64,000 bases of DNA from Vicinamibacteria bacterium (GTDB lineage Bacteria > Acidobacteriota > Vicinamibacteria > Marinacidobacterales > Marinacidobacteraceae): positions 1,568,001 through 1,632,000 of the forward strand of contig CAXXLQ010000004.1 of NCBI GenBank assembly GCA_963668695.2, in the 5' to 3' direction. Position 1 is the first letter of the stretch, and the number at the start of each line of letters is the position of its first letter. Position numbers and translations under genes: made by a program. Of this stretch, positions 1-64,000 are shown piece by piece. The notes under the pieces were generated by a model, which searched no databases, was not told the origin of the DNA, and was given only the letters and a program-made list of their open reading frames with translations.

Positions 1-186
1 GCGGTTGTGGATCTCGCGTGGCCTCGCGGGATTCAGGAAGGACTTAGCGGCAAGGTGGCTGTGCTCATCGACGAAGACGCCGCCACGCATCGAGCCGTGG
101 CCGACGCCGGGTTCCGCTGTTTCGACACGGTGGAGCGGTTCCGGGAGCACGTAAGCCGAGAAGTCCTCGGAGACCGCACCGACTAG
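1..186 (+). CDS. 3' end of probable DUF262/GmrSD-type restriction protein (partial)
   Basis: Frame 1 reads AVVDLAWPRGIQEGLSGKVAVLIDED...AGFRCF...REVL to TAG at 184-186. This resembles, from memory, the C-terminus of a DUF262-containing family. It lies next to other restriction genes. Confidence 0.55.
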   Translation, partial: AVVDLAWPRGIQEGLSGKVAVLIDEDAATHRAVADAGFRCFDTVERFREHVSREVLGDRTD

Positions 187-307
187 GGCGCTTGGCCGAT
201 ATGCCGAAGTTGTCGCCCGCGTCGGGACTAGCTATCTGCACGACCCTCGCAGGTCGCCCTGAAGGTCACGCTGTTGAGGCTCTACCGCTGGATGAGGCAC
301 CAGTGCA

Positions 308-1221
308 ATGAGCAGACGGATCGCTCCAGCGGCGATCCAGGCGCTAAAGGAGGCCTTGACACTAATCTATTGGTACAAGGGCGACCTCAGAAGTTTCGTA
401 TCTCAGTGCCTATCTGCACCGGACGTGTTGGCGCGGCTAGATTGGCAGGGATACAAGCGAGACGTCGTGGGGACTCTAGTCGACTACCTCGCCACCAACG
501 AAGAGCTGTATCAAAAAGAACTCATTGGACTGATGTCGGCCGTGTGCCAGGTTGAGGACTTTTCTCATCTCCGCAGACTCGAGGACGGAAATGACAAGGC
601 CAAAAAAGCAAGAGCTGCAGTAAATGCTCTGCGAGTGCATATGACGGGGCATCAAGATCTGCAGAGTGATAAAAAAGAAGTTGAGACTAGAAGAAGGGAG
701 GCACGCAGTAGAGCGGTTCAGGCTAGTGCTGTTCGCCAGAAGCTAGAGGAGATCAAAGTAACCTATTCTGACTTGGCGGTATCGACTAACCCCCAGCGTC
801 GGGGGTTCTTGTTGGAGAAGGTTCTGACGCGCCTGTTCGATGTAGTCGACCTCGACCCTAAGGCTTCCTTCAGAATAGATGGCGAACAGATTGACGGAGC
901 ATTCAGTTTCGAAGGTACTGACTACTTGTTGGAAGCCAAGTGGCAGAAGGACCCGGTTAGCGCTACGGCACTAGACAGTCTGGCCGGGAAAATACGACGA
1001 AGCTCGACAATACTCTGGGTCTCTTCTTGTCCATCAACGGTTACTCCGACGACGCGATAGGAGCAGTCGCATCGGGGAGGCGCACTGTGATTCTGATGGA
1101 TGGTGCTGATCTCATGGCCGTACTTGAAGGCCGAATAGATCTAGTTCAACTGTTGCTGCGCAAGCGTCGTCACGCGGCTCAAACGGGCGGGATCTACCTT
1201 CGCGTGGAGGCGATCCTGTAA
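308..1221 (+). pseudogene. Mrr-like restriction endonuclease, split by a 1-bp frameshift near 998
   Basis: Motifs RGFLLEKVL, EQIDG, YLLEAKW (PD-(D/E)xK type). After GKIRR the protein continues in another frame as (K)LDNTLGLFLSINGYS...ILMDGADL to TAA at 1221; cgacgaagctc lacks one base. Confidence 0.75.
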
Positions 1222-1245
1222 GGGAGTGACCGCAGCCGATCGGAG

Positions 1246-4200
1246 TCAGGGGGACGCGGTGGAGGTGACTTGCAGGATCGCGGCGATGCGGCGGGCGGTG
1301 TCGGTGAAGTGTTGGACTTCTTCGGGGTGGAGAGGGCGTTTCAGCACAGAACGCTCGCGATAGGAGAGCCATTTCTTCAGGACCTGGTAGCCGCCGAGGC
1401 GGTAGTTCCAGACGGCGGCCGGGACGTTTCGCCAGAAGGCGCGCTCGTTCAGCCAGATGTCGAAGGTGGAGTCGCCGAGCGTTGGGATGGCGTGGGCGAG
1501 CGCGCTGTGTTCGTCAGGGGCGAATGCGCGCTGACGGGCTCGGCCCGTTCCGGGCATCACGACGTCCCCCACTCCGAAGTGTCCCCAGCCGGCGGTGACG
1601 CCGAAGTCGCTCCCGGCCATGTTGTTCCCATCCGCTGTGGCAGGGACGGCTAGCACGGCGAGTTCCGGGCGAAGCGTGCCGTCCGACACTCCGGCGGCAG
1701 GAGTGTCCGGATCCAATAGCCGAGCCAGTTCCCTTCCTAGCGCCGCCGACTGAAGCAGGTCCTGCCGCGCGTCTTTCTCTTGGCCGTCGGGCCACCCCGG
1801 CACCGGAATCCGCGGCCACCCTACGGTGAGTGCTCCAGCGTTGGCCTGCCGGTATGCCGGGTCATGAAGCTTGGACAGCACGTGGTGAAACAGATCCTCG
1901 ACGGTTGCGTCGAGCCTTTCCAGATATTGCTCGGCAGCGGCGGACAGATTCGGGCGACACGGCAGACCAGCGCCACCCATTCGCAACGAGCCGCCCCGGA
2001 GCCACGCCGGGAAGAACTGAATCCCCCAATATCCGTACTTGAGATTGCCGAGATGAGAGGTGTACGTCCCTTGTGAGAAATCGGACTGGACTTCCCGCTC
2101 ATTGGCGCAGAGCCACTTGTTCCCTTCGAAGACGTGTGGCCGGTATTCGGCGCGCTTCCGGTCCAGCAGGGTGGTTTCCGCTTCCCAGTAAAGCCACCGT
2201 ACGTCGAACGGGCGATAGGCGAAGCGGACGAAGCCAGATTCGGTCGGCCCGCCGCGAGCCACGAGCACTTCGCGGACGGCGCGCGCCGGGAATCCCCCTG
2301 TCGTCTCCATCGCGTTGGGATAGCGCCGCGTGATTTCTTCATGGGTCAGGTCTTTGTCGAAGTAGTCTGCGATGCGCGCCTTGAGACGGTCGAGGTCTAC
2401 ATCAATGAGAAAGCCGTCGCGGCTTGTCTTGACCCCGGGAAAGGAGGCCGGAAAGAGTTCGGGAAGCGAGGGCCACAAGAACCAATCCTCACTGACCGCT
2501 ACCGGCTTGAAGGGGAGACCGAGTCGCACGTTCGGACGGAGCGCTGCGTAGCCGGCGTCCGGTGTCGCGGTGTCGAGGCTATCGAGCAGCGCGCGTCGGC
2601 GGTTGTCAGCCTTCGCTTCGATGAAGTCTCTATAGAGCACGCGAGCGCCGTCTCCACCGCTGGAGCGTGGACCAGAGCGGCACAGGAGAGTGATGCTCGT
2701 ACCGATCTTGATTCCGGGTGACTGTCCGGGCAGTGCGAAGATGGTTTCACTAGTTTGGCCGTCGGGGGCATATTCCGAAATGATCCGGTCGCCGTGCAGG
2801 TTGTCGATCCGGACAGAGTCGAACGCGTCGACGTAGCGCTCGCGCATTCCCGTGAAGGACAGTCCGTCTAGCCATGAGTAGTTGGAGATGAAGCAGACGA
2901 CACCGCGTCCGGTCTTCTCGACGATGCGGCGCTCCGCCATTCGAAAGAAACGGACGTAGAGATCGTTCAGCCCCCGACCCTTCGGCCGGCGCACGCGCTT
3001 TGTGGTCCGGTAGGCATCCGTGAGTTCGCGCTCCTCGTCCACCGCCATTCCGGCGAACCCGTTGTACGGGGGGTTGCCCAGGATCACGAGGATCGGCGTC
3101 TCCTGCTTCACCCTCTCCGCCCGGTCGCGCTCCTCCTCCAGTTCTGGAAAGAGAAGGTGCTTCCGCTCCTTCTGTTCCCATCCCGTGAGCGCATTTGTCA
3201 GGAAGACCTGCGCTCGCTCGGCCCCATCGTCGGACAGCGGCGCGTCAAGGCCCTGCATCGTCAGGCCGACCTGCAGATGGGCCACCACGAAGGGCGCCGG
3301 CATGATCTCGAAGCCGAAGACCCGCTTGGTCGCGGCCTCCTTCACCCGGGCGCCGACGAGAGCTCCCAGGCCCTTGACTTCGAGATTGGCAGCAATCCGG
3401 CGGAGGACCTCCGCCAGGTAGGCTCCGGTGCCGCAACACGGGTCGAGCACATAGACGTTCTCGGCGGCCAGCCCGTCCGCGATCCCGAGATCGTCCTTCA
3501 GCGCCCGGTCCACCCGGGCGACCATGTAGCGGACGATCTCGTTCGGCGTGTACCAGACGCCGAGCTGCTTCCGGAGTTCCGGGTCGAAGGCGGCGAGGAA
3601 CGGCTCGTAGAAGTACGGGACCGCCTCACCCTCCCGGAAGCGCGCGAAGAACGCCTTCCGGTCCACCCGATCGAGTGTCGCGGCGGTCCAGTCCAGCACC
3701 TCAACGAGGCCGAGGGGTTGGAGGCGGCCCGGATCGGAAATCTGCTGGAAGAGGGCTCGGAGCACGGGAGCGCGGAGATGCCAGACCGCGGTCTTCCAAT
3801 CGAAGCGGTCCTGCTTCGATGGGTGGGAGCGGGCCCAGAGCACCCACGCCGAGAACACCCCGTAGAACAGCGTTTGCACGAGCGTGGAGTGGAAGAAGCG
3901 TTTCCCGCGATCCCCCTCGAACCGGATCCCGAGCGCCTCTTCGAGCGCCGTGCGGAGCGACTCGAAGGCCGCGGCTTCGTCGGCCGCCTCGACCCGCGCG
4001 AGCCCGTCGCGCGCGTAGGAGGCGAGGAGCCAGGCGAGATCCTTCGGCTCGGTGAGCGCGGCGCTGTAGGACAGCACACGGGCGAGGTACTCGACGAGGC
4101 GACCGCCCACTTCCTGTGCGAAAGCGCGGGGTTTCTCCAGCTTCCGATGGAACTCCGCCGCAGTCTCTGCGAGGCGGAACGCCTCAAGGGTCGTCTGCCC

Positions 4201-4614
4201 TCGTGTCGCATCGGGGCCGACCAACCGAAACTCGCGCAGGTTGGTGACCAGCACCAGGCGGTAGCGAGCCCAGTAGCGGGCCACCTGCTCCCCGGCCGCG
4301 ACCTCCGCCACGTCATCTGCGTCGGGCTTGACTTCCACCACGCCGCGTTCCGGTATCTGTCCCGGACGGGGCCGCCTCCGTTGCAGTTGCTTGGCCGAAT
4401 AGAGCCCGACGTCCGGATGCCCCGCGCCCTGATCGGCGAGTTCGGAGACGCAGAAGACCTTGGGTTTCAAGCCGCTGCCGACGGTGTTCAGCAGGTTCAC
4501 GAGCGGGGGGTAGGTGGACCGCTCGACAGTCGCGCCGCCCGAAGCGCGCTGGCGGGCGAGATCACTCAGGTAGTGCTCGACCGCGGTGGTGAGTCGGGGG
4601 TTTGCTCGGGTCAT
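1246..4614 (-). CDS. Single-polypeptide restriction-modification enzyme (N6-adenine MTase + type ISP-like C-terminal specificity domain; type IIG-like)
   Basis: N-terminal PD...VEVK nuclease-like motif; GVWYTP, VLDPCCGTG (motif I), GNPPY (motif IV); YRPFDVRWLY and W.YRLGGYQVLKKWLSYR C-terminal motifs. No helicase motifs seen. Confidence 0.9.
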   Translation of the reverse strand: MTRANPRLTTAVEHYLSDLARQRASGGATVERSTYPPLVNLLNTVGSGLKPKVFCVSELADQGAGHPDVGLYSAKQLQRRRPRPGQIPERGVVEVKPDADDVAEVAAGEQVARYWARYRLVLVTNLREFRLVGPDATRGQTTLEAFRLAETAAEFHRKLEKPRAFAQEVGGRLVEYLARVLSYSAALTEPKDLAWLLASYARDGLARVEAADEAAAFESLRTALEEALGIRFEGDRGKRFFHSTLVQTLFYGVFSAWVLWARSHPSKQDRFDWKTAVWHLRAPVLRALFQQISDPGRLQPLGLVEVLDWTAATLDRVDRKAFFARFREGEAVPYFYEPFLAAFDPELRKQLGVWYTPNEIVRYMVARVDRALKDDLGIADGLAAENVYVLDPCCGTGAYLAEVLRRIAANLEVKGLGALVGARVKEAATKRVFGFEIMPAPFVVAHLQVGLTMQGLDAPLSDDGAERAQVFLTNALTGWEQKERKHLLFPELEEERDRAERVKQETPILVILGNPPYNGFAGMAVDEERELTDAYRTTKRVRRPKGRGLNDLYVRFFRMAERRIVEKTGRGVVCFISNYSWLDGLSFTGMRERYVDAFDSVRIDNLHGDRIISEYAPDGQTSETIFALPGQSPGIKIGTSITLLCRSGPRSSGGDGARVLYRDFIEAKADNRRRALLDSLDTATPDAGYAALRPNVRLGLPFKPVAVSEDWFLWPSLPELFPASFPGVKTSRDGFLIDVDLDRLKARIADYFDKDLTHEEITRRYPNAMETTGGFPARAVREVLVARGGPTESGFVRFAYRPFDVRWLYWEAETTLLDRKRAEYRPHVFEGNKWLCANEREVQSDFSQGTYTSHLGNLKYGYWGIQFFPAWLRGGSLRMGGAGLPCRPNLSAAAEQYLERLDATVEDLFHHVLSKLHDPAYRQANAGALTVGWPRIPVPGWPDGQEKDARQDLLQSAALGRELARLLDPDTPAAGVSDGTLRPELAVLAVPATADGNNMAGSDFGVTAGWGHFGVGDVVMPGTGRARQRAFAPDEHSALAHAIPTLGDSTFDIWLNERAFWRNVPAAVWNYRLGGYQVLKKWLSYRERSVLKRPLHPEEVQHFTDTARRIAAILQVTSTASP

Positions 4615-4911
4615 CCGGAAATGTGCTCGGCGGACGGAACTCGCCGTACGGAGGCCGGTGCATTCTCCGGCATAGCCGCGGGTTTCTCCTACCTCGGATC
4701 ATCCGGGGCGTTGCGGCAGTCGGCGCCGGGGCCGTAGGCATCGCGCGTGTTGCCCGCCGCCGGCGGGCCATGCTGATCAGGAGGTCGGCTTCCCTCGCCA
4801 GCGCGCCATCAGGCTCGCAGCGCTCCGTGCCTCACGCGGAACCGCTGCCCAGCGTTCCCGAGAACTCCTGCCGCGGGGCCGCGACGGGGTGCGCGTTCGA
4901 GAAGCGCGGGC

Positions 4912-5733
4912 TTACGGGAGTAGCTTGATGAGGGCCACTACCAGAGCCACTTGGGCCATCACCGCCCCGAACATCCACTTGATCAGGTCGGCACGCAATT
5001 CGGCGACGCGTTTCTCCACATCGGCCCGGATCATCGCCCGGGTGTGCTCCAGATCCTTCCGGATCATCGCCTGGGTGTTCTCCGAATCCTTCCGGATCAT
5101 GGCCACGTCCGCCTTCGTAGCTACGTCTCGCCGGATATTCGCTTCGGCGTCCTCCAGATCCTTCCGGATCATCGCCTGGGTGTTCTCCGAATCCTTCCGG
5201 ATCATGGCCACGTCCGCCTTCGTGGCTACGTCTCGCCGGATATTCGCTTCGGCGTCCTCCAGATCCTTCCGGATCATCGCCTGGGTGTTCTCCGAATCCT
5301 TCCGGATCATCGCCACGTCCGTCTTCGTGGCGACGTCTCGCCGGATGTTCGCCTCGGCGTTCTCCAGATCCTTCCGGATCATCGCCACGTCCGTCTTCGT
5401 GGCGGCGTCCTTCCGGATGTTCGCCTCGGCGTTCTCCAGATCCTTCCGGATCATCGCCACGTCCGTCTTCGTGGCGGCGTCCTTCCGGATGTTCGCCTCG
5501 GCGTTCTCCAGATCCTTCCGGATCATCGCCACGTCCGTCTTCGTGGCGGCGTCCTTCCGGATATTCGCTTCGGCGTTCGCCAGGTCCGTCTTCGTGGCGA
5601 CGTTCCTGATCCATGGACCCATGTGCTCTTCGGCCAGAACCTCGGCCAGCCCTTCCTCCATGCCGGCCTCCGTGAGCCGCTTCACGAACCGGTGGCTGTC
5701 GAACACTGCTTCTGCAACCTGTGCTGGAGTCAT
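4912..5733 (-). CDS. CCDC90/DUF1640-like membrane-anchored coiled-coil protein with expanded stalk
   Basis: Head FDSHRFVKRLTEAGMEEGLAEVLAE, repeated ATKxD motifs, C-terminal LIKWMFGAVMAQVALVVALIKL transmembrane anchor. ATG at 5733. Confidence 0.85.
   Translation of the reverse strand: MTPAQVAEAVFDSHRFVKRLTEAGMEEGLAEVLAEEHMGPWIRNVATKTDLANAEANIRKDAATKTDVAMIRKDLENAEANIRKDAATKTDVAMIRKDLENAEANIRKDAATKTDVAMIRKDLENAEANIRRDVATKTDVAMIRKDSENTQAMIRKDLEDAEANIRRDVATKADVAMIRKDSENTQAMIRKDLEDAEANIRRDVATKADVAMIRKDSENTQAMIRKDLEHTRAMIRADVEKRVAELRADLIKWMFGAVMAQVALVVALIKLLP
5045..5600 (-). repeat. In-frame tandem repeats (72-bp x3, then 105-bp x about 3) in the CCDC90-like gene
   Basis: 24-aa unit ATKTDVAMIRKDLENAEANIRKDA and a 35-aa unit with an extra 11 residues. 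Confidence 0.9.
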
Positions 5734-6069
5734 GCTACCAGCCGGCGGCACGCGACCGGAGATCGCTCGACGGTCTCGGCGGCGATGTTCTCCCGGCGAG
5801 GAGAATCTGCGAGGCGGGCGGTGGGGCGGCCCTCCAGAGTGGGTTGGCGGTGAGCGTCGGTGGGGTGTGGTCGGTATCCAGCATCGGGAGTTCCTTCCTG
5901 GAGCGCGGTGACGGAAACGCGACGTCTCCGTCCTACCCACTTAGACGGAATCCCGCCCCGATTCTTCCCGCGTCAAGGCGGCGATGTGGAAAAGTCGAGT
6001 TGGAGATTCCCGCCTGTCACGGCGCTACGCCGCTGCCCAGACACGCCGTTCCAGACGAGTCGGCCGGGT

Positions 6070-7359
6070 GAACATGTCGCAGTAGCCCGATCTGCGGCGC
6101 GAACATGTCGCAGTAGCGGGGTCGGCTGGGCGCGAACATGTCGCAGTAGCGGGGTCGGCTGGGCGCGAACATGTCGCAGTAGCGGGCAGTCGGGGTCGGC
6201 TGGGCGCGAACATGTCGCAGTAGCGGGGTCGGCTGGGCGCGAACATGTCGCAGTAGCGGGGTCGGCTGGGCGCGAACATGTCGCAGTAGCGGGGTCGGCT
6301 GGGCGCGAACATGTCGCAGTAGCGGGATCTGCCGGGTGAACATGTCGCAGTAGCCCGATCTGTGGGGTGAACATGTCGCAGTAGCGGGGTCGGCTGGGCG
6401 CGAACATGTCGCAGTAGCCCGATCTGCCGGGTGGACATGTCGCAGTAGCGGGGTCGGCTGGGCGCGAACATGTCGCAGTAGCCCGATCTGCGGGGTGAAC
6501 ATGTCGCAGTAGCGGGGTCGGCTGGGCGCGAACATGTCGCAGTAGCCCGATCTGCGGGGTGAACATGTCGCAGTAGCGGAGTCGGTTGGACGAGAACATG
6601 TCGCAGTAGCGGGATCTGCGGGGTGAACATGTCGCAGTAGCGGGATCTGCGGGGTGAACATGTCGCAGTAGCGGGGTCGGCTGGGTGCGAACATGTCGCA
6701 GTAGCCCGATCTGCCGGGTGAACATGTCGCAGTAACGGGGTCGGCGGGGCGCGAACATGTCGCAGTAGCGGGATCTGCGGGGTGAACATGTCGCAGTAGC
6801 GGGGTCGGCTGGGCGCGAACATGTCGCAGTAGCCCGACCTGCCGGGTGAACATGTCGCAGTAGCGGAGTCGGTTGGACGGGAACATGTCGCACTAGCCCG
6901 ATCTGCGGGGCGAACATGTCGCAGTAGCCCGATCTGCGGGGTGAACATGTCGCAGTAGCGGGGTCGGCTGGGTGCGGACATGTCGCAGTAGCCCGATCTG
7001 CGGGGTGAACATGTCGCAGTAGCGGGGTCGGCTGGGCGCGAACATGTCGCAGTAGCGGGGTCGGCTGGGCGCGAACATGTCGCAGTAGCGGGATCTGCGG
7101 GGTGAACATGTCGCAGTAGCGGGGTCGGCTGGGCGCGAACATGTCGCAGTAGCCCGATCTGCGGGGTGAACATGTCGCAGTAGCGGGGTCGGCTGGGCGC
7201 GAACATGTCGCAGTAGCGGGATCTGGCGGGGGAACATGTCGCTCTAGCGGGGTCGGCTGGGGTCGAACATGTCGCAATAGCGGGATCTGGCGGGGGAACA
7301 TGTCGCTCTAGCGGGGTCTGCTGGGGTCGAACATGTCGCAGTAGCCCGATCTGCGGGCA
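6070..7359. repeat. Non-coding tandem array of 40 units: 17-bp core GAACATGTCGCAGTAGC plus two alternative tails (33-bp and 31-bp units)
   Basis: Parsed by hand. Type A = core+GGGGTCGGCTGGGCGC; type B = core+(CC/GG)GATCTGCGGGGT. One unit has an 8-bp insertion (6167). Units diverge at the right end. Confidence 0.95.
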
Positions 7360-7521
7360 CCAGCTCGGAACTGGAGGTTCTTGCCGCCGCCCGCCTGCGG
7401 CGGGCTGTGCCGGCCTGGAGGCCGGCGGCCAGTTCTCCCGGTGGGGGCCCCTTGCCGGCGCGCCATGCCGGCTGTCGGCGTTCCGGTGCGACGGCGAGGC
7501 TACGGACTCGTTCGCGGCGCC

Positions 7522-8685
7522 TCACTCGGCGGCGCAGGTCGGCTCGGAACCGATGCGGCTCCGGTTGCGCGCGACGAGGTCGTACGCCGCCTGGCCGACG
7601 CGGTCGAAGACGGGAAAGAAGAACCCGATCATGCCGAGGATCGCGACGTTGCGCGCCCACGCGGGTCCCCAGTGCAAGCTCAGGAGAACGCCGAGCATGA
7701 CCAAATGGGTGACCGGGTTGTAGAGCAGCATCAACTTGACCGCGTGGAAGCCTTGAGCGATGTGCTTGCCGCCGGTGACGATGTGCAAACGCTTCGCGAG
7801 GGCGTCCGGGGCGATACCAAAGCGGTCGCCGATTCCACTCTGGAACGCGGTCCAGCGAAAGGCGCCGTCGAAATCGAAGGTCTCGAACCACCGTTTCGTC
7901 TTCGCGCAGATTCCGCAATCGCCGTCGTAGATGACCTCCGTCGTCGATTCGGGCCAGCGGGCGAACGCGAGATAGGCGGCGGGTGCTACGTAGAGAAACA
8001 GAACGAACGTGATTCCGGTGAAGACCGTCATCGACGCGTGAAACAGGATGCCGAGCCAAATCGCGAGAGGCCACCAGCGCGGCACGATGAAGCCGACGAA
8101 GAGGCTCAGTTCGGTCGCGATCGTCGCCCAGCCCATGAACTTGGACAGAGCCATCGGTGGCAGGAGAGCCGCGACGCGCGTGTAGAGGTCGTGCTCGATG
8201 TTGACGACGGTCCAGTGCTCGAAGAACTGACCGGAAAGCCAGTCGGGATCGAGCGCCTTGTTGAGTCCGGCGCCGAGGTAGATCAGCGCGATCTGTGCCC
8301 GCACGAGCCAGACCGACCGCTTCGACGCGTAGAGCCCGATGAGGGTGAGAATCGCCCCGCAGAAGAACGTGTTGTTGGCCCAGTAGATCCTCGACGAGGC
8401 GATCCCGACGAGTACCGTCGCACCGACCACGAAGGAAGCCAGCCGCACCCCGCGGTTGAAGATCAAACTGGCGGAGCCGACGAGGAACAGGATCTGCAGC
8501 GCGGTTCGGAACCGCACGGGATCCCCGATCCGGTCGAACACGGACACAAAGGGAAGGAACGGATCCGGGAGCGTCCACACGTGGCCGGTCGCGAGCATCG
8601 TGACAACGATGAGCTTGGCCGACAGCAGCAACGGTACGGGGAGCGGCGTGTCGCCGAGCCGCAGCGGATTCCACGACGGTTTCAT
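7522..8685 (-). CDS. HTTM-like membrane protein fused to DCC1-like (DUF393) thiol-disulfide domain
   Basis: Multi-TM region with QIALIYLGAGLNKALDPDWLSG and GILFH, followed by VIYDGDCGIC (CxxC) and AYDLVARNR. ATG at 8685 overlaps the upstream TGA (ATGA). Confidence 0.8.
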   Translation of the reverse strand: MKPSWNPLRLGDTPLPVPLLLSAKLIVVTMLATGHVWTLPDPFLPFVSVFDRIGDPVRFRTALQILFLVGSASLIFNRGVRLASFVVGATVLVGIASSRIYWANNTFFCGAILTLIGLYASKRSVWLVRAQIALIYLGAGLNKALDPDWLSGQFFEHWTVVNIEHDLYTRVAALLPPMALSKFMGWATIATELSLFVGFIVPRWWPLAIWLGILFHASMTVFTGITFVLFLYVAPAAYLAFARWPESTTEVIYDGDCGICAKTKRWFETFDFDGAFRWTAFQSGIGDRFGIAPDALAKRLHIVTGGKHIAQGFHAVKLMLLYNPVTHLVMLGVLLSLHWGPAWARNVAILGMIGFFFPVFDRVGQAAYDLVARNRSRIGSEPTCAAE

Positions 8686-9023
8686 CGTGGTGGCCATGTC
8701 CACGTCTCCTCCGGACGTCCGTTGACGGTGAAAGCGACGACGACTCGGGCGCTGTCGTCCCGGCCGTAGGTCTGCTCGTATTGCCGGACTTTGTCGAGCA
8801 CGTGCTGGACGGCCTGCCAGTTGCCGCCCTTCGCCGGCTGCCGATAGCGCGCCTCGATCGCTTCGGGGTCGAGCTCGCGCCCGTCGATGACGACCGTGAT
8901 CGAGTAGAGGTTCTGAGAGTCCATCGGCGCCCAGCAGAAGTAGCGAGACGGGACGAAGCGCGCATAGCCGATCATGGCGATCTGGAAGCCGAGAAGTCCG
9001 ATGGCGGCGAGCGTGCGTGTCAT
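8682..9023 (-). CDS. Small membrane-anchored partner protein (113 aa) of the HTTM gene
   Basis: MTRTLAAIGLLGFQIAMIGYARF hydrophobic N-terminus, YFCWAPMD motif; coupled to the HTTM gene by ATGA overlap. Confidence 0.7.
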   Translation of the reverse strand: MTRTLAAIGLLGFQIAMIGYARFVPSRYFCWAPMDSQNLYSITVVIDGRELDPEAIEARYRQPAKGGNWQAVQHVLDKVRQYEQTYGRDDSARVVVAFTVNGRPEETWTWPPR

Positions 9024-9040
9024 GCGCTTTGGACCAACCC

Positions 9041-10558
9041 CTAAGAATCGAGGATACGCGACGCACGGCGCCCAAACACGGCGCTTGCTGCCAAGCCGAC
9101 GACGACCTGAACCACGAGCGCCACCGGAGCAATCCACTGGAAGCTCACCGGGTCGCCTCCGGTCTCGGGATGGGCTCCGAAGATGGGTCCGGAGAACGCG
9201 ACGAGCACGGCCGCGGCGATACCTGCCGCGGTGCCCACGTAGGCGCCGACGGGACGCACTTGGGGAAGGAACAGCGCGAAGAGGAAGAGACCGAAAATCG
9301 GCGCGGTCAGGAGGTTCGACGTCTTGGACGTCACCTCGGTGATGTTGCCGGGGACGAGGTACATGAGGGAGCTTCCGAGCACGATGACTCCGCCGGTCGC
9401 CGCGGCGAGCCAGCGGGCCAGCCCGAGCTTGCTCGCGTCGTCGCGCGGATGCGCACGGAAGCGTCCCAGGAAGTCCGTGAGCACCACCGCTGAGATCGAG
9501 TTCACGCCGGAGTCGACGCTGGACATGGCGGCGGCGAACATGGCGGCGACGACGAGGCCCGCGATGCCGGTCGGAAGCTGGTGGCCGATGAAGAACGGGA
9601 ACACCTGGTCCGCGTCGCCGCGAAGCGACATCGCCTCGCCGAGCCGCTCGGGATGGGCCTCGAAGTAAGCGAGAAGAGCGAAGCCGACGAGCGCCAGCAC
9701 GAGCGTGACCACGGTGATGGCCGCCAACTGGGTGCGGTAGGCCCGCCGGGCCGCGCGCAGCCCGGTCGTTGCCATGAATCGCTGCACCGAAACCTGGTCG
9801 CCGCCCGCGGTGGCCGTGTACCAGACGAGCGTCGACATCAGCGTTCCGAACACGGTCACGCGCGTCGCCGGGTTCGTGCTGAACAGCGGCTGAGAGTCCC
9901 AGTTGGCATGCCACGTCGTCGGAAACCATTCGAAACCACCGAGCTCCAGGGTCACGATGCCGACAACCACCAGCGCCGCCGCGAGTAGCAGCGTGGACTG
10001 GATGCAGTCGGTGACGACGACGGCTCGCAGTCCTCCGAGGGACGTGTAGACGACCGCCACGACCGCCGTGCACAGGGCGATGAGGGGTACCGCGGATGGG
10101 CCGGCGCCGATCATCACCGTCATCGCCACCGCTGCCGCGTATACGAGAAGCGACATCCACGCGAGACGAAGAACGATGAACATCGACGCCCCGAGGAGCC
10201 GCGCCCCGGCGCCGAGGCGCACTTCGAGGAGCTCGTAGGCGCTCGTCACGCGGTGCTTCATATAGACCGGAAGCAGGCCGTAAGCGACGACGAAATAGAC
10301 GACGGGGAGCGCCAGGAGCTGAACGAGAAGGACGGGCCCCCGCCCGAGTGTTTCGCCGGGTACGGAAAGGTAGGACACCGTGCTGACGAGCGTCGCGAAC
10401 AGCGAGACGCCCACGGCGACGGGGTGAAGCCGTCCGCCCCCGACGAAGTACTCGCTCGTCGACGATTGACGTCTTCCGTAGAACCAGCCGAGCCAGAGAG
10501 TGAGACCCGCGTAGCCCGCGAGAACGAGCCAGTCGACAGCGGCCAAGCCTTGATTCAT
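9041..10558 (-). CDS. Sodium:solute symporter (SSS family)
   Basis: EYFVGG, SLFATLVSTVSYLSVPG, YTSLGGLRAVVVTD, DQVSVQRF, FAAAMSSVDSG; many TM segments. Confidence 0.92.
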   Translation of the reverse strand: MNQGLAAVDWLVLAGYAGLTLWLGWFYGRRQSSTSEYFVGGGRLHPVAVGVSLFATLVSTVSYLSVPGETLGRGPVLLVQLLALPVVYFVVAYGLLPVYMKHRVTSAYELLEVRLGAGARLLGASMFIVLRLAWMSLLVYAAAVAMTVMIGAGPSAVPLIALCTAVVAVVYTSLGGLRAVVVTDCIQSTLLLAAALVVVGIVTLELGGFEWFPTTWHANWDSQPLFSTNPATRVTVFGTLMSTLVWYTATAGGDQVSVQRFMATTGLRAARRAYRTQLAAITVVTLVLALVGFALLAYFEAHPERLGEAMSLRGDADQVFPFFIGHQLPTGIAGLVVAAMFAAAMSSVDSGVNSISAVVLTDFLGRFRAHPRDDASKLGLARWLAAATGGVIVLGSSLMYLVPGNITEVTSKTSNLLTAPIFGLFLFALFLPQVRPVGAYVGTAAGIAAAVLVAFSGPIFGAHPETGGDPVSFQWIAPVALVVQVVVGLAASAVFGRRASRILDS

Positions 10559-10605
10559 GCGCGCGGTGGCGTATAACACACTCGCGCGGAAAGGAGACTC
10601 GAACC

Positions 10606-11553
10606 ATGACACCGGCGGACGCCAAAAGAACCATTTGTGGACCGTTGATTCCGGTCATCACTCACTACCACGATGACCTCAGCGTCGATCACGATGCCGT
10701 CCGAGAGAACGTTCGCTACGTGGTGGAACGAGGCGTCCGGACCGGAAGCGGGGTGCTCCTGGCCGCCGGCGCCGGGGGCGACTTCCCGATGCTGACCCTC
10801 GACGAGAGGAAGGCAGTGAGCGAGACCGTCGTGCGGGCGGCCGACGGCCGGACGCCCGTGCTCATCGGAGCACAGGACACGAACCCCGCTGCGTCGGTCG
10901 AGCTCGCGCGCTTCGCCGAGGATATCGGCGCCTGGGGCATCCAGCTCGCGCCCGGCTATTACTACGCCTCGTCTCCCGACGACTGCTACCGGGTGTTCGA
11001 AGCGGTGCACGAAGCCACGAGCACGCTGGGAATCATGATCTACAACACGTACTGGGAGGGCTACGACATGTCGCTCGACGAGGTCGAACGGCTCGCCGAG
11101 CTGCCTCGCTGCGCCGCCCTCAAGTGGTCGACCGCGCGCGGCGTCGGCGATTACCAGCGCGGGGTCGAGCGGTTCCGGGAGCGCCTCGCCGTCATCGACA
11201 ACTACGGCCTCCAGGTCATGACCCACCTGCTCGGAGGGCGGGGATACATCACCCACCTGTGCACCGTCTGGCCCGAGCACGACCTCGAGGTGTTTCGTCT
11301 GCTGGAAGCGGGCGACTACGTCGCGGCGCAGCAGCGACTGAGCGCCGTTAACTGGCCGTGGTACGACTTCCGGGTGCGGATGTGGCGCCGCACTGGAGCG
11401 GAGAGCCCCGTCATCAACGCGGCGCTCGAGTTGACGGGCAGGAAAGGCGGCCCGAGCCGGCTCCCCACGCGCCGCCTCGACGAGTCCGAGCGCGAGGAGC
11501 TGAGAACGCTCCTCATCGACATCGGTGTGCCCGGCGTTCAGCCGGGTCCGTAG
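10606..11553 (+). CDS. Dihydrodipicolinate synthase/NAL-family aldolase
   Basis: LTLDERK, GRTPVLIGA, IMIYN and ALKWS (Schiff-base Lys). The GxxGE motif is replaced by GAGGD. Divergent from the symporter. Confidence 0.85.
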   Translation: MTPADAKRTICGPLIPVITHYHDDLSVDHDAVRENVRYVVERGVRTGSGVLLAAGAGGDFPMLTLDERKAVSETVVRAADGRTPVLIGAQDTNPAASVELARFAEDIGAWGIQLAPGYYYASSPDDCYRVFEAVHEATSTLGIMIYNTYWEGYDMSLDEVERLAELPRCAALKWSTARGVGDYQRGVERFRERLAVIDNYGLQVMTHLLGGRGYITHLCTVWPEHDLEVFRLLEAGDYVAAQQRLSAVNWPWYDFRVRMWRRTGAESPVINAALELTGRKGGPSRLPTRRLDESEREELRTLLIDIGVPGVQPGP

Positions 11554-11569
11554 TTACCGGATCTTTGGC

Positions 11570-11639
11570 CGGCGGATCTTCCAGGTCCTGGCGCCGGGCA
11601 GATTACGTAAACGAGGACGTTCAGATCGACGGCGGGCAC
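11570..11639 (-). pseudogene. VapC (PIN) toxin relic
   Basis: GTG-PAVDLNVLVY (VapC N-terminal DxNVLVY motif) followed immediately, in another frame, by PGARTWKI. Most of the gene is deleted. Confidence 0.6.
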
Positions 11640-11899
11640 TTCCCAGCGTCCAACTTGCGTGCGGTTTCTTCGTCTTCCAGGGCTGCGGCGGTTCGAAACG
11701 AATGGTCCAGGTTTACGAGCGGCTCTCCGAGGTCGAAGACCCGTTGCCGATAGCGACGCGGGGCCTGTGCGCGCGTCTCTTGGGCGAGTCCGGCTCGCAG
11801 GGTGTCGTTCGCGATGCGGGTGAGCGAGAGCTTCCGGGAGCGGGCGAGCCGCTCCAGTTCCTGGAGGACATCATCGTCGATCGCGAGCGTGGTACGCAT
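11621..11899 (-). CDS. VapB-like antitoxin (orphaned)
   Basis: MRTTLAIDDDVL...NDTLRAGL, a typical VapB/CopG-like N-terminus. Confidence 0.8.
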   Translation of the reverse strand: MRTTLAIDDDVLQELERLARSRKLSLTRIANDTLRAGLAQETRAQAPRRYRQRVFDLGEPLVNLDHSFRTAAALEDEETARKLDAGKCPPSI

Positions 11900-12042
11900 G
11901 AACGCATCATGGCATCACTGTCTACGTATCCACGCATCACCCGTCGGTAGTCCGCGTTCTGCCCGCCAGCGGCGGGCGATGCCGGTCGGAGACCGGCGGT
12001 CCCTTCCAGCCCGCACCGTCGGAGTGAAGGAGGGAGGAATTA

Positions 12043-12087
12043 TTTACGGTTTGACGTATATTCACGTGATATACGATATTGCGTATC
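12043..12087 (+). promoter_or_regulatory. Two HipB-like operators overlapping the hipBA promoter
   Basis: TTTACG-N6-CGTATA (12043-12060) and TATACG-N6-CGTATC (12070-12087); same geometry as E. coli TATCC-N8-GGATA. TTGACG -35 at 12051. Confidence 0.7.
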
Positions 12088-12101
12088 ACAAACGAAAGAC
12101 C

Positions 12102-12350
12102 ATGGATCCCATCGCGACGAGTCCGCGCGCCCTCGGTCAGGCGATTCGGTCGCTCCGCCGGCAGCGGGGCATGACGCAGGCCGAACTGGCGGAGGCGTGC
12201 GTGCTGCGGCAAGCCACCGTCTCGGCCGCCGAGAACGGTGCGCCCGGGACCCGGATGGCGACGGTTTTCCGGCTTCTCGCGGTGCTCGGCCGGGAGATCG
12301 TGCTCCGGGACCGCGAGTGGGTGCTCGTCGAACGAGACCATCTCGAATGA
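12102..12350 (+). CDS. hipB: HipB-like XRE antitoxin
   Basis: SPRALGQAIRSLRRQRGMTQAELA...QATVSAAENG helix-turn-helix, directly upstream of HipA. Confidence 0.85.
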   Translation: MDPIATSPRALGQAIRSLRRQRGMTQAELAEACVLRQATVSAAENGAPGTRMATVFRLLAVLGREIVLRDREWVLVERDHLE

Positions 12351-12366
12351 ACATCGGGCGTGCGGC

Positions 12367-13665
12367 ATGAGGTTTCCCGGTCGGACTCTCCACCTCTTCG
12401 AGAACGGGAGGCGTCTCGGGACGCTGACGCGCACGCCGTCCGGGCTCGCCCTCCAATACGCCCCCGATTGGCTCGCCTGGGAAGGCGCCACGCCGGTCTC
12501 GCTCTCCCTGCCGCTGGACCCGGCCGGCCACCGGGGGGAGCGGGTATTCCGATTCCTCGACAACCTGTTGCCGGACTCCGGAGGCATGCGCGCTCGGCTG
12601 GCCGCTCGCGTGGACGCTCCGGACACCCACCCGTACACCCTGCTCGCGTACCTCGGCCGCTGTTCGGCGGGCGCGCTGACCTTTGTCCCGGAAGGCGAGG
12701 ATCCCGGCCTACCCGGCGCCGTCCGGGGGACGCCGATTTCGGATGCCGAGGTGGCCCGACTGGTTGCGGAGCTGGACCGGCGTCCCCTTGGAGTCGGCCC
12801 GCGCTTTCGTATCTCGCTCGCGGGGGCGCAGCGCAAGACGGCCCTGCTGTTCTCGGATGGGGTCTGGCAACTCCCGCACGGATTCACGCCGACGACCCAC
12901 ATCCTGAAGCCCCAGATCGGCTCGCTGATGGGGGTGGACTTCAGCCGCAGCGTCGAAAACGAGTTCCTCTGCCTGAGCCTGGCGTCGGCGTTCGGGCTGG
13001 AGGTGGCCCCTGCCCGCATTGAAGACTTCGGTGAGGCTCGGGTCCTGGTGGTCGAGCGCTTCGACCGGCGCTGGACGGACGACGGCCGGCTCCTGCGGGT
13101 CCCCCACGAGGACCTCGCCCAGGCGCTCGGGGTCGCGGCAGGCCGAAAGTACGAGATGGACGGGGGACCCGGGATGATTCGGCTCCTCGGACTGCTCGAA
13201 GGTTCGGTCGCTTCGGAGAAGGACCGCCGCAGCTTCCTCCGGGCGCAGATCGTCTTCTGGCTCCTCGCCGCGATTGACGGCCATGCCAAGAACTACAGCC
13301 TGCGGCTGCTCCCCGGGAGCAGGTTCCGCCTCGCGCCGCTCTACGACATCGTCTCGGTGCAGCCGGCGCTCACCGGCGGGGGACTTCCGGCCGACGAAGC
13401 AGTGGTGTCGCTTGCGGTCGGAGACGCCGGTTTGCGGGTGGTGGATCGCATCGGACCGCAGCATTTCGTCGAGACCGCGAGAGCCGCCGGCGTTCCCGCG
13501 CGAGTCCTTCGAAGCCTCTTTGCAGAGCTGATCGAAACGCGCGCCAGGGCCTTCGAGGCCGTGCGTGAAGGCCTGCCTGACGATTTCCCGCACACCATGG
13601 AGGTTGCCATCTTCGACGCCATCACGGTCCGGCTGCAGGAGACCGCGGGCTATCTGAAGGGGTGA
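12367..13665 (+). CDS. hipA: HipA Ser/Thr kinase toxin
   Basis: PVSLSLP, FLDNLLPD, FRISLAGAQRKTAL, THILKP, ENEFLC, DGHAKNYS, LAPLYD. Confidence 0.93.
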   Translation: MRFPGRTLHLFENGRRLGTLTRTPSGLALQYAPDWLAWEGATPVSLSLPLDPAGHRGERVFRFLDNLLPDSGGMRARLAARVDAPDTHPYTLLAYLGRCSAGALTFVPEGEDPGLPGAVRGTPISDAEVARLVAELDRRPLGVGPRFRISLAGAQRKTALLFSDGVWQLPHGFTPTTHILKPQIGSLMGVDFSRSVENEFLCLSLASAFGLEVAPARIEDFGEARVLVVERFDRRWTDDGRLLRVPHEDLAQALGVAAGRKYEMDGGPGMIRLLGLLEGSVASEKDRRSFLRAQIVFWLLAAIDGHAKNYSLRLLPGSRFRLAPLYDIVSVQPALTGGGLPADEAVVSLAVGDAGLRVVDRIGPQHFVETARAAGVPARVLRSLFAELIETRARAFEAVREGLPDDFPHTMEVAIFDAITVRLQETAGYLKG

Positions 13666-13797
13666 GCCGGCGGCCGGTCCCACCTCGCGGGGTTTCGGCC
13701 ATTCCCACTGGTCCGATAAGGCGGGGCAAGCTCAGCCTGCGCGCAGCGATGCCGGTCTTCATGAAGACCGGCGTTCCCTCCCTTTCCCGCCGGGCTC

Positions 13798-15201
13798 CTA
13801 CCCCCGCGTGGCGTGGCGGGCGATCACGGTGGCAACGGCCTCGGTGAGGCGCTTCGCGTAGGCGATCTCCAGGAACTCGTTCGGGCCGTGGGCGTTGGAG
13901 CCCGGGCCGAGGACGCCGGTGATGACGAACTGCGCCTCCGGGAAGCGCTCGCCGAGCATCCCCATGAACGGGATGGAGCCGCCCTCCCCCATGTGCATGG
14001 CGGGTTTCCCATAGGCGCCCATCGAGGCCTCGTCGAGCGCGGCGCCAAGCCAGGGGGCGAGCGCGGGCGCCGACCAACCCTGCGCCGGTTCGTGGAAGTG
14101 CAGGGTTACCTTGGCGCCGAACGGCGGATCGCGCTCCACGATCTCCCGGATCGCGGCCTGGGCTGCCGCCGGATCCACGGTGGGCGGAATCCGGATCGAA
14201 AGGTTCAGGGTGACCTGGGGCAGGAGGACGTTTCCGGCCTTTGCCAGCGAGGGCAATCCATCCTGTCCGGTCACCGCGAGGTTCGGGCGCCAGGTGCGGT
14301 TCAGGATGAGCTCGCTGGTGGGGACGCCCGGCCTGCCGGTGTTCCCGGCCCAGGGAAACCGGGTGAAAGTGTCCGGGCCCAGGGTCTCGGCTGCCGCTTC
14401 CGCCTGCGCGATCCGCTCGGCGGGGATGTCGGCGTGGAGCGCGTCGGGGACGATGCGGTCCGTTCCCGGTTCCTCGAGCCGGTCGAGCAGCTTCCGCAGC
14501 ACCAGGAAGGGCGCCGGGACGACCCCGCCGGCGTCGCCCGAGTGGACGCCCTCGGTGAGGACCTCAGCCTTCAGCGTGCCGCCGACCATCCCGCGGAGCG
14601 AGGTGGTGGACCAGAGTTGATCGTAGTTACCGGCACCCGAGTCGAGACAGATCACCAGGTCGGGGGTGCCGATCACGTCGGCGAAGGACTCCATGTAGGC
14701 GGGGAGGTCCGGCGAGCCGCTCTCTTCGGAGAACTCGACGAGCAGGACCACCCGGGCCCGCTTCTTCCCCTCGCGCGCGACCGCCTTGAGCGCCGCGAGC
14801 GCGCAGTAGAGCGCGTAGCCGTCGTCGGCGCCGCCGCGACCGTAAAGCTTGTCGCCCTCGCGGACCGGACTCCACGGTCCGAGTCCTTGGCGCCAGCCGA
14901 CCATCTCGGGCTGTTTGTCCAGATGGCCGTACATCAGGATCGTCCCGTCCGCCTCGCCGGGGCAGTCGAGCAGCAGCAGCGGCGTGCGTCCGGGGATGCG
15001 CCCGACGTGGAGGACGGCATCGTCCGGCGCGTGCTTCGCCATGAACCTTTTGCCCATCTGGAGCGCCGCTTCCATGTGGCCGTGCGCCTCCCAGTCGGGG
15101 TCGAAGAGCACGGAGACGTTCGGCACGGCGACGTATTCGGTGAGGGAGGGGAGGATCTCGTCCTCCCAGAAACGGTCCAGGAAGTCGCGGGTGTCGCTCA
15201 T
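13798..15201 (-). CDS. M20 family metallopeptidase (dipeptidase-like)
   Basis: YGHLDKQP, LYGRGGADDG, SEESGS, NAHGPNE. Confidence 0.92.
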   Translation of the reverse strand: MSDTRDFLDRFWEDEILPSLTEYVAVPNVSVLFDPDWEAHGHMEAALQMGKRFMAKHAPDDAVLHVGRIPGRTPLLLLDCPGEADGTILMYGHLDKQPEMVGWRQGLGPWSPVREGDKLYGRGGADDGYALYCALAALKAVAREGKKRARVVLLVEFSEESGSPDLPAYMESFADVIGTPDLVICLDSGAGNYDQLWSTTSLRGMVGGTLKAEVLTEGVHSGDAGGVVPAPFLVLRKLLDRLEEPGTDRIVPDALHADIPAERIAQAEAAAETLGPDTFTRFPWAGNTGRPGVPTSELILNRTWRPNLAVTGQDGLPSLAKAGNVLLPQVTLNLSIRIPPTVDPAAAQAAIREIVERDPPFGAKVTLHFHEPAQGWSAPALAPWLGAALDEASMGAYGKPAMHMGEGGSIPFMGMLGERFPEAQFVITGVLGPGSNAHGPNEFLEIAYAKRLTEAVATVIARHATRG

Positions 15202-15243
15202 GGGCGGCGATTCTAGGGCGCGAGGACGCCCGGCCGCGTCGAG

Positions 15244-16153
15244 CACCCTGTGGTGAAACCCAGGCGGCCCAGTTCTCCCGGTGGGGGCTCGCCCGGCGAT
15301 CCATCCCGGCCAAACAACCGGTAGCGAAACCCACGCGGCCCAGTTCTCCCGGTGGGGGCTCGGCCGGCGATCCATCCCGGCCAAACAGCCGGTAGTGAAA
15401 CCCGCGCGGCCCAGTTCTCCCGGTGGGGGCTCGGCCGGCGATCCATCCCGGCCAAACAACCGGTGATGAAACCCACGCGGCGTTCGGCCGGCGATCCATC
15501 CCGGCTGACCGCGTCGCTTCGCGCCGCTCATCGTTGCGTTTCAGTCGGAATACACCCGGTATTCCTCCCTCACGCGCCTTGTCATCCGGGCGCCTCCCCG
15601 GCCTCGGCGCTCACCCGGGTTCCACCACCGGCTGTTAACCGCGTCGCTGCGCGCCGCTCATCGTTGCGTTTCGGTCGAAATACACGCGGGCCAGTTCTCC
15701 CGGTGGGGGCTCCTCCCTCGCGCGCCTTGTCAGCCGGGCCCCCACCGGGAGGACTGGCCCCACCGGGAGAACTGGGCCTCCCCGGCCTCGGCGCTCACGT
15801 GGGTTCCACCACCGGCTGTTCACCACTGCGCTTCGCTCCGTTCTGCGTTGCGTTTCGGTCGAAATACACCCGGGCCAGTTCTCCCGGTGGCGGGCTCGGG
15901 CATTTCTCCCTCACGCTCCTCCCTCGCGCGCCTTGTCAGCCGGGCCCCCACCGGGAGGACTGGCCCCACCGGGAGAACTGGGCCTCCCCGGCCTCGGCGC
16001 TCACGTGGGTTCCACCACCGGCTGTTCACCACTGCGCTTCGCTCCGTTCTGCGTTGCGTTTCGGTCGAAATACACCCGGTATTCCTCCCTCACGCGCCTT
16101 GTCAGCCGGACCCCCACCGGGCTCGGCGCTCACCCGGGTTCCACCACAGGCTG
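15244..16153. mobile_element. Composite MITE-like repeat, copy 1 (tandemly expanded)
   Basis: Ends CACCCTGTGGTGAAACCC ... GGGTTCCACCACAGGCTG+CTAG; internal modules shared with the other nine loci. Confidence 0.8.
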
Positions 16154-16202
16154 CTAGCGGACGCAGCGAAGCGTCCGATACAGTGGCGAGCGTCGCGATG
16201 GC

Positions 16203-16763
16203 ATGAACGGCCTCCTGAGACGCCTCTGGCGAACGCTCGAAACCGGCGCTGCACTGACCCTCGGCCTCATGGCCGCTCTCGTGATCTACCAGGTGGGCGC
16301 CCGCTACCTGTTCGGAAGCCCACCGAGCTGGACCGAGGAGCTCGCCCGCTTCCTGCAGGTCTGGCTCGTGCTGCTGGCGTCGCCGGTATGTCTCCGGCGC
16401 GGGATGCACCTCGCCGTGGACTACGTATCGCCCCGGCTCCCGCCGGGCGCCCGGGTGGCCCTCCGAACCGGGGTGCTCCTGATTTCGGCTGTCTTCTGCC
16501 TGACGTTCGCCGTCTACGGAACGCGCCTCCTGGCCGTCGCGGACCTCCAGACCTCCCCGGCCCTCGGGATCTCGATGGTCTGGCCCTATCTGGCGGTTCC
16601 GGTCAGCGGGGTGCTGATGGCGGTGGCGGCGGCGGTCCTCATCGTTTCCGAAATCCGGGGACGGGCAGTCGGGGAGTCAGACGGGGAATCAGACGGGCAA
16701 TCCGACTGGCAATCCGACCGGGAATCCGACCGGGAATCCGACCGGGAAGGTGACGAGCCGTGA
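16203..16763 (+). CDS. dctQ: TRAP transporter small permease
   Basis: QVGARY, WTEELARFLQVW, HLAVD; tail contains a 12-bp repeat (ESDG/QSDR/ESDR). Confidence 0.9.
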   Translation: MNGLLRRLWRTLETGAALTLGLMAALVIYQVGARYLFGSPPSWTEELARFLQVWLVLLASPVCLRRGMHLAVDYVSPRLPPGARVALRTGVLLISAVFCLTFAVYGTRLLAVADLQTSPALGISMVWPYLAVPVSGVLMAVAAAVLIVSEIRGRAVGESDGESDGQSDWQSDRESDRESDREGDEP

Positions 16764-18043
16764 TCGCCGCCCTGCTGGTCACGCTCGCGGTCCTGCTCCT
16801 GCTCGGGGTGCCGGTCGCCTTTGCGATCGGCCTGAGCGGCATGGCGGCGCTCCTCGCCGACGGCCAGATCCCCTTCGAACTCATCCCCCAGCGCGCCTTC
16901 GCCGCGCTCAACTCCTGGGCGCTGATGGCGGTGCCGCTCTTCATCTTCGCCGGGGAACTCATGAACGCCTGCGGGATCTCCCGGCGCATGGTCGAGGTCG
17001 TGGGACGGCTGCGGGGCGGACTGCCGATCGTGTCGGTGGTCTCCTCCATGTTCTTTGCGAGCATTTCGGGCAGCTCCAGCGCGAGCACCGCCGCCGTCGG
17101 CTCCATGATGATCCCGGCCATGAAGGAACGCGGATATCCGGCCGGCTTCGCCACCGCGCTCCAGGCGGCGGGCGGCGCCCTCGGGCCGATCATCCCGCCG
17201 AGCATCATCATGATCGTGATGGGCTACGTGACGGAGACCTCCATCGCGGCGCTCTTCGTGGGCGGCATCGTGCCCGGGTTTCTCATGGCGGGCGCGCTGA
17301 TCGCGATCAACCACCGGAGGTCGCGCCGCTACGAGGCGGCGGCCGCCGCCGCGGGGAAGGGACCCCCGCCCGCGGAAGGCTCGCTCGGCCGGGCGATCCT
17401 GGGCGCCCTCCCGGCGCTCGGGATGCCGGTGGTGGTGCTCGGGGGAATCCTGGCTGGGATCTTCACCGCCACCGAGGCCGCCGGGGTGGCGGTCGCCTAC
17501 GGCCTCGCGGTGGGGTTTTTCGTCTATCGCGAACTTCGCGTCCGCGATCTGCGCCCGTTGCTCGTGAGCGCGGCGCTCCGCTCGTGCGTCGTCCTCTTTG
17601 TCGCCACCAGCGCGTTCCTCCTCGCCTGGATCATTGCGGTGGGCCGGGTGCCCGACCAGGTCGGCGCCCAGGTGGAAGCCCTGGCCGGCGGCCAGCTCTC
17701 CTTCCTGATCGCCTGCAACGTGATCCTCATCGTGGTGGGCATGTTCATGGAGAGCATCTCGGCCATCATCGTCATCATGCCCATCCTGTTCCCGCTGGCG
17801 CTGCAACTCGGGATCGATCCGATCCACTTCGGGGTGTTGGCCTCGGTGAACCTGTGCATCGGCATGGTGACGCCGCCCTACGGGGCGACCCTCTTCGTTG
17901 CCTGCACGATCGCGAAGAAGAGCATCAGCGAGGTGGCGATCTGGACCGTCCGTCCGGTGCTCGCCATGGTGGCGGTGCTGGTGGCGATCACGGTGTTCCC
18001 GGACGCCGTGACGATCCTGCCGCGCTGGCTGGGCATGCTGTGA
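16760..18043 (+). CDS. dctM: TRAP transporter large permease
   Basis: AVPLFIFAGELM, ISGSS, IIPPSI, GIFTATEA, GIDPIHFG, TPPYG. Confidence 0.95.
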   Translation: MIAALLVTLAVLLLLGVPVAFAIGLSGMAALLADGQIPFELIPQRAFAALNSWALMAVPLFIFAGELMNACGISRRMVEVVGRLRGGLPIVSVVSSMFFASISGSSSASTAAVGSMMIPAMKERGYPAGFATALQAAGGALGPIIPPSIIMIVMGYVTETSIAALFVGGIVPGFLMAGALIAINHRRSRRYEAAAAAAGKGPPPAEGSLGRAILGALPALGMPVVVLGGILAGIFTATEAAGVAVAYGLAVGFFVYRELRVRDLRPLLVSAALRSCVVLFVATSAFLLAWIIAVGRVPDQVGAQVEALAGGQLSFLIACNVILIVVGMFMESISAIIVIMPILFPLALQLGIDPIHFGVLASVNLCIGMVTPPYGATLFVACTIAKKSISEVAIWTVRPVLAMVAVLVAITVFPDAVTILPRWLGML

Positions 18044-19131
18044 TGTTCCGGCGAGCTTCCGTTCTGCCCGTTCTGCCCGTCCTGCCCGTCCTGCCCGTCC
18101 TGCCCGTTCTGCCCGTTCTGCCCGTCCTGCCCGTTCTGCCCGTTCTGCCCGTTCTGCCCGTTCTGGCCGTCCTGATCCTGTTCGCGGGGTGCCGGCCGCC
18201 GGAAGGACGCCGCATCACGATCAAGGCCAGCACGAGCACCGCGGCAAATGAGCCCGCCGTCAAGGGGCTCGAGGTCTTCGCGCGCGAGGTCGCCGCGGCG
18301 ACCGGCGGCCGTATCGCGGTCGAGATCTACCCGAACAACGTGCTCGGGAACGAACGGGACGTCATCGAACTCGCGATCATCGGGGCCGTGGAACTGACGA
18401 CCCCCTCGAATGCCCCGCTCGCCACCTTCGCGCCCGAGCTGCTGGTGTTCGACCTGCCCTACCTGTTCCGCGACCGGCCGCACATGTACGAGGTGCTCGA
18501 CGGCCCCATCGGCCGGAGTTTCGAAGCGCCGCTCCGGGAGCGGGGACTCGTCCTCCTCGGCTACTTCGAAGCCGGACTCCGGCACCTCATGACCCGGGAC
18601 CGGGCGATCGAGCGCCCGGAGGATCTGTCGGGACTCAAGATCCGGACGATGGAGAACCCGCTCCACCTCCGGGCCTTCGAAGCCTTCGGAGCGAGCCCGC
18701 TCCCCATGGCCTACGGAGAGGTCTATACCGCCCTGGAGCAGGGGGTGATCGACGGCGCGGAGGCCGCCCGCTCGAACTACTTCTCGAAACGCTTCTTCGA
18801 GGTGGCTCCCAACTGGTCGGAGATCGGCTGGATGTACCTCGTGCAGCCGCTGGTGATGAGCGAGCGCTTCTTCTCGTCGCTCTCCGCCGAGGATCAGGCC
18901 GCCGTGCGGGCGGCGGCAGGGATGGCGGTCGCAGCAGAGCGCGAGGAGTACCAAAAGCAGGACGAGGAAGCGCTCGCGAAGCTGCGGGCCGCCGGGGTCC
19001 GCTTCACGCATCCCGATACCGACGCGCTGCTGGAGCTGGCGCGCGAGGTGTGGCGCGGCGCCGAACACATCGTGGATCCCGCTCTCGTCGAGGCCATCAC
19101 CGGGTACCGCCTGCGCGACCCCGCGCCGTAG
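18043..19131 (+). CDS. dctP: TRAP substrate-binding lipoprotein
   Basis: TGATG overlap; lipobox LFAGC; FDLPYLF, LSGLKIR, PMAYGEVYTALEQGVIDG. Confidence 0.92.
   Translation: MFRRASVLPVLPVLPVLPVLPVLPVLPVLPVLPVLPVLPVLAVLILFAGCRPPEGRRITIKASTSTAANEPAVKGLEVFAREVAAATGGRIAVEIYPNNVLGNERDVIELAIIGAVELTTPSNAPLATFAPELLVFDLPYLFRDRPHMYEVLDGPIGRSFEAPLRERGLVLLGYFEAGLRHLMTRDRAIERPEDLSGLKIRTMENPLHLRAFEAFGASPLPMAYGEVYTALEQGVIDGAEAARSNYFSKRFFEVAPNWSEIGWMYLVQPLVMSERFFSSLSAEDQAAVRAAAGMAVAAEREEYQKQDEEALAKLRAAGVRFTHPDTDALLELAREVWRGAEHIVDPALVEAITGYRLRDPAP
18061..18159 (+). repeat. 9-bp tandem repeat GTYCTGCCC x11 (VLP) in the DctP signal peptide
   Basis: Read directly from the sequence. Confidence 0.95.
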
Positions 19132-19138
19132 TCGCAGC

Positions 19139-20398
19139 ATGGACCGCCATCGCGCGCTGACGCTGGCGGAGGGCGCCCGCGGCGAACTGCTCGCGCTCCT
19201 CGAGGCGCTGATCGCGGCGCCGAGCCCGTACGGCAGTTCCGCCGGAGAGGCGCAGACCCGCCTGGAGGGGTACCTGGAGCAGAACGGCTTCGCGGTCGAG
19301 ACCACGGAAGATTCCGCCGAAGCGCAGCGCGCTCATCCGGAGTTCAGCCCGCCCCCGCCGGCGGCCGAAGCTCCCGTGAACCTGGTCGCCACGCCCGCGG
19401 ACCCCGCGGGCCTCACGTTCTTCGCGCACGTGGATACCGAGGCCGTCACGGACGGTTGGTCCTCGCCGCCCTGCGAGGCAACCTTGTGGAACGGACGCGT
19501 TCATGGGCTCGGAGCCGCGGACGACAAGGGGGGTCTCGCGGCGGCGGCGGTGGCGGCGGCGCTCCTGCGGCGGCACTGCGGCCGGGCGCCGCTGCTTGCC
19601 AGCGTTCACGGAAAGGGGGGCGGGGCGCGCGGCACCCTTCCGGTCCTTGCCCGGATGTTGGCCCGGATGCTGGCCCGGATGCCGGAGGCGGGAGACTGCC
19701 TCTACGTGCATCCGCCCGAGAACGGCGCGGGCCTTGCCATCCTGAAGAACGCGAGCCGGGGCGTGCTCGATGTGGCCCTCCGGGTCACCGGCTGGTCCGG
19801 GCGGCCCCGGGAGATCGGAACCCCACAAAGCGTCCCGTTCGGGGAAGGCGGCAGCGCGCTCGATGGCTGCCTGCGGTTGGTCGAGACCCTCCGCCAGGGG
19901 GAACTCGCGGACTGCGAACTCAACCTCGGACGAGTGGTCGCCGGGGAGGCCGCCGGCCTGACGCCCGTGCGCTGCGATGCCGGGCTGCGGGTGCTGTTCC
20001 GCGGCGACCGCAGGGCCGCGGACGTGCTGGCCGCCATCCATCGTGCCGCCGCGAATCCCGCGCGTCCCGCGGCCGGCTCCGGCGAAGCGTTTCGCTTCGA
20101 GATCGCAGCGCCGGGGATTCGCGCGAATCCCGCCGAGACCCGCTGGAAGAGCGGTTTCGCAGTCCAGCTCCAGACGGCGGTCGCCGAGATCACCGGGCAG
20201 GAACCGGTCGCCTACGCCGAGCACCTGGCGAGCGACATCCGCTTCCCGATCCGCATCGGCGGGGTGTCCTCGGTCGGGGTCGGCTCCCTCGCCGGGAATT
20301 TCTACGGCCCCGACGAATGGGTGGATCTCGACGACCTGGTGCGCCTGGTGGCGGTGCTGGTGCTCTTTGGCGCGCACTGGACGGAAAGCGGCACCTAA
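19139..20398 (+). CDS. M20/ArgE-like amidohydrolase
   Basis: FAHVDT, GRVHGLGAADDKGG, GPDEWV; some metal ligands appear degenerate. Confidence 0.75.
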   Translation: MDRHRALTLAEGARGELLALLEALIAAPSPYGSSAGEAQTRLEGYLEQNGFAVETTEDSAEAQRAHPEFSPPPPAAEAPVNLVATPADPAGLTFFAHVDTEAVTDGWSSPPCEATLWNGRVHGLGAADDKGGLAAAAVAAALLRRHCGRAPLLASVHGKGGGARGTLPVLARMLARMLARMPEAGDCLYVHPPENGAGLAILKNASRGVLDVALRVTGWSGRPREIGTPQSVPFGEGGSALDGCLRLVETLRQGELADCELNLGRVVAGEAAGLTPVRCDAGLRVLFRGDRRAADVLAAIHRAAANPARPAAGSGEAFRFEIAAPGIRANPAETRWKSGFAVQLQTAVAEITGQEPVAYAEHLASDIRFPIRIGGVSSVGVGSLAGNFYGPDEWVDLDDLVRLVAVLVLFGAHWTESGT

Positions 20399-20684
20399 CA
20401 GCCTGTGGCAAAACCCACGCGGCGTTCGAGCGGCGATCCATCCCGCCAAACAGCCTGTGGTGGAACCCAGGCGGCGTTCGGCCGGCGATCCATCCCGGCT
20501 GAACCGCGTCGCTGCGCGCCGCTCATCGTTGCGTTTCGGTCGAAATACACCCGGGCCAGTTCTCCCGGTGGGGGCTCCTCCCTCACGCGCCTTGTCAGCC
20601 GGACCCCCACCGGGAGAACTGGGCCTCGCCCCCACCGGGAGAACTGGCCGCTCTCGGCGCTCACCCGGGTTCCACCACAGGCTG
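20399..20684. mobile_element. MITE-like repeat, copy 2
   Basis: CTAA|CAGCCTGTGGCAAAACCC ... GGGTTCCACCACAGGCTG|TTAA; both flanks contain the stop codons of the convergent neighbours. Confidence 0.85.
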
Positions 20685-21515
20685 TTAATCCCGACGCGTC
20701 GCCACCAGGAAGAGACGCCGGAACGGATAGACGGTGTAGCCGTCGGCGCGGCGCGGGTACGCCGCGCGCAAGCGCTCGCGGTACACCTCGAGGAAGCGCT
20801 CGAGGTCGGCGCCGTCCAGTCCGTTCAGGACCGGCCGGAGCCCCGTCGCCCGGACCCATTCGAGCACGGCGTCTTCGCCTTCGAGCCGGTGGAAGTACTC
20901 GGTCTCCCAGATGTCGAGCGTCGCCGCCTGGGGCGCGAGCAGGTCGTAGTACGCACCCCAATCGAGTACCCACTCGCGCGCGGCGGCAGCCGCGAGTGCC
21001 TCGTCGCCCAGCGGCGAGCCGCCTACGCCGCCGTTCGCCAGGGTCTCGCACATCAACACGTGGGACGGTTGGGAGTGACTGAGCGGCATCTGCACCGCGA
21101 GGCAACCGCGGGGGGCGAGATAGCCGAGCAGCCTGGGAAATAGCGTCGGGTGATGCTGGAGCCAGTGCAGGACGGCATTGGAGTAGATGAGTTGCGGTGC
21201 GTACTCGGGTTCCCAGTCCGCGATGTCGGCCCGGACCCACTCGCTGCGGCCCGGTTCTGCGGAGGCTTTGGCCAGCATCTCCGGGGAACTGTCGAGACCG
21301 ATCACGCGGGCGGTGGGGAACCGTTCCGCGATGATCCGGGTGACGGCCCCGGTGCCGCATCCGAGGTCGTAGACGAGCGACGCATCGGTGACCGGCACCC
21401 GGTGCAGGAGCTCAAGCGCCGGGCGAAACCGGTGGTCGCCGAACCTCTGGTACTGGTCCGGGTCCCAGGCGGCGCCCCTGGGTCGGAAGCGCCGGGACTC
21501 GCGCGTCGGGTCCAT
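20685..21515 (-). CDS. tam: Trans-aconitate 2-methyltransferase-like SAM methyltransferase
   Basis: WDPDQYQRF..HRFRPALELL, DLGCGTG, SNAVLHW, LAVQMP, PFRRLFLVA. Confidence 0.88.
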   Translation of the reverse strand: MDPTRESRRFRPRGAAWDPDQYQRFGDHRFRPALELLHRVPVTDASLVYDLGCGTGAVTRIIAERFPTARVIGLDSSPEMLAKASAEPGRSEWVRADIADWEPEYAPQLIYSNAVLHWLQHHPTLFPRLLGYLAPRGCLAVQMPLSHSQPSHVLMCETLANGGVGGSPLGDEALAAAAAREWVLDWGAYYDLLAPQAATLDIWETEYFHRLEGEDAVLEWVRATGLRPVLNGLDGADLERFLEVYRERLRAAYPRRADGYTVYPFRRLFLVATRRD

Positions 21516-22064
21516 CGGCCCCATCGGCCGAGAACACTCCCCGGCCGGCGAGCCTCGGCGGCGGAACGGTTGTGCGTACCCCGCTCGGTCGAACACCACG
21601 TAGAGCGCCCCGCTCCCGCCGTCCTCGCGGCGCGCCTCGCCCCAAGTGGCGACCAGTTCGGGCTTCCAACCGGCGAGCCATTCGGGGACCCGCGGCGCCA
21701 ACACCGCCCGGCCCTCGGGGGAGCGGTATCCCTTGCCGTGGATCACCATCACGAAACGGTCTCCCGCCGCCCGGCGCGCCCTCAGGAAGCTCTCCAGCAG
21801 ATGGCGCGCTTCCTCCTGCGTCCTCTGGCGCAGCGAGACGGTGGAGTCGTCGCGCACCCGCCGCTTGCCGCTCTGGAGTTCCCGGAGCAGGGTGAACGGC
21901 GACGGGAGTCCGGAAGCCGAGGGCAGGTCCCGGACGGCGCCGAGGAGTTCCGGCGGCGTCTCGGCGACCGCCTGGGTGAACTCGGCCCGATCCCGCTCCG
22001 TCAGTCGGGGAGCCTCGGGCATCCTGAGCTGGGGTGGCTTCCGGCTACGGGACGGATCAGGCAT
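21516..22064 (-). CDS. Smr/MutS2 domain protein, in frame with tam with no stop between them
   Basis: VIHGKGYRS, VLAPRVPEWL, DGGSGALYV Smr motifs. Confidence 0.8.
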
Positions 22065-22150
22065 GAAGGTTTCTGGTGAGCAGCCTGTTTGTGGGGGCGG
22101 AACACGCCGCATACACTCGGGTTCGGCCGCTCTTGAGGGAGGTACCCCCG

Positions 22151-22294
22151 ATGACGATACCGAAGACCCCTGCATTCCGCACGGGCTGTTTGCTGGCTCT
22201 CCTCTTCACTTTGGGCGGCTGTATTGCGAGTAGTCCGAGGACACCCTGCCCGAACAATCCGGTTCCCATGATGACGGAGGCACCCCCCCGATGA
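22151..22294 (+). pseudogene. Duplicated 5' end (RBS + lipoprotein signal peptide) of the downstream M24 gene; 47-aa ORF
   Basis: ggagg...ATGACGATACCGAAGACCCCTGCATTCCGCACGGGCTGTT is identical at 22151 and 22291. Confidence 0.7.
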
Positions 22295-23715
22295 CGATAC
22301 CGAAGACCCCTGCATTCCGCACGGGCTGTTGGCTGGCGCTCGCTTTCGCCCTGAGCGGTTGCACGATGGATTCCGGATCGTCGGACCCAGCGGCTCCGGA
22401 TGCTGCCGACTACGGGATCCCGGACTCCAGGGAGCGGTTCGCAATCCAGCGCGACGCCATCGCCGAGAAGCTCCAGACAGTGCTCCTCCCCGCGATGCGC
22501 AACCACGGGATCGACATGTGGATCGTCCTGGACCGGGAGAACAACGAAGAGCCGCTCCACGTCGAACTCGGGGGCGGGTTCGCGGGAGTGCGCGGCGCGT
22601 TCATCTTCCATGACAACGGCTCGGATACCGTCGAGAAGCTCTACTACAGCTCCCACGAACAACCGGCGAACTCGGTCATCAGCCAGGTCTATGACGAGAC
22701 GATCTACTACGGATACAGCCGGGAAGGGCTCACCCCGCACATCCGGAAGGCCATCGAGGACCGGGACCCGCAGACGATCGGGGTCAACACCTCGCACACC
22801 CTTCCCGAAGCGGACGGGCTGACGGTCGGCCTCCGAAAGTTCCTGGTGGATGCGATCGGGCCCGAGTACGCGAGCCGGATCGTCTCGGCCGAGCTGTTGG
22901 TGCGCGACTTCCGGCTCCAGCGCACACCCGCCGAAACCGCCATCTACACCGACCTGCTCGCTTGGTCGGCCCGCTGGATGGAGGAGGCGCTCTCCACCGA
23001 AAACATCGTCACCGGCGTCACCACCGCGGAAGACGTCTCCTGGTGGCTGCTGGACCGGGCACTCGAGTTGGGGCTCACCGGCGGGGGCACCGTCCGGGTG
23101 GTACGGGAAGGAGAACTGCTCCCCATCCACGATCCGGACATCGCGCTCGAACCCGGAGACATCGTGGGGATCGACGGCGGGCTCCGCTATCTCCACTACG
23201 CGATCGACATCAAGCGCACCGCCTACATCCTGAAGCCCGGCGAGACCGCGATGCCGGAGAGCCTTCAGGAAGTCTGGCGGACCACTCACGAGGTCGGCGA
23301 TTTCTACGCGAGCATGATGGTGCCGGGCGCCGTCGGTTTCGAAACCTGGTCGGCCATCAATGCCGAGATGGAAAAGCGCGGCTACCGCGCGACCGGCCCT
23401 GACGCGGGCGGCGATGCGACCACCACCAGCGAGCCGGAAGTGGGGGTGTACGGCCACTCGGTCGGCAACGTGGCCCATGACATCGGCGCGCGGATTGCGG
23501 CCGACATCCCGTTCGCCTACGGGGACCGGGTCCGCTTCCCGCTCCAGGCGAACGAGTGGGTCTCCATCGAGTTCCACGCGAGCATCCCGGTTCCCGAATG
23601 GGACGGCAAGACCTGGTACGCGCGGTTCGAGGAGACGGCGCAGATCACCGAGGAGGGGGTGAAGTGGCTCATTCCGACGCAGAAGGAACTGTTCCTGATC
23701 GAACCCGCGCCCTGA
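22291..23715 (+). CDS. M24 (Xaa-Pro peptidase-like) lipoprotein, paralog 1
   Basis: Lipobox LSGC; metal ligands D (GID), D (IDIKRT), H (GHSVG), E (SIEF), E (RFEE). Confidence 0.88.
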   Translation: MTIPKTPAFRTGCWLALAFALSGCTMDSGSSDPAAPDAADYGIPDSRERFAIQRDAIAEKLQTVLLPAMRNHGIDMWIVLDRENNEEPLHVELGGGFAGVRGAFIFHDNGSDTVEKLYYSSHEQPANSVISQVYDETIYYGYSREGLTPHIRKAIEDRDPQTIGVNTSHTLPEADGLTVGLRKFLVDAIGPEYASRIVSAELLVRDFRLQRTPAETAIYTDLLAWSARWMEEALSTENIVTGVTTAEDVSWWLLDRALELGLTGGGTVRVVREGELLPIHDPDIALEPGDIVGIDGGLRYLHYAIDIKRTAYILKPGETAMPESLQEVWRTTHEVGDFYASMMVPGAVGFETWSAINAEMEKRGYRATGPDAGGDATTTSEPEVGVYGHSVGNVAHDIGARIAADIPFAYGDRVRFPLQANEWVSIEFHASIPVPEWDGKTWYARFEETAQITEEGVKWLIPTQKELFLIEPAP

Positions 23716-25112
23716 TCGCGGGAACGACCGCCGTTTGGGGCCTGGTGCTCCTGCTCCCGGGCTGTGCCGCGCCCCCACCCGCCGAGATGAATCCGTATGG
23801 GGTTCCTTCGGAGCGGGAACAGTGGGAACTCAAGCGCACGATCGTGCAGAAGAAACTCGACGAAGCGCTGCCACCGGCCATGCGGGCCCACGACATCGAC
23901 ATGTGGATCGTGATGGACCGGGAGAACAACGAGGAGCCGCTCCACGACGAGGTGGGGGGTGGATATCCGGGGGTCCGCGGCGTGTATCTCTTCTTCGACC
24001 GGGGAGAGGAAGGCATCGAGAAGCTCTTCTTCGGATCCCACGTGCAGCCGAACACGGCCATCGTTCCCTGGCTCTACGACGCTACGACCTACTACGGCTA
24101 CCACCCGGAGGGGGTGGCGCCGCTCCTCCGGGACGCCGTGGCCGAGCGCGATCCGCAGCGGATCGGGGTGAACCGCTCCTACACGCTGCCCGAAGCCGAC
24201 GGGCTCACCGTGGGTCTCCTGGAGTACATCGAGAACGCGATCGGTCTCGAGTATTCGTCCCGGATCGTCTCCGCGGAGCTGCTGGTGCGCGATTTCCGGC
24301 TGCACAAGGTGCCGGAAGAGGTCGAGGTGTTCACCCAGCTACTGGAGTGGAGCGACCGCTGGATGAAGGAGGGTTTCGACATGGTCGTGCCCGGCGAGAC
24401 CACTGCTGCCGATCTCTTCTGGTGGATGGAGCAGCGGGCCAGGGACGTGGGGCTCGAAACCGGCCAGAGCGGATCCAACGTCGCCCGGATCGTCCGCGAG
24501 GGAGAGCAACTGCCGCTCGCCAGCGCCCACGCGATCGGGCCCGGCGACATCGTCGGCATCGACAGCGGGCTCAAGTATCTCGGCTACGAGACCGACATGA
24601 AGCGCACCATCTACGTCCTGCGCGAGGGAGAGACCGAGCCGCCGCAAAGCGTCCGGGACGCCTGGCAGGAGACGCTCGGGGTGGCCGACATCTACGTCGA
24701 GGAAATGATCCCGGGCCGTACCGGGACCGAAGTTTGGGCCGCCATCGTCGAGCGGGTTCAGGACCGCGGTTACCGGGTTGTGGGGCCGGACGCCGGCGGG
24801 GTCGCCGCCACCGACACCCGGCCGGAGATCGGCATCTACGGCCACTCGGTCGGCAACAACTCGCACGACATCGGGGCGCGGGTCGCGGAGGACTTCCCGC
24901 TCGCCTACGGGCAGCGGGTGCGGTTTCCCCTCGTTGAGGGCGAGTTCGTCTCGGTGGAGTTCCATCTGAGCACGCCGATCGCCGAGTGGGGCGGCACGAC
25001 CTGGTACTCCCGTTTCGAGGAAAACGCCCAGCAGGCCGCGGCCGGCGTGAACTGGCTGATTCCCCGCCAGGAGAGCCTGCTGCTGGTGGCCCCCGAGGGC
25101 GGACTTCGGTAA
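23712..25112 (+). CDS. M24 peptidase lipoprotein, paralog 2
   Basis: Homologous to paralog 1 with the same ligands; lipobox LPGC. Start uncertain; a CTG overlaps the upstream TGA. Confidence 0.85.
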   Translation: MIAGTTAVWGLVLLLPGCAAPPPAEMNPYGVPSEREQWELKRTIVQKKLDEALPPAMRAHDIDMWIVMDRENNEEPLHDEVGGGYPGVRGVYLFFDRGEEGIEKLFFGSHVQPNTAIVPWLYDATTYYGYHPEGVAPLLRDAVAERDPQRIGVNRSYTLPEADGLTVGLLEYIENAIGLEYSSRIVSAELLVRDFRLHKVPEEVEVFTQLLEWSDRWMKEGFDMVVPGETTAADLFWWMEQRARDVGLETGQSGSNVARIVREGEQLPLASAHAIGPGDIVGIDSGLKYLGYETDMKRTIYVLREGETEPPQSVRDAWQETLGVADIYVEEMIPGRTGTEVWAAIVERVQDRGYRVVGPDAGGVAATDTRPEIGIYGHSVGNNSHDIGARVAEDFPLAYGQRVRFPLVEGEFVSVEFHLSTPIAEWGGTTWYSRFEENAQQAAAGVNWLIPRQESLLLVAPEGGLR

Positions 25113-25480
25113 GGGAATCGACCTCGCGCCAGCATCATCCCAGTCGACAGGTGAGAGCCTTGGGACGCGGAACAGCGCTCTTCGCGGGGATGGTGCCGCC
25201 GGCAAAAGAACGCCGACCGCTGGTCGGCATTGCCCGCCGTAGGCGGGCGAAGCGCGTGGAGCCGGTGCCCGTTACGGTGCCTGCCCCATCCCTACGAAAC
25301 GCGATTCTTGTGAGACATGAGGATAGCCTTGCTCATCCGGGACAGGAGACGGCCGTAGAGTGGCGGTTGGGTGACACCAACGCTTACGCACCAGGATGGG
25401 CACCAAGCCACGCCCGCTGTTCATCGCGCGCATCGTGATGGATACTCGCGACGCCGCGCAACAGCGGCGCGGTCGGGCGA

Positions 25481-26738
25481 TCAGTGGATCCTGCAGAGGA
25501 CCGGCTGCCTCGCCGAGGGCGGGATGCTCAACAGCGGTCGCAGCGCCGACGGCATCCCGCCGGGCGGGTCCAGCCACAGCGGACTGTCCTCGGTATCCCA
25601 GCAGCCGGGGATATCGTGCCCGTAGTAATCGTCCCGACCGAAGTCAATCTCGATGCCAGGCATGCAGTAGCTCATGAGGTCGGGACCGTCACAGACATGA
25701 GGGCCAGAGGCTCGGTGGGGCGCACAATCCAGAACGGCGCCGAGATTGTGGAACAACTCGTGCGCAATTAGGAGAGGGTCGCCAATTCCAAAATTCTTGG
25801 GGCCGAGAAGCAGAACCGTAGACCTGCCAGGCGCGTCGGCTCCGCCCACCTCCGCGTACCCCGCACCCGACCCGAAGTCGGTTGACTCGTCCTCGATGCT
25901 ATGACCAAAGAAGACGACGTACACCTTGTCTCCCGCAATGTCGATGCCGACGTCGAGGCTGGGACCGCATCTTGTTACGTGGTTGCATCGCCGAAACCAC
26001 TCTTCGGTATGTTCGCTTCGTACGAAAGTTACGTCTGGTTCGCCGTCGTAGGTGTCCACCCGCAGCCGCCGACCTGTTTGTGCGGCTATCAGGTCAACCG
26101 TCATTTGCATCGTGTCGGCGATCCAACCGTTGATGTCCAGTTCCTGGTCCACCCCGTCACTGGCAACCATATAGATCGGATGGAATTGCCAGCCTGACAC
26201 CTCGTCGGGACGATCCACCAGCGACCGTTCTTGACGAATTCCACGCTCCTTCACGATCAAGTCCAGTGCCGCTGTGCGTCCGTCGTAGCTGGCGGTAATC
26301 CTTGTTTTCCCCTCGGCGAGCGCCTCCACCAGCAGGAACCACCTCTCCGAACGGGAGGAATGGATATCCATAGATCGGGCCACTCCTTGATCAGATACCG
26401 TCCACTGCGCTTCAACGGATCCGCCTGAGCCGTCGATTCGGGCCTCAAGCTCAAAAGTGTCGCCCACCCACATTTCTTCCTCGTCCGCCGCGCGCACGGT
26501 CGAGCCGAAGCTGGTGGTATTGGCCAAAGTCCTGAAGATCACGATTTCCGGCGGCGGAGGTCGGGCCATCGGAGCCTCCGGGACGGTCGGAGCCTCCGGG
26601 ACGGTCGGAGCCTCACTTCCGCCGCACGCTACGTACGCGACCGCGGCGACCGTGCCAAGGGCCGCTCGGGCCCTACCAGCAGCCTGGGCAAGAAGTCGCT
26701 TTGGACGATTGCCGTCAATGATCTGAGCTCGCAGCATG
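25481..26738 (-). CDS. Putative lipoprotein with Ig-like domain and zinc-metalloprotease motif
   Basis: YVACGGS lipobox-like; W..SD..VA...G.T.ITASY.G Big_2-like segment; AHELFHNLG (HExxH) with downstream H and DLM. Start uncertain. Confidence 0.7.
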
Positions 26739-26894
26739 GTGTTTATGGCCATAGGGAGAAGGATGGTGCTCGGTTCTTCGTGGCCAGTCTGTTGTTTGGG
26801 GTGGTCGGACAACTATGACTGAGCCATGAAATGCGTCGGTCACGATTCGACGAAGTAGGGTCAAGTGGCGGAGGGCTTCGACCTCAGTCGTGGG

Positions 26895-27062
26895 AGCGGA
26901 TGAGCAGGAGTTCCGTCTGCCTCGGGATCAGTTCTTCGAGTTCCTTCGCTAAGGACTGTCAGGAATTCCGTGTGTAGGACGGAGACTTTGAAAACTGCGT
27001 TGGTTTTGGCTTCCCGGGATTGCCCTTCCACCAGCGGAAACCGCACCCGATCGGATCTGGTC
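26895..27062 (-). pseudogene. Decayed copy of the 3' end of M24 paralog 3
   Basis: cccttccaccagcggaaaccgcacccgatcg matches about 29774-29803; ggatgagcaggagtt..gtctg.ctcgggatcagttcttcgagt matches about 29626-29669. Confidence 0.75.
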
Positions 27063-27069
27063 AGCCAGA

Positions 27070-27294
27070 GGCTGCGTGGTGGGAGCCCGGACGGATATCG
27101 AGCTCTTCTGAGGTAGCCGTGTCGTGGATCCGCTCCGGCGAGTGCTCGCGCGAGCCCGGGACAACGCGGAAGATCTACTAGTCGCGGACCTCGACGCGGA
27201 ATCTTTGAGCCGCGCGCGTCCAACCTCCCGACAATTCTCCGTGAGACGACCCGAGCTCTGCACCGCCATCGCAGATCCGATTCCGTTTCCCTGA
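27070..27294 (+). pseudogene. Carbon-nitrogen hydrolase (nitrilase-family) 3' fragment
   Basis: F*GSRVVDPLRRVLARARDNAEDLLVADLD...RRPELC, a CN-hydrolase C-terminal pattern with an internal stop and no 5' part. Confidence 0.65.
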
Positions 27295-27530
27295 GGCGCT
27301 CTTGAGTTGTCTCAAGTGCTCCCGAAGTCGGTTGATCGAGTAAGAGTTCAAGAGAGCGGTTCGGATACTCGATGGCCCCGGGCACATTGCCCAGCTCGGC
27401 CTCGTAGGAAGCGAGAAGGTTGAAGACGTGGTGCTCGGCTCCGCGGAGTCGAAGCACCTGCTCGAGAATCTCAACGGCTCGCGCGGGCTCGCCCATCCGA
27501 TGGTACGCCCCGCCGAGGAGCGCCGAGTGC
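27290..27530 (-). pseudogene. TPR protein 3' fragment
   Basis: ALLGGAYHRMGEPARAVEILEQVL / VFNLLASYEAELGNVPGAIEYPNRSLEL; no credible start. Confidence 0.55.
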
Positions 27531-27674
27531 GGAGGTTGCGGAAGTCCCGGATCAGGAGTTCGGCGGATGCCAGTCCGCGCCTTTCGGGCCCCTATACTCG
27601 GAGGCGATGGAGCGTGCGAAGCCTTCCTGTGGTCCACGCGGGCCATCGCGCTGGCCGGGACGGGAGCCGCCACG

Positions 27675-28394
27675 ATGACGGCCACTGCGCTTTCGCGCGT
27701 CCGGGCGCTGGCATTCGACGTGTTCGGCACGGTGGTGGACTGGCGCTCCACGGTGATCCGGGAAGGCGAGGCTCTGGGCCGCGCCAAGGGCCTGCGAGTC
27801 GACTGGGCCGCCTTCGCGGACGACTGGCGAGACGGCTACGGCCCGGCCATGAACCGCGTGCGGAAAGGCGAGCTTCCCTGGAAGACCATCGACGAGCTGC
27901 ACCGGCTGAATCTGGACGACCTGCTGGCCCGTTTCGGCATCGAGGGCCTCAGCGAACCCGAGAAGCACGGCTTCAACCGCGTCTGGCACCGGCTCGACCC
28001 GTGGCCCGACTCGGTGGCGGGCCTTTTGAAACTGAAGGAGAAGTTCACCGTGGCCACCCTGTCGAACGGGAACGTGGCTCTGCTCGTGAACATGGCCAAC
28101 CACGCCGGGCTTCCCTGGGACGCCGTGCTGTCGTCCGAGCTTGCCGGCCACTACAAACCGGACCGGGAGGTTTACCTGAAGGCGGCCAGCCTGCTCGGGC
28201 TGCCGCCGGGCGAGGTCATGATGGTCGCTGCTCACAAGGAAGACCTGAGGGGGGCCGCCGGAGCGGGTCTCTCGACCGCCTTCGTGACGCGGCCGCAGGA
28301 GAGGCCCAACCGCCGGATCGACCTCTCGTACGAGGACTCGTTCGACGTCAACGCCAAGGATTTCCTGGACCTGGCCGCGCAGCTCGGCGCGTAG
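27675..28394 (+). CDS. Haloacid dehalogenase type II
   Basis: FDVFGTVVDW, WHRLDPWPDS, LSNGN, YKPD, MMVAAH.DL. Confidence 0.92.
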   Translation: MTATALSRVRALAFDVFGTVVDWRSTVIREGEALGRAKGLRVDWAAFADDWRDGYGPAMNRVRKGELPWKTIDELHRLNLDDLLARFGIEGLSEPEKHGFNRVWHRLDPWPDSVAGLLKLKEKFTVATLSNGNVALLVNMANHAGLPWDAVLSSELAGHYKPDREVYLKAASLLGLPPGEVMMVAAHKEDLRGAAGAGLSTAFVTRPQERPNRRIDLSYEDSFDVNAKDFLDLAAQLGA

Positions 28395-28414
28395 CGGGCG
28401 AACTCGCTCGCTAA

Positions 28415-28795
28415 CAGCCTGTGGTGAAACCCACGTGAGCGCCGAGACGGGCGAGGCCCAGTTCTCCCGGTGGGGCCAGTCCTCCCGGTGGGGGCCCGGC
28501 TGACAAGGCGCGCGAGGGAGGAGCCCCCACCGGGAGGACTGGCCCGGGTGTATTTCGACCGAAGCGCAACGCAGAGCCCCGCGAAGCGGGGCGGTGAACA
28601 GCCGGCGGTGGAACCCGCGTGAGCGCCGAGGCCGGCGAGGCGCCCGCCTGACAAGGCGCGTGAGGGAGGAGCCCCCACCGGGAGAACTGGCCCGAGTGTA
28701 TTTCGACCGAAACGCAACGATGAGCGGCGCGAAGCGGCGCGGTTCAGGCGGGATGGATCGCCGCTCGAACGCCGCGTGGGTTTCACCACAGGCTG
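28415..28795. mobile_element. MITE-like repeat, copy 3
   Basis: CTAA|CAGCCTGTGGTGAAACCC ... GGGTTTCACCACAGGCTG|TTAA, a perfect 18-bp terminal inverted repeat. Confidence 0.88.
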
Positions 28796-28836
28796 TTAAG
28801 GCCCGACGCCAACTCCGTGAGGCGAAGCGGCTGGAA

Positions 28837-29256
28837 TCAGTCCGATTCGCCAGCCGACCAGTCGTCCAGTTCCAGACCGTTGATTCGGGAGAAGTGTCGG
28901 ATGTTGAGGGTGGCGAGCCGCGCCGGGAGGCAGACGGCGACCGAGGCGATCGCCAGATCCATGTCCTCGATTGGCGTTCCCCGTTGCTGGAGCACGGACT
29001 TCCAACGACCGAATGCGAGCGATGCGGGCTCGCTCCAGTCCACCCAGCGCACCGAAGCGCGGAACCTCTCGAACTCGTGTTCGAGCAGACGCCTCCTCTG
29101 GGAACCGGATTCCAAACGCGCCAGTCCGAAGCGGATTTCCGCCGCGACGGGCGTACACAAGTAAACGCTGGCCGGATCCTCATCGCGCAGGCGGCGGAGG
29201 GCGGCAGGACGGCGATGCATGAACGCCGAGACGGCGCTCGTGTCGAGGAGCAGCAT
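28837..29256 (-). CDS. vapC: VapC PIN-domain toxin
   Basis: LLDTSAVS, AEIRFG, DMDLAIAS, TLNIRHFSRINGLELDDW. Confidence 0.92.
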   Translation of the reverse strand: MLLLDTSAVSAFMHRRPAALRRLRDEDPASVYLCTPVAAEIRFGLARLESGSQRRRLLEHEFERFRASVRWVDWSEPASLAFGRWKSVLQQRGTPIEDMDLAIASVAVCLPARLATLNIRHFSRINGLELDDWSAGESD

Positions 29257-29516
29257 CAGAGCGGCGGATGGGTGCGACTACGGCGAGCGGATTCGAGGGC
29301 CTGCTGGAAGTCCCGTTCGCCCCGGCGCAGCAGCTTGACCTCGGAGTCGCTCAGGTGATCGTTGAGGAAGAGCCCCTCAGGCCAGCGGGCCCGTTCCTCG
29401 GCAGTCCGCCGGCACGATTCCACGATCACGCGGTTCCGGCTGATTCCCCGCTCCGCGGCAATCCGGTTCAGGCTGGCAAGCAGCGACTCCGGGAAGTGAA
29501 CGCTCGTGTTTGGCAT
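29256..29516 (-). CDS. Ribbon-helix-helix antitoxin
   Basis: TSVHFPESLLASLNRIAAERGISRNRVI; TGATG overlap with vapC. Confidence 0.85.
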   Translation of the reverse strand: MPNTSVHFPESLLASLNRIAAERGISRNRVIVESCRRTAEERARWPEGLFLNDHLSDSEVKLLRRGERDFQQALESARRSRTHPPL

Positions 29517-29620
29517 GGAACGAATATAGCCTAACATGTTAGGCCTGCCAGCCATCAAGATCGGCCTCGTCCGCCACCAGAAGGATGGGGCCGACCGGTG
29601 CGGGACCGCTCCGTCGCGGG

Positions 29621-31009
29621 CTACCGGATGAGCAGGAGTTGTGTCTGTCTCGGGATCAGTTCTTCGAGTCCTTCGCTGCCGACAACCGCGTTCTCCTCGT
29701 AACGGGCCGACCACTTCTTTCCGTTCCATTCGGAGATGGGCACGCCGACGTGGAACTCCATGGCGACGAACTCCCCTTCCACCAGCGGAAACCGCACCCG
29801 ATCGCCGTAGGCGAACGGTAGATCCGGGGCCACCCGGGCGCCGATGTCGTGAAGGTTGTTGCCGAGAGAGTGTCCATAGAGCGCGATCTCGCGCTCGGGT
29901 CCGATGTTGGAGACGCTCGGGTCCGTGCGGGTGTCCAGGACATAGCCGTCGCGCTGCGCCTCCGCAATGATCTCCTCGTAGATCTCGTGCCCGACGGCGC
30001 CCGGGCGCATCTTGCTCGCGTAGAGCCGTGAGGTCTGGACCACCTCCGCCCAGGCGTCGCGGATGCTTTCGGGCGGCTCGGTCTCTCCCGGGGCCAGCAC
30101 ATAGGCGGTTCGCTTCATGTCGGTGGCGAACTGCACGTAGAAGAGTCCCGCGTCCACCGCCACGATGTCGCCGGGCTGGATGGCGATATCCGGGTCGTGG
30201 CGCGGCATCAAGTCGCCGCCCCGAACCACCCGAACGGTCTGGAAGCTGGTCACGCCGAGTTCGCGGGCGCGGTCCTCGAACCAGCCGGCCATCTCGAGCG
30301 CGGTCGTTTGGCCGGGGACCACGTGAGGTCCGGTGAGGCCCTCGGTCTCCCAGCGGGCGGTCCACGCGACCAGATCCCGGTAGAGCTCCCGCTCCCGCGG
30401 CGTGCGGAGGTTGCGGAAGTCCCGGACCAGGAGTTCGGCGGATACCAGCCGATCGGAATACGGGCTCCCCACCGCCTCCACCAGGAAGTCCTTGAGGGCG
30501 ACCGTGAGTCCGTCGGCCTCCGGGAGCGTTCTCGAGGTATTGATCCCGATGCGTTCGGGGTCCCGGGCGTGGACCGCTTCCCGAAGGTGCGGAGTCAGGC
30601 CCTCCCGGCTGTAGCCGTAGTAGATCTTCTCGTCGTAGACCTGCTCGATCACCGAATCTCCCGGCTGGACGTGGGAGCCGAGGTAGATCTTCTCGGGCGC
30701 CTCCCCTCCGGAGTCGAAGAAGATGTAGGCGGAGCGCACTCCCGCGAAACCACCGCCGATCTCCTCGTGGAGCGGGTCCGGATGGTTCTCCCGATCGAGA
30801 ACGATCCACATGTCGATGCCGTGGGCCCGCATCGCCGGCAGCAGCGCGGTCCGGAGTTTCTCCTCGACGATCGCGCTCTTCACCCGAGCCCGTTCGAGAG
30901 CGCCGGGAATTCCGTACCCGGAGTCGTCCGGAGCGGCTGGCGACGAGGGCGGTGCCGGGGTGCAGTTGGCGGCCAGGAAGCCGAATAGAACGACAGCAGG
31001 GAAGCGCAC
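29621..31009 (-). CDS. M24 peptidase lipoprotein, paralog 3
   Basis: Homologous to paralogs 1 and 2 (HGIDMWIVLDREN, LPEADGLT, GHSLGNNLHDIG, RYEE); GAGG RBS + GTG. Confidence 0.88.
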   Translation of the reverse strand: MRFPAVVLFGFLAANCTPAPPSSPAAPDDSGYGIPGALERARVKSAIVEEKLRTALLPAMRAHGIDMWIVLDRENHPDPLHEEIGGGFAGVRSAYIFFDSGGEAPEKIYLGSHVQPGDSVIEQVYDEKIYYGYSREGLTPHLREAVHARDPERIGINTSRTLPEADGLTVALKDFLVEAVGSPYSDRLVSAELLVRDFRNLRTPRERELYRDLVAWTARWETEGLTGPHVVPGQTTALEMAGWFEDRARELGVTSFQTVRVVRGGDLMPRHDPDIAIQPGDIVAVDAGLFYVQFATDMKRTAYVLAPGETEPPESIRDAWAEVVQTSRLYASKMRPGAVGHEIYEEIIAEAQRDGYVLDTRTDPSVSNIGPEREIALYGHSLGNNLHDIGARVAPDLPFAYGDRVRFPLVEGEFVAMEFHVGVPISEWNGKKWSARYEENAVVGSEGLEELIPRQTQLLLIR

Positions 31010-31084
31010 GCAATTCACCTCGCGGAAAGGGCCGGGGGGCGCCGACAAAGCGCCACCCCAGCCACTGGCAATCAGATCAGACGA

Positions 31085-33967
31085 TCAGAAGCGCAGTTTC
31101 GCGCCGAGGCGGAAGATCCGCGGGGGGACGAAGGCCAGCACCCGCCCGAAGGCGCCGCCGGACAGGCTCTGCGTGTTGGTGATCGTGTTGATGTTGAGCG
31201 CGTTGAAGATGTCGAACTGGAGCGAGACCGTGCCCAGCGAACTGAGGCCCAGGTCGTAGGCGGCCCGCAGGTCCAGCACGTTGGCCGCCTCCCAGTGCTC
31301 CGCGTTGCGCTCGCCGGCGAACGCCCGGACGTTGCCCTGGTTCAGGCTTCGGCCGAGGGCGGCCCTCGAGTTGACCGTGCGGGTGAAGTGGTTGCCGCTG
31401 ATGTACTGATAGAACCCGCTGAGCGTCAGCCCGAAGTCGGCCTGGTAGGTTCCGAGCAGCTTGAACAAGTATGGGGTGGAGTTCGCGACGCGGGTGCCGT
31501 CCACGAGTTCCGGATTGTTCAGGGGGAACTGCGGTTGGCGCCCCAGGCGCCCGCGATCGTCGGGGACGGCGCGGTCCAGGTTTTCGAAGGAGCCGGGCCC
31601 GTAGTTCTCCGACTGCTCGCCGGCGGTGAACGAGCCCATGAACTGCCAGTTGGAGGTCAGTCGGCGGTGCAGGGTGAACTCGAAGCCGAAGTACTGGTGC
31701 TCGAACCCGTCGCGGGTGGTGAGGAAGTTCGGCGACAGACCGGTCTTCGACGCGTCGAGTTCGTAGAAGGTGATCCCGCCGCCGTCGTCGCCGGTCCCGA
31801 GCGTCCCGTCGGGGCCCGGGTCGGTTCCGGTCACCGCGGTGTAGTCGACCGGGGAGATGTCGGGATGGGTGAGCTGGGTGATGTCCCGGTCCCGCCGCCA
31901 CATGAAGGTGGCGCTCGCGGAGACGTTCGCGGCGACCTCGCGGGTGAGCCCGATGGTGAACTCGTCCGTGTAGGACGGGTCGAGGTTCCCGTCAATGGTC
32001 ACCCGATTGGTTCCCGGGTCCAGCGCGCTCAGGACCGCCCCGAGTTCGTCCACGGTGAAGTTCCGGTCGCCGTTCAGATCGTTCCACGCGTGCTTTCGGT
32101 TCCGGTCGCCGGCGACGCTCGCCTGCTGCACCCGATCGAGCCAGAGAACCCAGTAGTAGCGGCCGTAGCTCGACTTGAGGAGCGTCCTCGCGTCGCCGGT
32201 CAGGTCGAAGACCATCCCGAGGCGCGGCGAGATCGTGTTCCAGATGATCAGGTTGCCGGTCCCTTCCTGCGAGACGGAGTCGAGGTACTCGCTGTTCGGC
32301 GCGGTGACCTGGTCGAGGGCGTTCGCCTGCCAGTCCCAACGGGCGCCGAGGTTCAGCCGGAGCTTGTTGTTGACCGCCCAGGAGTCCTGGAGGAAGGCGG
32401 AGCGCTGCGGACCGGTCGCGGCGACCGCGCCGGAGGCCCAGAGGACGACCTCCGAAGGCTCGCCGTTGAAGAAGTGGAGGCGATGGTCGGCCGGATAGGT
32501 GTTCCGGGCCACCCCGCCGCCCTGGTTGCCGAAGGCCCGGATCTGCCCGATCTCGAAGCCTGCCTTGAAGTCGTGGTCGCCTCCCCAGTCGCTCCGGTAC
32601 CAGGAAACGGTGGTGGCCGCGTTCCGGAGGGTCTTGTGCACGCCGAGCTCGTTGGGCGGGGCGTCCGACCACTGGCCGGTGGCCAGGTCGAGCCGGGCGG
32701 GAGTGTTCGCGACATCCACTTCGGGCTGGGCTCTCAGCTCGAAGCCCTGGTCCATGACGTTGGCCTTGAAGGCGACCAGCACGTTCGGACTCGGGGTCCA
32801 GTCATCCCGGAAGGTGAAGAGCCGCGCGATGGGCGCGCCCTGCTGGTTCCAGGTGGTCGCCAACGGCCGCAGCGAACTGAGCGAGCGGTTGAACCGCTTC
32901 TTCTGGGCCATGTTGAAGTAGACGGAGAAGTTGTGGTCCTGGTTGATCGCCCAGTTGATCTTTGCCGACGGGTACCAGAGCACCGTCTCGTCGATCGGGA
33001 AGCTCCCGTCCGGATTCTGGGTGCCGGTCACGAACTTCTGGACGACCTGGTGGCGATGGCCGGCCCACCACCAGAGCTTGTCCTCGATGATCGGACCGCC
33101 GACTTCGAAGCCCAGGTCGAGGTACTGGTTCAGGTTGCTCGCCCGGTCCACTCCGAGGCCCATCAGGTGGCTGTCCACGTTGTTGGACTGCATTCCCTCG
33201 TTCCCGAAGTAGAGACTGGTGGTCCCCCCGAGATTGTTCGATCCGGACTTCGGCACGATGTTCATCACCATGCCGGGCGTCTGCACTTCGGCGCTGTGGG
33301 AGCTGACCTCTACCTGCATCTCCTCGAAGGAGTCCACGTCGAAGTAGAACTGCGAACCGCCGTTCGACTGGTTGTCGGTGACGTTCGCCCCGTTCAGCAC
33401 GTAGATGTTTTGTCCGGGGAACACCCCGTGGCCCCGGAACGAGAGTTGGTTTCCGGTCTCGGTGCCCCCGACGTTGATCCGGTTCGTCGTCACCCCCGGG
33501 ACCTGGGAAATCATCGCCCACGGGTCCCGCGCGTTCGGAACGTTCTCCATCACCTCCTCGGTGAAGTTGAACGCCACGTCCGTCGCCTGGGTCTCGATGA
33601 CGGGCGCCGCGCCGGTCACCGTGACCGTCTCCTCGATGCTCGCGACGGTGAGCTCCGCGTTCAGGGTGAACGTGGTGTCCGTCGAGACCCGGACTCCTTC
33701 AAACACTTGCTCGCCGAAGCCGCTGAGCGCGAAGGAGATCTGGTACACCCCGGGCGGAATGTTCCCGAGGCGAAAGGAGCCGTTTCCGGTGGTCACCGCG
33801 GAACGGGAACCCCCGAGGATGTTGGGCCCGGCGATCGTCACCGCGACCCCCGGAAGGACGCCCGCCGAGGCGTCCGTCACCCGGCCCTGCAGGGCTCCCG
33901 TCTGTTCCTGGGCCAGAACTGAGGAAGAAAGGAGAACAAGGCCGATACCCAAGAACAAACGCCGCAT
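31085..33967 (-). CDS. TonB-dependent receptor with N-terminal CarboxypepD_reg-like domain
   Basis: Signal peptide, GRVTDASAGVLPGV, plug region, LRLNLGARWD, ISPRLG, C-terminal PRIFRLGAKLRF. Confidence 0.92.
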   Translation of the reverse strand: MRRLFLGIGLVLLSSSVLAQEQTGALQGRVTDASAGVLPGVAVTIAGPNILGGSRSAVTTGNGSFRLGNIPPGVYQISFALSGFGEQVFEGVRVSTDTTFTLNAELTVASIEETVTVTGAAPVIETQATDVAFNFTEEVMENVPNARDPWAMISQVPGVTTNRINVGGTETGNQLSFRGHGVFPGQNIYVLNGANVTDNQSNGGSQFYFDVDSFEEMQVEVSSHSAEVQTPGMVMNIVPKSGSNNLGGTTSLYFGNEGMQSNNVDSHLMGLGVDRASNLNQYLDLGFEVGGPIIEDKLWWWAGHRHQVVQKFVTGTQNPDGSFPIDETVLWYPSAKINWAINQDHNFSVYFNMAQKKRFNRSLSSLRPLATTWNQQGAPIARLFTFRDDWTPSPNVLVAFKANVMDQGFELRAQPEVDVANTPARLDLATGQWSDAPPNELGVHKTLRNAATTVSWYRSDWGGDHDFKAGFEIGQIRAFGNQGGGVARNTYPADHRLHFFNGEPSEVVLWASGAVAATGPQRSAFLQDSWAVNNKLRLNLGARWDWQANALDQVTAPNSEYLDSVSQEGTGNLIIWNTISPRLGMVFDLTGDARTLLKSSYGRYYWVLWLDRVQQASVAGDRNRKHAWNDLNGDRNFTVDELGAVLSALDPGTNRVTIDGNLDPSYTDEFTIGLTREVAANVSASATFMWRRDRDITQLTHPDISPVDYTAVTGTDPGPDGTLGTGDDGGGITFYELDASKTGLSPNFLTTRDGFEHQYFGFEFTLHRRLTSNWQFMGSFTAGEQSENYGPGSFENLDRAVPDDRGRLGRQPQFPLNNPELVDGTRVANSTPYLFKLLGTYQADFGLTLSGFYQYISGNHFTRTVNSRAALGRSLNQGNVRAFAGERNAEHWEAANVLDLRAAYDLGLSSLGTVSLQFDIFNALNINTITNTQSLSGGAFGRVLAFVPPRIFRLGAKLRF

Positions 33968-34193
33968 GGAGAACCCCCGCACACTTCGGTGCCGAAACCG
34001 AGAGCCCAGTGGCCCCGGTGCTATCGCTCCGGACCTACGCACGCCGCGGCCACCCTTGGGTGGGCTGGCGGTGTTGCCGGAAACGCATGGATGGCGGGAG
34101 CCGCCAAGTCGGACTCCTTCGGTCGGGTATATCAGATCGGAAGGATGGGCTTCAAATGGGCAAACGTGGCAACCTGACATCTGAACGGGTTAG

Positions 34194-34533
34194 CAGCCTG
34201 TGGCAAAACCCACGCGGCCCAGTTCTCCCGGTGGGGGCTCGGCCGGCGATCCATCCCGGCCAAACAACCGGTGATGAAACCCACGCGGCCCAGTTCTCCC
34301 GGTGGGGGCTCGGCCGGCGATCCATCCCGGCTGACCGCGTCGCTGCGCGCCGCTCATCGTTGCGTTTCGGTCGAAATACACCCGGGCCAGTTCTCCCGGT
34401 GGGGGCTCCTCCCTCACGCGCCTTGTCAGCCGGGCCCCCACCGGGAGGACTGGCCCCACCGGGAGAACTGGGCCTCGCCCCCACCGGGAGAACTGGCCAA
34501 CCTCGGCGCTCACCCGGGTTTCACCACAGGCTG
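34194..34533. mobile_element. MITE-like repeat, copy 4
   Basis: TTAG|CAGCCTGTGGCAAAACCC ... GGGTTTCACCACAGGCTG. Confidence 0.85.
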
Positions 34534-34570
34534 CAGGGAACCCGTTCAGCCGATCTCGCCCCCTCCCGAG

Positions 34571-36034
34571 GTGAATCGTTACGCTGTCTCGATTGTGGCT
34601 GACCCGGTGAGGAACATCGCGACGACTCAACCCGCTGCGGCCGACCCGGAGCCTCGCCTGGAGTTTTTCGGCGGATTGACCGGAGCCTTCCTCCCGCTTC
34701 TGCTCTTCGGAGTCGCGGTGGTGGCGGTGACCCTGACGGGGATGATCACCATTCAGGCGTACCTCGGGCCCCTGGTCGTCATCGTCGGGCTGGTCATCGT
34801 GCTCGCGAAAGATCGGTCCGCCGCGTGCGAAGCCATGATCGCCGGAGTGCGGGACCGCACGCTCATCGTGATGATCTTCGCGTTCTTCGGGGCGGGCGTT
34901 TTGGGCCAGTTGCTGGTCGCCTCCGGCCTGGTCGAGGCGCTGGTGTGGCTCGGGAATTTCGCGGGCGTTCAGGGAACACTCTTCGTTTTGCTCGTTTTCC
35001 TGATCACGGCACTCATCTCCACCGCCATCGGCACCTCGACCGGCACCGTCGTCACCGCCGTTCCCGTTCTCTTTCCGGTCGGGATCGTCCTCGGCGCCCA
35101 CCCGGCGCTGCTGCTGGGCGCCATTTACAGCGGGGCCCGGTTCGGAGACAACCTCTCGCCCATCTCGGACACGACCATCGCGTCGGCATTCACGCAGGGC
35201 GCCGAGGTCGGCGAAGTGGTCGCGAGCCGGGTCAAGTACGCGCTCGTCGCGGGAGGCTTCTCGCTCGCTCTGTATGCGATCGCCGGTGCCGGGCTCGGAA
35301 GCGGCAACTACCAGATCAGCGGCGCCCTGGCGGCGCCGGCCGCTGAGTTTGCGCAACCGAAGGCGCTCTGGATGCTCCTGGCTCCGGCGATGACGATCGT
35401 CCTCTGCGTTCGGGGACGGTCCCTCATCCACGCGCTCTGGTACGGGATTTTCGGCGCGATCCTGATCGGCCTTACCACCGGAACCTTGTCCTTGGCGGCG
35501 CTTTATTCGGTCACGCCGCCGCGAGGGGTCGGGGGGGCGATCACCGAGGGACTCGTCGGCATGCGGGACGTCATCTTCCTGACCATCCTGATCATGGCCA
35601 TATTGGGTGCGCTGCGGCGAGCCGGAGCACTGGAGGAAGCGACTCGCCGCATCTCGGCATTCGCGACCACGGCCCGGCGGGCGGAACTCTCCATTTTCGG
35701 ACTCGTGTCGGTGGCATGTCCGCTCTGCGCCTCGAACACCCCTGCCATGCTGTTCAGCGGTCCGGTGGTCCGAGAGATCGGGGAGCGTTTTCGCCTGCAC
35801 CGCACCCGACGCGCCAACCTGATGGATCTTGCCGGCAACGGCGTCACCGAGAACCTGCCCCACATCAACACCATGCTGGCCCTGGCCGGGGTGATGGTTG
35901 CCGCTCACGAAGCCACCGGCGCGCCGCTCGTGCCCCTCACGACCGTCGGGCTGCTCTCCTTTCACCCGCTGATGCTCTCTATCGTCGCGCTGGTGGCGAT
36001 CGGTACCGGATGGGGATCCAGGACCACCGCGTGA
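34571..36034 (+). CDS. NhaC-family antiporter/amino-acid transporter
   Basis: STAIGTSTGT, GAIYSGARFGDNLSPISDTTIASA. Start approximate. Confidence 0.88.
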   Translation: MNRYAVSIVADPVRNIATTQPAAADPEPRLEFFGGLTGAFLPLLLFGVAVVAVTLTGMITIQAYLGPLVVIVGLVIVLAKDRSAACEAMIAGVRDRTLIVMIFAFFGAGVLGQLLVASGLVEALVWLGNFAGVQGTLFVLLVFLITALISTAIGTSTGTVVTAVPVLFPVGIVLGAHPALLLGAIYSGARFGDNLSPISDTTIASAFTQGAEVGEVVASRVKYALVAGGFSLALYAIAGAGLGSGNYQISGALAAPAAEFAQPKALWMLLAPAMTIVLCVRGRSLIHALWYGIFGAILIGLTTGTLSLAALYSVTPPRGVGGAITEGLVGMRDVIFLTILIMAILGALRRAGALEEATRRISAFATTARRAELSIFGLVSVACPLCASNTPAMLFSGPVVREIGERFRLHRTRRANLMDLAGNGVTENLPHINTMLALAGVMVAAHEATGAPLVPLTTVGLLSFHPLMLSIVALVAIGTGWGSRTTA

Positions 36035-36053
36035 CGTGGTCCACCGGCCGTCA

Positions 36054-37379
36054 ATGACCGGGCGGCGCGGGCGAGAGCACCCGCAGCGGCCACCTCGGCC
36101 ACATCGGCCACATCGAACCGACGCGTTCGGCAACGTCATCGATCCCGTCGTCGGATACGCCCGCGGCGCCATCCTCTCGAGCTCCCACGAAGAGACGCTG
36201 AGGAACGAACGCGCACATGCGCTCATCCGGGCGCGGGTCGAGAAGCTCGGCCCGGAAAGCATCTACGTCTTCACCGGCATGGCCGGTGAGCTATCCCTGG
36301 CCGAGGAGGACCTGGCGACCCTCGCGCGAGAGTCCATCGGGCGGGTGCTCTTTGGCCGGGCGCTCAGGGAGCGGGCCCTTGCTCACTTGGGCGGCGCCGC
36401 GAACGACGGCGTGGCCGTCCTGAATCGAACCTCCGGCGGGATCATTGCCGCCGCCCTGGCGTTTTGCGCGCCTGGCGAGACGCTCATTTCTCTCGTTCCC
36501 GGCGCGATTTCCCACCCGAGCCTGACCCGGGGCGCGGAGCTGGCCGGCGCCTCGCTGCTCGAAGTGAGCGACTTGCGCGGCCTCCAGCGGGGCCTCGAGG
36601 AGACCGAGGGCCGGCTGGTGATCGTTACCGGCGTCACGAGCGAACAGGTCGTCATGCCGGAGGCCGACCTGGTGGAATCCCTGCGCTTGATACGGCGGGC
36701 CGGCCGTATATCTCTCGTGGACGATGCGTACGGCGCCAGGGTCAGAACCGTGCTGTTCGGCCAGCCGGCGGCGAGGTCCGCCGGGGCGGATCTGGCGATC
36801 ACCAGCAATCAGAAAGCCGGCCTGACCGGGCCGACCGCGGGCTTGCTGGTAGGGGATCCTTCCCTCGTGCGGAGGGTATTGTCGGTGGCCGCCCAGCACG
36901 GGCTGGAAGCCCGCGCCGCCATCGCGCTTGGCGTTTTGCGGTCCCTCGAGCGATATACGCCGGCGCGGCTGCTGGCCGACGCCGCGGTCGGCAAGGAATT
37001 GCACGCCGCGATGTCCGCGGCGTTCGGCGCGGATCGGGTTTCACTCACCGCCCTCGGACCCATCATCGAAGAGGACGACATCCTTGGCATTGCGCTCGCC
37101 CGAACCCGAGCCCCGGAGACGTCCGTGTCCATCGTGCCGTCCGAGGCCTCGGCCGGGCTCGGGATGCTGCTGCTGGAACACCACGGGATCCTCACCGTGA
37201 ACGCCGCGGGAACGCCCGGTTCGCGCGTATCCCTGCGGTTGAAGGCGTCGAGCGCTGAAATGGAGCGCGTCGGGAACCCCGGAGCGGTCGTCGCCGCCGT
37301 CCAGGACGCGTTCGAGCGAATCGCTCGGGTCGTTGCGGATGCGGACGCCATGCGGCGTCTCATCCTTCCCGCTGGTTAG
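36054..37379 (+). CDS. Fold-type I PLP enzyme, SelA-like/MJ0158-like family
   Basis: VLNRTSGGI, SHPS, VDDAYGARVR, ITSNQKAGL.GP (PLP Lys). Confidence 0.7.
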   Translation: MTGRRGREHPQRPPRPHRPHRTDAFGNVIDPVVGYARGAILSSSHEETLRNERAHALIRARVEKLGPESIYVFTGMAGELSLAEEDLATLARESIGRVLFGRALRERALAHLGGAANDGVAVLNRTSGGIIAAALAFCAPGETLISLVPGAISHPSLTRGAELAGASLLEVSDLRGLQRGLEETEGRLVIVTGVTSEQVVMPEADLVESLRLIRRAGRISLVDDAYGARVRTVLFGQPAARSAGADLAITSNQKAGLTGPTAGLLVGDPSLVRRVLSVAAQHGLEARAAIALGVLRSLERYTPARLLADAAVGKELHAAMSAAFGADRVSLTALGPIIEEDDILGIALARTRAPETSVSIVPSEASAGLGMLLLEHHGILTVNAAGTPGSRVSLRLKASSAEMERVGNPGAVVAAVQDAFERIARVVADADAMRRLILPAG

Positions 37380-38662
37380 CGCGGCCGCGGAAAGGCGGAC
37401 TGGAGCGTCAGTAAGAAACTCGGGGAAGGTGGGGCGCCGAACTTCTCGGCCGACTCCACGTGTGCCCAGGCGGCGGCGAACTCCCCCTCGGCCGCGAGCA
37501 CGATCGCCAGGTCCCGATGCACGGCGCCGTCCTGTGGACTGCGGTCGAGCACCGCCCGGTAGTGGCGGATGGCTCGGTCGTTGTCGCCCCGGTAGGCGAA
37601 GAGCCCGGCGAGGGTGCGGTGCGCGTCGGCGTCGGCCGGGGCGTGTTCCAGTGCGACCTCAAGCTGGGCTGAGGCCTCGTCCCGTCTCCCCAGCATGAGG
37701 AGCGCATTCCCGAGGTTCACGCGGGCTGCAACATGCCCGGGACGCGCCCCGATCGCCGCTTCATAACGCTCGACGGCCTCTTCGAATTGGCGCGTCCGCA
37801 CGTAGAGGTTGCCGGAGTTGTAGAGAAGGTCGGGATCCCCCGGACTGAGGGCCAGCAGGCGTTCGTATACCGCTTCGGCTTCGGTGATGTCCCCGGCCGC
37901 TTCGGCGCGGAGCGCCTGCTGTTCGTAGCCGCGGTTGGAGACCGCCTCGCTCCAGACCTCGGCGAGGAGCGGGTCGCCCGCCGGGACCGTACCTGGCAAC
38001 TCGCGGGCGGCCGCCGCCGCCCGCCGCGCCGCTTCATCGTCCCCCTGCCGGGTGTAGAGGCGCGCGAGCGCCGCCTGGACCGGCCCGGCCCGCGGTTCGA
38101 GCGCGGCGGCCCGCTCAAGATGTCCACGGGCCGCAGCAAGTTCGCCGCGCTGCGTGAGGAGTTGCCCGATTCCGAGCTCGGCGGCGGCCGAGTCCGGGGC
38201 GGCGTCGAGGGCTCGGCGGTAGCGGTCGAGAGCCAGGTCGGGGCTTCCGGAGCGTTCGAGGAGTTCGGCCGCCAGCAGATGGGCCGGCGGGTAGTCGGGA
38301 TGGAGATGCAGGACACGGTCAACTGCCTCCAGGGCATCGTCCGGACGAACGTTCTTCAGGGCGGTGGCGCGCAGGTACGGCCAGCGGAAGTCCGTCGGGT
38401 CGAGTTCTTCAGCCTGGGAGTAACTTGCCTCCGCCTCTTCTTCCAGGCCGTGCGCCTGAAACGTCTTCCCGAGGGAGCCCCAGGACTCCGCGGAGCCAGG
38501 ATCCTCCGCGACCAGCAGGCGATGCCGGGAGATCTTCTCCTGAACCTGTGGCTCCATGGCCGCGGTCTCCGGGTCCGGAATGCGGACCGGAGATGGCGGC
38601 TGGGCGAGCGCCCAGGAGGCCGCCAGGACGCTCAGGGCGGCGGCCGCAAGTCGGCTCTTCAG
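37376..38662 (-). CDS. Exported tetratricopeptide-repeat protein
   Basis: Many TPRs. A signal-like stretch (KSRLAAAALSVLAASWALA) begins at a CTG overlapping the upstream TGA; first ATG at 38557. Confidence 0.85.
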   Translation of the reverse strand: MKSRLAAAALSVLAASWALAQPPSPVRIPDPETAAMEPQVQEKISRHRLLVAEDPGSAESWGSLGKTFQAHGLEEEAEASYSQAEELDPTDFRWPYLRATALKNVRPDDALEAVDRVLHLHPDYPPAHLLAAELLERSGSPDLALDRYRRALDAAPDSAAAELGIGQLLTQRGELAAARGHLERAAALEPRAGPVQAALARLYTRQGDDEAARRAAAAARELPGTVPAGDPLLAEVWSEAVSNRGYEQQALRAEAAGDITEAEAVYERLLALSPGDPDLLYNSGNLYVRTRQFEEAVERYEAAIGARPGHVAARVNLGNALLMLGRRDEASAQLEVALEHAPADADAHRTLAGLFAYRGDNDRAIRHYRAVLDRSPQDGAVHRDLAIVLAAEGEFAAAWAHVESAEKFGAPPSPSFLLTLQSAFPRPR

Positions 38663-40431
38663 CGCGGCGCGCCCCCGTCCGTCGAACCGATGGTGATCGT
38701 GCGCTGGTGCCGGCCGGCCCGTTTCGCCCAGGCGTCCACGGTGACCTCCATCAGGCCCTCTCCCCGGACCGTCCAGGAGATCGTCTTTCGGGATTCGTCG
38801 GCGCCCGATCCCCAGCGGCGGATGTAGGCGAGCTTGCCGAGGATGTGTCCGGCGTCCACCTTGGCCGGTCCGCTCGTCACCTCGCCGCCCTCCACCCGAA
38901 TCTCGGCGAGGATGGGGTAGTCGAGGCGGATTTCGAGCGCTTTCCGGGTGACGTAGGTGGACAGGTAGCCCTCGTTCTGCAGCACCGCGGTGACCCGGTG
39001 TTCGCCCGGAGAGACCTGTTCGGCGTCGAGTTCGATGATCCTGAGCAGCGGCGACCGGTCGGCGATTTGCATCAGATACTGGTAGTGGATCCCGCTTTCG
39101 AACTCGAGGCGGTCGTCAATTCCCTGGGGTAGTCCCCGGTAGCCGCCGATTTCGACTTCGCCGAGTTCGGGATGCTGGTAGGGGGTCCAGGGTGCGAAAT
39201 AGACGCCGTCCTTCTCCTCGTCCACCCAGCGCAGGATTTCGTACTGCGTCACATAGCCGTCCTGATCGTAGTCCCGGCCCGCCCCCGAGATTTCGGGCAG
39301 CAGGCTGTGGATTCCGACCTGCATGTAGGCCCAGTCGTTCGAAAACCCGTGCATCGTCTCGCCGTAGCGGCCGGCCTTCACCTCCTGGGCGTAGTAGTTG
39401 TTGTTCATCACCCCGCCCTGCGAAAGCCACGACCAGATGGCCCCCAGGCGGGTATAGAAGTCGTTGTCCTCCGGGGGCATGTATTCGAACGGATGGCTCA
39501 TCGGCGGGCGGACGATGTAGTTCCGCGCGCCGCCCCCGGAGTGGATCGTGTAGGTGAAGTAGATGTTGGGATGGGAAGTGACGAACTCGGCGACGGCGCG
39601 CACCTCGGGCAGGAAGAAGGGGTAGGGACCGGCGCCGGGCTCGTTCCGCTGCCATTCGGCGGACCAGTTCCGGTTGAAGTTGGGCTCCTCGCGCTCGTCG
39701 GTCACCTCCCGCGTAAGGCTTGCGCCTTCGCGGTACACCCGGTAGCGCCGCTCGGGCGGCGCAAGTCTCTCGAAGTCCTCGGGTTCTTCCAGTGCGGTCG
39801 GGACGAAGCTCCAGCGGCCTCCGGTGCGGTCTCGGACCTGGAGCATGAGCCGTTCATCGATCCCGCTCGGGTAGTGGGTCCCCTCGGGATCGCGGACCCG
39901 CATCTGGGTGAGGTAGCCGTCGCCGTCGAGATCCTTCCCGTTGTGCTCCTCCGGTTTGTGCTCCGGCCAGGTGGGATGCCGGGTGAGGGCGGCCTCCCCG
40001 CCGTCGGCATCGAAGATGGGCAGCACGTAGAAGGTGCGGGTATCCAGGAGGCGGGTGGCGATCGGATCCTTCCCGTAGCTCGCGATGGCCGCCTCTGCGA
40101 AGTACCACATCAACTGGCGGCCGGTGACTTCACCGGCGTGGATGTTCCCGTCGAGCCAGAGCGCCGGCTTCTCCTCGCCCGGGCCGGTCTCGATGTTCGT
40201 GATTTCGAGGACGACGAGATCCCGTCCCTGCCGGCTCTTGCCGATGACGTGGGTGCGGGCGAGGTTCGGGTACATCTCCGCCAGCTCGTGCAGCCGGTCC
40301 GACACCTCCTGGTGCAGGGGATACGGCCAACGCTCGAAGTCGAAGTCGACGTCTTCGGGGATGCTCGCGAACTGGCCCGCCTGGGCCGGTAGGGCAAGGA
40401 GCAGCAAGGCAGCGAAGAGAAGGTTGCGCAT
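38659..40431 (-). CDS. M14 zinc carboxypeptidase
   Basis: IGKSRQGR, DGNIHAGE (HxxE), NFNRNW, PEVRAV, TIHS; AGGAGG RBS and signal peptide. Confidence 0.92.
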   Translation of the reverse strand: MRNLLFAALLLLALPAQAGQFASIPEDVDFDFERWPYPLHQEVSDRLHELAEMYPNLARTHVIGKSRQGRDLVVLEITNIETGPGEEKPALWLDGNIHAGEVTGRQLMWYFAEAAIASYGKDPIATRLLDTRTFYVLPIFDADGGEAALTRHPTWPEHKPEEHNGKDLDGDGYLTQMRVRDPEGTHYPSGIDERLMLQVRDRTGGRWSFVPTALEEPEDFERLAPPERRYRVYREGASLTREVTDEREEPNFNRNWSAEWQRNEPGAGPYPFFLPEVRAVAEFVTSHPNIYFTYTIHSGGGARNYIVRPPMSHPFEYMPPEDNDFYTRLGAIWSWLSQGGVMNNNYYAQEVKAGRYGETMHGFSNDWAYMQVGIHSLLPEISGAGRDYDQDGYVTQYEILRWVDEEKDGVYFAPWTPYQHPELGEVEIGGYRGLPQGIDDRLEFESGIHYQYLMQIADRSPLLRIIELDAEQVSPGEHRVTAVLQNEGYLSTYVTRKALEIRLDYPILAEIRVEGGEVTSGPAKVDAGHILGKLAYIRRWGSGADESRKTISWTVRGEGLMEVTVDAWAKRAGRHQRTITIGSTDGGAPR

Positions 40432-40537
40432 GATCGTCCTCCTTGGAGAGGCTCTCGGGTCGTTCGGGTGTACCACACCGGCGCCTGGACCCGCGAATTG
40501 CAGACCCTGCTAGGATGCGAGCCGCCTCCGTTTCCCC

Positions 40538-41860
40538 GTGTCCGACCGCTTTCCGCCGCTGGCCAAGGCAGCGATCTGCTGCGTGACTGCCGGCCTCCTC
40601 GCCTCTTCGGCGGACGCCCAGTACGGCTACTTCCCGGATCAACCCGAGGCGGTTGAGGTGGCGGATCTTTCGCGGCGGCCCAGTTTCTTCCACGAAAAGG
40701 CGGTGCTCACCCGCGGCAAGCTGGGTTTTTCCTTCGGGATCGACCAGAGGGTGATGGTGCTCGAAGATCCGGAATTCCTCGCCGAGGAGATCCTGATCGC
40801 CCAGCCCTACATGAGCAGCAACGACCTCCCCTTCATGGGCGGTGGGGAAGTGGAGATCGAGGGGTGGTTCTTCGACACCAGCCAATTCCAATACATGCGT
40901 GTCGAAATGCATCCCATCCTTCGGAACTACCCGGTGGATCCTTCCTGGGGCGAGAACTCCATGGACATGCGGACCCGGGGTTTCCTCGCCATCGTTGCCG
41001 TGACCCCGATCCGCGCCACCGAGGATCTTTCATCGAAGCGCGAGCGGGAAGCGAAGGCGGAAATGGCGGTCGGCGATGCGATCAAGATCGAGGCCGGGAG
41101 CGTGGCCGCGGTCGATATCGCCGAACTGGTTGACGACCCGGATCCCTGGCTGAGCCGCCGCATCGAAGTGATCGGCAAATTCCGCGGCAACAACCTGTTC
41201 GGCGATCTCTCCATCAAGGACAAGAAGACGCCGCGCGACTTCGTGATCAAGACCGCGGAGGACGCGATCTGGATCACCGGGATGCGGCCGGCCGGCAATG
41301 GCTTCCGGTTCGATCCGAAACGCCGCCGCGACACCGGCAAATGGTTGCGCGTATACGGGAGGCCCTGGACCGACGACGGGATGGTCTATCTCCGCGCCGA
41401 ACGGATCGAACTCACCGATCCGCCGGATGACGAATCCCTCGAGCCGGTGGACATCCGAGTCGCCGAGAAGGAGGCCCGGGAGGCGGAGATCACGTCGCCG
41501 CGGGTCGTCTTTTCGCTGCCCCTTGACGGAGAACGGGAGATTCCGCTCGACAGCGAGTTCCGGGTGCAGTTCTCGAACCGGATGGCCGCGACCAGCTTCC
41601 ACGCCGCAGTGGACCTCCTCTACGCGGACGATCCCTACTACGACGATCCGTTTCCGGATCTCGAGTTGACCTACGACGACGGCAGCCGGACGCTGCTCGT
41701 CGTTCCTCACGCCAGCCTGGATCCGGGGCGCGAGGTCCACCTCATCCTCTATGGGGAGATCGCGGACGAGCACGGCCAGCATCTGGAGTCGCAGCCACTC
41801 GCCGCCGAGTGGGACGAGAACGCGGTCTGGGTGCTGTCCTTTCGCACTGCCTCCCCGTGA
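40538..41860 (+). CDS. Exported hypothetical protein with C-terminal Ig-like (Big_5-like) domain
   Basis: Signal peptide; GKFRGNNLFGDL; VVFSLPLDGE...RVQFS..M Ig-like pattern. Confidence 0.7.
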   Translation: MSDRFPPLAKAAICCVTAGLLASSADAQYGYFPDQPEAVEVADLSRRPSFFHEKAVLTRGKLGFSFGIDQRVMVLEDPEFLAEEILIAQPYMSSNDLPFMGGGEVEIEGWFFDTSQFQYMRVEMHPILRNYPVDPSWGENSMDMRTRGFLAIVAVTPIRATEDLSSKREREAKAEMAVGDAIKIEAGSVAAVDIAELVDDPDPWLSRRIEVIGKFRGNNLFGDLSIKDKKTPRDFVIKTAEDAIWITGMRPAGNGFRFDPKRRRDTGKWLRVYGRPWTDDGMVYLRAERIELTDPPDDESLEPVDIRVAEKEAREAEITSPRVVFSLPLDGEREIPLDSEFRVQFSNRMAATSFHAAVDLLYADDPYYDDPFPDLELTYDDGSRTLLVVPHASLDPGREVHLILYGEIADEHGQHLESQPLAAEWDENAVWVLSFRTASP

Positions 41861-42828
41861 GTGGCGCTCCCGCCCGGCGCGCTGACGACGCGCTGGCGGC
41901 GCCGGCGGTGGCCCTCACCATCGCCGGGTCGGATTCCGGGGGCGGCGCCGGCATCCAGGCCGACCTCAAGACCTTTGCGGCGCACGGGGTGTACGGCCTT
42001 TCCGCGATCACGGCGGTTACCGCCCAGAACACGGTGGCGGTGACCGGGGTCCAGGAAATCGAGCCCGCGATGGTCTCCGCCCAGATCGCGGCGGTCGTTT
42101 CCGATTTCCCGGTGGGCGCCGCGAAGACCGGGATGCTCTCCTCGGCGGCCATCATCCAGGCGGTGGCGAAGGCGGTGGATCGCCACGGTCTCCGGGTCGT
42201 CGTGGACCCGGTGATGGTCGCGAAGAGCGGCGACCGGCTCCTGCGGCCTGACGCCGTGGAGGCGCTCCGGGAAGAACTGTTGCCGCGGGGAGTGCTGCTC
42301 ACCCCGAACCTTCCCGAGGCGTCCGACCTCACCGGCCTTCCGGTAGCGGACGAAACGCAGATGCGCGCGGCCGGCGAAAAGCTGCTCGGCATGGGCGCGC
42401 GGGCGGTATTGATGAAGGGAGGCCACCTTCCGGGGGACGACATCGTGGACCTGTTCCTCGACGGCTGCCGTGTCGTTTCCTTCCGTGGACGACGGATCAG
42501 GACCCGCGCCACGCACGGAACCGGCTGCACCCTCTCGGCCGCGGTGGCGGCGAACCTCGCCCTCGGCCGGGAGATGCTCGAGGCAGTGAAGCGGGCGCGG
42601 GAATACCTGCGGACAGCGATGCTGCGGGCCGTTCCGCTCGGTTCGGGCCACGGGCCGCTCGGGCACCTTCCGGCTGCTGACGTGATGGAACGGTTCCGCA
42701 TTACCTCTCAGCCGGGGAACGCCGCCAGTTCTCCCGGCGGGGGCCTTCAGACCGGCATCGCCGTCTCCCTTGGTCGGAGCAGGCCGAACCCCAGCCTCGG
42801 AACCAATGGCCGGATTTCTCGCTCGTAG
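41857..42828 (+). CDS. thiD: HMP/HMP-P kinase
   Basis: LTIAGSDSGGGAGIQADLKT, VTAQNT, VVDPVM, TPNLPEA, HGTGCTLS, GHGPL; atypical tail of about 50 aa. Confidence 0.95.
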   Translation: MSGAPARRADDALAAPAVALTIAGSDSGGGAGIQADLKTFAAHGVYGLSAITAVTAQNTVAVTGVQEIEPAMVSAQIAAVVSDFPVGAAKTGMLSSAAIIQAVAKAVDRHGLRVVVDPVMVAKSGDRLLRPDAVEALREELLPRGVLLTPNLPEASDLTGLPVADETQMRAAGEKLLGMGARAVLMKGGHLPGDDIVDLFLDGCRVVSFRGRRIRTRATHGTGCTLSAAVAANLALGREMLEAVKRAREYLRTAMLRAVPLGSGHGPLGHLPAADVMERFRITSQPGNAASSPGGGLQTGIAVSLGRSRPNPSLGTNGRISRS

Positions 42829-42837
42829 GTTTCGCCT

Positions 42838-43275
42838 GTGATGAAGAGCCGGTTCCGCATCACCGCGGATCCACTGGATCACCAGGCCATAGCCCAAGGG
42901 CTCTCGACGGCCGACGACGGCGCGGTCGTCGTTTTTTCCGGGATCGTCCGCGCCCGCAACAAGGGGAGGAATGTGCTCCATCTCGAGTACGAGGCGTACG
43001 AGGCGATGGTGTACCCCGTGCTCGAGCGGGTGGCAGAGGACGTGCGGGAACGCTTCGGGGTGGAGCGGCTCCGGGTCCACCACCGGATCGGCCGGGTCGA
43101 GATCGGGGAGTCGAGCGTGCTGGTCGCCGCCGCCGCTCCGCACCGAGGCAGCGCCTTCGAGTCCGCGCGGCACGCCATGAACGAGATCAAGCGGATCGTG
43201 CCGATCTGGAAGCGCGAGTTCTTCGAAGACGGGGATGTCTGGGTGGAGGGGCCGAAGGAGCCGGTGACCGTGTGA
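42838..43275 (+). CDS. moaE: Molybdopterin synthase catalytic subunit
   Basis: GAVVVFSGIVR, LEYEAY, HRIG, APHR..AF, VPIWKRE. Confidence 0.95.
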   Translation: MMKSRFRITADPLDHQAIAQGLSTADDGAVVVFSGIVRARNKGRNVLHLEYEAYEAMVYPVLERVAEDVRERFGVERLRVHHRIGRVEIGESSVLVAAAAPHRGSAFESARHAMNEIKRIVPIWKREFFEDGDVWVEGPKEPVTV

Positions 43276-43529
43276 CCGAAGCCCCCGCCGTCACCGTGCT
43301 GCTGTTTGCCGCCGCCCGCGAAGCGGCCGGGCGCGGGCGCCTGGAGGTCCCTTACCGGGAAGGCCTCACCGCCGCCGGCGTCTGGGAGAGTCTCGTGAGC
43401 GCGAACCCCGCCCTCGCGCCCCTCGCCGCCTCGATCAGCGTCGCCCTGAACCACCGCTTCGTCCCGAAGGACACGGCCCTCACCGCCGGCGACGAACTGG
43501 CCTTCCTCCCTCCCGTCAGCGGCGGCTGA
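43272..43529 (+). CDS. moaD: Molybdopterin synthase sulfur carrier
   Basis: VLLFAAAREAAG ... GDELAFLPPVSGG. Confidence 0.95.
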   Translation: MTEAPAVTVLLFAAAREAAGRGRLEVPYREGLTAAGVWESLVSANPALAPLAASISVALNHRFVPKDTALTAGDELAFLPPVSGG

Positions 43530-43559
43530 AGAATCGGAGCCCTCGGGCGCTGACCCGGG

Positions 43560-46190
43560 TCAGCGTCCGAACGAGACGGTCGCCGTCATCGAGATCGTCC
43601 GCGGCGCGCCGAGCCAGGCGGCGTTTTCGGTGATCGCGGAGAGGTAGGGCTTGTCGAACAGGTTGTTCGCCACGATCGAGAACTCCGTCGACTGGAGCAG
43701 CTCGCTCAGCGCTTCGCCCGAGAAACTGACGTAGGCGTCCGCCAGCCAGTAGGCGTCGGCGTACCAGTCCGCGGTGAGGCTGACGCGCCGCGCCGACGTG
43801 TATTTCGCCGTCAGCCCCACGCCGAGGGGGCCGCTCCGGTCCAGCGAGAGCACGAGCAGCCGGTCGGGAACGCCGGTCACGTCGGTCCCCGCGACGATTC
43901 CCTGGTTCGCGTCAACGAGCGGATCGCCGCTCCCGACGTAGGTCGAGTCGTTGAACGTCAACGCGGTATAGAAGGACGTCTGGCTCGGCAACTGCACGGT
44001 AGCGGAGAGCTCGATACCGCTCGTCTCGATCCCGCCCGCGTTGAAGTAGGCGCCCCCTCCGGGGATGAGGTAGTTGGGACCCGCGGGCGTCTGCGGCCCC
44101 AGGTAGAAGATCCGGTTCTCGAAATCAATGGCGTACCAGGTGGCTCCCAGCGCCACCCGGTCCCCGGTGTATTGCAGCCCGACATCGACGTTCGAGGCGG
44201 TCTCCGGCTCGAGGAGGTCGAGGCTCCGCCCCGGCACCTCGAGGAGCGTGCTGGGGATCGCCTTGAAATTCTCGGCATAGCCGGCGAAGAGACTCAGGCC
44301 GGTGACCGGCGTTTCGTAGGTGACGCCCCCGGAAAGAAGCAGATCCGAATCGGACTCGAACTCCAGGTTCGGGTCCGCTCCGAAGACATCCTCGCGTGAC
44401 ACGCCGACCAGGAACTGCTTCACGCCGCCGCTCAGGGCGAAGGGGCCGGCGTAGAGCGTCTCCTCCACGTACCACTTGAAGACGCGCTGCGGGAAGTCCC
44501 ACTCGTACTGGTGCCAATAGGCGCCCTCGTCCCACTTGAAGCTGAGCTTCGGATCCAGCATCCGGTGCCAGTCGCGGCCCAGGTCCCGCCGCGAGTCCTC
44601 GTACCAGATGCCGGCGCGCAGCGTGCTGCCGGCGCTGCCGATGGTGGTGAACCACTCCTCGTCGAGGGTCACGCCGACGCGGTCCTTCCCGTAGTGGCTG
44701 TGGCGGTAGGACTGCACCGCGGTGGCGCCCGGGTGGCACGCGGGGTCCACCGCCGCACCGCCCGACCCGTAGTAGTTGAAGATGTAGGTGGAGGCGCATC
44801 CGGGGGTCGGCCCGACCGCGACGCCGTTCCCGTTCACGAAGCGGATCACCCCGAGTTGCGCGCCGCCCCGCACTGCCGCGCCGCCCGTCAGCTCCGATTC
44901 CGGTCCGCCGGCGTCGTCGGTGATGTCCACGATGTAGGGGGGCAGCCAGTCGCCGCGTCCCCGGTTCCGGTGGAAGTAGGCGCCCACGCTCAACGTGGTC
45001 ACATCGCTGAGCGACCAGTCCGCCTTCAGGTAGGCGAACAGGTTGTTCCGCCGGGTCTGCCAGCCGGGCCGGTAGAACTGGTTCAGGTAGGGGACGCCGG
45101 GCCAGTCGCCGACCAGGCGGTCCCAGCGCGGGTTGGCCCGGAAGTCGGCATCGCTGTAGAGGCGCTGGTAGGTGTCCTCGTGGATGCTGTCGAATGAGAA
45201 GTAGCCGGTGAGATCAACGCTCTCGTGCGACGAAACCAGCTTGGCCGCGACGTGCTCCCGCTCGTTCCGCGCCGAACCCTGCACCCAGTCGGTCGCCTCC
45301 TGGCGGACCGCCGCGATCCAGGCGCGGGTCCCGCTGCCGAAGAGCGGCCCGGTGTCGAGCCGCATGTAGAAGCGCTTGCCGTCGTTCTCGCCGAGGGTGC
45401 TCGACGCGGTGTAGGTGCGTTCGGCCGCCGGATCGTCCGTCAGGTAGTTGAAGGTGCCGCCCAGCGCCTCGACGGATCGGGAAGCGATGTCGGCCGTCCC
45501 CTGGGACACTTCGACGCCGCCGAGGTTCATCGGGTCGATGAAACGGTTCGCCTTGGTGCCGCTCCAGTAGTCGGAGGTACCGTTCGGGAATCCGTCGATG
45601 GTCGTTCCGATCTGCGCCTCGTTGATGGTTACCTGGAAGCCGCGCACCGTGACGTTGCTCGACCAGTCGTCGAAACCGTAGGCGTCCCCCTCCTGGATGG
45701 ACACCCCGGGGAGGTTGTCCACCACCGAAGTTACGCTCGCGATGCTCGACTGCTGCCGCATCATCGGTTCGGCGACGATGTTGCGCGCGAAGGGCCGGGG
45801 CTCCTCGGCGACGACGCTGACCGTTTCGAGCAGCCGCGAGATCTGCAACTGGATCGGGACCGCTTCGGCGGCACCCGCCCCGACGGAAACAGGGATCTCG
45901 AAGGTCTCGAAACCCGGGAGCGTGGCGGTGACGACGTAGTCGCCCGGCGCCAGGCCGGCGGCTTGGTAGGCGCCGTCGGCGCCGGTGACATGTTCCTGGC
46001 GCACGCCGTCGCCGGTCACCGCAACCACGACGCCGGGCAACGGACTGCCGGTCACATCGACGACAACGCCTTCGATCGATCCGGCGGTCTGGGTGCCCGC
46101 CAGCGCCGCGGCCGCCGACGTAGCGGTTGGCAACGTCGCGGCCAGAACGGCGATGACGAACCACTTGGGAATGGAAAGGCTCGATCTCAT
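43560..46190 (-). CDS. TonB-dependent receptor
   Basis: Signal peptide, CarboxypepD-like domain, plug (LPGV, VRGF, IDGFP), LEPETA, NNLFDK, GAPRT. Confidence 0.92.
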   Translation of the reverse strand: MRSSLSIPKWFVIAVLAATLPTATSAAAALAGTQTAGSIEGVVVDVTGSPLPGVVVAVTGDGVRQEHVTGADGAYQAAGLAPGDYVVTATLPGFETFEIPVSVGAGAAEAVPIQLQISRLLETVSVVAEEPRPFARNIVAEPMMRQQSSIASVTSVVDNLPGVSIQEGDAYGFDDWSSNVTVRGFQVTINEAQIGTTIDGFPNGTSDYWSGTKANRFIDPMNLGGVEVSQGTADIASRSVEALGGTFNYLTDDPAAERTYTASSTLGENDGKRFYMRLDTGPLFGSGTRAWIAAVRQEATDWVQGSARNEREHVAAKLVSSHESVDLTGYFSFDSIHEDTYQRLYSDADFRANPRWDRLVGDWPGVPYLNQFYRPGWQTRRNNLFAYLKADWSLSDVTTLSVGAYFHRNRGRGDWLPPYIVDITDDAGGPESELTGGAAVRGGAQLGVIRFVNGNGVAVGPTPGCASTYIFNYYGSGGAAVDPACHPGATAVQSYRHSHYGKDRVGVTLDEEWFTTIGSAGSTLRAGIWYEDSRRDLGRDWHRMLDPKLSFKWDEGAYWHQYEWDFPQRVFKWYVEETLYAGPFALSGGVKQFLVGVSREDVFGADPNLEFESDSDLLLSGGVTYETPVTGLSLFAGYAENFKAIPSTLLEVPGRSLDLLEPETASNVDVGLQYTGDRVALGATWYAIDFENRIFYLGPQTPAGPNYLIPGGGAYFNAGGIETSGIELSATVQLPSQTSFYTALTFNDSTYVGSGDPLVDANQGIVAGTDVTGVPDRLLVLSLDRSGPLGVGLTAKYTSARRVSLTADWYADAYWLADAYVSFSGEALSELLQSTEFSIVANNLFDKPYLSAITENAAWLGAPRTISMTATVSFGR

Positions 46191-46254
46191 AGTGACTCCC
46201 CTGAGGTAGCCGCGAAGGTCGGCCGAGCGGCCCACCACGGCGCCGACAGTAGTG

Positions 46255-46423
46255 GGACGGTACCGGAGAGGTCGGCTCCGGTCGGCGCACTTGGAGGAAA
46301 CGGGGGGTACCCCACCGCGTTCGACGGCAAGTGTTCGCCCTCTTGGACTCCTCTCAGGCACCAGGGAGTTGTCCGACCTTTGGGGGCAACTCCAGCCTCT
46401 TTCCGCCGTCGCCGGACAGAGGC
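46255..46423 (+). promoter_or_regulatory. Structured RNA element, glycine-riboswitch-like (tentative)
   Basis: GGAGAG (46265) ... CTCTCAGG (46351) enclosed by a GU-containing stem, with a competing 10-bp hairpin 46365-46393. Confidence 0.35.
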
Positions 46424-46444
46424 GGTAGTGAAAGGCAAGCTTAG

Positions 46445-46677
46445 CAACCTGTGGTGAAACCCAGGCGGCGTTCGAGCGGCGATGCATCCCGGCTGAACCG
46501 CCCCCCCACCGGGAGAACTGGCGCTTTGCGGCGCTCGGCGTTGCGTTTCGGTCGAAATACACTCGGGCCAGTTCTCCCGGTGGGGGCTCCTCCCTCACGC
46601 GCCTTGTCAGCCGGACCCCCACCGGGAGAACTGGGCCTCGCCGCTCTCGGCGCTCACCCGGGTTCCACCACCGGCTG
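46445..46677. mobile_element. MITE-like repeat, copy 5
   Basis: TTAG|CAACCTGTGGTGAAACCC ... GGGTTCCACCACCGGCTG. Confidence 0.82.
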
Positions 46678-46723
46678 CTCGGCCGCCGGCCCGGAAATGG
46701 GCCTTCGGCGGGATCCGCGGTAA

Positions 46724-46836
46724 GGCCCAGCGCTCCAGTCGCAGACCCTCGAACCTGCGGTAGTCGCTCCGGCTCAAGGTGACGAGAGTCAGGTCATTTG
46801 TCCGGGTGATAGCTGCGATCCACCCGCCGGCGACCC
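46724..46836 (-). pseudogene. VapC 3' relic
   Basis: GWIAAITRTNDLTLVTLSRSDYRRFEGLRLERW, a PIN C-terminal pattern; no 5' part. Confidence 0.65.
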
Positions 46837-46879
46837 GTCATGTACGTTAATGGCCTGCCCTGCCGGGAAAAGGATCGCC

Positions 46880-48232
46880 ATGCCCCTTCATCGCCTTCTC
46901 GCCTTCTTCGCCGCTCTGGCCGTGGGCGCCACCGCCGCCGCTCAGCCGCTCCCCGCCGGGATCACTCCGGAACTCGTGGATCGCGCTCGGGAAATACTGC
47001 GGAGCGTCCCCTTCGCCGACGGGCATAACGACCTGCCGAGTTCGCTGCTGGATGTGGTCCGCGGTGACCTCGACGCGCCCGGCGCCGACCTGAACCGGGT
47101 CCAGCTCGAATTGCCCGCCGACATCCCGCGGCTCCGCGAGGGCGGGGTCGGAATGCAGTTCTGGTCGGCCTTTGTGGATACGGCCTTCATCGCGACCGGG
47201 GACTCTCTCCGGCAGGCGATCCGCGAGATCGACGTCATCCACCGGTTCGTGGATCGCTATGAGGACTTCGAGTTCGCCCGCACCGCGGACGACATCGAGC
47301 GCGCCCACGCCGCGGGGCGTATCGCGTCGATGATCGGTCTCGAGGGCGGCCACGCCATCGAAGGCTCCACCGCCACGCTGCGGATGCTCTACGAACTGGG
47401 TGTCCGCTACCTGACGCTGACCCACTTCCGCACCCACGACTGGGCGGACTCGGCGACCGACATCCCCCTCCACCGGGGACTTTCCCCGTTTGGGGAGGAG
47501 GTGGTCCGGGAGATGAACCGCCTGGGCATGTTCGTGGACCTCTCCCACGTCAGCGCGGAGACGATGCGTGACGCGCTCCGGATCAGCGAGGCGCCCGTGC
47601 TCTACTCCCATTCGGGCGCCCGCGGCGTGAACGCCCACCCGCGGAACGTGCCCGATGACGTGCTGCGGCTGCTGCCGGCGAACGGCGGCGTGGTGATGGT
47701 GGACTTCATTCCCGGCTACGTGGTTCCCACCCCGCGCGAGTGGCTCGCCCGCGAGGGCATCGAGGCGGAAGAGGACCGGGCGGCGATGGGGATGGGCTCC
47801 GCCGAGCCGGTCTGGGGAGCGATGCGGAACCGCGAACGCGAACGCCTCCGCGCCGAACTGGACGACGAGGATGAGGTCGCGCGACGCCTGGCCCGTTGGG
47901 AAGCCGACAACCCGATGCCGCGCGGCACGGTCTCGGACGTGGCCGCCCACATCGAGCACATCCGCGACGTGGCCGGGCTCGCTCACATCGGGATCGGCTC
48001 GGACTACTACGACCCCGGCGGTCCCTCGATGGTTGAAGGTCTCGAGCATGTGGACCGGTTCCCGGTGCTCTTCGCCGAACTCCTGCGCCGCGGTTGGTCC
48101 GAGGACGACCTCCGTCAGGTCGCCGCCGGCAACGTCCTCAGGGCGCTCCGCGAGGTCGAGCGGGTCGCGGCCGAGCTCCGGCAGACCCGACCGCCATCAA
48201 CGGCCGACCTGCGGGGCGTCGGGGCGCGGTAG
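46880..48232 (+). CDS. M19 membrane dipeptidase
   Basis: DGHNDLP, QFWS, GLEGGH, LTLTH, EMNRLGMFVDLSH, SHS, HPRNV, IGIGSDY; signal peptide. Confidence 0.93.
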   Translation: MPLHRLLAFFAALAVGATAAAQPLPAGITPELVDRAREILRSVPFADGHNDLPSSLLDVVRGDLDAPGADLNRVQLELPADIPRLREGGVGMQFWSAFVDTAFIATGDSLRQAIREIDVIHRFVDRYEDFEFARTADDIERAHAAGRIASMIGLEGGHAIEGSTATLRMLYELGVRYLTLTHFRTHDWADSATDIPLHRGLSPFGEEVVREMNRLGMFVDLSHVSAETMRDALRISEAPVLYSHSGARGVNAHPRNVPDDVLRLLPANGGVVMVDFIPGYVVPTPREWLAREGIEAEEDRAAMGMGSAEPVWGAMRNRERERLRAELDDEDEVARRLARWEADNPMPRGTVSDVAAHIEHIRDVAGLAHIGIGSDYYDPGGPSMVEGLEHVDRFPVLFAELLRRGWSEDDLRQVAAGNVLRALREVERVAAELRQTRPPSTADLRGVGAR

Positions 48233-48296
48233 GGCAGTGGGCTGCCAAACGGTTCCCACAGTCCGACGGATCACTCATGCACTAGGATGATGTAAG

Positions 48297-48560
48297 ATGA
48301 AGTCAATGACTTCGTCAGACATCAACCGATCGGCGAACCAGATCACTGCCCGCTTGCCGACTCCCGTCCTGGAACTACTGGACAACGCCGCCCGCCAGTT
48401 GAAGCGCAGCCGGGCGGAAATCGTCCGCCAGGCCATCGAGTACTACCTTGAAGACTTCGACGACCTCACGGTCGCGGTAGAGCGACTCCGCGACCCGGGA
48501 GATCCGGTGCTCGACTGGGACGAGGTAAAGCGTGATCTATTCGGTTCGGATCAAGCGTAG
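48297..48560 (+). CDS. RHH/CopG antitoxin
   Basis: ITARLP...LDNAARQLKRSRAEIVRQAIEYYLEDFDD. Confidence 0.88.
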   Translation: MKSMTSSDINRSANQITARLPTPVLELLDNAARQLKRSRAEIVRQAIEYYLEDFDDLTVAVERLRDPGDPVLDWDEVKRDLFGSDQA

Positions 48561-48801
48561 CGCCGCCAGGGATCTGCAACGCGTCCCTGTTGCCGACCGG
48601 CGCAAGGTTGCGGCGGCGATTGACCACTTGGCCCAGCGGCCTCTGCAAGGCAGGATTCTGAAGGGAGGGCTACGTGGACTGCGCCGTGTGCGGGTCGGAC
48701 GCTATCGAGTCATCTACGAAGTACAGGACGAAGCGCTGATCGTTCTCGTGGTTCGGGTCGCTTCGCGGGATATGGCGTATCGCGGCCCGGTCACGGGCTG
48801 A
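48532..48801 (+). CDS. relE: RelE/ParE-family toxin
   Basis: YSVRIKRSAARDL, LRRVRVGRYRVIYEV, VLVVRVASR. Confidence 0.9.
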   Translation: MIYSVRIKRSAARDLQRVPVADRRKVAAAIDHLAQRPLQGRILKGGLRGLRRVRVGRYRVIYEVQDEALIVLVVRVASRDMAYRGPVTG

Positions 48802-48835
48802 TGGCCGGAGCCATCGCGCGATTCGCCCGCCCGGA

Positions 48836-50326
48836 TCAGCCCAGATTCCTCTGCAGTCGGGTGGCGCGTTTTTCGAGTTCCTTTCGGTAGCGTCCGGTCG
48901 TCTCCCGACCCATTTCCACCCGGGGGAGCCGTTCGAGGGCGTCCTCGACGTGTTCGAGGGCCCGCGCCGGATCCTTCCGCTGGTGCTCCTCGTGCTTGGC
49001 GAACCACACGAGTACGTCCAGCCGCTCCCGGGAATCCAGGGGGCTGACCTGGCGCCAAAGGTCGATCGCGCCCTCCCAGTCGCCGAGCTGCTTCCGCCGC
49101 TCCCCGAGATCGAGCAGGCACCGATCGCGGTTCTTGCCCGAGAGTCCGGCGGACAGGGCGCGTTCCAGCAGCGGGATGGCCACTTCGGACTCCCCGCGCC
49201 GCCAGAAGTGGTGTCCCGCTCCGTGAAGGTCCGCGGGATCGTCGCTGTACCAGTCGTCGGCCATCCGCTCGAGTGCACGCAGAGCGAGCGCCGCCAGGGT
49301 GACGATGTCGTAGCGGTTGTGCGCCAGCACCGACTCCATCGCGGGGTGGCGCCCGTGACGAAGGAAATCGAAGAAGACCTGTGGGATGCGGTCCCCCGGG
49401 ATGTCGTCGTCACGCTCGACTTCGAGGACTTCCCGTTCGAGGGTCGAGAGCCGGGCGTTTTCGTGCCGCGGCTTGAACAGCCGGCGCGCCGGGTGGAGAA
49501 GGTCCAGATGACGGCGGTCGCGGAAGGGGGAAGGAAGGCCGTTCAACGCGAAGCGGGTTTCGAGCAGGGGAAGGTCGAAGCTGCCCCCGTTGTAGGTGAC
49601 GAGATCGCGGCGGCCGGCTGCCAACACTGCCAGTTCCTCGAGCATGGCGGCTTCCCCCCGGGGGTCGCGCATGAGGAACTGCGTCACCCGGAAACGGTCT
49701 TCTTCCACGTAGCCGATCCCGATCAGAAAGGCGAAGGTGCCCGTGCCGCCCGCGAGTCCGCTCGTTTCGGTGTCGAGAAAAAGGGCGCGCGCGAGGTCCA
49801 CGCCGGCCTCTCCCGAACGGATCTGGAGACGCGCGGTCTCCTGCTCCGAGACCTCGGTGAGCCGGAGCAGGTCGGCGCCGCCGTAACGGGAGGCCAGCGG
49901 GAAGTCGTGGTCTTCCCGGGAAAAGGGCTCCTCCGCTTCGGAGGTCGCCGGCCCGTCTGGCGCTCCGACCAACGGTTGCTCCTCACCGGTCCAGGAAATG
50001 AGGGCCTCCGGGCTCCCGAGAGAGGCCGCCGGGGTTGCCAGCCGGGCCTCCCCCGCGGCGGTTTCGGCGGTTTCGGCCCCGGCTACCCGGAGCTCCTTCC
50101 AACCACGCTCGGTTCTCCGAATGAGCTCCCGGGCCCGCGCCAGCCGGGCCGCCTTTTGGTTCTGGGCGACTGGTTCCGGGGCGGCTGGTGGGCCGGGACG
50201 GGGCGCAGGATCTTCGGGGGGCGGCTCCGAGATTCGAGCGGGGTCCGGAGAGGCGGGAGGCGTGATGACCGTCCGGGCCCGGCTTCTGGCAATCCGCTCG
50301 GTGAGGGAGGTCCGACCGGACGTCAT
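48836..50326 (-). CDS. mrfB: YprB/MrfB-like DEDD exonuclease with TPR C-terminus
   Basis: FLDTETSGL.GGTGT, VTYNGGSFDLP, HLDLLHPARR, HNRYDI. Confidence 0.85.
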   Translation of the reverse strand: MTSGRTSLTERIARSRARTVITPPASPDPARISEPPPEDPAPRPGPPAAPEPVAQNQKAARLARARELIRRTERGWKELRVAGAETAETAAGEARLATPAASLGSPEALISWTGEEQPLVGAPDGPATSEAEEPFSREDHDFPLASRYGGADLLRLTEVSEQETARLQIRSGEAGVDLARALFLDTETSGLAGGTGTFAFLIGIGYVEEDRFRVTQFLMRDPRGEAAMLEELAVLAAGRRDLVTYNGGSFDLPLLETRFALNGLPSPFRDRRHLDLLHPARRLFKPRHENARLSTLEREVLEVERDDDIPGDRIPQVFFDFLRHGRHPAMESVLAHNRYDIVTLAALALRALERMADDWYSDDPADLHGAGHHFWRRGESEVAIPLLERALSAGLSGKNRDRCLLDLGERRKQLGDWEGAIDLWRQVSPLDSRERLDVLVWFAKHEEHQRKDPARALEHVEDALERLPRVEMGRETTGRYRKELEKRATRLQRNLG

Positions 50327-50334
50327 GCGAGGCG

Positions 50335-52791
50335 TCAGGAAGCGGCGGCCCCGGCGGGCGCCGTCACCAGTTCTTCGCGGTTCCGGATTCCCCGGAGAAT
50401 CGCTACTGCGGCCGCCTTGCCGTGGCGTCCGATCTCTCCCACGGGCCCGACGCACGACGGGCATCCTGCCTGGCAGGGGCAGCGTTCGATCAATCCGAGC
50501 GTTTCTCGAAGCAGCGTGGCCCGGGACTCCCAGAGCGGTTCCGAGAAACCGATGCCGCCGGGATAGTTGTCGTAGATGAAGATCCGGGTCGTCGCATCCG
50601 CTTCTCCGGGGATCGCTTCGGCAAAAGTCCCGGGCGCTGCCCGAGGTCCCGCATCCTCAGCGGATGCGGTTCCGATGGCAGACCCGATGTCGTGGGACTC
50701 GCACATCAGGAAGGTGGTCGCCACCGCCCGCATCGCATTCCGGATTCCCCGGATCCCGTCTCGCCGGTCCTCGGGGCCGAAAGGAACCGTGCTCAGTACT
50801 TCGGGCGGCGCCTCCAGCCAGAACGCGGTGGTGTGCATCTCCACGGCCGGCATGTCGAGTTCACCGGAACCGACGTTCTCGTTCGTGAAGAACTTGATTT
50901 TCTTGAAGCCGACGACCTGTTTGACGACGTGAACCTCGCCGTGGGCGGCAGGAGAGGACGGCTCCGGCGCCGTCTCGAAGGTGTCGAGGACACTCACCTT
51001 CGTGTGGGTGACCGCGTCCGTGTAGTAGTCGCTTTCGATGGGACGGACCTCGGCGCGGCGCTCCCGGTGATCCAACTGCTCGACGTAGTAGGTGTCGCTC
51101 TCGAGCATGTAGATCGCCTTTTCGTGGAGGGTCGAGTGCGCGCTCACGAAGTCCACTTCCGCGATGACCCGTCCGCTCTCGCGGTCGTGCACCACGAAGT
51201 TGTCCGAGCTGATGGAGCGCAGGCTCACACTGTTGGCCGGATAGGAATCGGCGGTCCAGAACCACCGGTCGCCGGCCCGGTAGAGGATCCGTTCTTCCTC
51301 GAGCACTCCGAGTAGTTCCTCAAGGTCTTCGCCGCCGAAGCTCTCGCCTTTTCGGAAAGGCAGCTCGAAGGCGGCGCACTTGAGGTGTTCGATCAGGATG
51401 GAGAGGTTGTCCGGGTTGATCAAGCCGCGCTCCGGTGTCCCTTCGAAGAAATAGTCCGGGTGCTGGATGACGAACTGGTTGATCGGCGTCGAGTTCGCAA
51501 CCAGCACCGCGGCCGCGGTCCCGCCGCGGCGTCCGGCCCGGCCCGCCTGCTGCCAGGTGGACGCGATGGTCCCCGGATATCCGGAGATCACCGCGACATC
51601 GAGGCCGCCGATGTCGATTCCCAACTCCAGTGCGTTCGTGGAGACGACGCCGAGGACGCTCCCGTTCTTGATGCCGTCCTCGATCTCGCGGCGCTTCTTC
51701 GGCAGATACCCGCCGCGATATCCGCGGATCCGGTCGCTCCGGTCGGGACGGGTCTCGATGTCCCGCTTCAGGTACTTGACGAGCACCTCGGTCTGCGTCC
51801 GCGAGCGGGCGAACACGATCGTCTGCAGGTTGCCCTTCAGGAAACCGCCCGCGATCCGGCGCGTCTCGTCGAGCACCGAGCGGCGAATCCCGAGTTCCGG
51901 GTTTACCACCGGGGGGTTGTAGAACAGGAAGAACCGTTCCGGCCGCGGCGCGCCGCTCCGGTCCACCAGGGAGATCGGGCGTTCGGTGAGACCTTCCGCC
52001 AGCTCCCGGGGATTCGCGATGGTGGCGGAACTGAGAATGAACTGGGGATTCGCGCCGTAGTGACCGCACACGCGGCGGAGTCGCCGCAGCAGATTGGCCA
52101 GATGGCTGCCGAAAACGCCCCGGTAGGTGTGCATTTCGTCGATGACGACGAAGCGCAGGTTCTCGAACAGCTTGGCCCACTTCGTGTGGTGGGGCAGGAT
52201 GCCGGAATGGAGCATGTCCGGATTCGTGACGACGATGTGCGCCCGAGTCCGGATGCTGCGGCGGGCGTCGCCCGGCGTGTCCCCGTCGTAGACGTCGGCC
52301 CGAATGTCCTCACCGAGCAGATCCTTCTTCTTGACAAGCCTGAGCAGTTCCAGAACTTCCTTTTTCTGGTCCTGCGACAGAGCCTTGGTGGGGAACAGGT
52401 AGAGCGCGCGGGCGTCGGGTTCCCGGAGGATCCGGTTCAGGACCGGCGCGTTGTAGCAGACCGTCTTGCCGGACGCCGTCGGGGTGACTGCCGCGACGCT
52501 CTCGCCCGCTTCGACCCTGTCGAGCACCTCCCGCTGGTGCGAGTAGAGCTGTTCGACACCGCGGTGCCGGAAGGCATCGCGGAGGCGCTCGTCGATGTAA
52601 TTCGGAAAGTCCCGATAGTCGCCGGGCGCCGCCGGAAAGTGGCGAAGGGCGGTGACTCCCGGGAGTGCCGCGCTGGCGTCGAGTTCGGCCACCAGCGATC
52701 GGATGGCGGCGCGACGCTCCGGCGAGGTGAGCGCCGTCCCTGACGTACGGGCAACTCGCCCGGGGCCGTCCTGCAGTTCAGCCGGTTTCAT
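50335..52791 (-). CDS. mrfA: YprA/MrfA (Hrq1-like) DEAH helicase with DUF1998 Zn domain
   Basis: TPTASGKT, FPTKALSQDQ, DEMH, SAT, QQAGRAGRR, YDNYPGGIG, CPCQAGCPSC. Confidence 0.92.
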   Translation of the reverse strand: MKPAELQDGPGRVARTSGTALTSPERRAAIRSLVAELDASAALPGVTALRHFPAAPGDYRDFPNYIDERLRDAFRHRGVEQLYSHQREVLDRVEAGESVAAVTPTASGKTVCYNAPVLNRILREPDARALYLFPTKALSQDQKKEVLELLRLVKKKDLLGEDIRADVYDGDTPGDARRSIRTRAHIVVTNPDMLHSGILPHHTKWAKLFENLRFVVIDEMHTYRGVFGSHLANLLRRLRRVCGHYGANPQFILSSATIANPRELAEGLTERPISLVDRSGAPRPERFFLFYNPPVVNPELGIRRSVLDETRRIAGGFLKGNLQTIVFARSRTQTEVLVKYLKRDIETRPDRSDRIRGYRGGYLPKKRREIEDGIKNGSVLGVVSTNALELGIDIGGLDVAVISGYPGTIASTWQQAGRAGRRGGTAAAVLVANSTPINQFVIQHPDYFFEGTPERGLINPDNLSILIEHLKCAAFELPFRKGESFGGEDLEELLGVLEEERILYRAGDRWFWTADSYPANSVSLRSISSDNFVVHDRESGRVIAEVDFVSAHSTLHEKAIYMLESDTYYVEQLDHRERRAEVRPIESDYYTDAVTHTKVSVLDTFETAPEPSSPAAHGEVHVVKQVVGFKKIKFFTNENVGSGELDMPAVEMHTTAFWLEAPPEVLSTVPFGPEDRRDGIRGIRNAMRAVATTFLMCESHDIGSAIGTASAEDAGPRAAPGTFAEAIPGEADATTRIFIYDNYPGGIGFSEPLWESRATLLRETLGLIERCPCQAGCPSCVGPVGEIGRHGKAAAVAILRGIRNREELVTAPAGAAAS

Positions 52792-53040
52792 GGTCTGGGT
52801 TCGGGCGCCGGAGGAGTCTGATGAGTGGGGGAATCCCACGGCTGAAAGACACTGTATCCGGCCCCGGTGACAAATCACGCCACCTCTGGAGGGGTGGGTG
52901 GCGGAGGTCCACCCGGACCGAGGGTCAGAATCCCCGGGAGGACTTCCGCGAAACCGGCACGGTGCGTATTGCGCGTTTCGCTGCCGTCCGGGCAGCGGTG
53001 CCGGTCAGAGGCCCCACCGGGAGAACTGGCCGGCGCTCCT

Positions 53041-53138
53041 TGGCGGAAGCGTGTGGGAATCGAACCCACCATCCCGGGGACTAACCCGGAATCAACGGAT
53101 TTGAAGTCCGCGGAGGCCGCCAGACCCCATGCGCTTCC
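53041..53138 (-). tRNA. selC: tRNA-Sec (anticodon UCA)
   Basis: GGAAGCGC...CU-UCA-AA; 6-bp D stem with 4-nt loop, long variable arm, 8/5 fold, GCCA end. Confidence 0.93.
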
Positions 53139-53176
53139 CCTGAAGCGTTCCGGGTCGCCCCGGCGCGCTGAGACCC

Positions 53177-53252
53177 TGGTGGAGCTGACGGGGATCGAAC
53201 CCGTGACCTCGTGAATGCCATTCACGCGCGCTCCCAGTTGCGCCACAGCCCC
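53177..53252 (-). tRNA. tRNA-Ala (GGC)
   Basis: GGGGCUG..., anticodon stem CGUGA/UCACG with GGC, G3-U70, ACCA end; 76 nt. Confidence 0.97.
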
Positions 53253-53304
53253 AACTCAGGTCCAGAAAGGAAAAGATGCCGCTCTGCCCTCCCGAGGAGC
53301 GCCG

Positions 53305-53313
53305 ATTTTAGCA
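53305..53313 (-). promoter_or_regulatory. Extended -10 promoter candidate for the tRNA pair
   Basis: TGCTAAAAT on the minus strand about 50 nt upstream of tRNA-Ala, followed by a GC-rich stretch. Confidence 0.5.
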
Positions 53314-53428
53314 GCCAACCCCGGTTCAGCCTCCGGCTCCGCCCGTCGGGCCGGCCGGCATACGCGGTTCGGGATACCTTGACACAAGTGTTACTGTATA
53401 GCTCTCTATCTACACATCAGGAATCCTC

Positions 53429-53683
53429 ATGGCTCTGAACATCCGCAACCCCGAGGCGGAGCAGCTCGCCACCGAGCTTGCGCGGATTACCGGGGAGACG
53501 AAGACGGCGGCGGTGACGAAAGCCCTGCGAGACCGGCTGGGGCGAGTACGGCGCGACCGCGACACGAGGAGCCTCGCCGACCGGCTGGTGGCGATCGGAA
53601 GGGAGTGCGCCGCCCTCCCGATTCTGGATAAGCGTTCCGCCGATGAGATCCTGGGCTACGGTGAGGACGGGCTTCCGGACTGA
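53429..53683 (+). CDS. vapB: VapB antitoxin (Rv0623-like)
   Basis: MALNIRNPEAEQLATELARITGETKTAAV...DEILGYGEDGLP; upstream TGTATA-N8-TCTACA imperfect palindrome. Confidence 0.92.
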   Translation: MALNIRNPEAEQLATELARITGETKTAAVTKALRDRLGRVRRDRDTRSLADRLVAIGRECAALPILDKRSADEILGYGEDGLPD

Positions 53684-54078
53684 TGGTTGTAGACGCTTCC
53701 GCGCTGCTCGCCATACTGCAGGCGGAACCGGAGGCCCGGCGCTTTGCCGAGGTAATCGAGGCGGCCTCGCGGCCAACGCTTTCCGTCGTTTCGTTCGTGG
53801 AAGCGTCCATGGTGCTGGATTCCCGTTACGGCCCTGCGGGAAGAGACCGATTGGACCGCCTGCTCCGAGAGAGCCGCATGGAGTTGGCGCCCGTGGACAT
53901 CGAGCAGGCCCAGATCGCCCGTGACGCGTTCCGGGACTTCGGAAGGGGCCGCCATGCGGCGCGTTTGAATTTCGGCGACTGTTTCTCGTACGCGCTGGCG
54001 AAACAGCGGAGCGAGGCGCTGCTCTTCAAGGGCGCCGACTTCGTCCACACGGACATCCGCCCGGCCGTCGCACCGTAG
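53683..54078 (+). CDS. vapC: VapC toxin
   Basis: MVVDASALLAIL..EPE, FGRGRHAARLNFGDCFSYALAK, LLFKGADF..TDI. Confidence 0.95.
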   Translation: MVVDASALLAILQAEPEARRFAEVIEAASRPTLSVVSFVEASMVLDSRYGPAGRDRLDRLLRESRMELAPVDIEQAQIARDAFRDFGRGRHAARLNFGDCFSYALAKQRSEALLFKGADFVHTDIRPAVAP

Positions 54079-54116
54079 GCCGTTTTGGGGCGATCTGTTC
54101 GCCCCCCCGGGGTTAG

Positions 54117-54350
54117 CAGCCTGTGGTGAAACCCAGGCGGCCCAGTTCTCCCGGTGGGGGCTCGAGCGGCGATCCATCCCGGCTGAACCACTCCGCTTCG
54201 CTCCGTTCTGCGTTGCGTTTCGGTCGAAATACACCCGGGCCAGTTCTCCCGGTGGGGGCTCCTCCCTCACGCGCCTTGTCAGCCGGGCGCCTCGCCCCCA
54301 CCGGGAGAACTGGCCGCTCTCGGCGCTCACCCGGGTTCCACCACAGGCTG
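54117..54350. mobile_element. MITE-like repeat, copy 6
   Basis: TTAG|CAGCCTGTGGTGAAACCC ... GGGTTCCACCACAGGCTG|TCAG; abuts the dctM stop. Confidence 0.85.
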
Positions 54351-55643
54351 TCAGGGTCCGGCTCTCCCAAGAACCAGGTCCGGAAGGAAGAGGGCCGCCT
54401 CCGGCCAGAAGGTGACGATTCCCAGCACCACCAGCAGCGCCGCGATGAAGAACACGTTGACCCGCATCACCGCCGATATCTCGGTCTTGGCGATCGAGCA
54501 GGTGGTGATGAGCACCGAGGCGACGGGCGGTGTCTGCTGCCCTACCGCGAGGCTCACGGTCACCATCATCCCGAAATGCACGGTGCCAATCCCCGCCGAT
54601 TCGGCGAGCGGCAGCAGGATGGGCACGAGGAGAACGATGGCCGCGGCGCTGTGCAGGATGGTTCCGGCGAGCAGCAGCACGCCGTTCAGGATCAGGGCGA
54701 CCGCCCAGGGGGAGTCCGCGAGTGAGAGCACCCACCCGGTCAGCCGCTCGGGCGCCTGCTGGTTCGCCAGGTACCAACCGAGGACCGCCGATCCCGCGAC
54801 CAGCAGCATGACGACCGCCGTCTGCCGGGCCGATTCCGTGAAGGCGTCGCGGATGGCCGTGAAACCAACGGTCCGGTACCCGGCGACTCCCATCAGCAGC
54901 GCGAGCAACACCGCGACTGCCGCCGCTTCGGTGGCGGTGAACCAGCCGAGGAAGATGCCGCCGAGGATCACGGCCGGGATGAGCAGCGGCCAGGCGGCGG
55001 CCCGGGCGGCGGTGACGGCCCGCGACCAGCGAAAGGGCTCCGAGTCCCCGAACCCGCCCCGGCGGGCGAGCATCCGGCTCACCACCATGATCAAGGCCCC
55101 GGCGAGCACCCCGGGAACTACTCCGGCGAGGAACAGGCGGGCGATCGAGGCCCCCGTCACGGCGCCGTAGAGGATCATCGGGATGGACGGAGGGATGAGG
55201 ATCGCAATGGTCGCCGAGGAGGAGAGCACCGCTGCGGCGAAAGCGGCGGGATAGCCGCGCTCCTTCATCGCGGGTATCAGCACGCTCCCGAGGGCGGCCG
55301 CGTCGGCCACCGCCGAGCCCGACATCTCGGAGAACAGCATGCTCGAGGCGGTGGTGGTCATCGCCAGTCCCCCGCGCATCCAGCCGACGATCGAGGAGGC
55401 AAAATCGGTGAGGCGACGGGAGATGCCCGCGTGGTTCATCAGCGAACCAGCGAGGATGAAGAGCGGAATCGCGACCAGCGGGAAGGAATCGGTCCCGTTG
55501 AACAGCCGAAGGGGAACGACCACCAGTGGAGTTGAGGTGGTAAGCCAGATGGCGAGAACGGATGCGGCGATCAGGACGTACCCGATCGGAATCCCGACCA
55601 GGATGAGCGCCGCCGCCGCGATCAGCGCGGTGAGGATCTCCAC
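54351..55643 (-). CDS. dctM: TRAP large permease
   Basis: AIPLFILAG, SGSAVAD, LIPPSIPMILY, FTATEA, HFG, TPPV. Confidence 0.95.
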   Translation of the reverse strand: MEILTALIAAAALILVGIPIGYVLIAASVLAIWLTTSTPLVVVPLRLFNGTDSFPLVAIPLFILAGSLMNHAGISRRLTDFASSIVGWMRGGLAMTTTASSMLFSEMSGSAVADAAALGSVLIPAMKERGYPAAFAAAVLSSSATIAILIPPSIPMILYGAVTGASIARLFLAGVVPGVLAGALIMVVSRMLARRGGFGDSEPFRWSRAVTAARAAAWPLLIPAVILGGIFLGWFTATEAAAVAVLLALLMGVAGYRTVGFTAIRDAFTESARQTAVVMLLVAGSAVLGWYLANQQAPERLTGWVLSLADSPWAVALILNGVLLLAGTILHSAAAIVLLVPILLPLAESAGIGTVHFGMMVTVSLAVGQQTPPVASVLITTCSIAKTEISAVMRVNVFFIAALLVVLGIVTFWPEAALFLPDLVLGRAGP

Positions 55644-55651
55644 TGTCTCAA

Positions 55652-55902
55652 CAGCCGGTGGTGGAACCCGGGTGAGCGCCGAGCCCGGTGAGGCCCAGTT
55701 CTCCCGGTGGGGCCAGTTCTCCCGGTGGGGGCCCGGCTGACAAGGCGCGTGAGGGAGGAGCCCCCACCGGGAGAACTGGCCCGGGTGTATTTCGACCGAA
55801 ACGCAACGCAGAACGAAGCGAAGCAGAGTGGTTCATCCGGGATGGATCGCCGGGCGAGCTCCCACCGGGAGAACTGGACCGCTTGGGTTTCAGCACAGGC
55901 TG
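55652..55902. mobile_element. MITE-like repeat, copy 7 (inside the TRAP operon)
   Basis: TCAA|CAGCCGGTGGTGGAACCC ... GGGTTTCAGCACAGGCTG|TTGA. Confidence 0.85.
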
Positions 55903-55913
55903 TTGAGATCGGC

Positions 55914-56381
55914 TCAGTCTTCCGGGTGGCGGAGGACCGCGACGAGGCGCCGGGTCTCGAGCACCGCGGTCAGCACTGCAAAGAGCGGCAGCACCAGATA
56001 AAAGGCTCCCATCGGAATCGGCATGGTGATGGCGCGCTCGGTCAGGAACCGCAGCACCAGCACCGTGCCGAACCAGGCGATGACGAGGTGGAGGGCGAGC
56101 ACCGCGGCGTGTTCCAGGATCCGGGCGATCCGCCGCGGGCGGGGCCCCAGACGGCTCACCAGGTCCCGGATCCCGATGTGGGCTCCGTCCCGCCGCGCGA
56201 GCACCGCCCCCAGGAAGGTGAGCCAGACGAGCGCGAACCCCGCCAGCTCGTCGTAAAAGCCGAGCCCGGCCCCGAAGCCGTAACGGAGTGTCACCTCGAC
56301 GAGGCAGAGCGCCGCGATGGCTCCCAGCAGGAGCGAACAGGCGACGGCCAGGGGGTCCCGCCGCCGCGGGGGCGTCGTCAG
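55914..56381 (-). CDS. dctQ: TRAP small permease
   Basis: EVTLRY, DELAGFALVWLTFLG, HIGI; probable CTG start overlapping the dctP TGA. Confidence 0.88.
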   Translation of the reverse strand: MTTPPRRRDPLAVACSLLLGAIAALCLVEVTLRYGFGAGLGFYDELAGFALVWLTFLGAVLARRDGAHIGIRDLVSRLGPRPRRIARILEHAAVLALHLVIAWFGTVLVLRFLTERAITMPIPMGAFYLVLPLFAVLTAVLETRRLVAVLRHPED

Positions 56382-57364
56382 TGCGCCAGTCCCCGTGCCG
56401 TTTCGATCCACTCGCTGCCGAACCGCATCTCGTAGTGCTCGAAGACGGGCGCCGCCGCCGCGGCGAAGGCCGGGCGGTCCACCTCGTTCACCGCGAGCTG
56501 GTCTTCGAGAGTTGCGAGCAGGCGGGTGTCTTCCTCCGTCAGGAAGTCCCGGAGCCAATCGCCGGTCTCGCGCGCCGCTTGCCGGAGGCCGGCCTGCAGG
56601 TTCTCGGGAAGACTCTCGAACCAGGCGGTCCGCATGACCGGATAGGCCGGGGTGTAGACGTGGTTCGAGAGCGAAAGGTATTCCTGCACTTCGTGGAACC
56701 GCGCCGCCGTCAACTGCGCGAGCGGGTTCTCCTGTCCGTCCACCACCCCCTGGCGGAGCGCCGAAAACACCTCGCCGAAGCTCATGGAGGCGGGGTTCGC
56801 GCCGAGGGTCTGGAAGAGGCGAACGCGCTCGGGGTCCTTGGGCGTCCGGAGGCGGATGCCCTGAAGGTCGGCGGGGGTCACTATGGGGCGGACGTTGTTC
56901 GTGATCACCCGGAATCCGTTTTCCCAAAACGCGAGCAGCGTCAGGCCGTGATCCCGCTGGAGGGTCGCTTCGAGACTCTCGCCGATGGAGCTGGCCGCGA
57001 TCCTCTCGAAGTGGTCCCGGTCGGCGATGAGGAACGGGAGATCGAAGATCCCGAATTCGGGAGCGACCGAGTGCATGACCGAGGACGGAACGTGCATCTC
57101 GAGGGTGCCCAGGCGGAGCCCCTCGAGCATTTCCTTGTCCTCGCCGAGCTGGCCGGTGCCGAAGATCCGGATCTCGACCTCGCCCGGGAATCGGGCCTCG
57201 ACCAGCTCCTTGAAATGCCTCGCCCCGTGGTCGAAGGGGGAGCCGGGAAAGCCGATATGACCGAGCCGGATCACCCGGGGCCCGTCGGCGTCGCCTCTGC
57301 CCCCGCATCCCGCTGCGCCGGCGGCGAGTCCCGCGGCGAGGAGCGCGAGGAGCGGTCGGGTCAT
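56378..57364 (-). CDS. dctP: TRAP substrate-binding lipoprotein
   Basis: AAGC lipobox, QLGED, FDLPFL, WENGFR, MSFGEVFSALRQGVVDGQENP. Confidence 0.93.
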   Translation of the reverse strand: MTRPLLALLAAGLAAGAAGCGGRGDADGPRVIRLGHIGFPGSPFDHGARHFKELVEARFPGEVEIRIFGTGQLGEDKEMLEGLRLGTLEMHVPSSVMHSVAPEFGIFDLPFLIADRDHFERIAASSIGESLEATLQRDHGLTLLAFWENGFRVITNNVRPIVTPADLQGIRLRTPKDPERVRLFQTLGANPASMSFGEVFSALRQGVVDGQENPLAQLTAARFHEVQEYLSLSNHVYTPAYPVMRTAWFESLPENLQAGLRQAARETGDWLRDFLTEEDTRLLATLEDQLAVNEVDRPAFAAAAAPVFEHYEMRFGSEWIETARGLAH

Positions 57365-57455
57365 CCGGGCTCGGGCGATTGAGCGCAGGCAGCCGCCGGG
57401 CGTCGCTCTGCCGTTCACGGTCTTCGCCTGGGTGCGGCTGCGGGAACCTGCGAGA

Positions 57456-59519
57456 TCAGGGTTGCGAATCGGTCGTCCCGGTTTCCCCGGTGACGTGCTC
57501 CCATAGCTCGAGGGCGTGACGGGTAAGGGCAGGCAGATCCTCACCGAGGAGATATCCGGCATCGATCAACTCGAGCGCCGCTTCGGTGAACCGCCCCAGG
57601 TAGTCCTCCCTGCTTGCGTAGCGGTCGCTGACGGACGCCCGCGGATCGCCGGCAGTTTGCGCCTCGGCGGCGGTCTTCGGGAACGGCACGAAAGAACCGA
57701 CCATGCTGGAGACCTCGTCCGGCGGGCCGGACTCGGCGTTGAAGAGGTTCCAGCCGGTGTAGGTTGCGAGGGGTACCGCAACTTCGGGCATCCGGATGCC
57801 GGCGACCTCGTTCCCGTCCTCGTCCACCGCGGACACCCGAATCGGGAAGCGCTTGCCGATGATTGGCGGCTCCTGGGTCACGACCCCCGTGGTCGCGAAA
57901 TCCGGGCCGTAGTCGGCGCGATAGGCGTAGTGGACCCGGTCCGAGGTCGCCACCCCGGGAATGTCCGGGAATCCGAGGTTCTCGGCGGCGACCGCCGTGC
58001 CCTCCTCGATGCTCGGATACCGGCTCGGTGGGGGAGAGTCACCGCCCCGGGTCCAACCGTCCATCGCCAGCAGCAGGGCGCGCTGTCCCCAGCGGAAGTT
58101 GTTGGGATTGGCGCGCTGCTGGCCGATGGTGACGCTGGGAGGGAAACCCGCGGGTCCGTGCTGGGAACTGGCGTACATGTAGACGCGCACATGGTCCGGG
58201 ATGCGGGCGTCTTCGGTGGCGTCCAACGTGGTGTGGATGAGGCTCGCGGCGCGACCCCAGTATTCGTAGGAGGAGTTCGTGTAGAAGACCCGGGGGTAGA
58301 ACGTCTCGCGCTGCCGGGTGAGGAGTCCCGCGGTCAATCCGGTTTCCGGATCGGTCTGTTCCACGTCGGTGAAGGGGAAGATGTCCGTGGGGTGGAACAT
58401 GTTCATGTAGGGGTGGGCATCCCTCGATGCCTGGGCGAAGCGGTGGTTGAAGCTGCCACGGCCGCCGCCCGCCACGTCGGCGATCACCGCGTCGAGCACC
58501 CGGCGCCCCTTCTCGTCTCCGTTGAACCCGTAGTACATGAACGTCCGCAGGAAGCGCCCGCTCTGTGAAACCCCGAAGCTGATGGCGCTCGTGATGTCGC
58601 CCGCGGCGATTCCGAGTTCTTCGGATCCGTCGTGCCGCAGCAGGGTGACGAAGTCACGGATGCCGGCGGGGCCGAGGCCCACCAGCGGCGGGTTGTGCGA
58701 GCGGTAGACGACCTCGTAGATGCGGTGCGGCTGGAAACCGCCCTTCAAGTACACCGCGCCGTCGTCGGGCACCACGGAGCCGTTGTCAACCCGACCGAAG
58801 CCCCACTGTTCAGGGGGAATGACTTCTCGTTCGTCTTCCACCCGGTGGCGTACCGTCAGGACGTTCACTGCGTCCTCCGGATCCTTCACCCGGTAGGGCC
58901 GGTGGTTGCGGTCGGCGAGCGTGTGGTGATCGGTGGCGCTTCGGACCACGAAGTCGGCCCGCACCAGACCCTCGATGGCGGAGCCGTCCGGGTTCGTCGC
59001 GATCGGTGGGTGCATCCGCATCCGGAGCGGGTCGTCGTCCGGTACGTCCCACTGCCAGCCGAGCCAGAGCAGCGTGAACCCGTGGCGCATCAGGAAGCCG
59101 TCGCCGAAGTGCGCTTCGGTCGTCGGCGCGAGGCTACCCTGCGCCATGTTGAAGTAACCGAGCATTCCCTTCCGCCCGCGGTTGTTCACCTCGTGCAGCA
59201 GGGTGCCCCGGCTTTTTTCCATCACCTTGGGGCGGACCAGGTGGAAATCGGCGGACATCTCCACCTTTCCATCGGCGTTTTGCGGAGCGAGCGCGATGTC
59301 GGTGATGATGCGGTTGGCGTCGTTTTCGGGATCGAAGGCGAAATGGACGACCCCGATGATCTGCTCGTAGGGACCTGCCAGGCCGAAGCTCTTGCCCCCG
59401 AGCACATCCGAACGCTCGCGGATTTCGAACCCCACGACCTCGGCGGTGGCGGGAACCGCAAGCGCGGTCAGCAGCAAACACAGGAAGGCGACTGCGGTTC
59501 GCCCGTTTCCTCTCGTCAT
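57456..59519 (-). CDS. Exported alpha/beta-hydrolase-domain protein
   Basis: Signal peptide; EVNNRG, GWQWD, GVSQSGRFLR nucleophile motif, EYWGR, VPLATYTGWN; AGGAGG RBS. Confidence 0.85.
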   Translation of the reverse strand: MTRGNGRTAVAFLCLLLTALAVPATAEVVGFEIRERSDVLGGKSFGLAGPYEQIIGVVHFAFDPENDANRIITDIALAPQNADGKVEMSADFHLVRPKVMEKSRGTLLHEVNNRGRKGMLGYFNMAQGSLAPTTEAHFGDGFLMRHGFTLLWLGWQWDVPDDDPLRMRMHPPIATNPDGSAIEGLVRADFVVRSATDHHTLADRNHRPYRVKDPEDAVNVLTVRHRVEDEREVIPPEQWGFGRVDNGSVVPDDGAVYLKGGFQPHRIYEVVYRSHNPPLVGLGPAGIRDFVTLLRHDGSEELGIAAGDITSAISFGVSQSGRFLRTFMYYGFNGDEKGRRVLDAVIADVAGGGRGSFNHRFAQASRDAHPYMNMFHPTDIFPFTDVEQTDPETGLTAGLLTRQRETFYPRVFYTNSSYEYWGRAASLIHTTLDATEDARIPDHVRVYMYASSQHGPAGFPPSVTIGQQRANPNNFRWGQRALLLAMDGWTRGGDSPPPSRYPSIEEGTAVAAENLGFPDIPGVATSDRVHYAYRADYGPDFATTGVVTQEPPIIGKRFPIRVSAVDEDGNEVAGIRMPEVAVPLATYTGWNLFNAESGPPDEVSSMVGSFVPFPKTAAEAQTAGDPRASVSDRYASREDYLGRFTEAALELIDAGYLLGEDLPALTRHALELWEHVTGETGTTDSQP

Positions 59520-59568
59520 ACCTGAATCCTCCTAAGAGATTAAGGATGGCGAAGATACCGCAGGCCGG

Positions 59569-60109
59569 CAGCCGGTAGTGGAGCCCGGGTGAGCGCCGAG
59601 GCCGGCCAGTCCTCCCGGTGGGGGCGAGGCGCCCGGCTGACAAGGCGCGTGAGGGAGGAATACCGGGTGTATTTCGACCGAAACGCAACGATGAGCGGCG
59701 CGCAGCGACGCGGGTAACAGCCGGTGGTGGAACCCACGTGAGCGCCGAGGCCGGCGAGGCCCAGTTCTCCCGGTGGGGCCAGTTCTCCCGGTGGGGGCCC
59801 GGCTGACGAGGCGCGTGAGGGAGGAATACCGAGTGTATTTCGACCGAAGCGCAACGATGAGCGGCGCGCAGCGACGCGGTTCAACCGGGATGGATCGCCG
59901 GCCGAACGCCGCGCGGGTTTCATCACCGGCTGTTCAACCGGGATGGATCGCCGGCCGAACGCCGCGCGGGTTTCATCACCGGCTGTTTGGCCGGGATGGA
60001 TCGCCGGCCGAACGGCGCGCGGGTTTCATTACCGGCTGTTTGGCCGGGATGGATCGCCGGCCGAGCCCCCACCGGGAGAACTGGGCCGCGCGGGTTCCAC
60101 TACCGGCTG
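59569..60109. mobile_element. MITE-like repeat, copy 8 (expanded)
   Basis: CAGCCGGTAGTGGAGCCC ... GGGTTCCACTACCGGCTG|CTAG; internal module tandemly repeated. Confidence 0.82.
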
Positions 60110-60134
60110 CTAGCCGGCCCCGGGTGGTCAGACC

Positions 60135-60728
60135 TCACAGGTAGCGCGCGAGCGAGGCGCGGCGCGAGCGGCGGTTGCTGCCGCCGAGTCGCTTGGAGAG
60201 ATACACCTTGGAATCGCCGTTGTAGATTGGATGCGGCTCGTACTTGACGACGTCGAAATGCAGGTGGGTGAGGGTGCTGCGCATCTCGTAGTAGCGGTTC
60301 TTGGTCTTCACCACGATTTCCCGGAATCCCTTCTCGATGGCCCACTCTTCCTGGAACTCGTCCAACGCGCGGAAATGGCCCTGGCCGCGCCAGTCGCTTC
60401 TCGTGCCTCCGAGCCAGGCATAGAGAACGCGCTGCCCCGAAAAGCGCACCGCCTGCCGGAGCCGTTCCACCAGATCCGCGAGTTCCGGATCCGTCTCCTC
60501 GCTCCGGATTTCGTGGGCTACCCGGTAGGACACCGGCGCGAACCGCGTCGGCTCCTCGGGAAGGCTCGCCTCCACCATGAAGATTCCGTGCTCCCGGCCT
60601 TCGAGACGTTCCTGGATCTGCGCCGCCGTCTTCTTGCGGTCGAACTCCCCAAAGAACTCCTCGATGAACTGGATTTCGAGCGAACCGATCTCCAGCGGGT
60701 ACTGCCGGATACGGAAGGGCTGGTCCAC
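60135..60728 (-). CDS. GNAT-family acetyltransferase
   Basis: YAWLGGTRSDWRGQGHF, WAIEKGF, VKTKNRYYEM. Confidence 0.85.
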   Translation of the reverse strand: MDQPFRIRQYPLEIGSLEIQFIEEFFGEFDRKKTAAQIQERLEGREHGIFMVEASLPEEPTRFAPVSYRVAHEIRSEETDPELADLVERLRQAVRFSGQRVLYAWLGGTRSDWRGQGHFRALDEFQEEWAIEKGFREIVVKTKNRYYEMRSTLTHLHFDVVKYEPHPIYNGDSKVYLSKRLGGSNRRSRRASLARYL

Positions 60729-60733
60729 GCTAG

Positions 60734-61506
60734 CAGCCGGTGGGCAAGGTCACGTACGCACCGAGGCCCCCACCGGGAGAACTGGCGGTGAGGCGCCCGG
60801 CTGACAAGGCGCGCGAGGGAGGAGCCCCCACCGGGAGAACTGGCCCGAGTGTATTTCGACCGAAGCGCAACGACGAGCAACGCGAAGCGCCAGTTCTCCC
60901 GGTGGGGGGGCGGTTCAGCCGGGATGCATCGCCGGTCGCTTCCGGAGCGGGGCGGGAGCACCGCGGAGACCCCGGAGCGGAAGGGACGGGGGACGGGGAG
61001 ACCCGGCTCCGATCCCTCTTGGCTCGGGCTTCCGGAGCGGGGCGGGAGCACCGCGGAGACCCCGGAGCGGAAGGGACGGGGGGCGGGGCCACCCGGCTCC
61101 GATCCCTCTTGGCTCGGGCTTCCGGAGCGGGGCGGGAGCACCGCGGAGACCCCGGAGCGGAAGGGACGGGGGGCGGGGCCACCCGACCCCGATCCCTCTT
61201 GGCTCGGGCTTCCGGAGCGGGGCGGGAGCACCGCGGAGACCCCGGAGCGGAAGGGACGGGGGGCGGGGCCACCCGACCCCGATCCCTCTTGGCTCGGGCT
61301 TCCGGAGCGGGGCGGGAGCACCGCGGAGACCCCGGAGCGGAAGGGACGGGGGGCGGGGCCACCCGACCCCGATCCCTCTTGGCTCGGGCTTCCGGAGCGG
61401 GGCGGGAGCACCGCGGAGACCCCGGAGCGGAAGGGACGGGGGGCGGGGCCACCCGACCACCATCCCTTCTGGCTCGGGAATGCCTCGTGACTTTGTTCAC
61501 GGGCTG
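60734..61506. mobile_element. MITE-like repeat, copy 9, enclosing a 90-bp tandem array
   Basis: CTAG|CAGCCGGTGGGCAAGGTCAC ... GTGACTTTGTTCACGGGCTG (16/20 inverted match). Confidence 0.7.
60938..61477. repeat. 90-bp G-rich tandem repeat x6
   Basis: TCCGGAGCGG recurs at 60941, 61031, 61121, 61211, 61301 and 61391. Confidence 0.95.
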
Positions 61507-61512
61507 CTTCCT

Positions 61513-62814
61513 TCAGGGAGCGGCGGGATGCGGCCACAGGCGTCCGCGGCCCCCGAGTTCTTCCTCGATCCGGAGGAGTTCGTTGTACTTGGCGACGCGC
61601 TCGCCGCGGCACGGCGCACCGGCCTTGATCTGGCCGGCGCCCGTTGCGACGACAAGGTGGGAAATCGCGGTGTCCGGAGTTTCACCGGACCGGTGGCTCA
61701 ACATCGCTCCGAGGCCCGCCCGGAGTGCGCCCTGGACGACCTGTACCGTCTCGGTCAGCGTGCCCACCTGATTGGGCTTGATCAGGATGGCGTTCGCGGC
61801 TCCTTCTGCGATGCCGCGCTGCAGTCGGCTGTCCTGGGTCACGAAAAGGTCGTCGCCCACCAGTTGGACGCGATCGCCCAGGGTCCGGGTCAACGCGGTC
61901 CAACCCTCCCAATCGTCTTCGGCAAGGCCGTCCTCAATGGAAACCAGCGCCGGAAAACGGTCGAGCCAACCCGCGTAGAGCTCGATCATCGCCTCGGCGG
62001 GGCTCGGCGGCGCGTCCGGGTGGAAGTGGTAGCCGTTCTCATCGCTGAATTCGTTCGCCGCGACGTCGAGGGCGAGCCCCATTTGCTCGCCGGGCGCAAA
62101 GCCGGCCCCCTCGATCGCTTCCACCAACAGGTCCAGCGCCTCACCCGCATCGGAGAGCGCGGGGGCGAACCCTCCTTCGTCTCCCACCGCGGTTGAGTGC
62201 CCGCGCTTCCCGAGCACGTCACGCAACTCGTGGTACACGCCAACTCCCGCCCGCAGTGCGTCCGAGAACCCGGAAAATCCGAGCGGAACCACCATGAACT
62301 CCTGTACCAGCAGGGCGTTGTCGGCGTGGGCGCCGCCGTTCAGCACGTTGAAATAGGGAACCGGAAGCGTGTCGGCGATCGCGCCGCCGAGCGCCCGGTA
62401 GAGCGGCAGTCCGGCGGCCTCGGCGGCGGCTCGGGCGCTCGCTAGCGAGACCGCGAGAATCGCATTCGCCCCCAGCCCGGAGCGATCCTCCGAACCGTCG
62501 AGTTCGATCATGAGCCGGTCGACCGTCGCCTGGTCGGCGGCGTCTTCGCCGGCGAGTTCGGGGCCGATCTGTTCCTCAATGGCCGTGATCGCTCCCAGCA
62601 CGCCGCGGCCGCGGTAGCGGTCCGGGTCCTGGTCTCGGCGCTCGACGGCTTCGTGACGGCCGGTGGAGGCTCCGGACGGCACCGCGGCGCGCCCCCGGGC
62701 GCCGCCCACGAGCCAGACCTCGGCTTCCACCGTCGGATTCCCTCGCGAATCGAGGATCTCCCGGGCCGCAATCCGATCGATCCAGGTGTCGCTCTCGTCC
62801 ATTCGCCGGGTCAT
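61513..62814 (-). CDS. eno: Enolase
   Basis: [54 protein letters not shown]. Confidence 0.97.
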
Positions 62815-62854
62815 GGGTCGTATTTCGACCGTCTCAGGCGGTTCCGCCGTCTAA

Positions 62855-63210
62855 TAGCCTGTGGATAAGGTGGCGTGAGCGCCGAGACTGGCCAGTCCTC
62901 CCGGTGGGGGCGAGGCGCCCGGCTGACAAGGCGGGCGAGGGAGGAATACGGCGTTCGCCGAGCAACCCCATGACGCCGCCGAACCTTAGCAGCCTGTGGT
63001 GAAACCCATGCGGCGTTCGCCCGGCGATGCATCCCGGCTGAACCACTCCGCTTTGCTCCGTTCTGCGTTGCGTTTCGGTCGAAATACACCCGGTATTCCT
63101 CCCTCACGCGCCTTGTCAGCCGGGCGCCTCACCGGGCTCGGCGCTCACCTGGGTTCCACCACCGGCTACTAGCAGCCTATGGACAAGATGACGCGGCGTT
63201 CGACTGGCGC
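62855..63210. mobile_element. MITE-like repeat cluster, copy 10 (adjacent or nested ends)
   Basis: Ends at 62855 (CTAA|TAGCCTGTGG), 62990 (TTAG|CAGCCTGTGG), 63168 and 63173 (CTAG|CAGCCTATGG). Confidence 0.78.
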
Positions 63211-63321
63211 TCGGCCTCCCATTGCCAACAGCGTAAGGCCCCCGGGTCAGTTCGTCTTTCGGGGCCGCTGACACCGGTTGCCGTTTGACAAAAAGGGGGT
63301 GGCGCGCTTGACTACCGGCAT

Positions 63322-64000
63322 ATGGGTTCCCGGAGTATCGGCGGAAATAACCGCCGGGCCGTGTACTTGGCGCTCGGGACGCTGCTGGTGGCCGGCCCCG
63401 GAGCCGCGGCCTCGGTTTCCTGGGAACCGCCGGTCGGCTGGGAGGCCAACGAGGGGGGCTCGGTGGGCGCCGTGTCCGCCGGTGTCGTGGTCCTTTCCCA
63501 GATTTCCGGAATGGTGGCGAGCGAGGCCGGAAACCCGCTGCCAGGCGCCCTGGTTTCGGTATTCGCTACCGACAGCGAAGACGGAGCCGCCCGCTTTGCG
63601 GTAACCGACGAGGAGGGCCGGTTCGAAGTCGGCGAGGCGTCCCCGGGGCTTTACAGCCTGCGCGCCTATCTGGCCGGATTCCTTCCCTCGCCGCGGGCGC
63701 AGGTGCTTGTTCGCAGTGGCGCCTCCCTCGCGGACACCCTGCTGATCCAGATGGCGGCCATCGGATCGGAACATGGGTCCGGCACGCTTTCGGAACTCCG
63801 CTGGCTGCTCCAGCGGGGACGGCGGAACGTGCTGAAGGATCGCCGCGCCGGGCTCGATTTCCAGAACATCTGGGAGGGGCCGTGGACGGGTGGACCTCGT
63901 TTCCCGGCACTGGCTTCGCTCGAGGGCGAGTTCGGTTTCTTCGCGGCGTCGGGTAGCTCGCTCGGGCTCCCGGAGAGCCGGGCCGTGGATTCGAGTATTG
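63322..64000 (+). CDS. Exported CarboxypepD_reg-like domain protein (partial, runs off the window)
   Basis: MGSRSIGG.. signal; ISGMVASEAGNPLPGALV, VTDEEGRF, PGLYSLRAYLAGF; frame open to the window end. Confidence 0.75.
   Translation, partial: MGSRSIGGNNRRAVYLALGTLLVAGPGAAASVSWEPPVGWEANEGGSVGAVSAGVVVLSQISGMVASEAGNPLPGALVSVFATDSEDGAARFAVTDEEGRFEVGEASPGLYSLRAYLAGFLPSPRAQVLVRSGASLADTLLIQMAAIGSEHGSGTLSELRWLLQRGRRNVLKDRRAGLDFQNIWEGPWTGGPRFPALASLEGEFGFFAASGSSLGLPESRAVDSSI

What the first reader, a model, noticed from the sequence alone, without database searches (positions are those of the whole stretch)
7428..62910. 17-bp cassette CCCACCGGGAGAACTGG behaves as an independent insertable unit nested in a MITE family
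Seen: roughly 40 copies by hand count, including a GGAGGAC variant. The same MITE module occurs with and without it at several different internal sites, in both orientations, replacing only 1-3 nt. Examples: cacgcggc[GT]tcggcc (~15473) vs cacgcggc[CCAGTTCTCCCGGTGGGGGC]tcggcc (~15332); cacccgg[TAT]tcctcc (~16072) vs cacccgg[GCCAGTTCTCCCGGTGGGGGC]tcctcc (~20548); gtcagccggg[C]gcctc (~63115) vs a tandem double cassette (~15729). Solo copies lie outside any MITE: ~7428 (end of the 31/33-bp array), ~42725 (thiD tail), ~53012 (just past the tRNA-Sec 3' end). It has a mini-hairpin (CTCCC-GGT-GGGGG), and inverted pairs form REPIN-like doublets. Inference: a repeat-within-a-repeat written into DNA by a dedicated enzyme (RAYT/HUH-like or templated insertion), or a HIP1/uptake-like selected motif. 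No driver gene is visible in the window.
Basis: partly seen in the sequence, partly recalled or inferred. Interest (0 to 1): 0.8.

Follow-up and report, generated by a model that had tools for sequence, protein, structure and literature searches.

The report
Eighteen-base mobile cassette inside repeats
An 18-21 base DNA cassette occurs about 1,600 times in this acidobacterial genome and has inserted into other repeats and, in frame, into housekeeping genes, which makes it one of the smallest mobile DNA units described; how it moves is unknown.

Summary
The 17-mer has 34 exact and 9 one-mismatch copies in the window and 1296 exact copies (1648 with up to 2 mismatches) in the 4.1 Mb genome. A Markov model expects under 0.1.

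The real unit is about 20 nt: [G/C/A]C-CCCCACCGGGAGAACTGG. It replaces 1-3 target bases, adds a net 18 or 19 nt, and makes no target duplication.

It lies at 8 or more sites of a ~195-nt MITE (865 hits) and at 4 or more sites of a second small hairpin repeat, the "H element".

Three lineage-specific, in-frame 18-nt insertions sit in housekeeping genes: an RND pump, coaBC and mfd. Outgroups show each is a gain. One precise 19-nt loss is also shown.

Strain-variant duplicates within the assembly differ by 10 cassette gains or losses inside otherwise identical repeats. Cassette states are uncoupled from the MITE backbone tree and its SNPs.

The same 17-mer occurs in 21 of 25 genomes of the family (G000 included) and in none of 16 genomes from sister families.

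This genome has no RAYT/Y1 gene and no reverse transcriptase, so the driver is unknown. The closest known kind is the cyanobacterial "small dispersed repeats".

The parts
7380..7470 (+). H element with one cassette (7429-7445, minus orientation) inserted just after CCGGCG. It lies at the end of an unrelated 33-nt tandem array.
   Evidence: read by eye.
15253..15481 (+). Tandem array (71-nt period) of the MITE-A left-end module. Three units are filled at site 33 (cassettes 15269-15285, 15340-15356, 15411-15427, all minus). The last unit is empty (GT).
15452..16160 (+). One full MITE-A and three partial copies. The first (15452-15638) is empty at all sites. The others hold cassettes at 15691(-), 15741(+, G variant), 15759(+), 15875(-, 1 mismatch), 15947(+, G variant) and 15965(+). 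The copy at 16028-16160 is empty at site 115 (TAT).
20394..20690 (+). MITE-A left-end unit plus a full copy. Site 33 is empty. Cassettes lie at 20556(-, site 115), 20606(+, site 144) and 20631(+, site 150).
28409..28801 (-). Two MITE-A hits on the minus strand with cassettes at 28458(-), 28476(-, G variant), 28526(+, G variant) and 28674(+).
34187..34535 (+). MITE-A with an extra left-end unit and six cassettes: 34219(-), 34290(-), 34387(-), 34437(+, G variant), 34455(+), 34480(+). The whole element is absent from the orthologous site in G001 and G004.
   Evidence: One contig of run X1 skips 34188-34550.
42716..42795 (-). H element on the minus strand with a one-mismatch cassette (42725-42741). 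It is part of a ~184-nt stretch absent from G001 and G008.
46438..46680 (+). MITE-A with cassettes at 46505(+, site 67), 46568(-, site 115) and 46618(+, site 144). Absent from G001.
52968..53041 (+). H element with a cassette (53013-53029, plus), next to the 3' end of tRNA-Sec (53045-53138, minus). Absent from G001 and G004.
54111..54354 (+). MITE-A with cassettes at 54142(-, site 33), 54240(-, site 115) and 54297(+, site 150). G001 has an independent MITE-A insertion at a second TTAG 25 nt away.
55645..55908 (-). MITE-A on the minus strand with cassettes at 55695(-), 55713(-), 55763(+) and 55861(+). Absent from G001 and G004.
59568..60090 (-). Cluster of MITE-A copies and left-end units on the minus strand, with cassettes at 59606(-, G variant), 59761(-), 59779(-) and 60068(+).
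60729..60938 (-). MITE-A on the minus strand with cassettes at 60769(+), 60827(+) and 60890(-).
62849..63171 (.). A partial MITE-A (62849-62951, minus) holding the G-variant cassette 62892-62908(-), and a full copy without cassettes (62984-63171, plus).

Best explanation
The cassette is a very small, non-autonomous mobile DNA module. Its core is CCCCACCGGGAGAACTGG, usually carried with 1-2 extra bases on the left and 0-2 on the right. It enters DNA as a unit of about 20 nt that replaces 1-3 target bases, adds a net 18-19 nt, makes no target duplication, and goes in either orientation.

Shown: it has inserted de novo into at least 15 different sites, three of them in unique protein-coding genes. 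It can also be lost precisely.

Inferred: most of its ~1,650 copies come from hitch-hiking in two carrier repeats that are themselves highly mobile (a ~195-nt MITE and a ~60-nt double-hairpin H element), together with frequent in-situ switching of cassette state at a few fixed carrier sites.

Inferred, not shown: insertion is carried out by a trans-acting machinery conserved in this acidobacterial family that recognises the 17-18-nt core. That would explain why the core is identical across genera and about ten times less variable than its carriers. The machinery is not a RAYT/Y1 transposase or a reverse transcriptase encoded in this genome. A templated copy-in that sometimes drags along 1-2 donor-flank bases fits the junctions best.
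For: 1. Excess: 1296 exact copies against 0.007-0.076 expected.

2. Unit size: full-length MITE hits differ in length by about 0, 19, 37, 55 or 73 nt. Inserts are 18, 19 or 36 nt long at HMM positions 33, 59, 64, 67, 75, 115, 144 and 149-152.

3. Second carrier: H elements occur empty and filled, with 85 + 33 + 32 cassette copies at three different H sites. A further site is seen at window 7429.

4. Gains with polarity:
- RND pump: an 18-nt, 6-aa insert in G000 (both haplotypes) and G001, absent from 14 of 14 other congeneric orthologs and from outgroup G026.
- coaBC: present in 1 of 10 congeners aligned and 0 of 2 outgroups.
- mfd: present in 1 of 8 congeners aligned and 0 of 1 outgroup.

5. 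Loss with polarity: one H element is filled in one haplotype and in G001, and empty in the other haplotype. The difference is a 19-nt deletion between GGCC repeats.

6. Strain level: in 275 kb of 97.5-99.7% identical duplicated assembly, 10 of 34 indel records of 8 nt or more are cassette differences. Flanks are identical over +-130 nt except for the 1-3 junction bases. About 105 cassettes lie in that sequence.

7. Uncoupling from the backbone: 42 of 96 possible state combinations occur in 402 copies. State changes on the backbone tree are 118, 34, 124, 103 and 100, against shuffled means of 125.7, 40.6, 131.6, 109.9 and 105.2. Held-out backbone SNPs cluster strongly instead, for example 8 changes against 92.8. 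Cassette-SNP r2 is 0.012 overall and 0.020 within 25 nt, against SNP-SNP r2 of 0.132 at 6-25 nt.

8. Conservation: cassette per-base identity is 0.991, against a backbone column majority of 0.90.

9. Distribution: the exact 17-mer is found in 15 of 15 congeners (5-636 copies each, against 1296 in G000), 5 of 9 other genomes of the family, and 0 of 16 genomes of two sister families. It sits in different contexts in other genera.

10. Simple excision scars (filled site minus 18 nt) are rare at MITE sites 115 and 144: 2 against 166 and 2 against 311 pristine empty sites.
Against: - No enzyme was found, and no mechanism is known that swaps 2 nt for 20 nt.
- Recurrent identical junctions at the same MITE sites, the absence of excision scars and the lack of linkage are also what frequent very-short-patch gene conversion among ~640 MITE copies would give. 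The backbone itself is mosaic (SNP-SNP r2 only 0.13 at 6-25 nt). Most state changes inside carriers therefore need not be new insertions.
- Polarity of the MITE-internal strain differences could not be set, because those MITE copies are absent from G001 and G004.
- The targets share no clear consensus. There is only a GC-rich, often CG-flanked or quasi-palindromic tendency, seen by eye.
- The donor-flank idea rests on 2-3 junctions.
- In-gene inserts being exactly 18 nt may only reflect selection for an intact reading frame.
Confidence: 0.8

Rival explanations
1. Mosaic repeat family only. The cassette is one module of BIME-like modular repeats. It entered each site once long ago, and today's pattern comes from carrier amplification plus short-patch gene conversion or slippage between copies. 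No insertion activity specific to the cassette exists.
For: - Each MITE site has one fixed junction, and empty sites are uniform (GT, TAT, GC).
- No excision scars.
- The backbone is itself mosaic, with low SNP-SNP linkage.
- Tandem 18-nt doubles, and arrays of up to 4-5 units, point to slippage.
- Partial 13-nt re-duplications occur in another genus.
Against: - Conversion needs a homologous recipient, yet the cassette entered three unique genes and at least 12 sites in unrelated carriers.
- Ten strain-level switches show no co-converted flank changes beyond 1-3 nt.
- Cassette-SNP linkage within 25 nt (0.020) is below SNP-SNP linkage (0.132).
- The 17-mer is identical across genera while the carriers diverge.
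Confidence: 0.12
2. REP/REPIN-RAYT system. The cassette, or the H element that carries it, is a REP sequence moved by a domesticated Y1 (HUH) transposase.
For: - H elements are REP-like hairpins, and inverted cassette pairs resemble REPINs.
- 13 of 15 congeners carry 1-2 RAYT-like genes with an HVH motif and a C-terminal Tyr region.
- A single IS110 sits inside an H hairpin, as IS110-family elements are reported to do in REPs. The REP-targeting habit is recalled and supported by the reference title seen.
Against: - G000, the genome with the most copies, has no Y1_Tnp match and no homolog of G001's protein at E <= 10.
- G004 (636 copies), G018 (221) and G019 (36) also have none, while genomes with 6-13 copies do.
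- Only 1 of 8 RAYT loci has a cassette within 1.5 kb.
- The cassette alone forms no significant hairpin.
Confidence: 0.05
3. Selected sequence motif. The 17-mer is kept and multiplied because a host protein or process uses it, for example DNA uptake, nucleoid binding or termination. Its abundance would reflect selection rather than mobility.
For: - Exact conservation across genera and within the genome: 79% of copies are exact.
- Even spacing and equal strand use.
- No stop codon in any of the six frames (my own reading of the 18-mer).
Against: - Copies arise as 18-nt insertions, not by point mutation.
- Nearly all lie inside mobile repeats: 1272 of 1648 in MITE-A.
- Copy number ranges from 5 to 1296 among species of one genus, which is hard to square with a needed host function.
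Confidence: 0.03

Closest known systems
Small dispersed repeats (SDR) of heterocyst-forming cyanobacteria: Elhai et al. [quoted passage not shown]
   Same: Dispersed repeats of about 20 nt, thought to be mobile, and far below MITE size. Title and citation were seen in the reference lists of PMC3116915 and PMC2884548; the latter describes them as 'some 20 bp long ... might be mobile'. From recall, not seen: 21-27 nt long, found nested in other repeats, compared with and without the insert, and no enzyme known.
   Different: Unrelated sequence and a different phylum (Acidobacteriota). The unit is smaller (18-21 nt). Shown here, and not known to me for SDRs: a fixed swap of about 20 nt for about 2 nt, in-frame insertions in three housekeeping genes with outgroup polarity, strain-level turnover, and conservation of the exact core across genera. 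The paper itself is not held, so this comparison may be incomplete.
REP / REPIN / BIME elements with RAYT (TnpA-REP) transposases
   Same: Short, highly repeated extragenic units. Both occur singly, in inverted pairs and in mosaic clusters with other modules, and both are targets for IS110-type insertion sequences.
   Different: The cassette is not a palindrome. No RAYT is present in this genome, and cassette number does not track RAYT presence in relatives.
Rickettsia palindromic elements (RPE)
   Same: Small repeats that insert in frame into protein-coding genes and add a peptide segment (recalled).
   Different: RPEs are about 100-150 nt and palindromic (recalled). Here the insert is 18 nt (6 aa) and not palindromic.
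Nested MITEs and modular repeats such as pneumococcal BOX elements or Correia-element length variants
   Same: Host repeats that exist with a variable number of internal modules (recalled).
   Different: Those modules are not known to enter unrelated repeats or unique genes. Here the same module sits in two unrelated carriers and in three genes.

Membership tests
MITE (miniature inverted-repeat transposable element) | Terminal inverted repeats | tested here: not met
   The 18-21-nt unit has at most 3-4 complementary end bases and folds no better than shuffles. By contrast the ~195-nt carrier has clear inverted ends.
MITE (miniature inverted-repeat transposable element) | Target-site duplication on insertion | tested here: not met
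   The junctions in three genes and at the carrier sites show replacement of 1-3 nt with no duplication.
REP/REPIN-RAYT | Imperfect palindrome (hairpin) in the repeat unit | tested here: not met
   Cassette alone: -2.3 kcal/mol, z = +0.41.
REP/REPIN-RAYT | A cognate RAYT (Y1_Tnp) gene in the genome, usually flanked by the repeat | tested here: not met
   0 Y1_Tnp matches in G000. No homolog of G001's RAYT-like protein at E <= 10. Only 1 of 8 RAYT loci in congeners has a cassette nearby. The genome scores 91.7% complete by marker genes, in 4 contigs.
Small dispersed repeats (SDR, cyanobacteria) | Dispersed, near-identical units of about 20-27 nt with signs of mobility (same context seen with and without the unit) | tested here: met
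   18-21 nt, 1648 copies, 79% exact. Filled and empty pairs occur in paralogous repeats and in orthologous genes. The definition of the family is partly recalled, because the paper is not held.
Small dispersed repeats (SDR, cyanobacteria) | Sequence relatedness to SDR1-8 or occurrence in cyanobacteria | not testable with these tools
The exact 17-mer was seen only in acidobacterial records plus single hits in other taxa that look like chance.
Retro-element product (retron, DGR, group II intron) | A reverse transcriptase gene in the genome | tested here: not met
   0 RVT_1 matches in G000.
IS200/IS605-derived palindrome-associated elements | A Y1 TnpA in the genome and insertion 3' of a fixed tetra- or pentanucleotide | tested here: not met
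   No Y1_Tnp. Left flanks of the sites differ (GAAG, AGGA, CCCG, CCGC, CCTC and others).
DNA uptake sequences / HIP1-type selected words | Copies arise by point mutation within ordinary sequence, including genes, under biased fixation | tested here: not met
   Copies are 18-nt insertions relative to orthologs. 1272 of 1648 lie in one MITE family.

The most novel reading that the evidence does not exclude
The cassette is moved by a previously undescribed insertion machinery that is not HUH/RAYT, not a reverse transcriptase, and not a DDE transposase making target duplications. This machinery is conserved in a family of Acidobacteria whose related records and holding runs are labelled as sponge-derived. 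It writes a fixed oligonucleotide of about 20 nt into DNA in exchange for 1-3 bases, preferentially at GC-rich quasi-palindromes and hairpin repeats. That would make the cassette the smallest actively mobile DNA element known and a natural short-tag writer.
Probability: 0.35. Interest if true: 0.9.

Novelty: new variant of a known kind. Interest (0 to 1): 0.75.

Why it matters
Mobile DNA is usually thought to need at least two enzyme-binding ends, which sets a floor of some tens to hundreds of bases. A unit of about 20 nt challenges that view: it enters unrelated repeats and unique genes, adds exactly six codons to conserved proteins, turns over between strains that differ by about 1%, and keeps an identical core across genera.

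Together with the little-studied cyanobacterial SDRs, this points to a class of very small mobile elements whose mechanism is still open. This genome, its strain variants and its congeners (5 to 1296 copies) form a natural comparative series in which the driver could be found by phyletic profiling.

Practical consequences:
- Such cassettes create 18-nt indels in genes that can be mistaken for assembly errors.
- They break short-read assemblies.
- They may serve as very fast strain markers in symbiont populations.

Tried and rejected
- Rfam: nothing beyond tRNA-Sec and a tRNA at gathering score. Only chance-level hits at E <= 10 over an H element and the MITE cluster.
- Footprint of a larger element: no excess of half-cassettes, since prefix and suffix counts fall smoothly.
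- Excision scars: rare at sites 115 and 144, with a slight excess only in H (6 G against 1 C and 1 T). The 10-11-nt patterns for sites 33 and 67 are too unspecific in this GC-rich genome, and my H 'filled' pattern was faulty and returned 0.
- An apparent orthologous MITE with different cassette content in G000 and G001 (54111-54354) proved to be two independent MITE insertions at TTAG sites 25 nt apart, so I dropped it as evidence.
- Outgroup polarity for MITE-internal strain differences: the polymorphic MITE copies are absent from G001 and G004.
- Public runs: only Logan contigs were served, and they break at the MITE, so cassette states could not be read. Joints inside the MITE come from other copies.
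- Viral contigs: one hit to the exact 18-mer in an AT-richer unique context, taken as chance.
- Driver candidates: Y1_Tnp, RVT_1 and IS110. IS110 copy number (0-11) does not follow cassette number.
- Genes flanked by cassettes: 83 candidates were listed but not scanned. The +/- orientation excess follows trivially from MITE anatomy.
- H-element census by nhmmer: 270 hits, 29 with a cassette. The 59-state model misses most filled copies, so context clustering is the better count.
- Folding of an empty MITE places some sites in loops or junctions, but the fold is weak (z = -2.05) and I draw no rule from it.
- Literature: no paper in the library holds the 17-mer on either strand. 'Marinacidobacterium' gave 0 papers. 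'Poriferihabitaceae' gave 1 genome note, seen as a listing only.
- Elhai et al. 2008 is not held.
Full report
**1. The observation**

The 17-mer CCCACCGGGAGAACTGG occurs 34 times exactly in the window, where dinucleotide shuffles give none. Allowing up to two mismatches gives 43 copies; all nine inexact copies have one mismatch, and seven are the GGAGGAC variant.

The whole genome is 4.10 Mb in 4 contigs at 67% GC. It holds 1296 exact copies and 1648 copies within two mismatches, 159 of them the GGAGGAC variant. Markov models expect 0.007 (order 3) or 0.076 (order 5) copies. Copies are spread evenly and use both strands equally.

**2. What the unit is**

A logo of 1295 oriented copies stays conserved from three bases before the 17-mer to about three bases after it, and then collapses.

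I built a profile from 75 cassette-free copies of the host repeat. It finds 865 hits, 446 of them near full length. The cassette appears in these hits as inserts of 18, 19 or 36 nt. The main profile positions are 33, 67, 115, 144 and 149-152, and rarer ones are 59, 64, 75 and others.

At every site the filled form differs from the empty form by a unit of about 20 nt, [G/C/A]C-CCCCACCGGGAGAACTGG with sometimes one more base. This unit stands in place of 1-3 bases (GT, TAT, AA, TC, GC). The net gain is 18 or 19 nt and there is no target duplication. On its own the cassette does not fold better than shuffles (z = +0.41). Inverted pairs of cassettes do.

**3. The carriers**

Of the 1648 copies, 1272 lie in the ~195-nt MITE, which I call MITE-A. 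Most of the other 376 fall into two groups:
- tandem arrays of the MITE-A left end (72 copies);
- a second repeat, the H element.

The H element is about 60 nt long and consists of two GC-rich hairpins closed by GGGAG...CTCC. It occurs empty (56 exact seeds; 270 profile hits) and filled at several sites, with 85, 33 and 32 copies in three contexts.

Both carriers are themselves very mobile. Most MITE-A and H copies of the window are cleanly absent from the syntenic regions of three congeners that are 89-97% identical in the surrounding genes.

**4. Proof of insertion into unique DNA**

Three in-frame gene insertions were found.
- RND transporter gene. G000 (both haplotypes) and its nearest relative G001 carry an in-frame 18-nt insertion reading ...PHRENW.... 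It is missing from all 14 other congeneric orthologs and from an out-family ortholog. At the DNA level, GAGCCCG[CG]CGGG became GAGCCCG[GCCCCCACCGGGAGAACTGG]CGGG.
- coaBC. In low-copy congeners the cassette also sits in this gene: in G010 only, of 10 congeners aligned plus 2 outgroups. The cassette lies on the other strand and reads SSPGG.
- mfd. G012 only, of 8 congeners aligned plus 1 outgroup, reading PPGEL.

These are three independent, derived events. Each adds exactly six codons, and each is read in a different cassette frame.

**5. Loss**

One H element is filled in one haplotype of this assembly and in the G001 ortholog, but empty in the other haplotype. The loss is a 19-nt deletion between GGCC repeats. 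It leaves CTGAAGGCCGG, whereas never-filled copies read CTGAAGACCGG. One site-115 cassette shows a partial 15-nt deletion in one haplotype.

**6. Turnover between strains**

The assembly contains strain-variant duplicates: the two ends of C4, C1 against C4:304-421 kb, and C3 against C4:3505-3538 kb. In 275 kb of aligned duplicate there are 34 indel records of 8 nt or more. Ten are cassette differences inside otherwise identical MITE-A or H copies, and one more is ambiguous. Five of the six 18-nt indels are cassettes.

Around each difference, 130 nt on either side are identical except for the 1-3 junction bases: ATA against the 21-mer, or GGGC|GCC against GGAC plus cassette. About 105 cassettes lie in this sequence, so roughly one in ten differs at about 1% nucleotide divergence. 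Two of the polymorphic MITE loci are absent from G001 and G004. These are therefore young copies that changed in place.

**7. Uncoupling from the carrier's history**

Among 402 non-redundant full-length MITE-A copies, 42 of 96 possible cassette-state combinations occur.

On a tree built from backbone columns with the insertion sites left out, cassette states change almost as often as shuffled labels. Observed changes are 118, 34, 124, 103 and 100, against shuffled means of 125.7, 40.6, 131.6, 109.9 and 105.2. Held-out backbone SNPs cluster strongly on equivalent trees: 8 changes against 92.8, 6 against 94.9, 45 against 124.7, and at the weakest 77 against 98.9.

Mean r2 between cassette states and backbone SNPs is 0.012, or 0.020 within 25 nt. 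SNP pairs 6-25 nt apart give 0.132. The strongest association of any cassette state is with another cassette site (sites 33 and 115, r2 = 0.19).

Simple excision scars are rare at sites 115 and 144 (2 against 166 and 2 against 311 pristine empty sites). Empty sites there are therefore mostly original, or restored from a template.

**8. Conservation and distribution**

Cassette bases are 99.1% identical across 791 copies in full-length MITE-A, whereas backbone columns average a 90% majority.

The exact 17-mer occurs in 15 of 15 congeners (5-636 copies each, against 1296 in G000), in 5 of 9 other genomes of the family, and in 0 of 16 genomes from two sister families.

Nearly all came from records titled Acidobacteria or Vicinamibacteria MAGs, several of them 'Candidatus Marinacidobacterium'. 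The few hits in other phyla lack the CC prefix and sit in unique coding-like DNA, so I take them as chance. One exception is a 6-kb contig filed under Gammaproteobacteria that carries H elements. Runs holding the window's sequence are labelled sponge metagenomes. In other genera the cassette sits in other contexts.

**9. Mechanism: what can and cannot be said**

The following are excluded for this genome:
- a RAYT/Y1 enzyme;
- a reverse transcriptase;
- a larger element leaving half-sites;
- a DDE-type event with target duplication (junctions).

RAYT-like genes do exist in 13 of 15 congeners, but they do not follow cassette number and only 1 of 8 such loci has a cassette nearby. IS110 copies (0-11 per genome) do not follow cassette number either. 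The single IS110 here has inserted inside an H hairpin.

Targets share only a GC-rich tendency and often a CG just right of the insert. The three gene targets are short quasi-palindromes hit near their centre; this is my own reading and is weak.

In G010 and G012 the extra right-junction bases (T, TG) match the flank of resident cassette copies in those genomes. This hints at a templated copy that sometimes includes donor-flank bases, but it rests on only two or three junctions.

For the frequent switching at fixed carrier sites I cannot separate site-specific re-insertion from very-short-patch conversion between carrier copies. The de novo insertions into genes and into unrelated carriers need a true insertion process.

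**10. Comparison with known systems and verdict**

The closest known kind is the small dispersed repeats of cyanobacteria (Elhai et al. 2008). I saw that paper only as a citation and a one-line description; it is not held, and the details I give are recalled. REP/REPIN-RAYT, MITE, retro-element and uptake-sequence memberships each fail a defining feature tested here. No paper in the library contains the 17-mer.

Verdict:
- Its central inference, an independently insertable repeat within a repeat, is supported and extended.
- Its proposed drivers are not supported.
- The mechanism remains open.

Noticed in passing
Genome contigs: C4:9354-148038 vs C4:3775642-3913787; C1 vs C4:304-421 kb; C3 vs C4:3505-3538 kb: The assembly holds strain-variant duplicates that are mostly 97.5-99.9% identical (some blocks 92-96%). 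The two ends of C4 overlap by about 138 kb. This probably explains the 9.3% 'contamination' figure, and it gave a built-in two-strain comparison.
   Followed up: yes
G000:C4:482090-483880 (L001:1210-2985): The genome's single IS110-family element (415-aa ORF) is inserted inside the second hairpin of an H-type element. The hairpin halves CCGACCGGAGGTC and CGGCGTTCCC flank it. Two filled H elements lie 100-200 nt upstream.
   Followed up: partly
window 6060-7358: A large tandem array of about 36 units of 31-33 nt with a constant GAACATGTCGCAGTAGC core and two alternating spacers (64-nt super-period). It is unrelated to the cassette and its function is unknown.
   Followed up: no
window 60938-61478; also 5026-5587: A 90-nt tandem repeat (6 copies, 98% identical) and a 72/105-nt tandem repeat region (93-97% identical). 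They may be coding repeats.
   Followed up: no
window 34187-34535, 46438-46680, 54111-54354, 55645-55908 compared with G001/G004: MITE-A ends read TTAG/TTAA-CAGCCTGTGG...CCACAGGCTG-TTAA/CTAG, and empty sites read TTCGG, TTAG or CTCGAA. G000 and G001 carry independent insertions at two TTAG sites 25 nt apart. This suggests a transposase with TTAG-like target preference. No autonomous partner was looked for.
   Followed up: partly
MITE-A profile columns 8-25 vs 168-188: SNPs in the left and right terminal repeats of MITE-A are correlated (mean r2 = 0.37 at 140-160 nt apart), more than SNPs 20-130 nt apart (0.05-0.10). The two ends co-vary, as expected if both must fit one transposase variant or pair with each other.
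   Followed up: no
L226 (G001:C17:2354585-2355424) and 7 other loci in congeners: A RAYT-like gene (HVH motif and a C-terminal YIRNN region; matches Y1_Tnp positions 40-121 only) occurs in 13 of 15 congeners. It is missing from G000, G004 and G015.
   Followed up: partly
L201 (G000:C4:2098527-2098997), coaBC: G000's own coaBC has a different 12-residue Pro/Gly/Asp/Ser-rich insertion about 10 residues upstream, in the same variable stretch where G010 carries the cassette. This stretch tolerates length change.
   Followed up: no
L060 (a 6.1-kb contig of a record titled Gammaproteobacteria MAG): It carries two cassettes in typical H-element contexts. The contig is probably a mis-binned acidobacterial fragment.
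   Followed up: no
L021, L022, L038, L039, L055 (records titled Vicinamibacteria MAG): In another genus the cassette is often followed by partial re-duplications of its 3' half (CCGGGAGAACTGG-like, about 13 nt). This looks like local slippage.
   Followed up: no
L209, L210, L212, L213 (mfd region of G010, G006, G014, G013): The search reports one in-frame TGA within the N-terminal extension of the mfd match in four congeners. The true start codon probably lies downstream of it.
   Followed up: no
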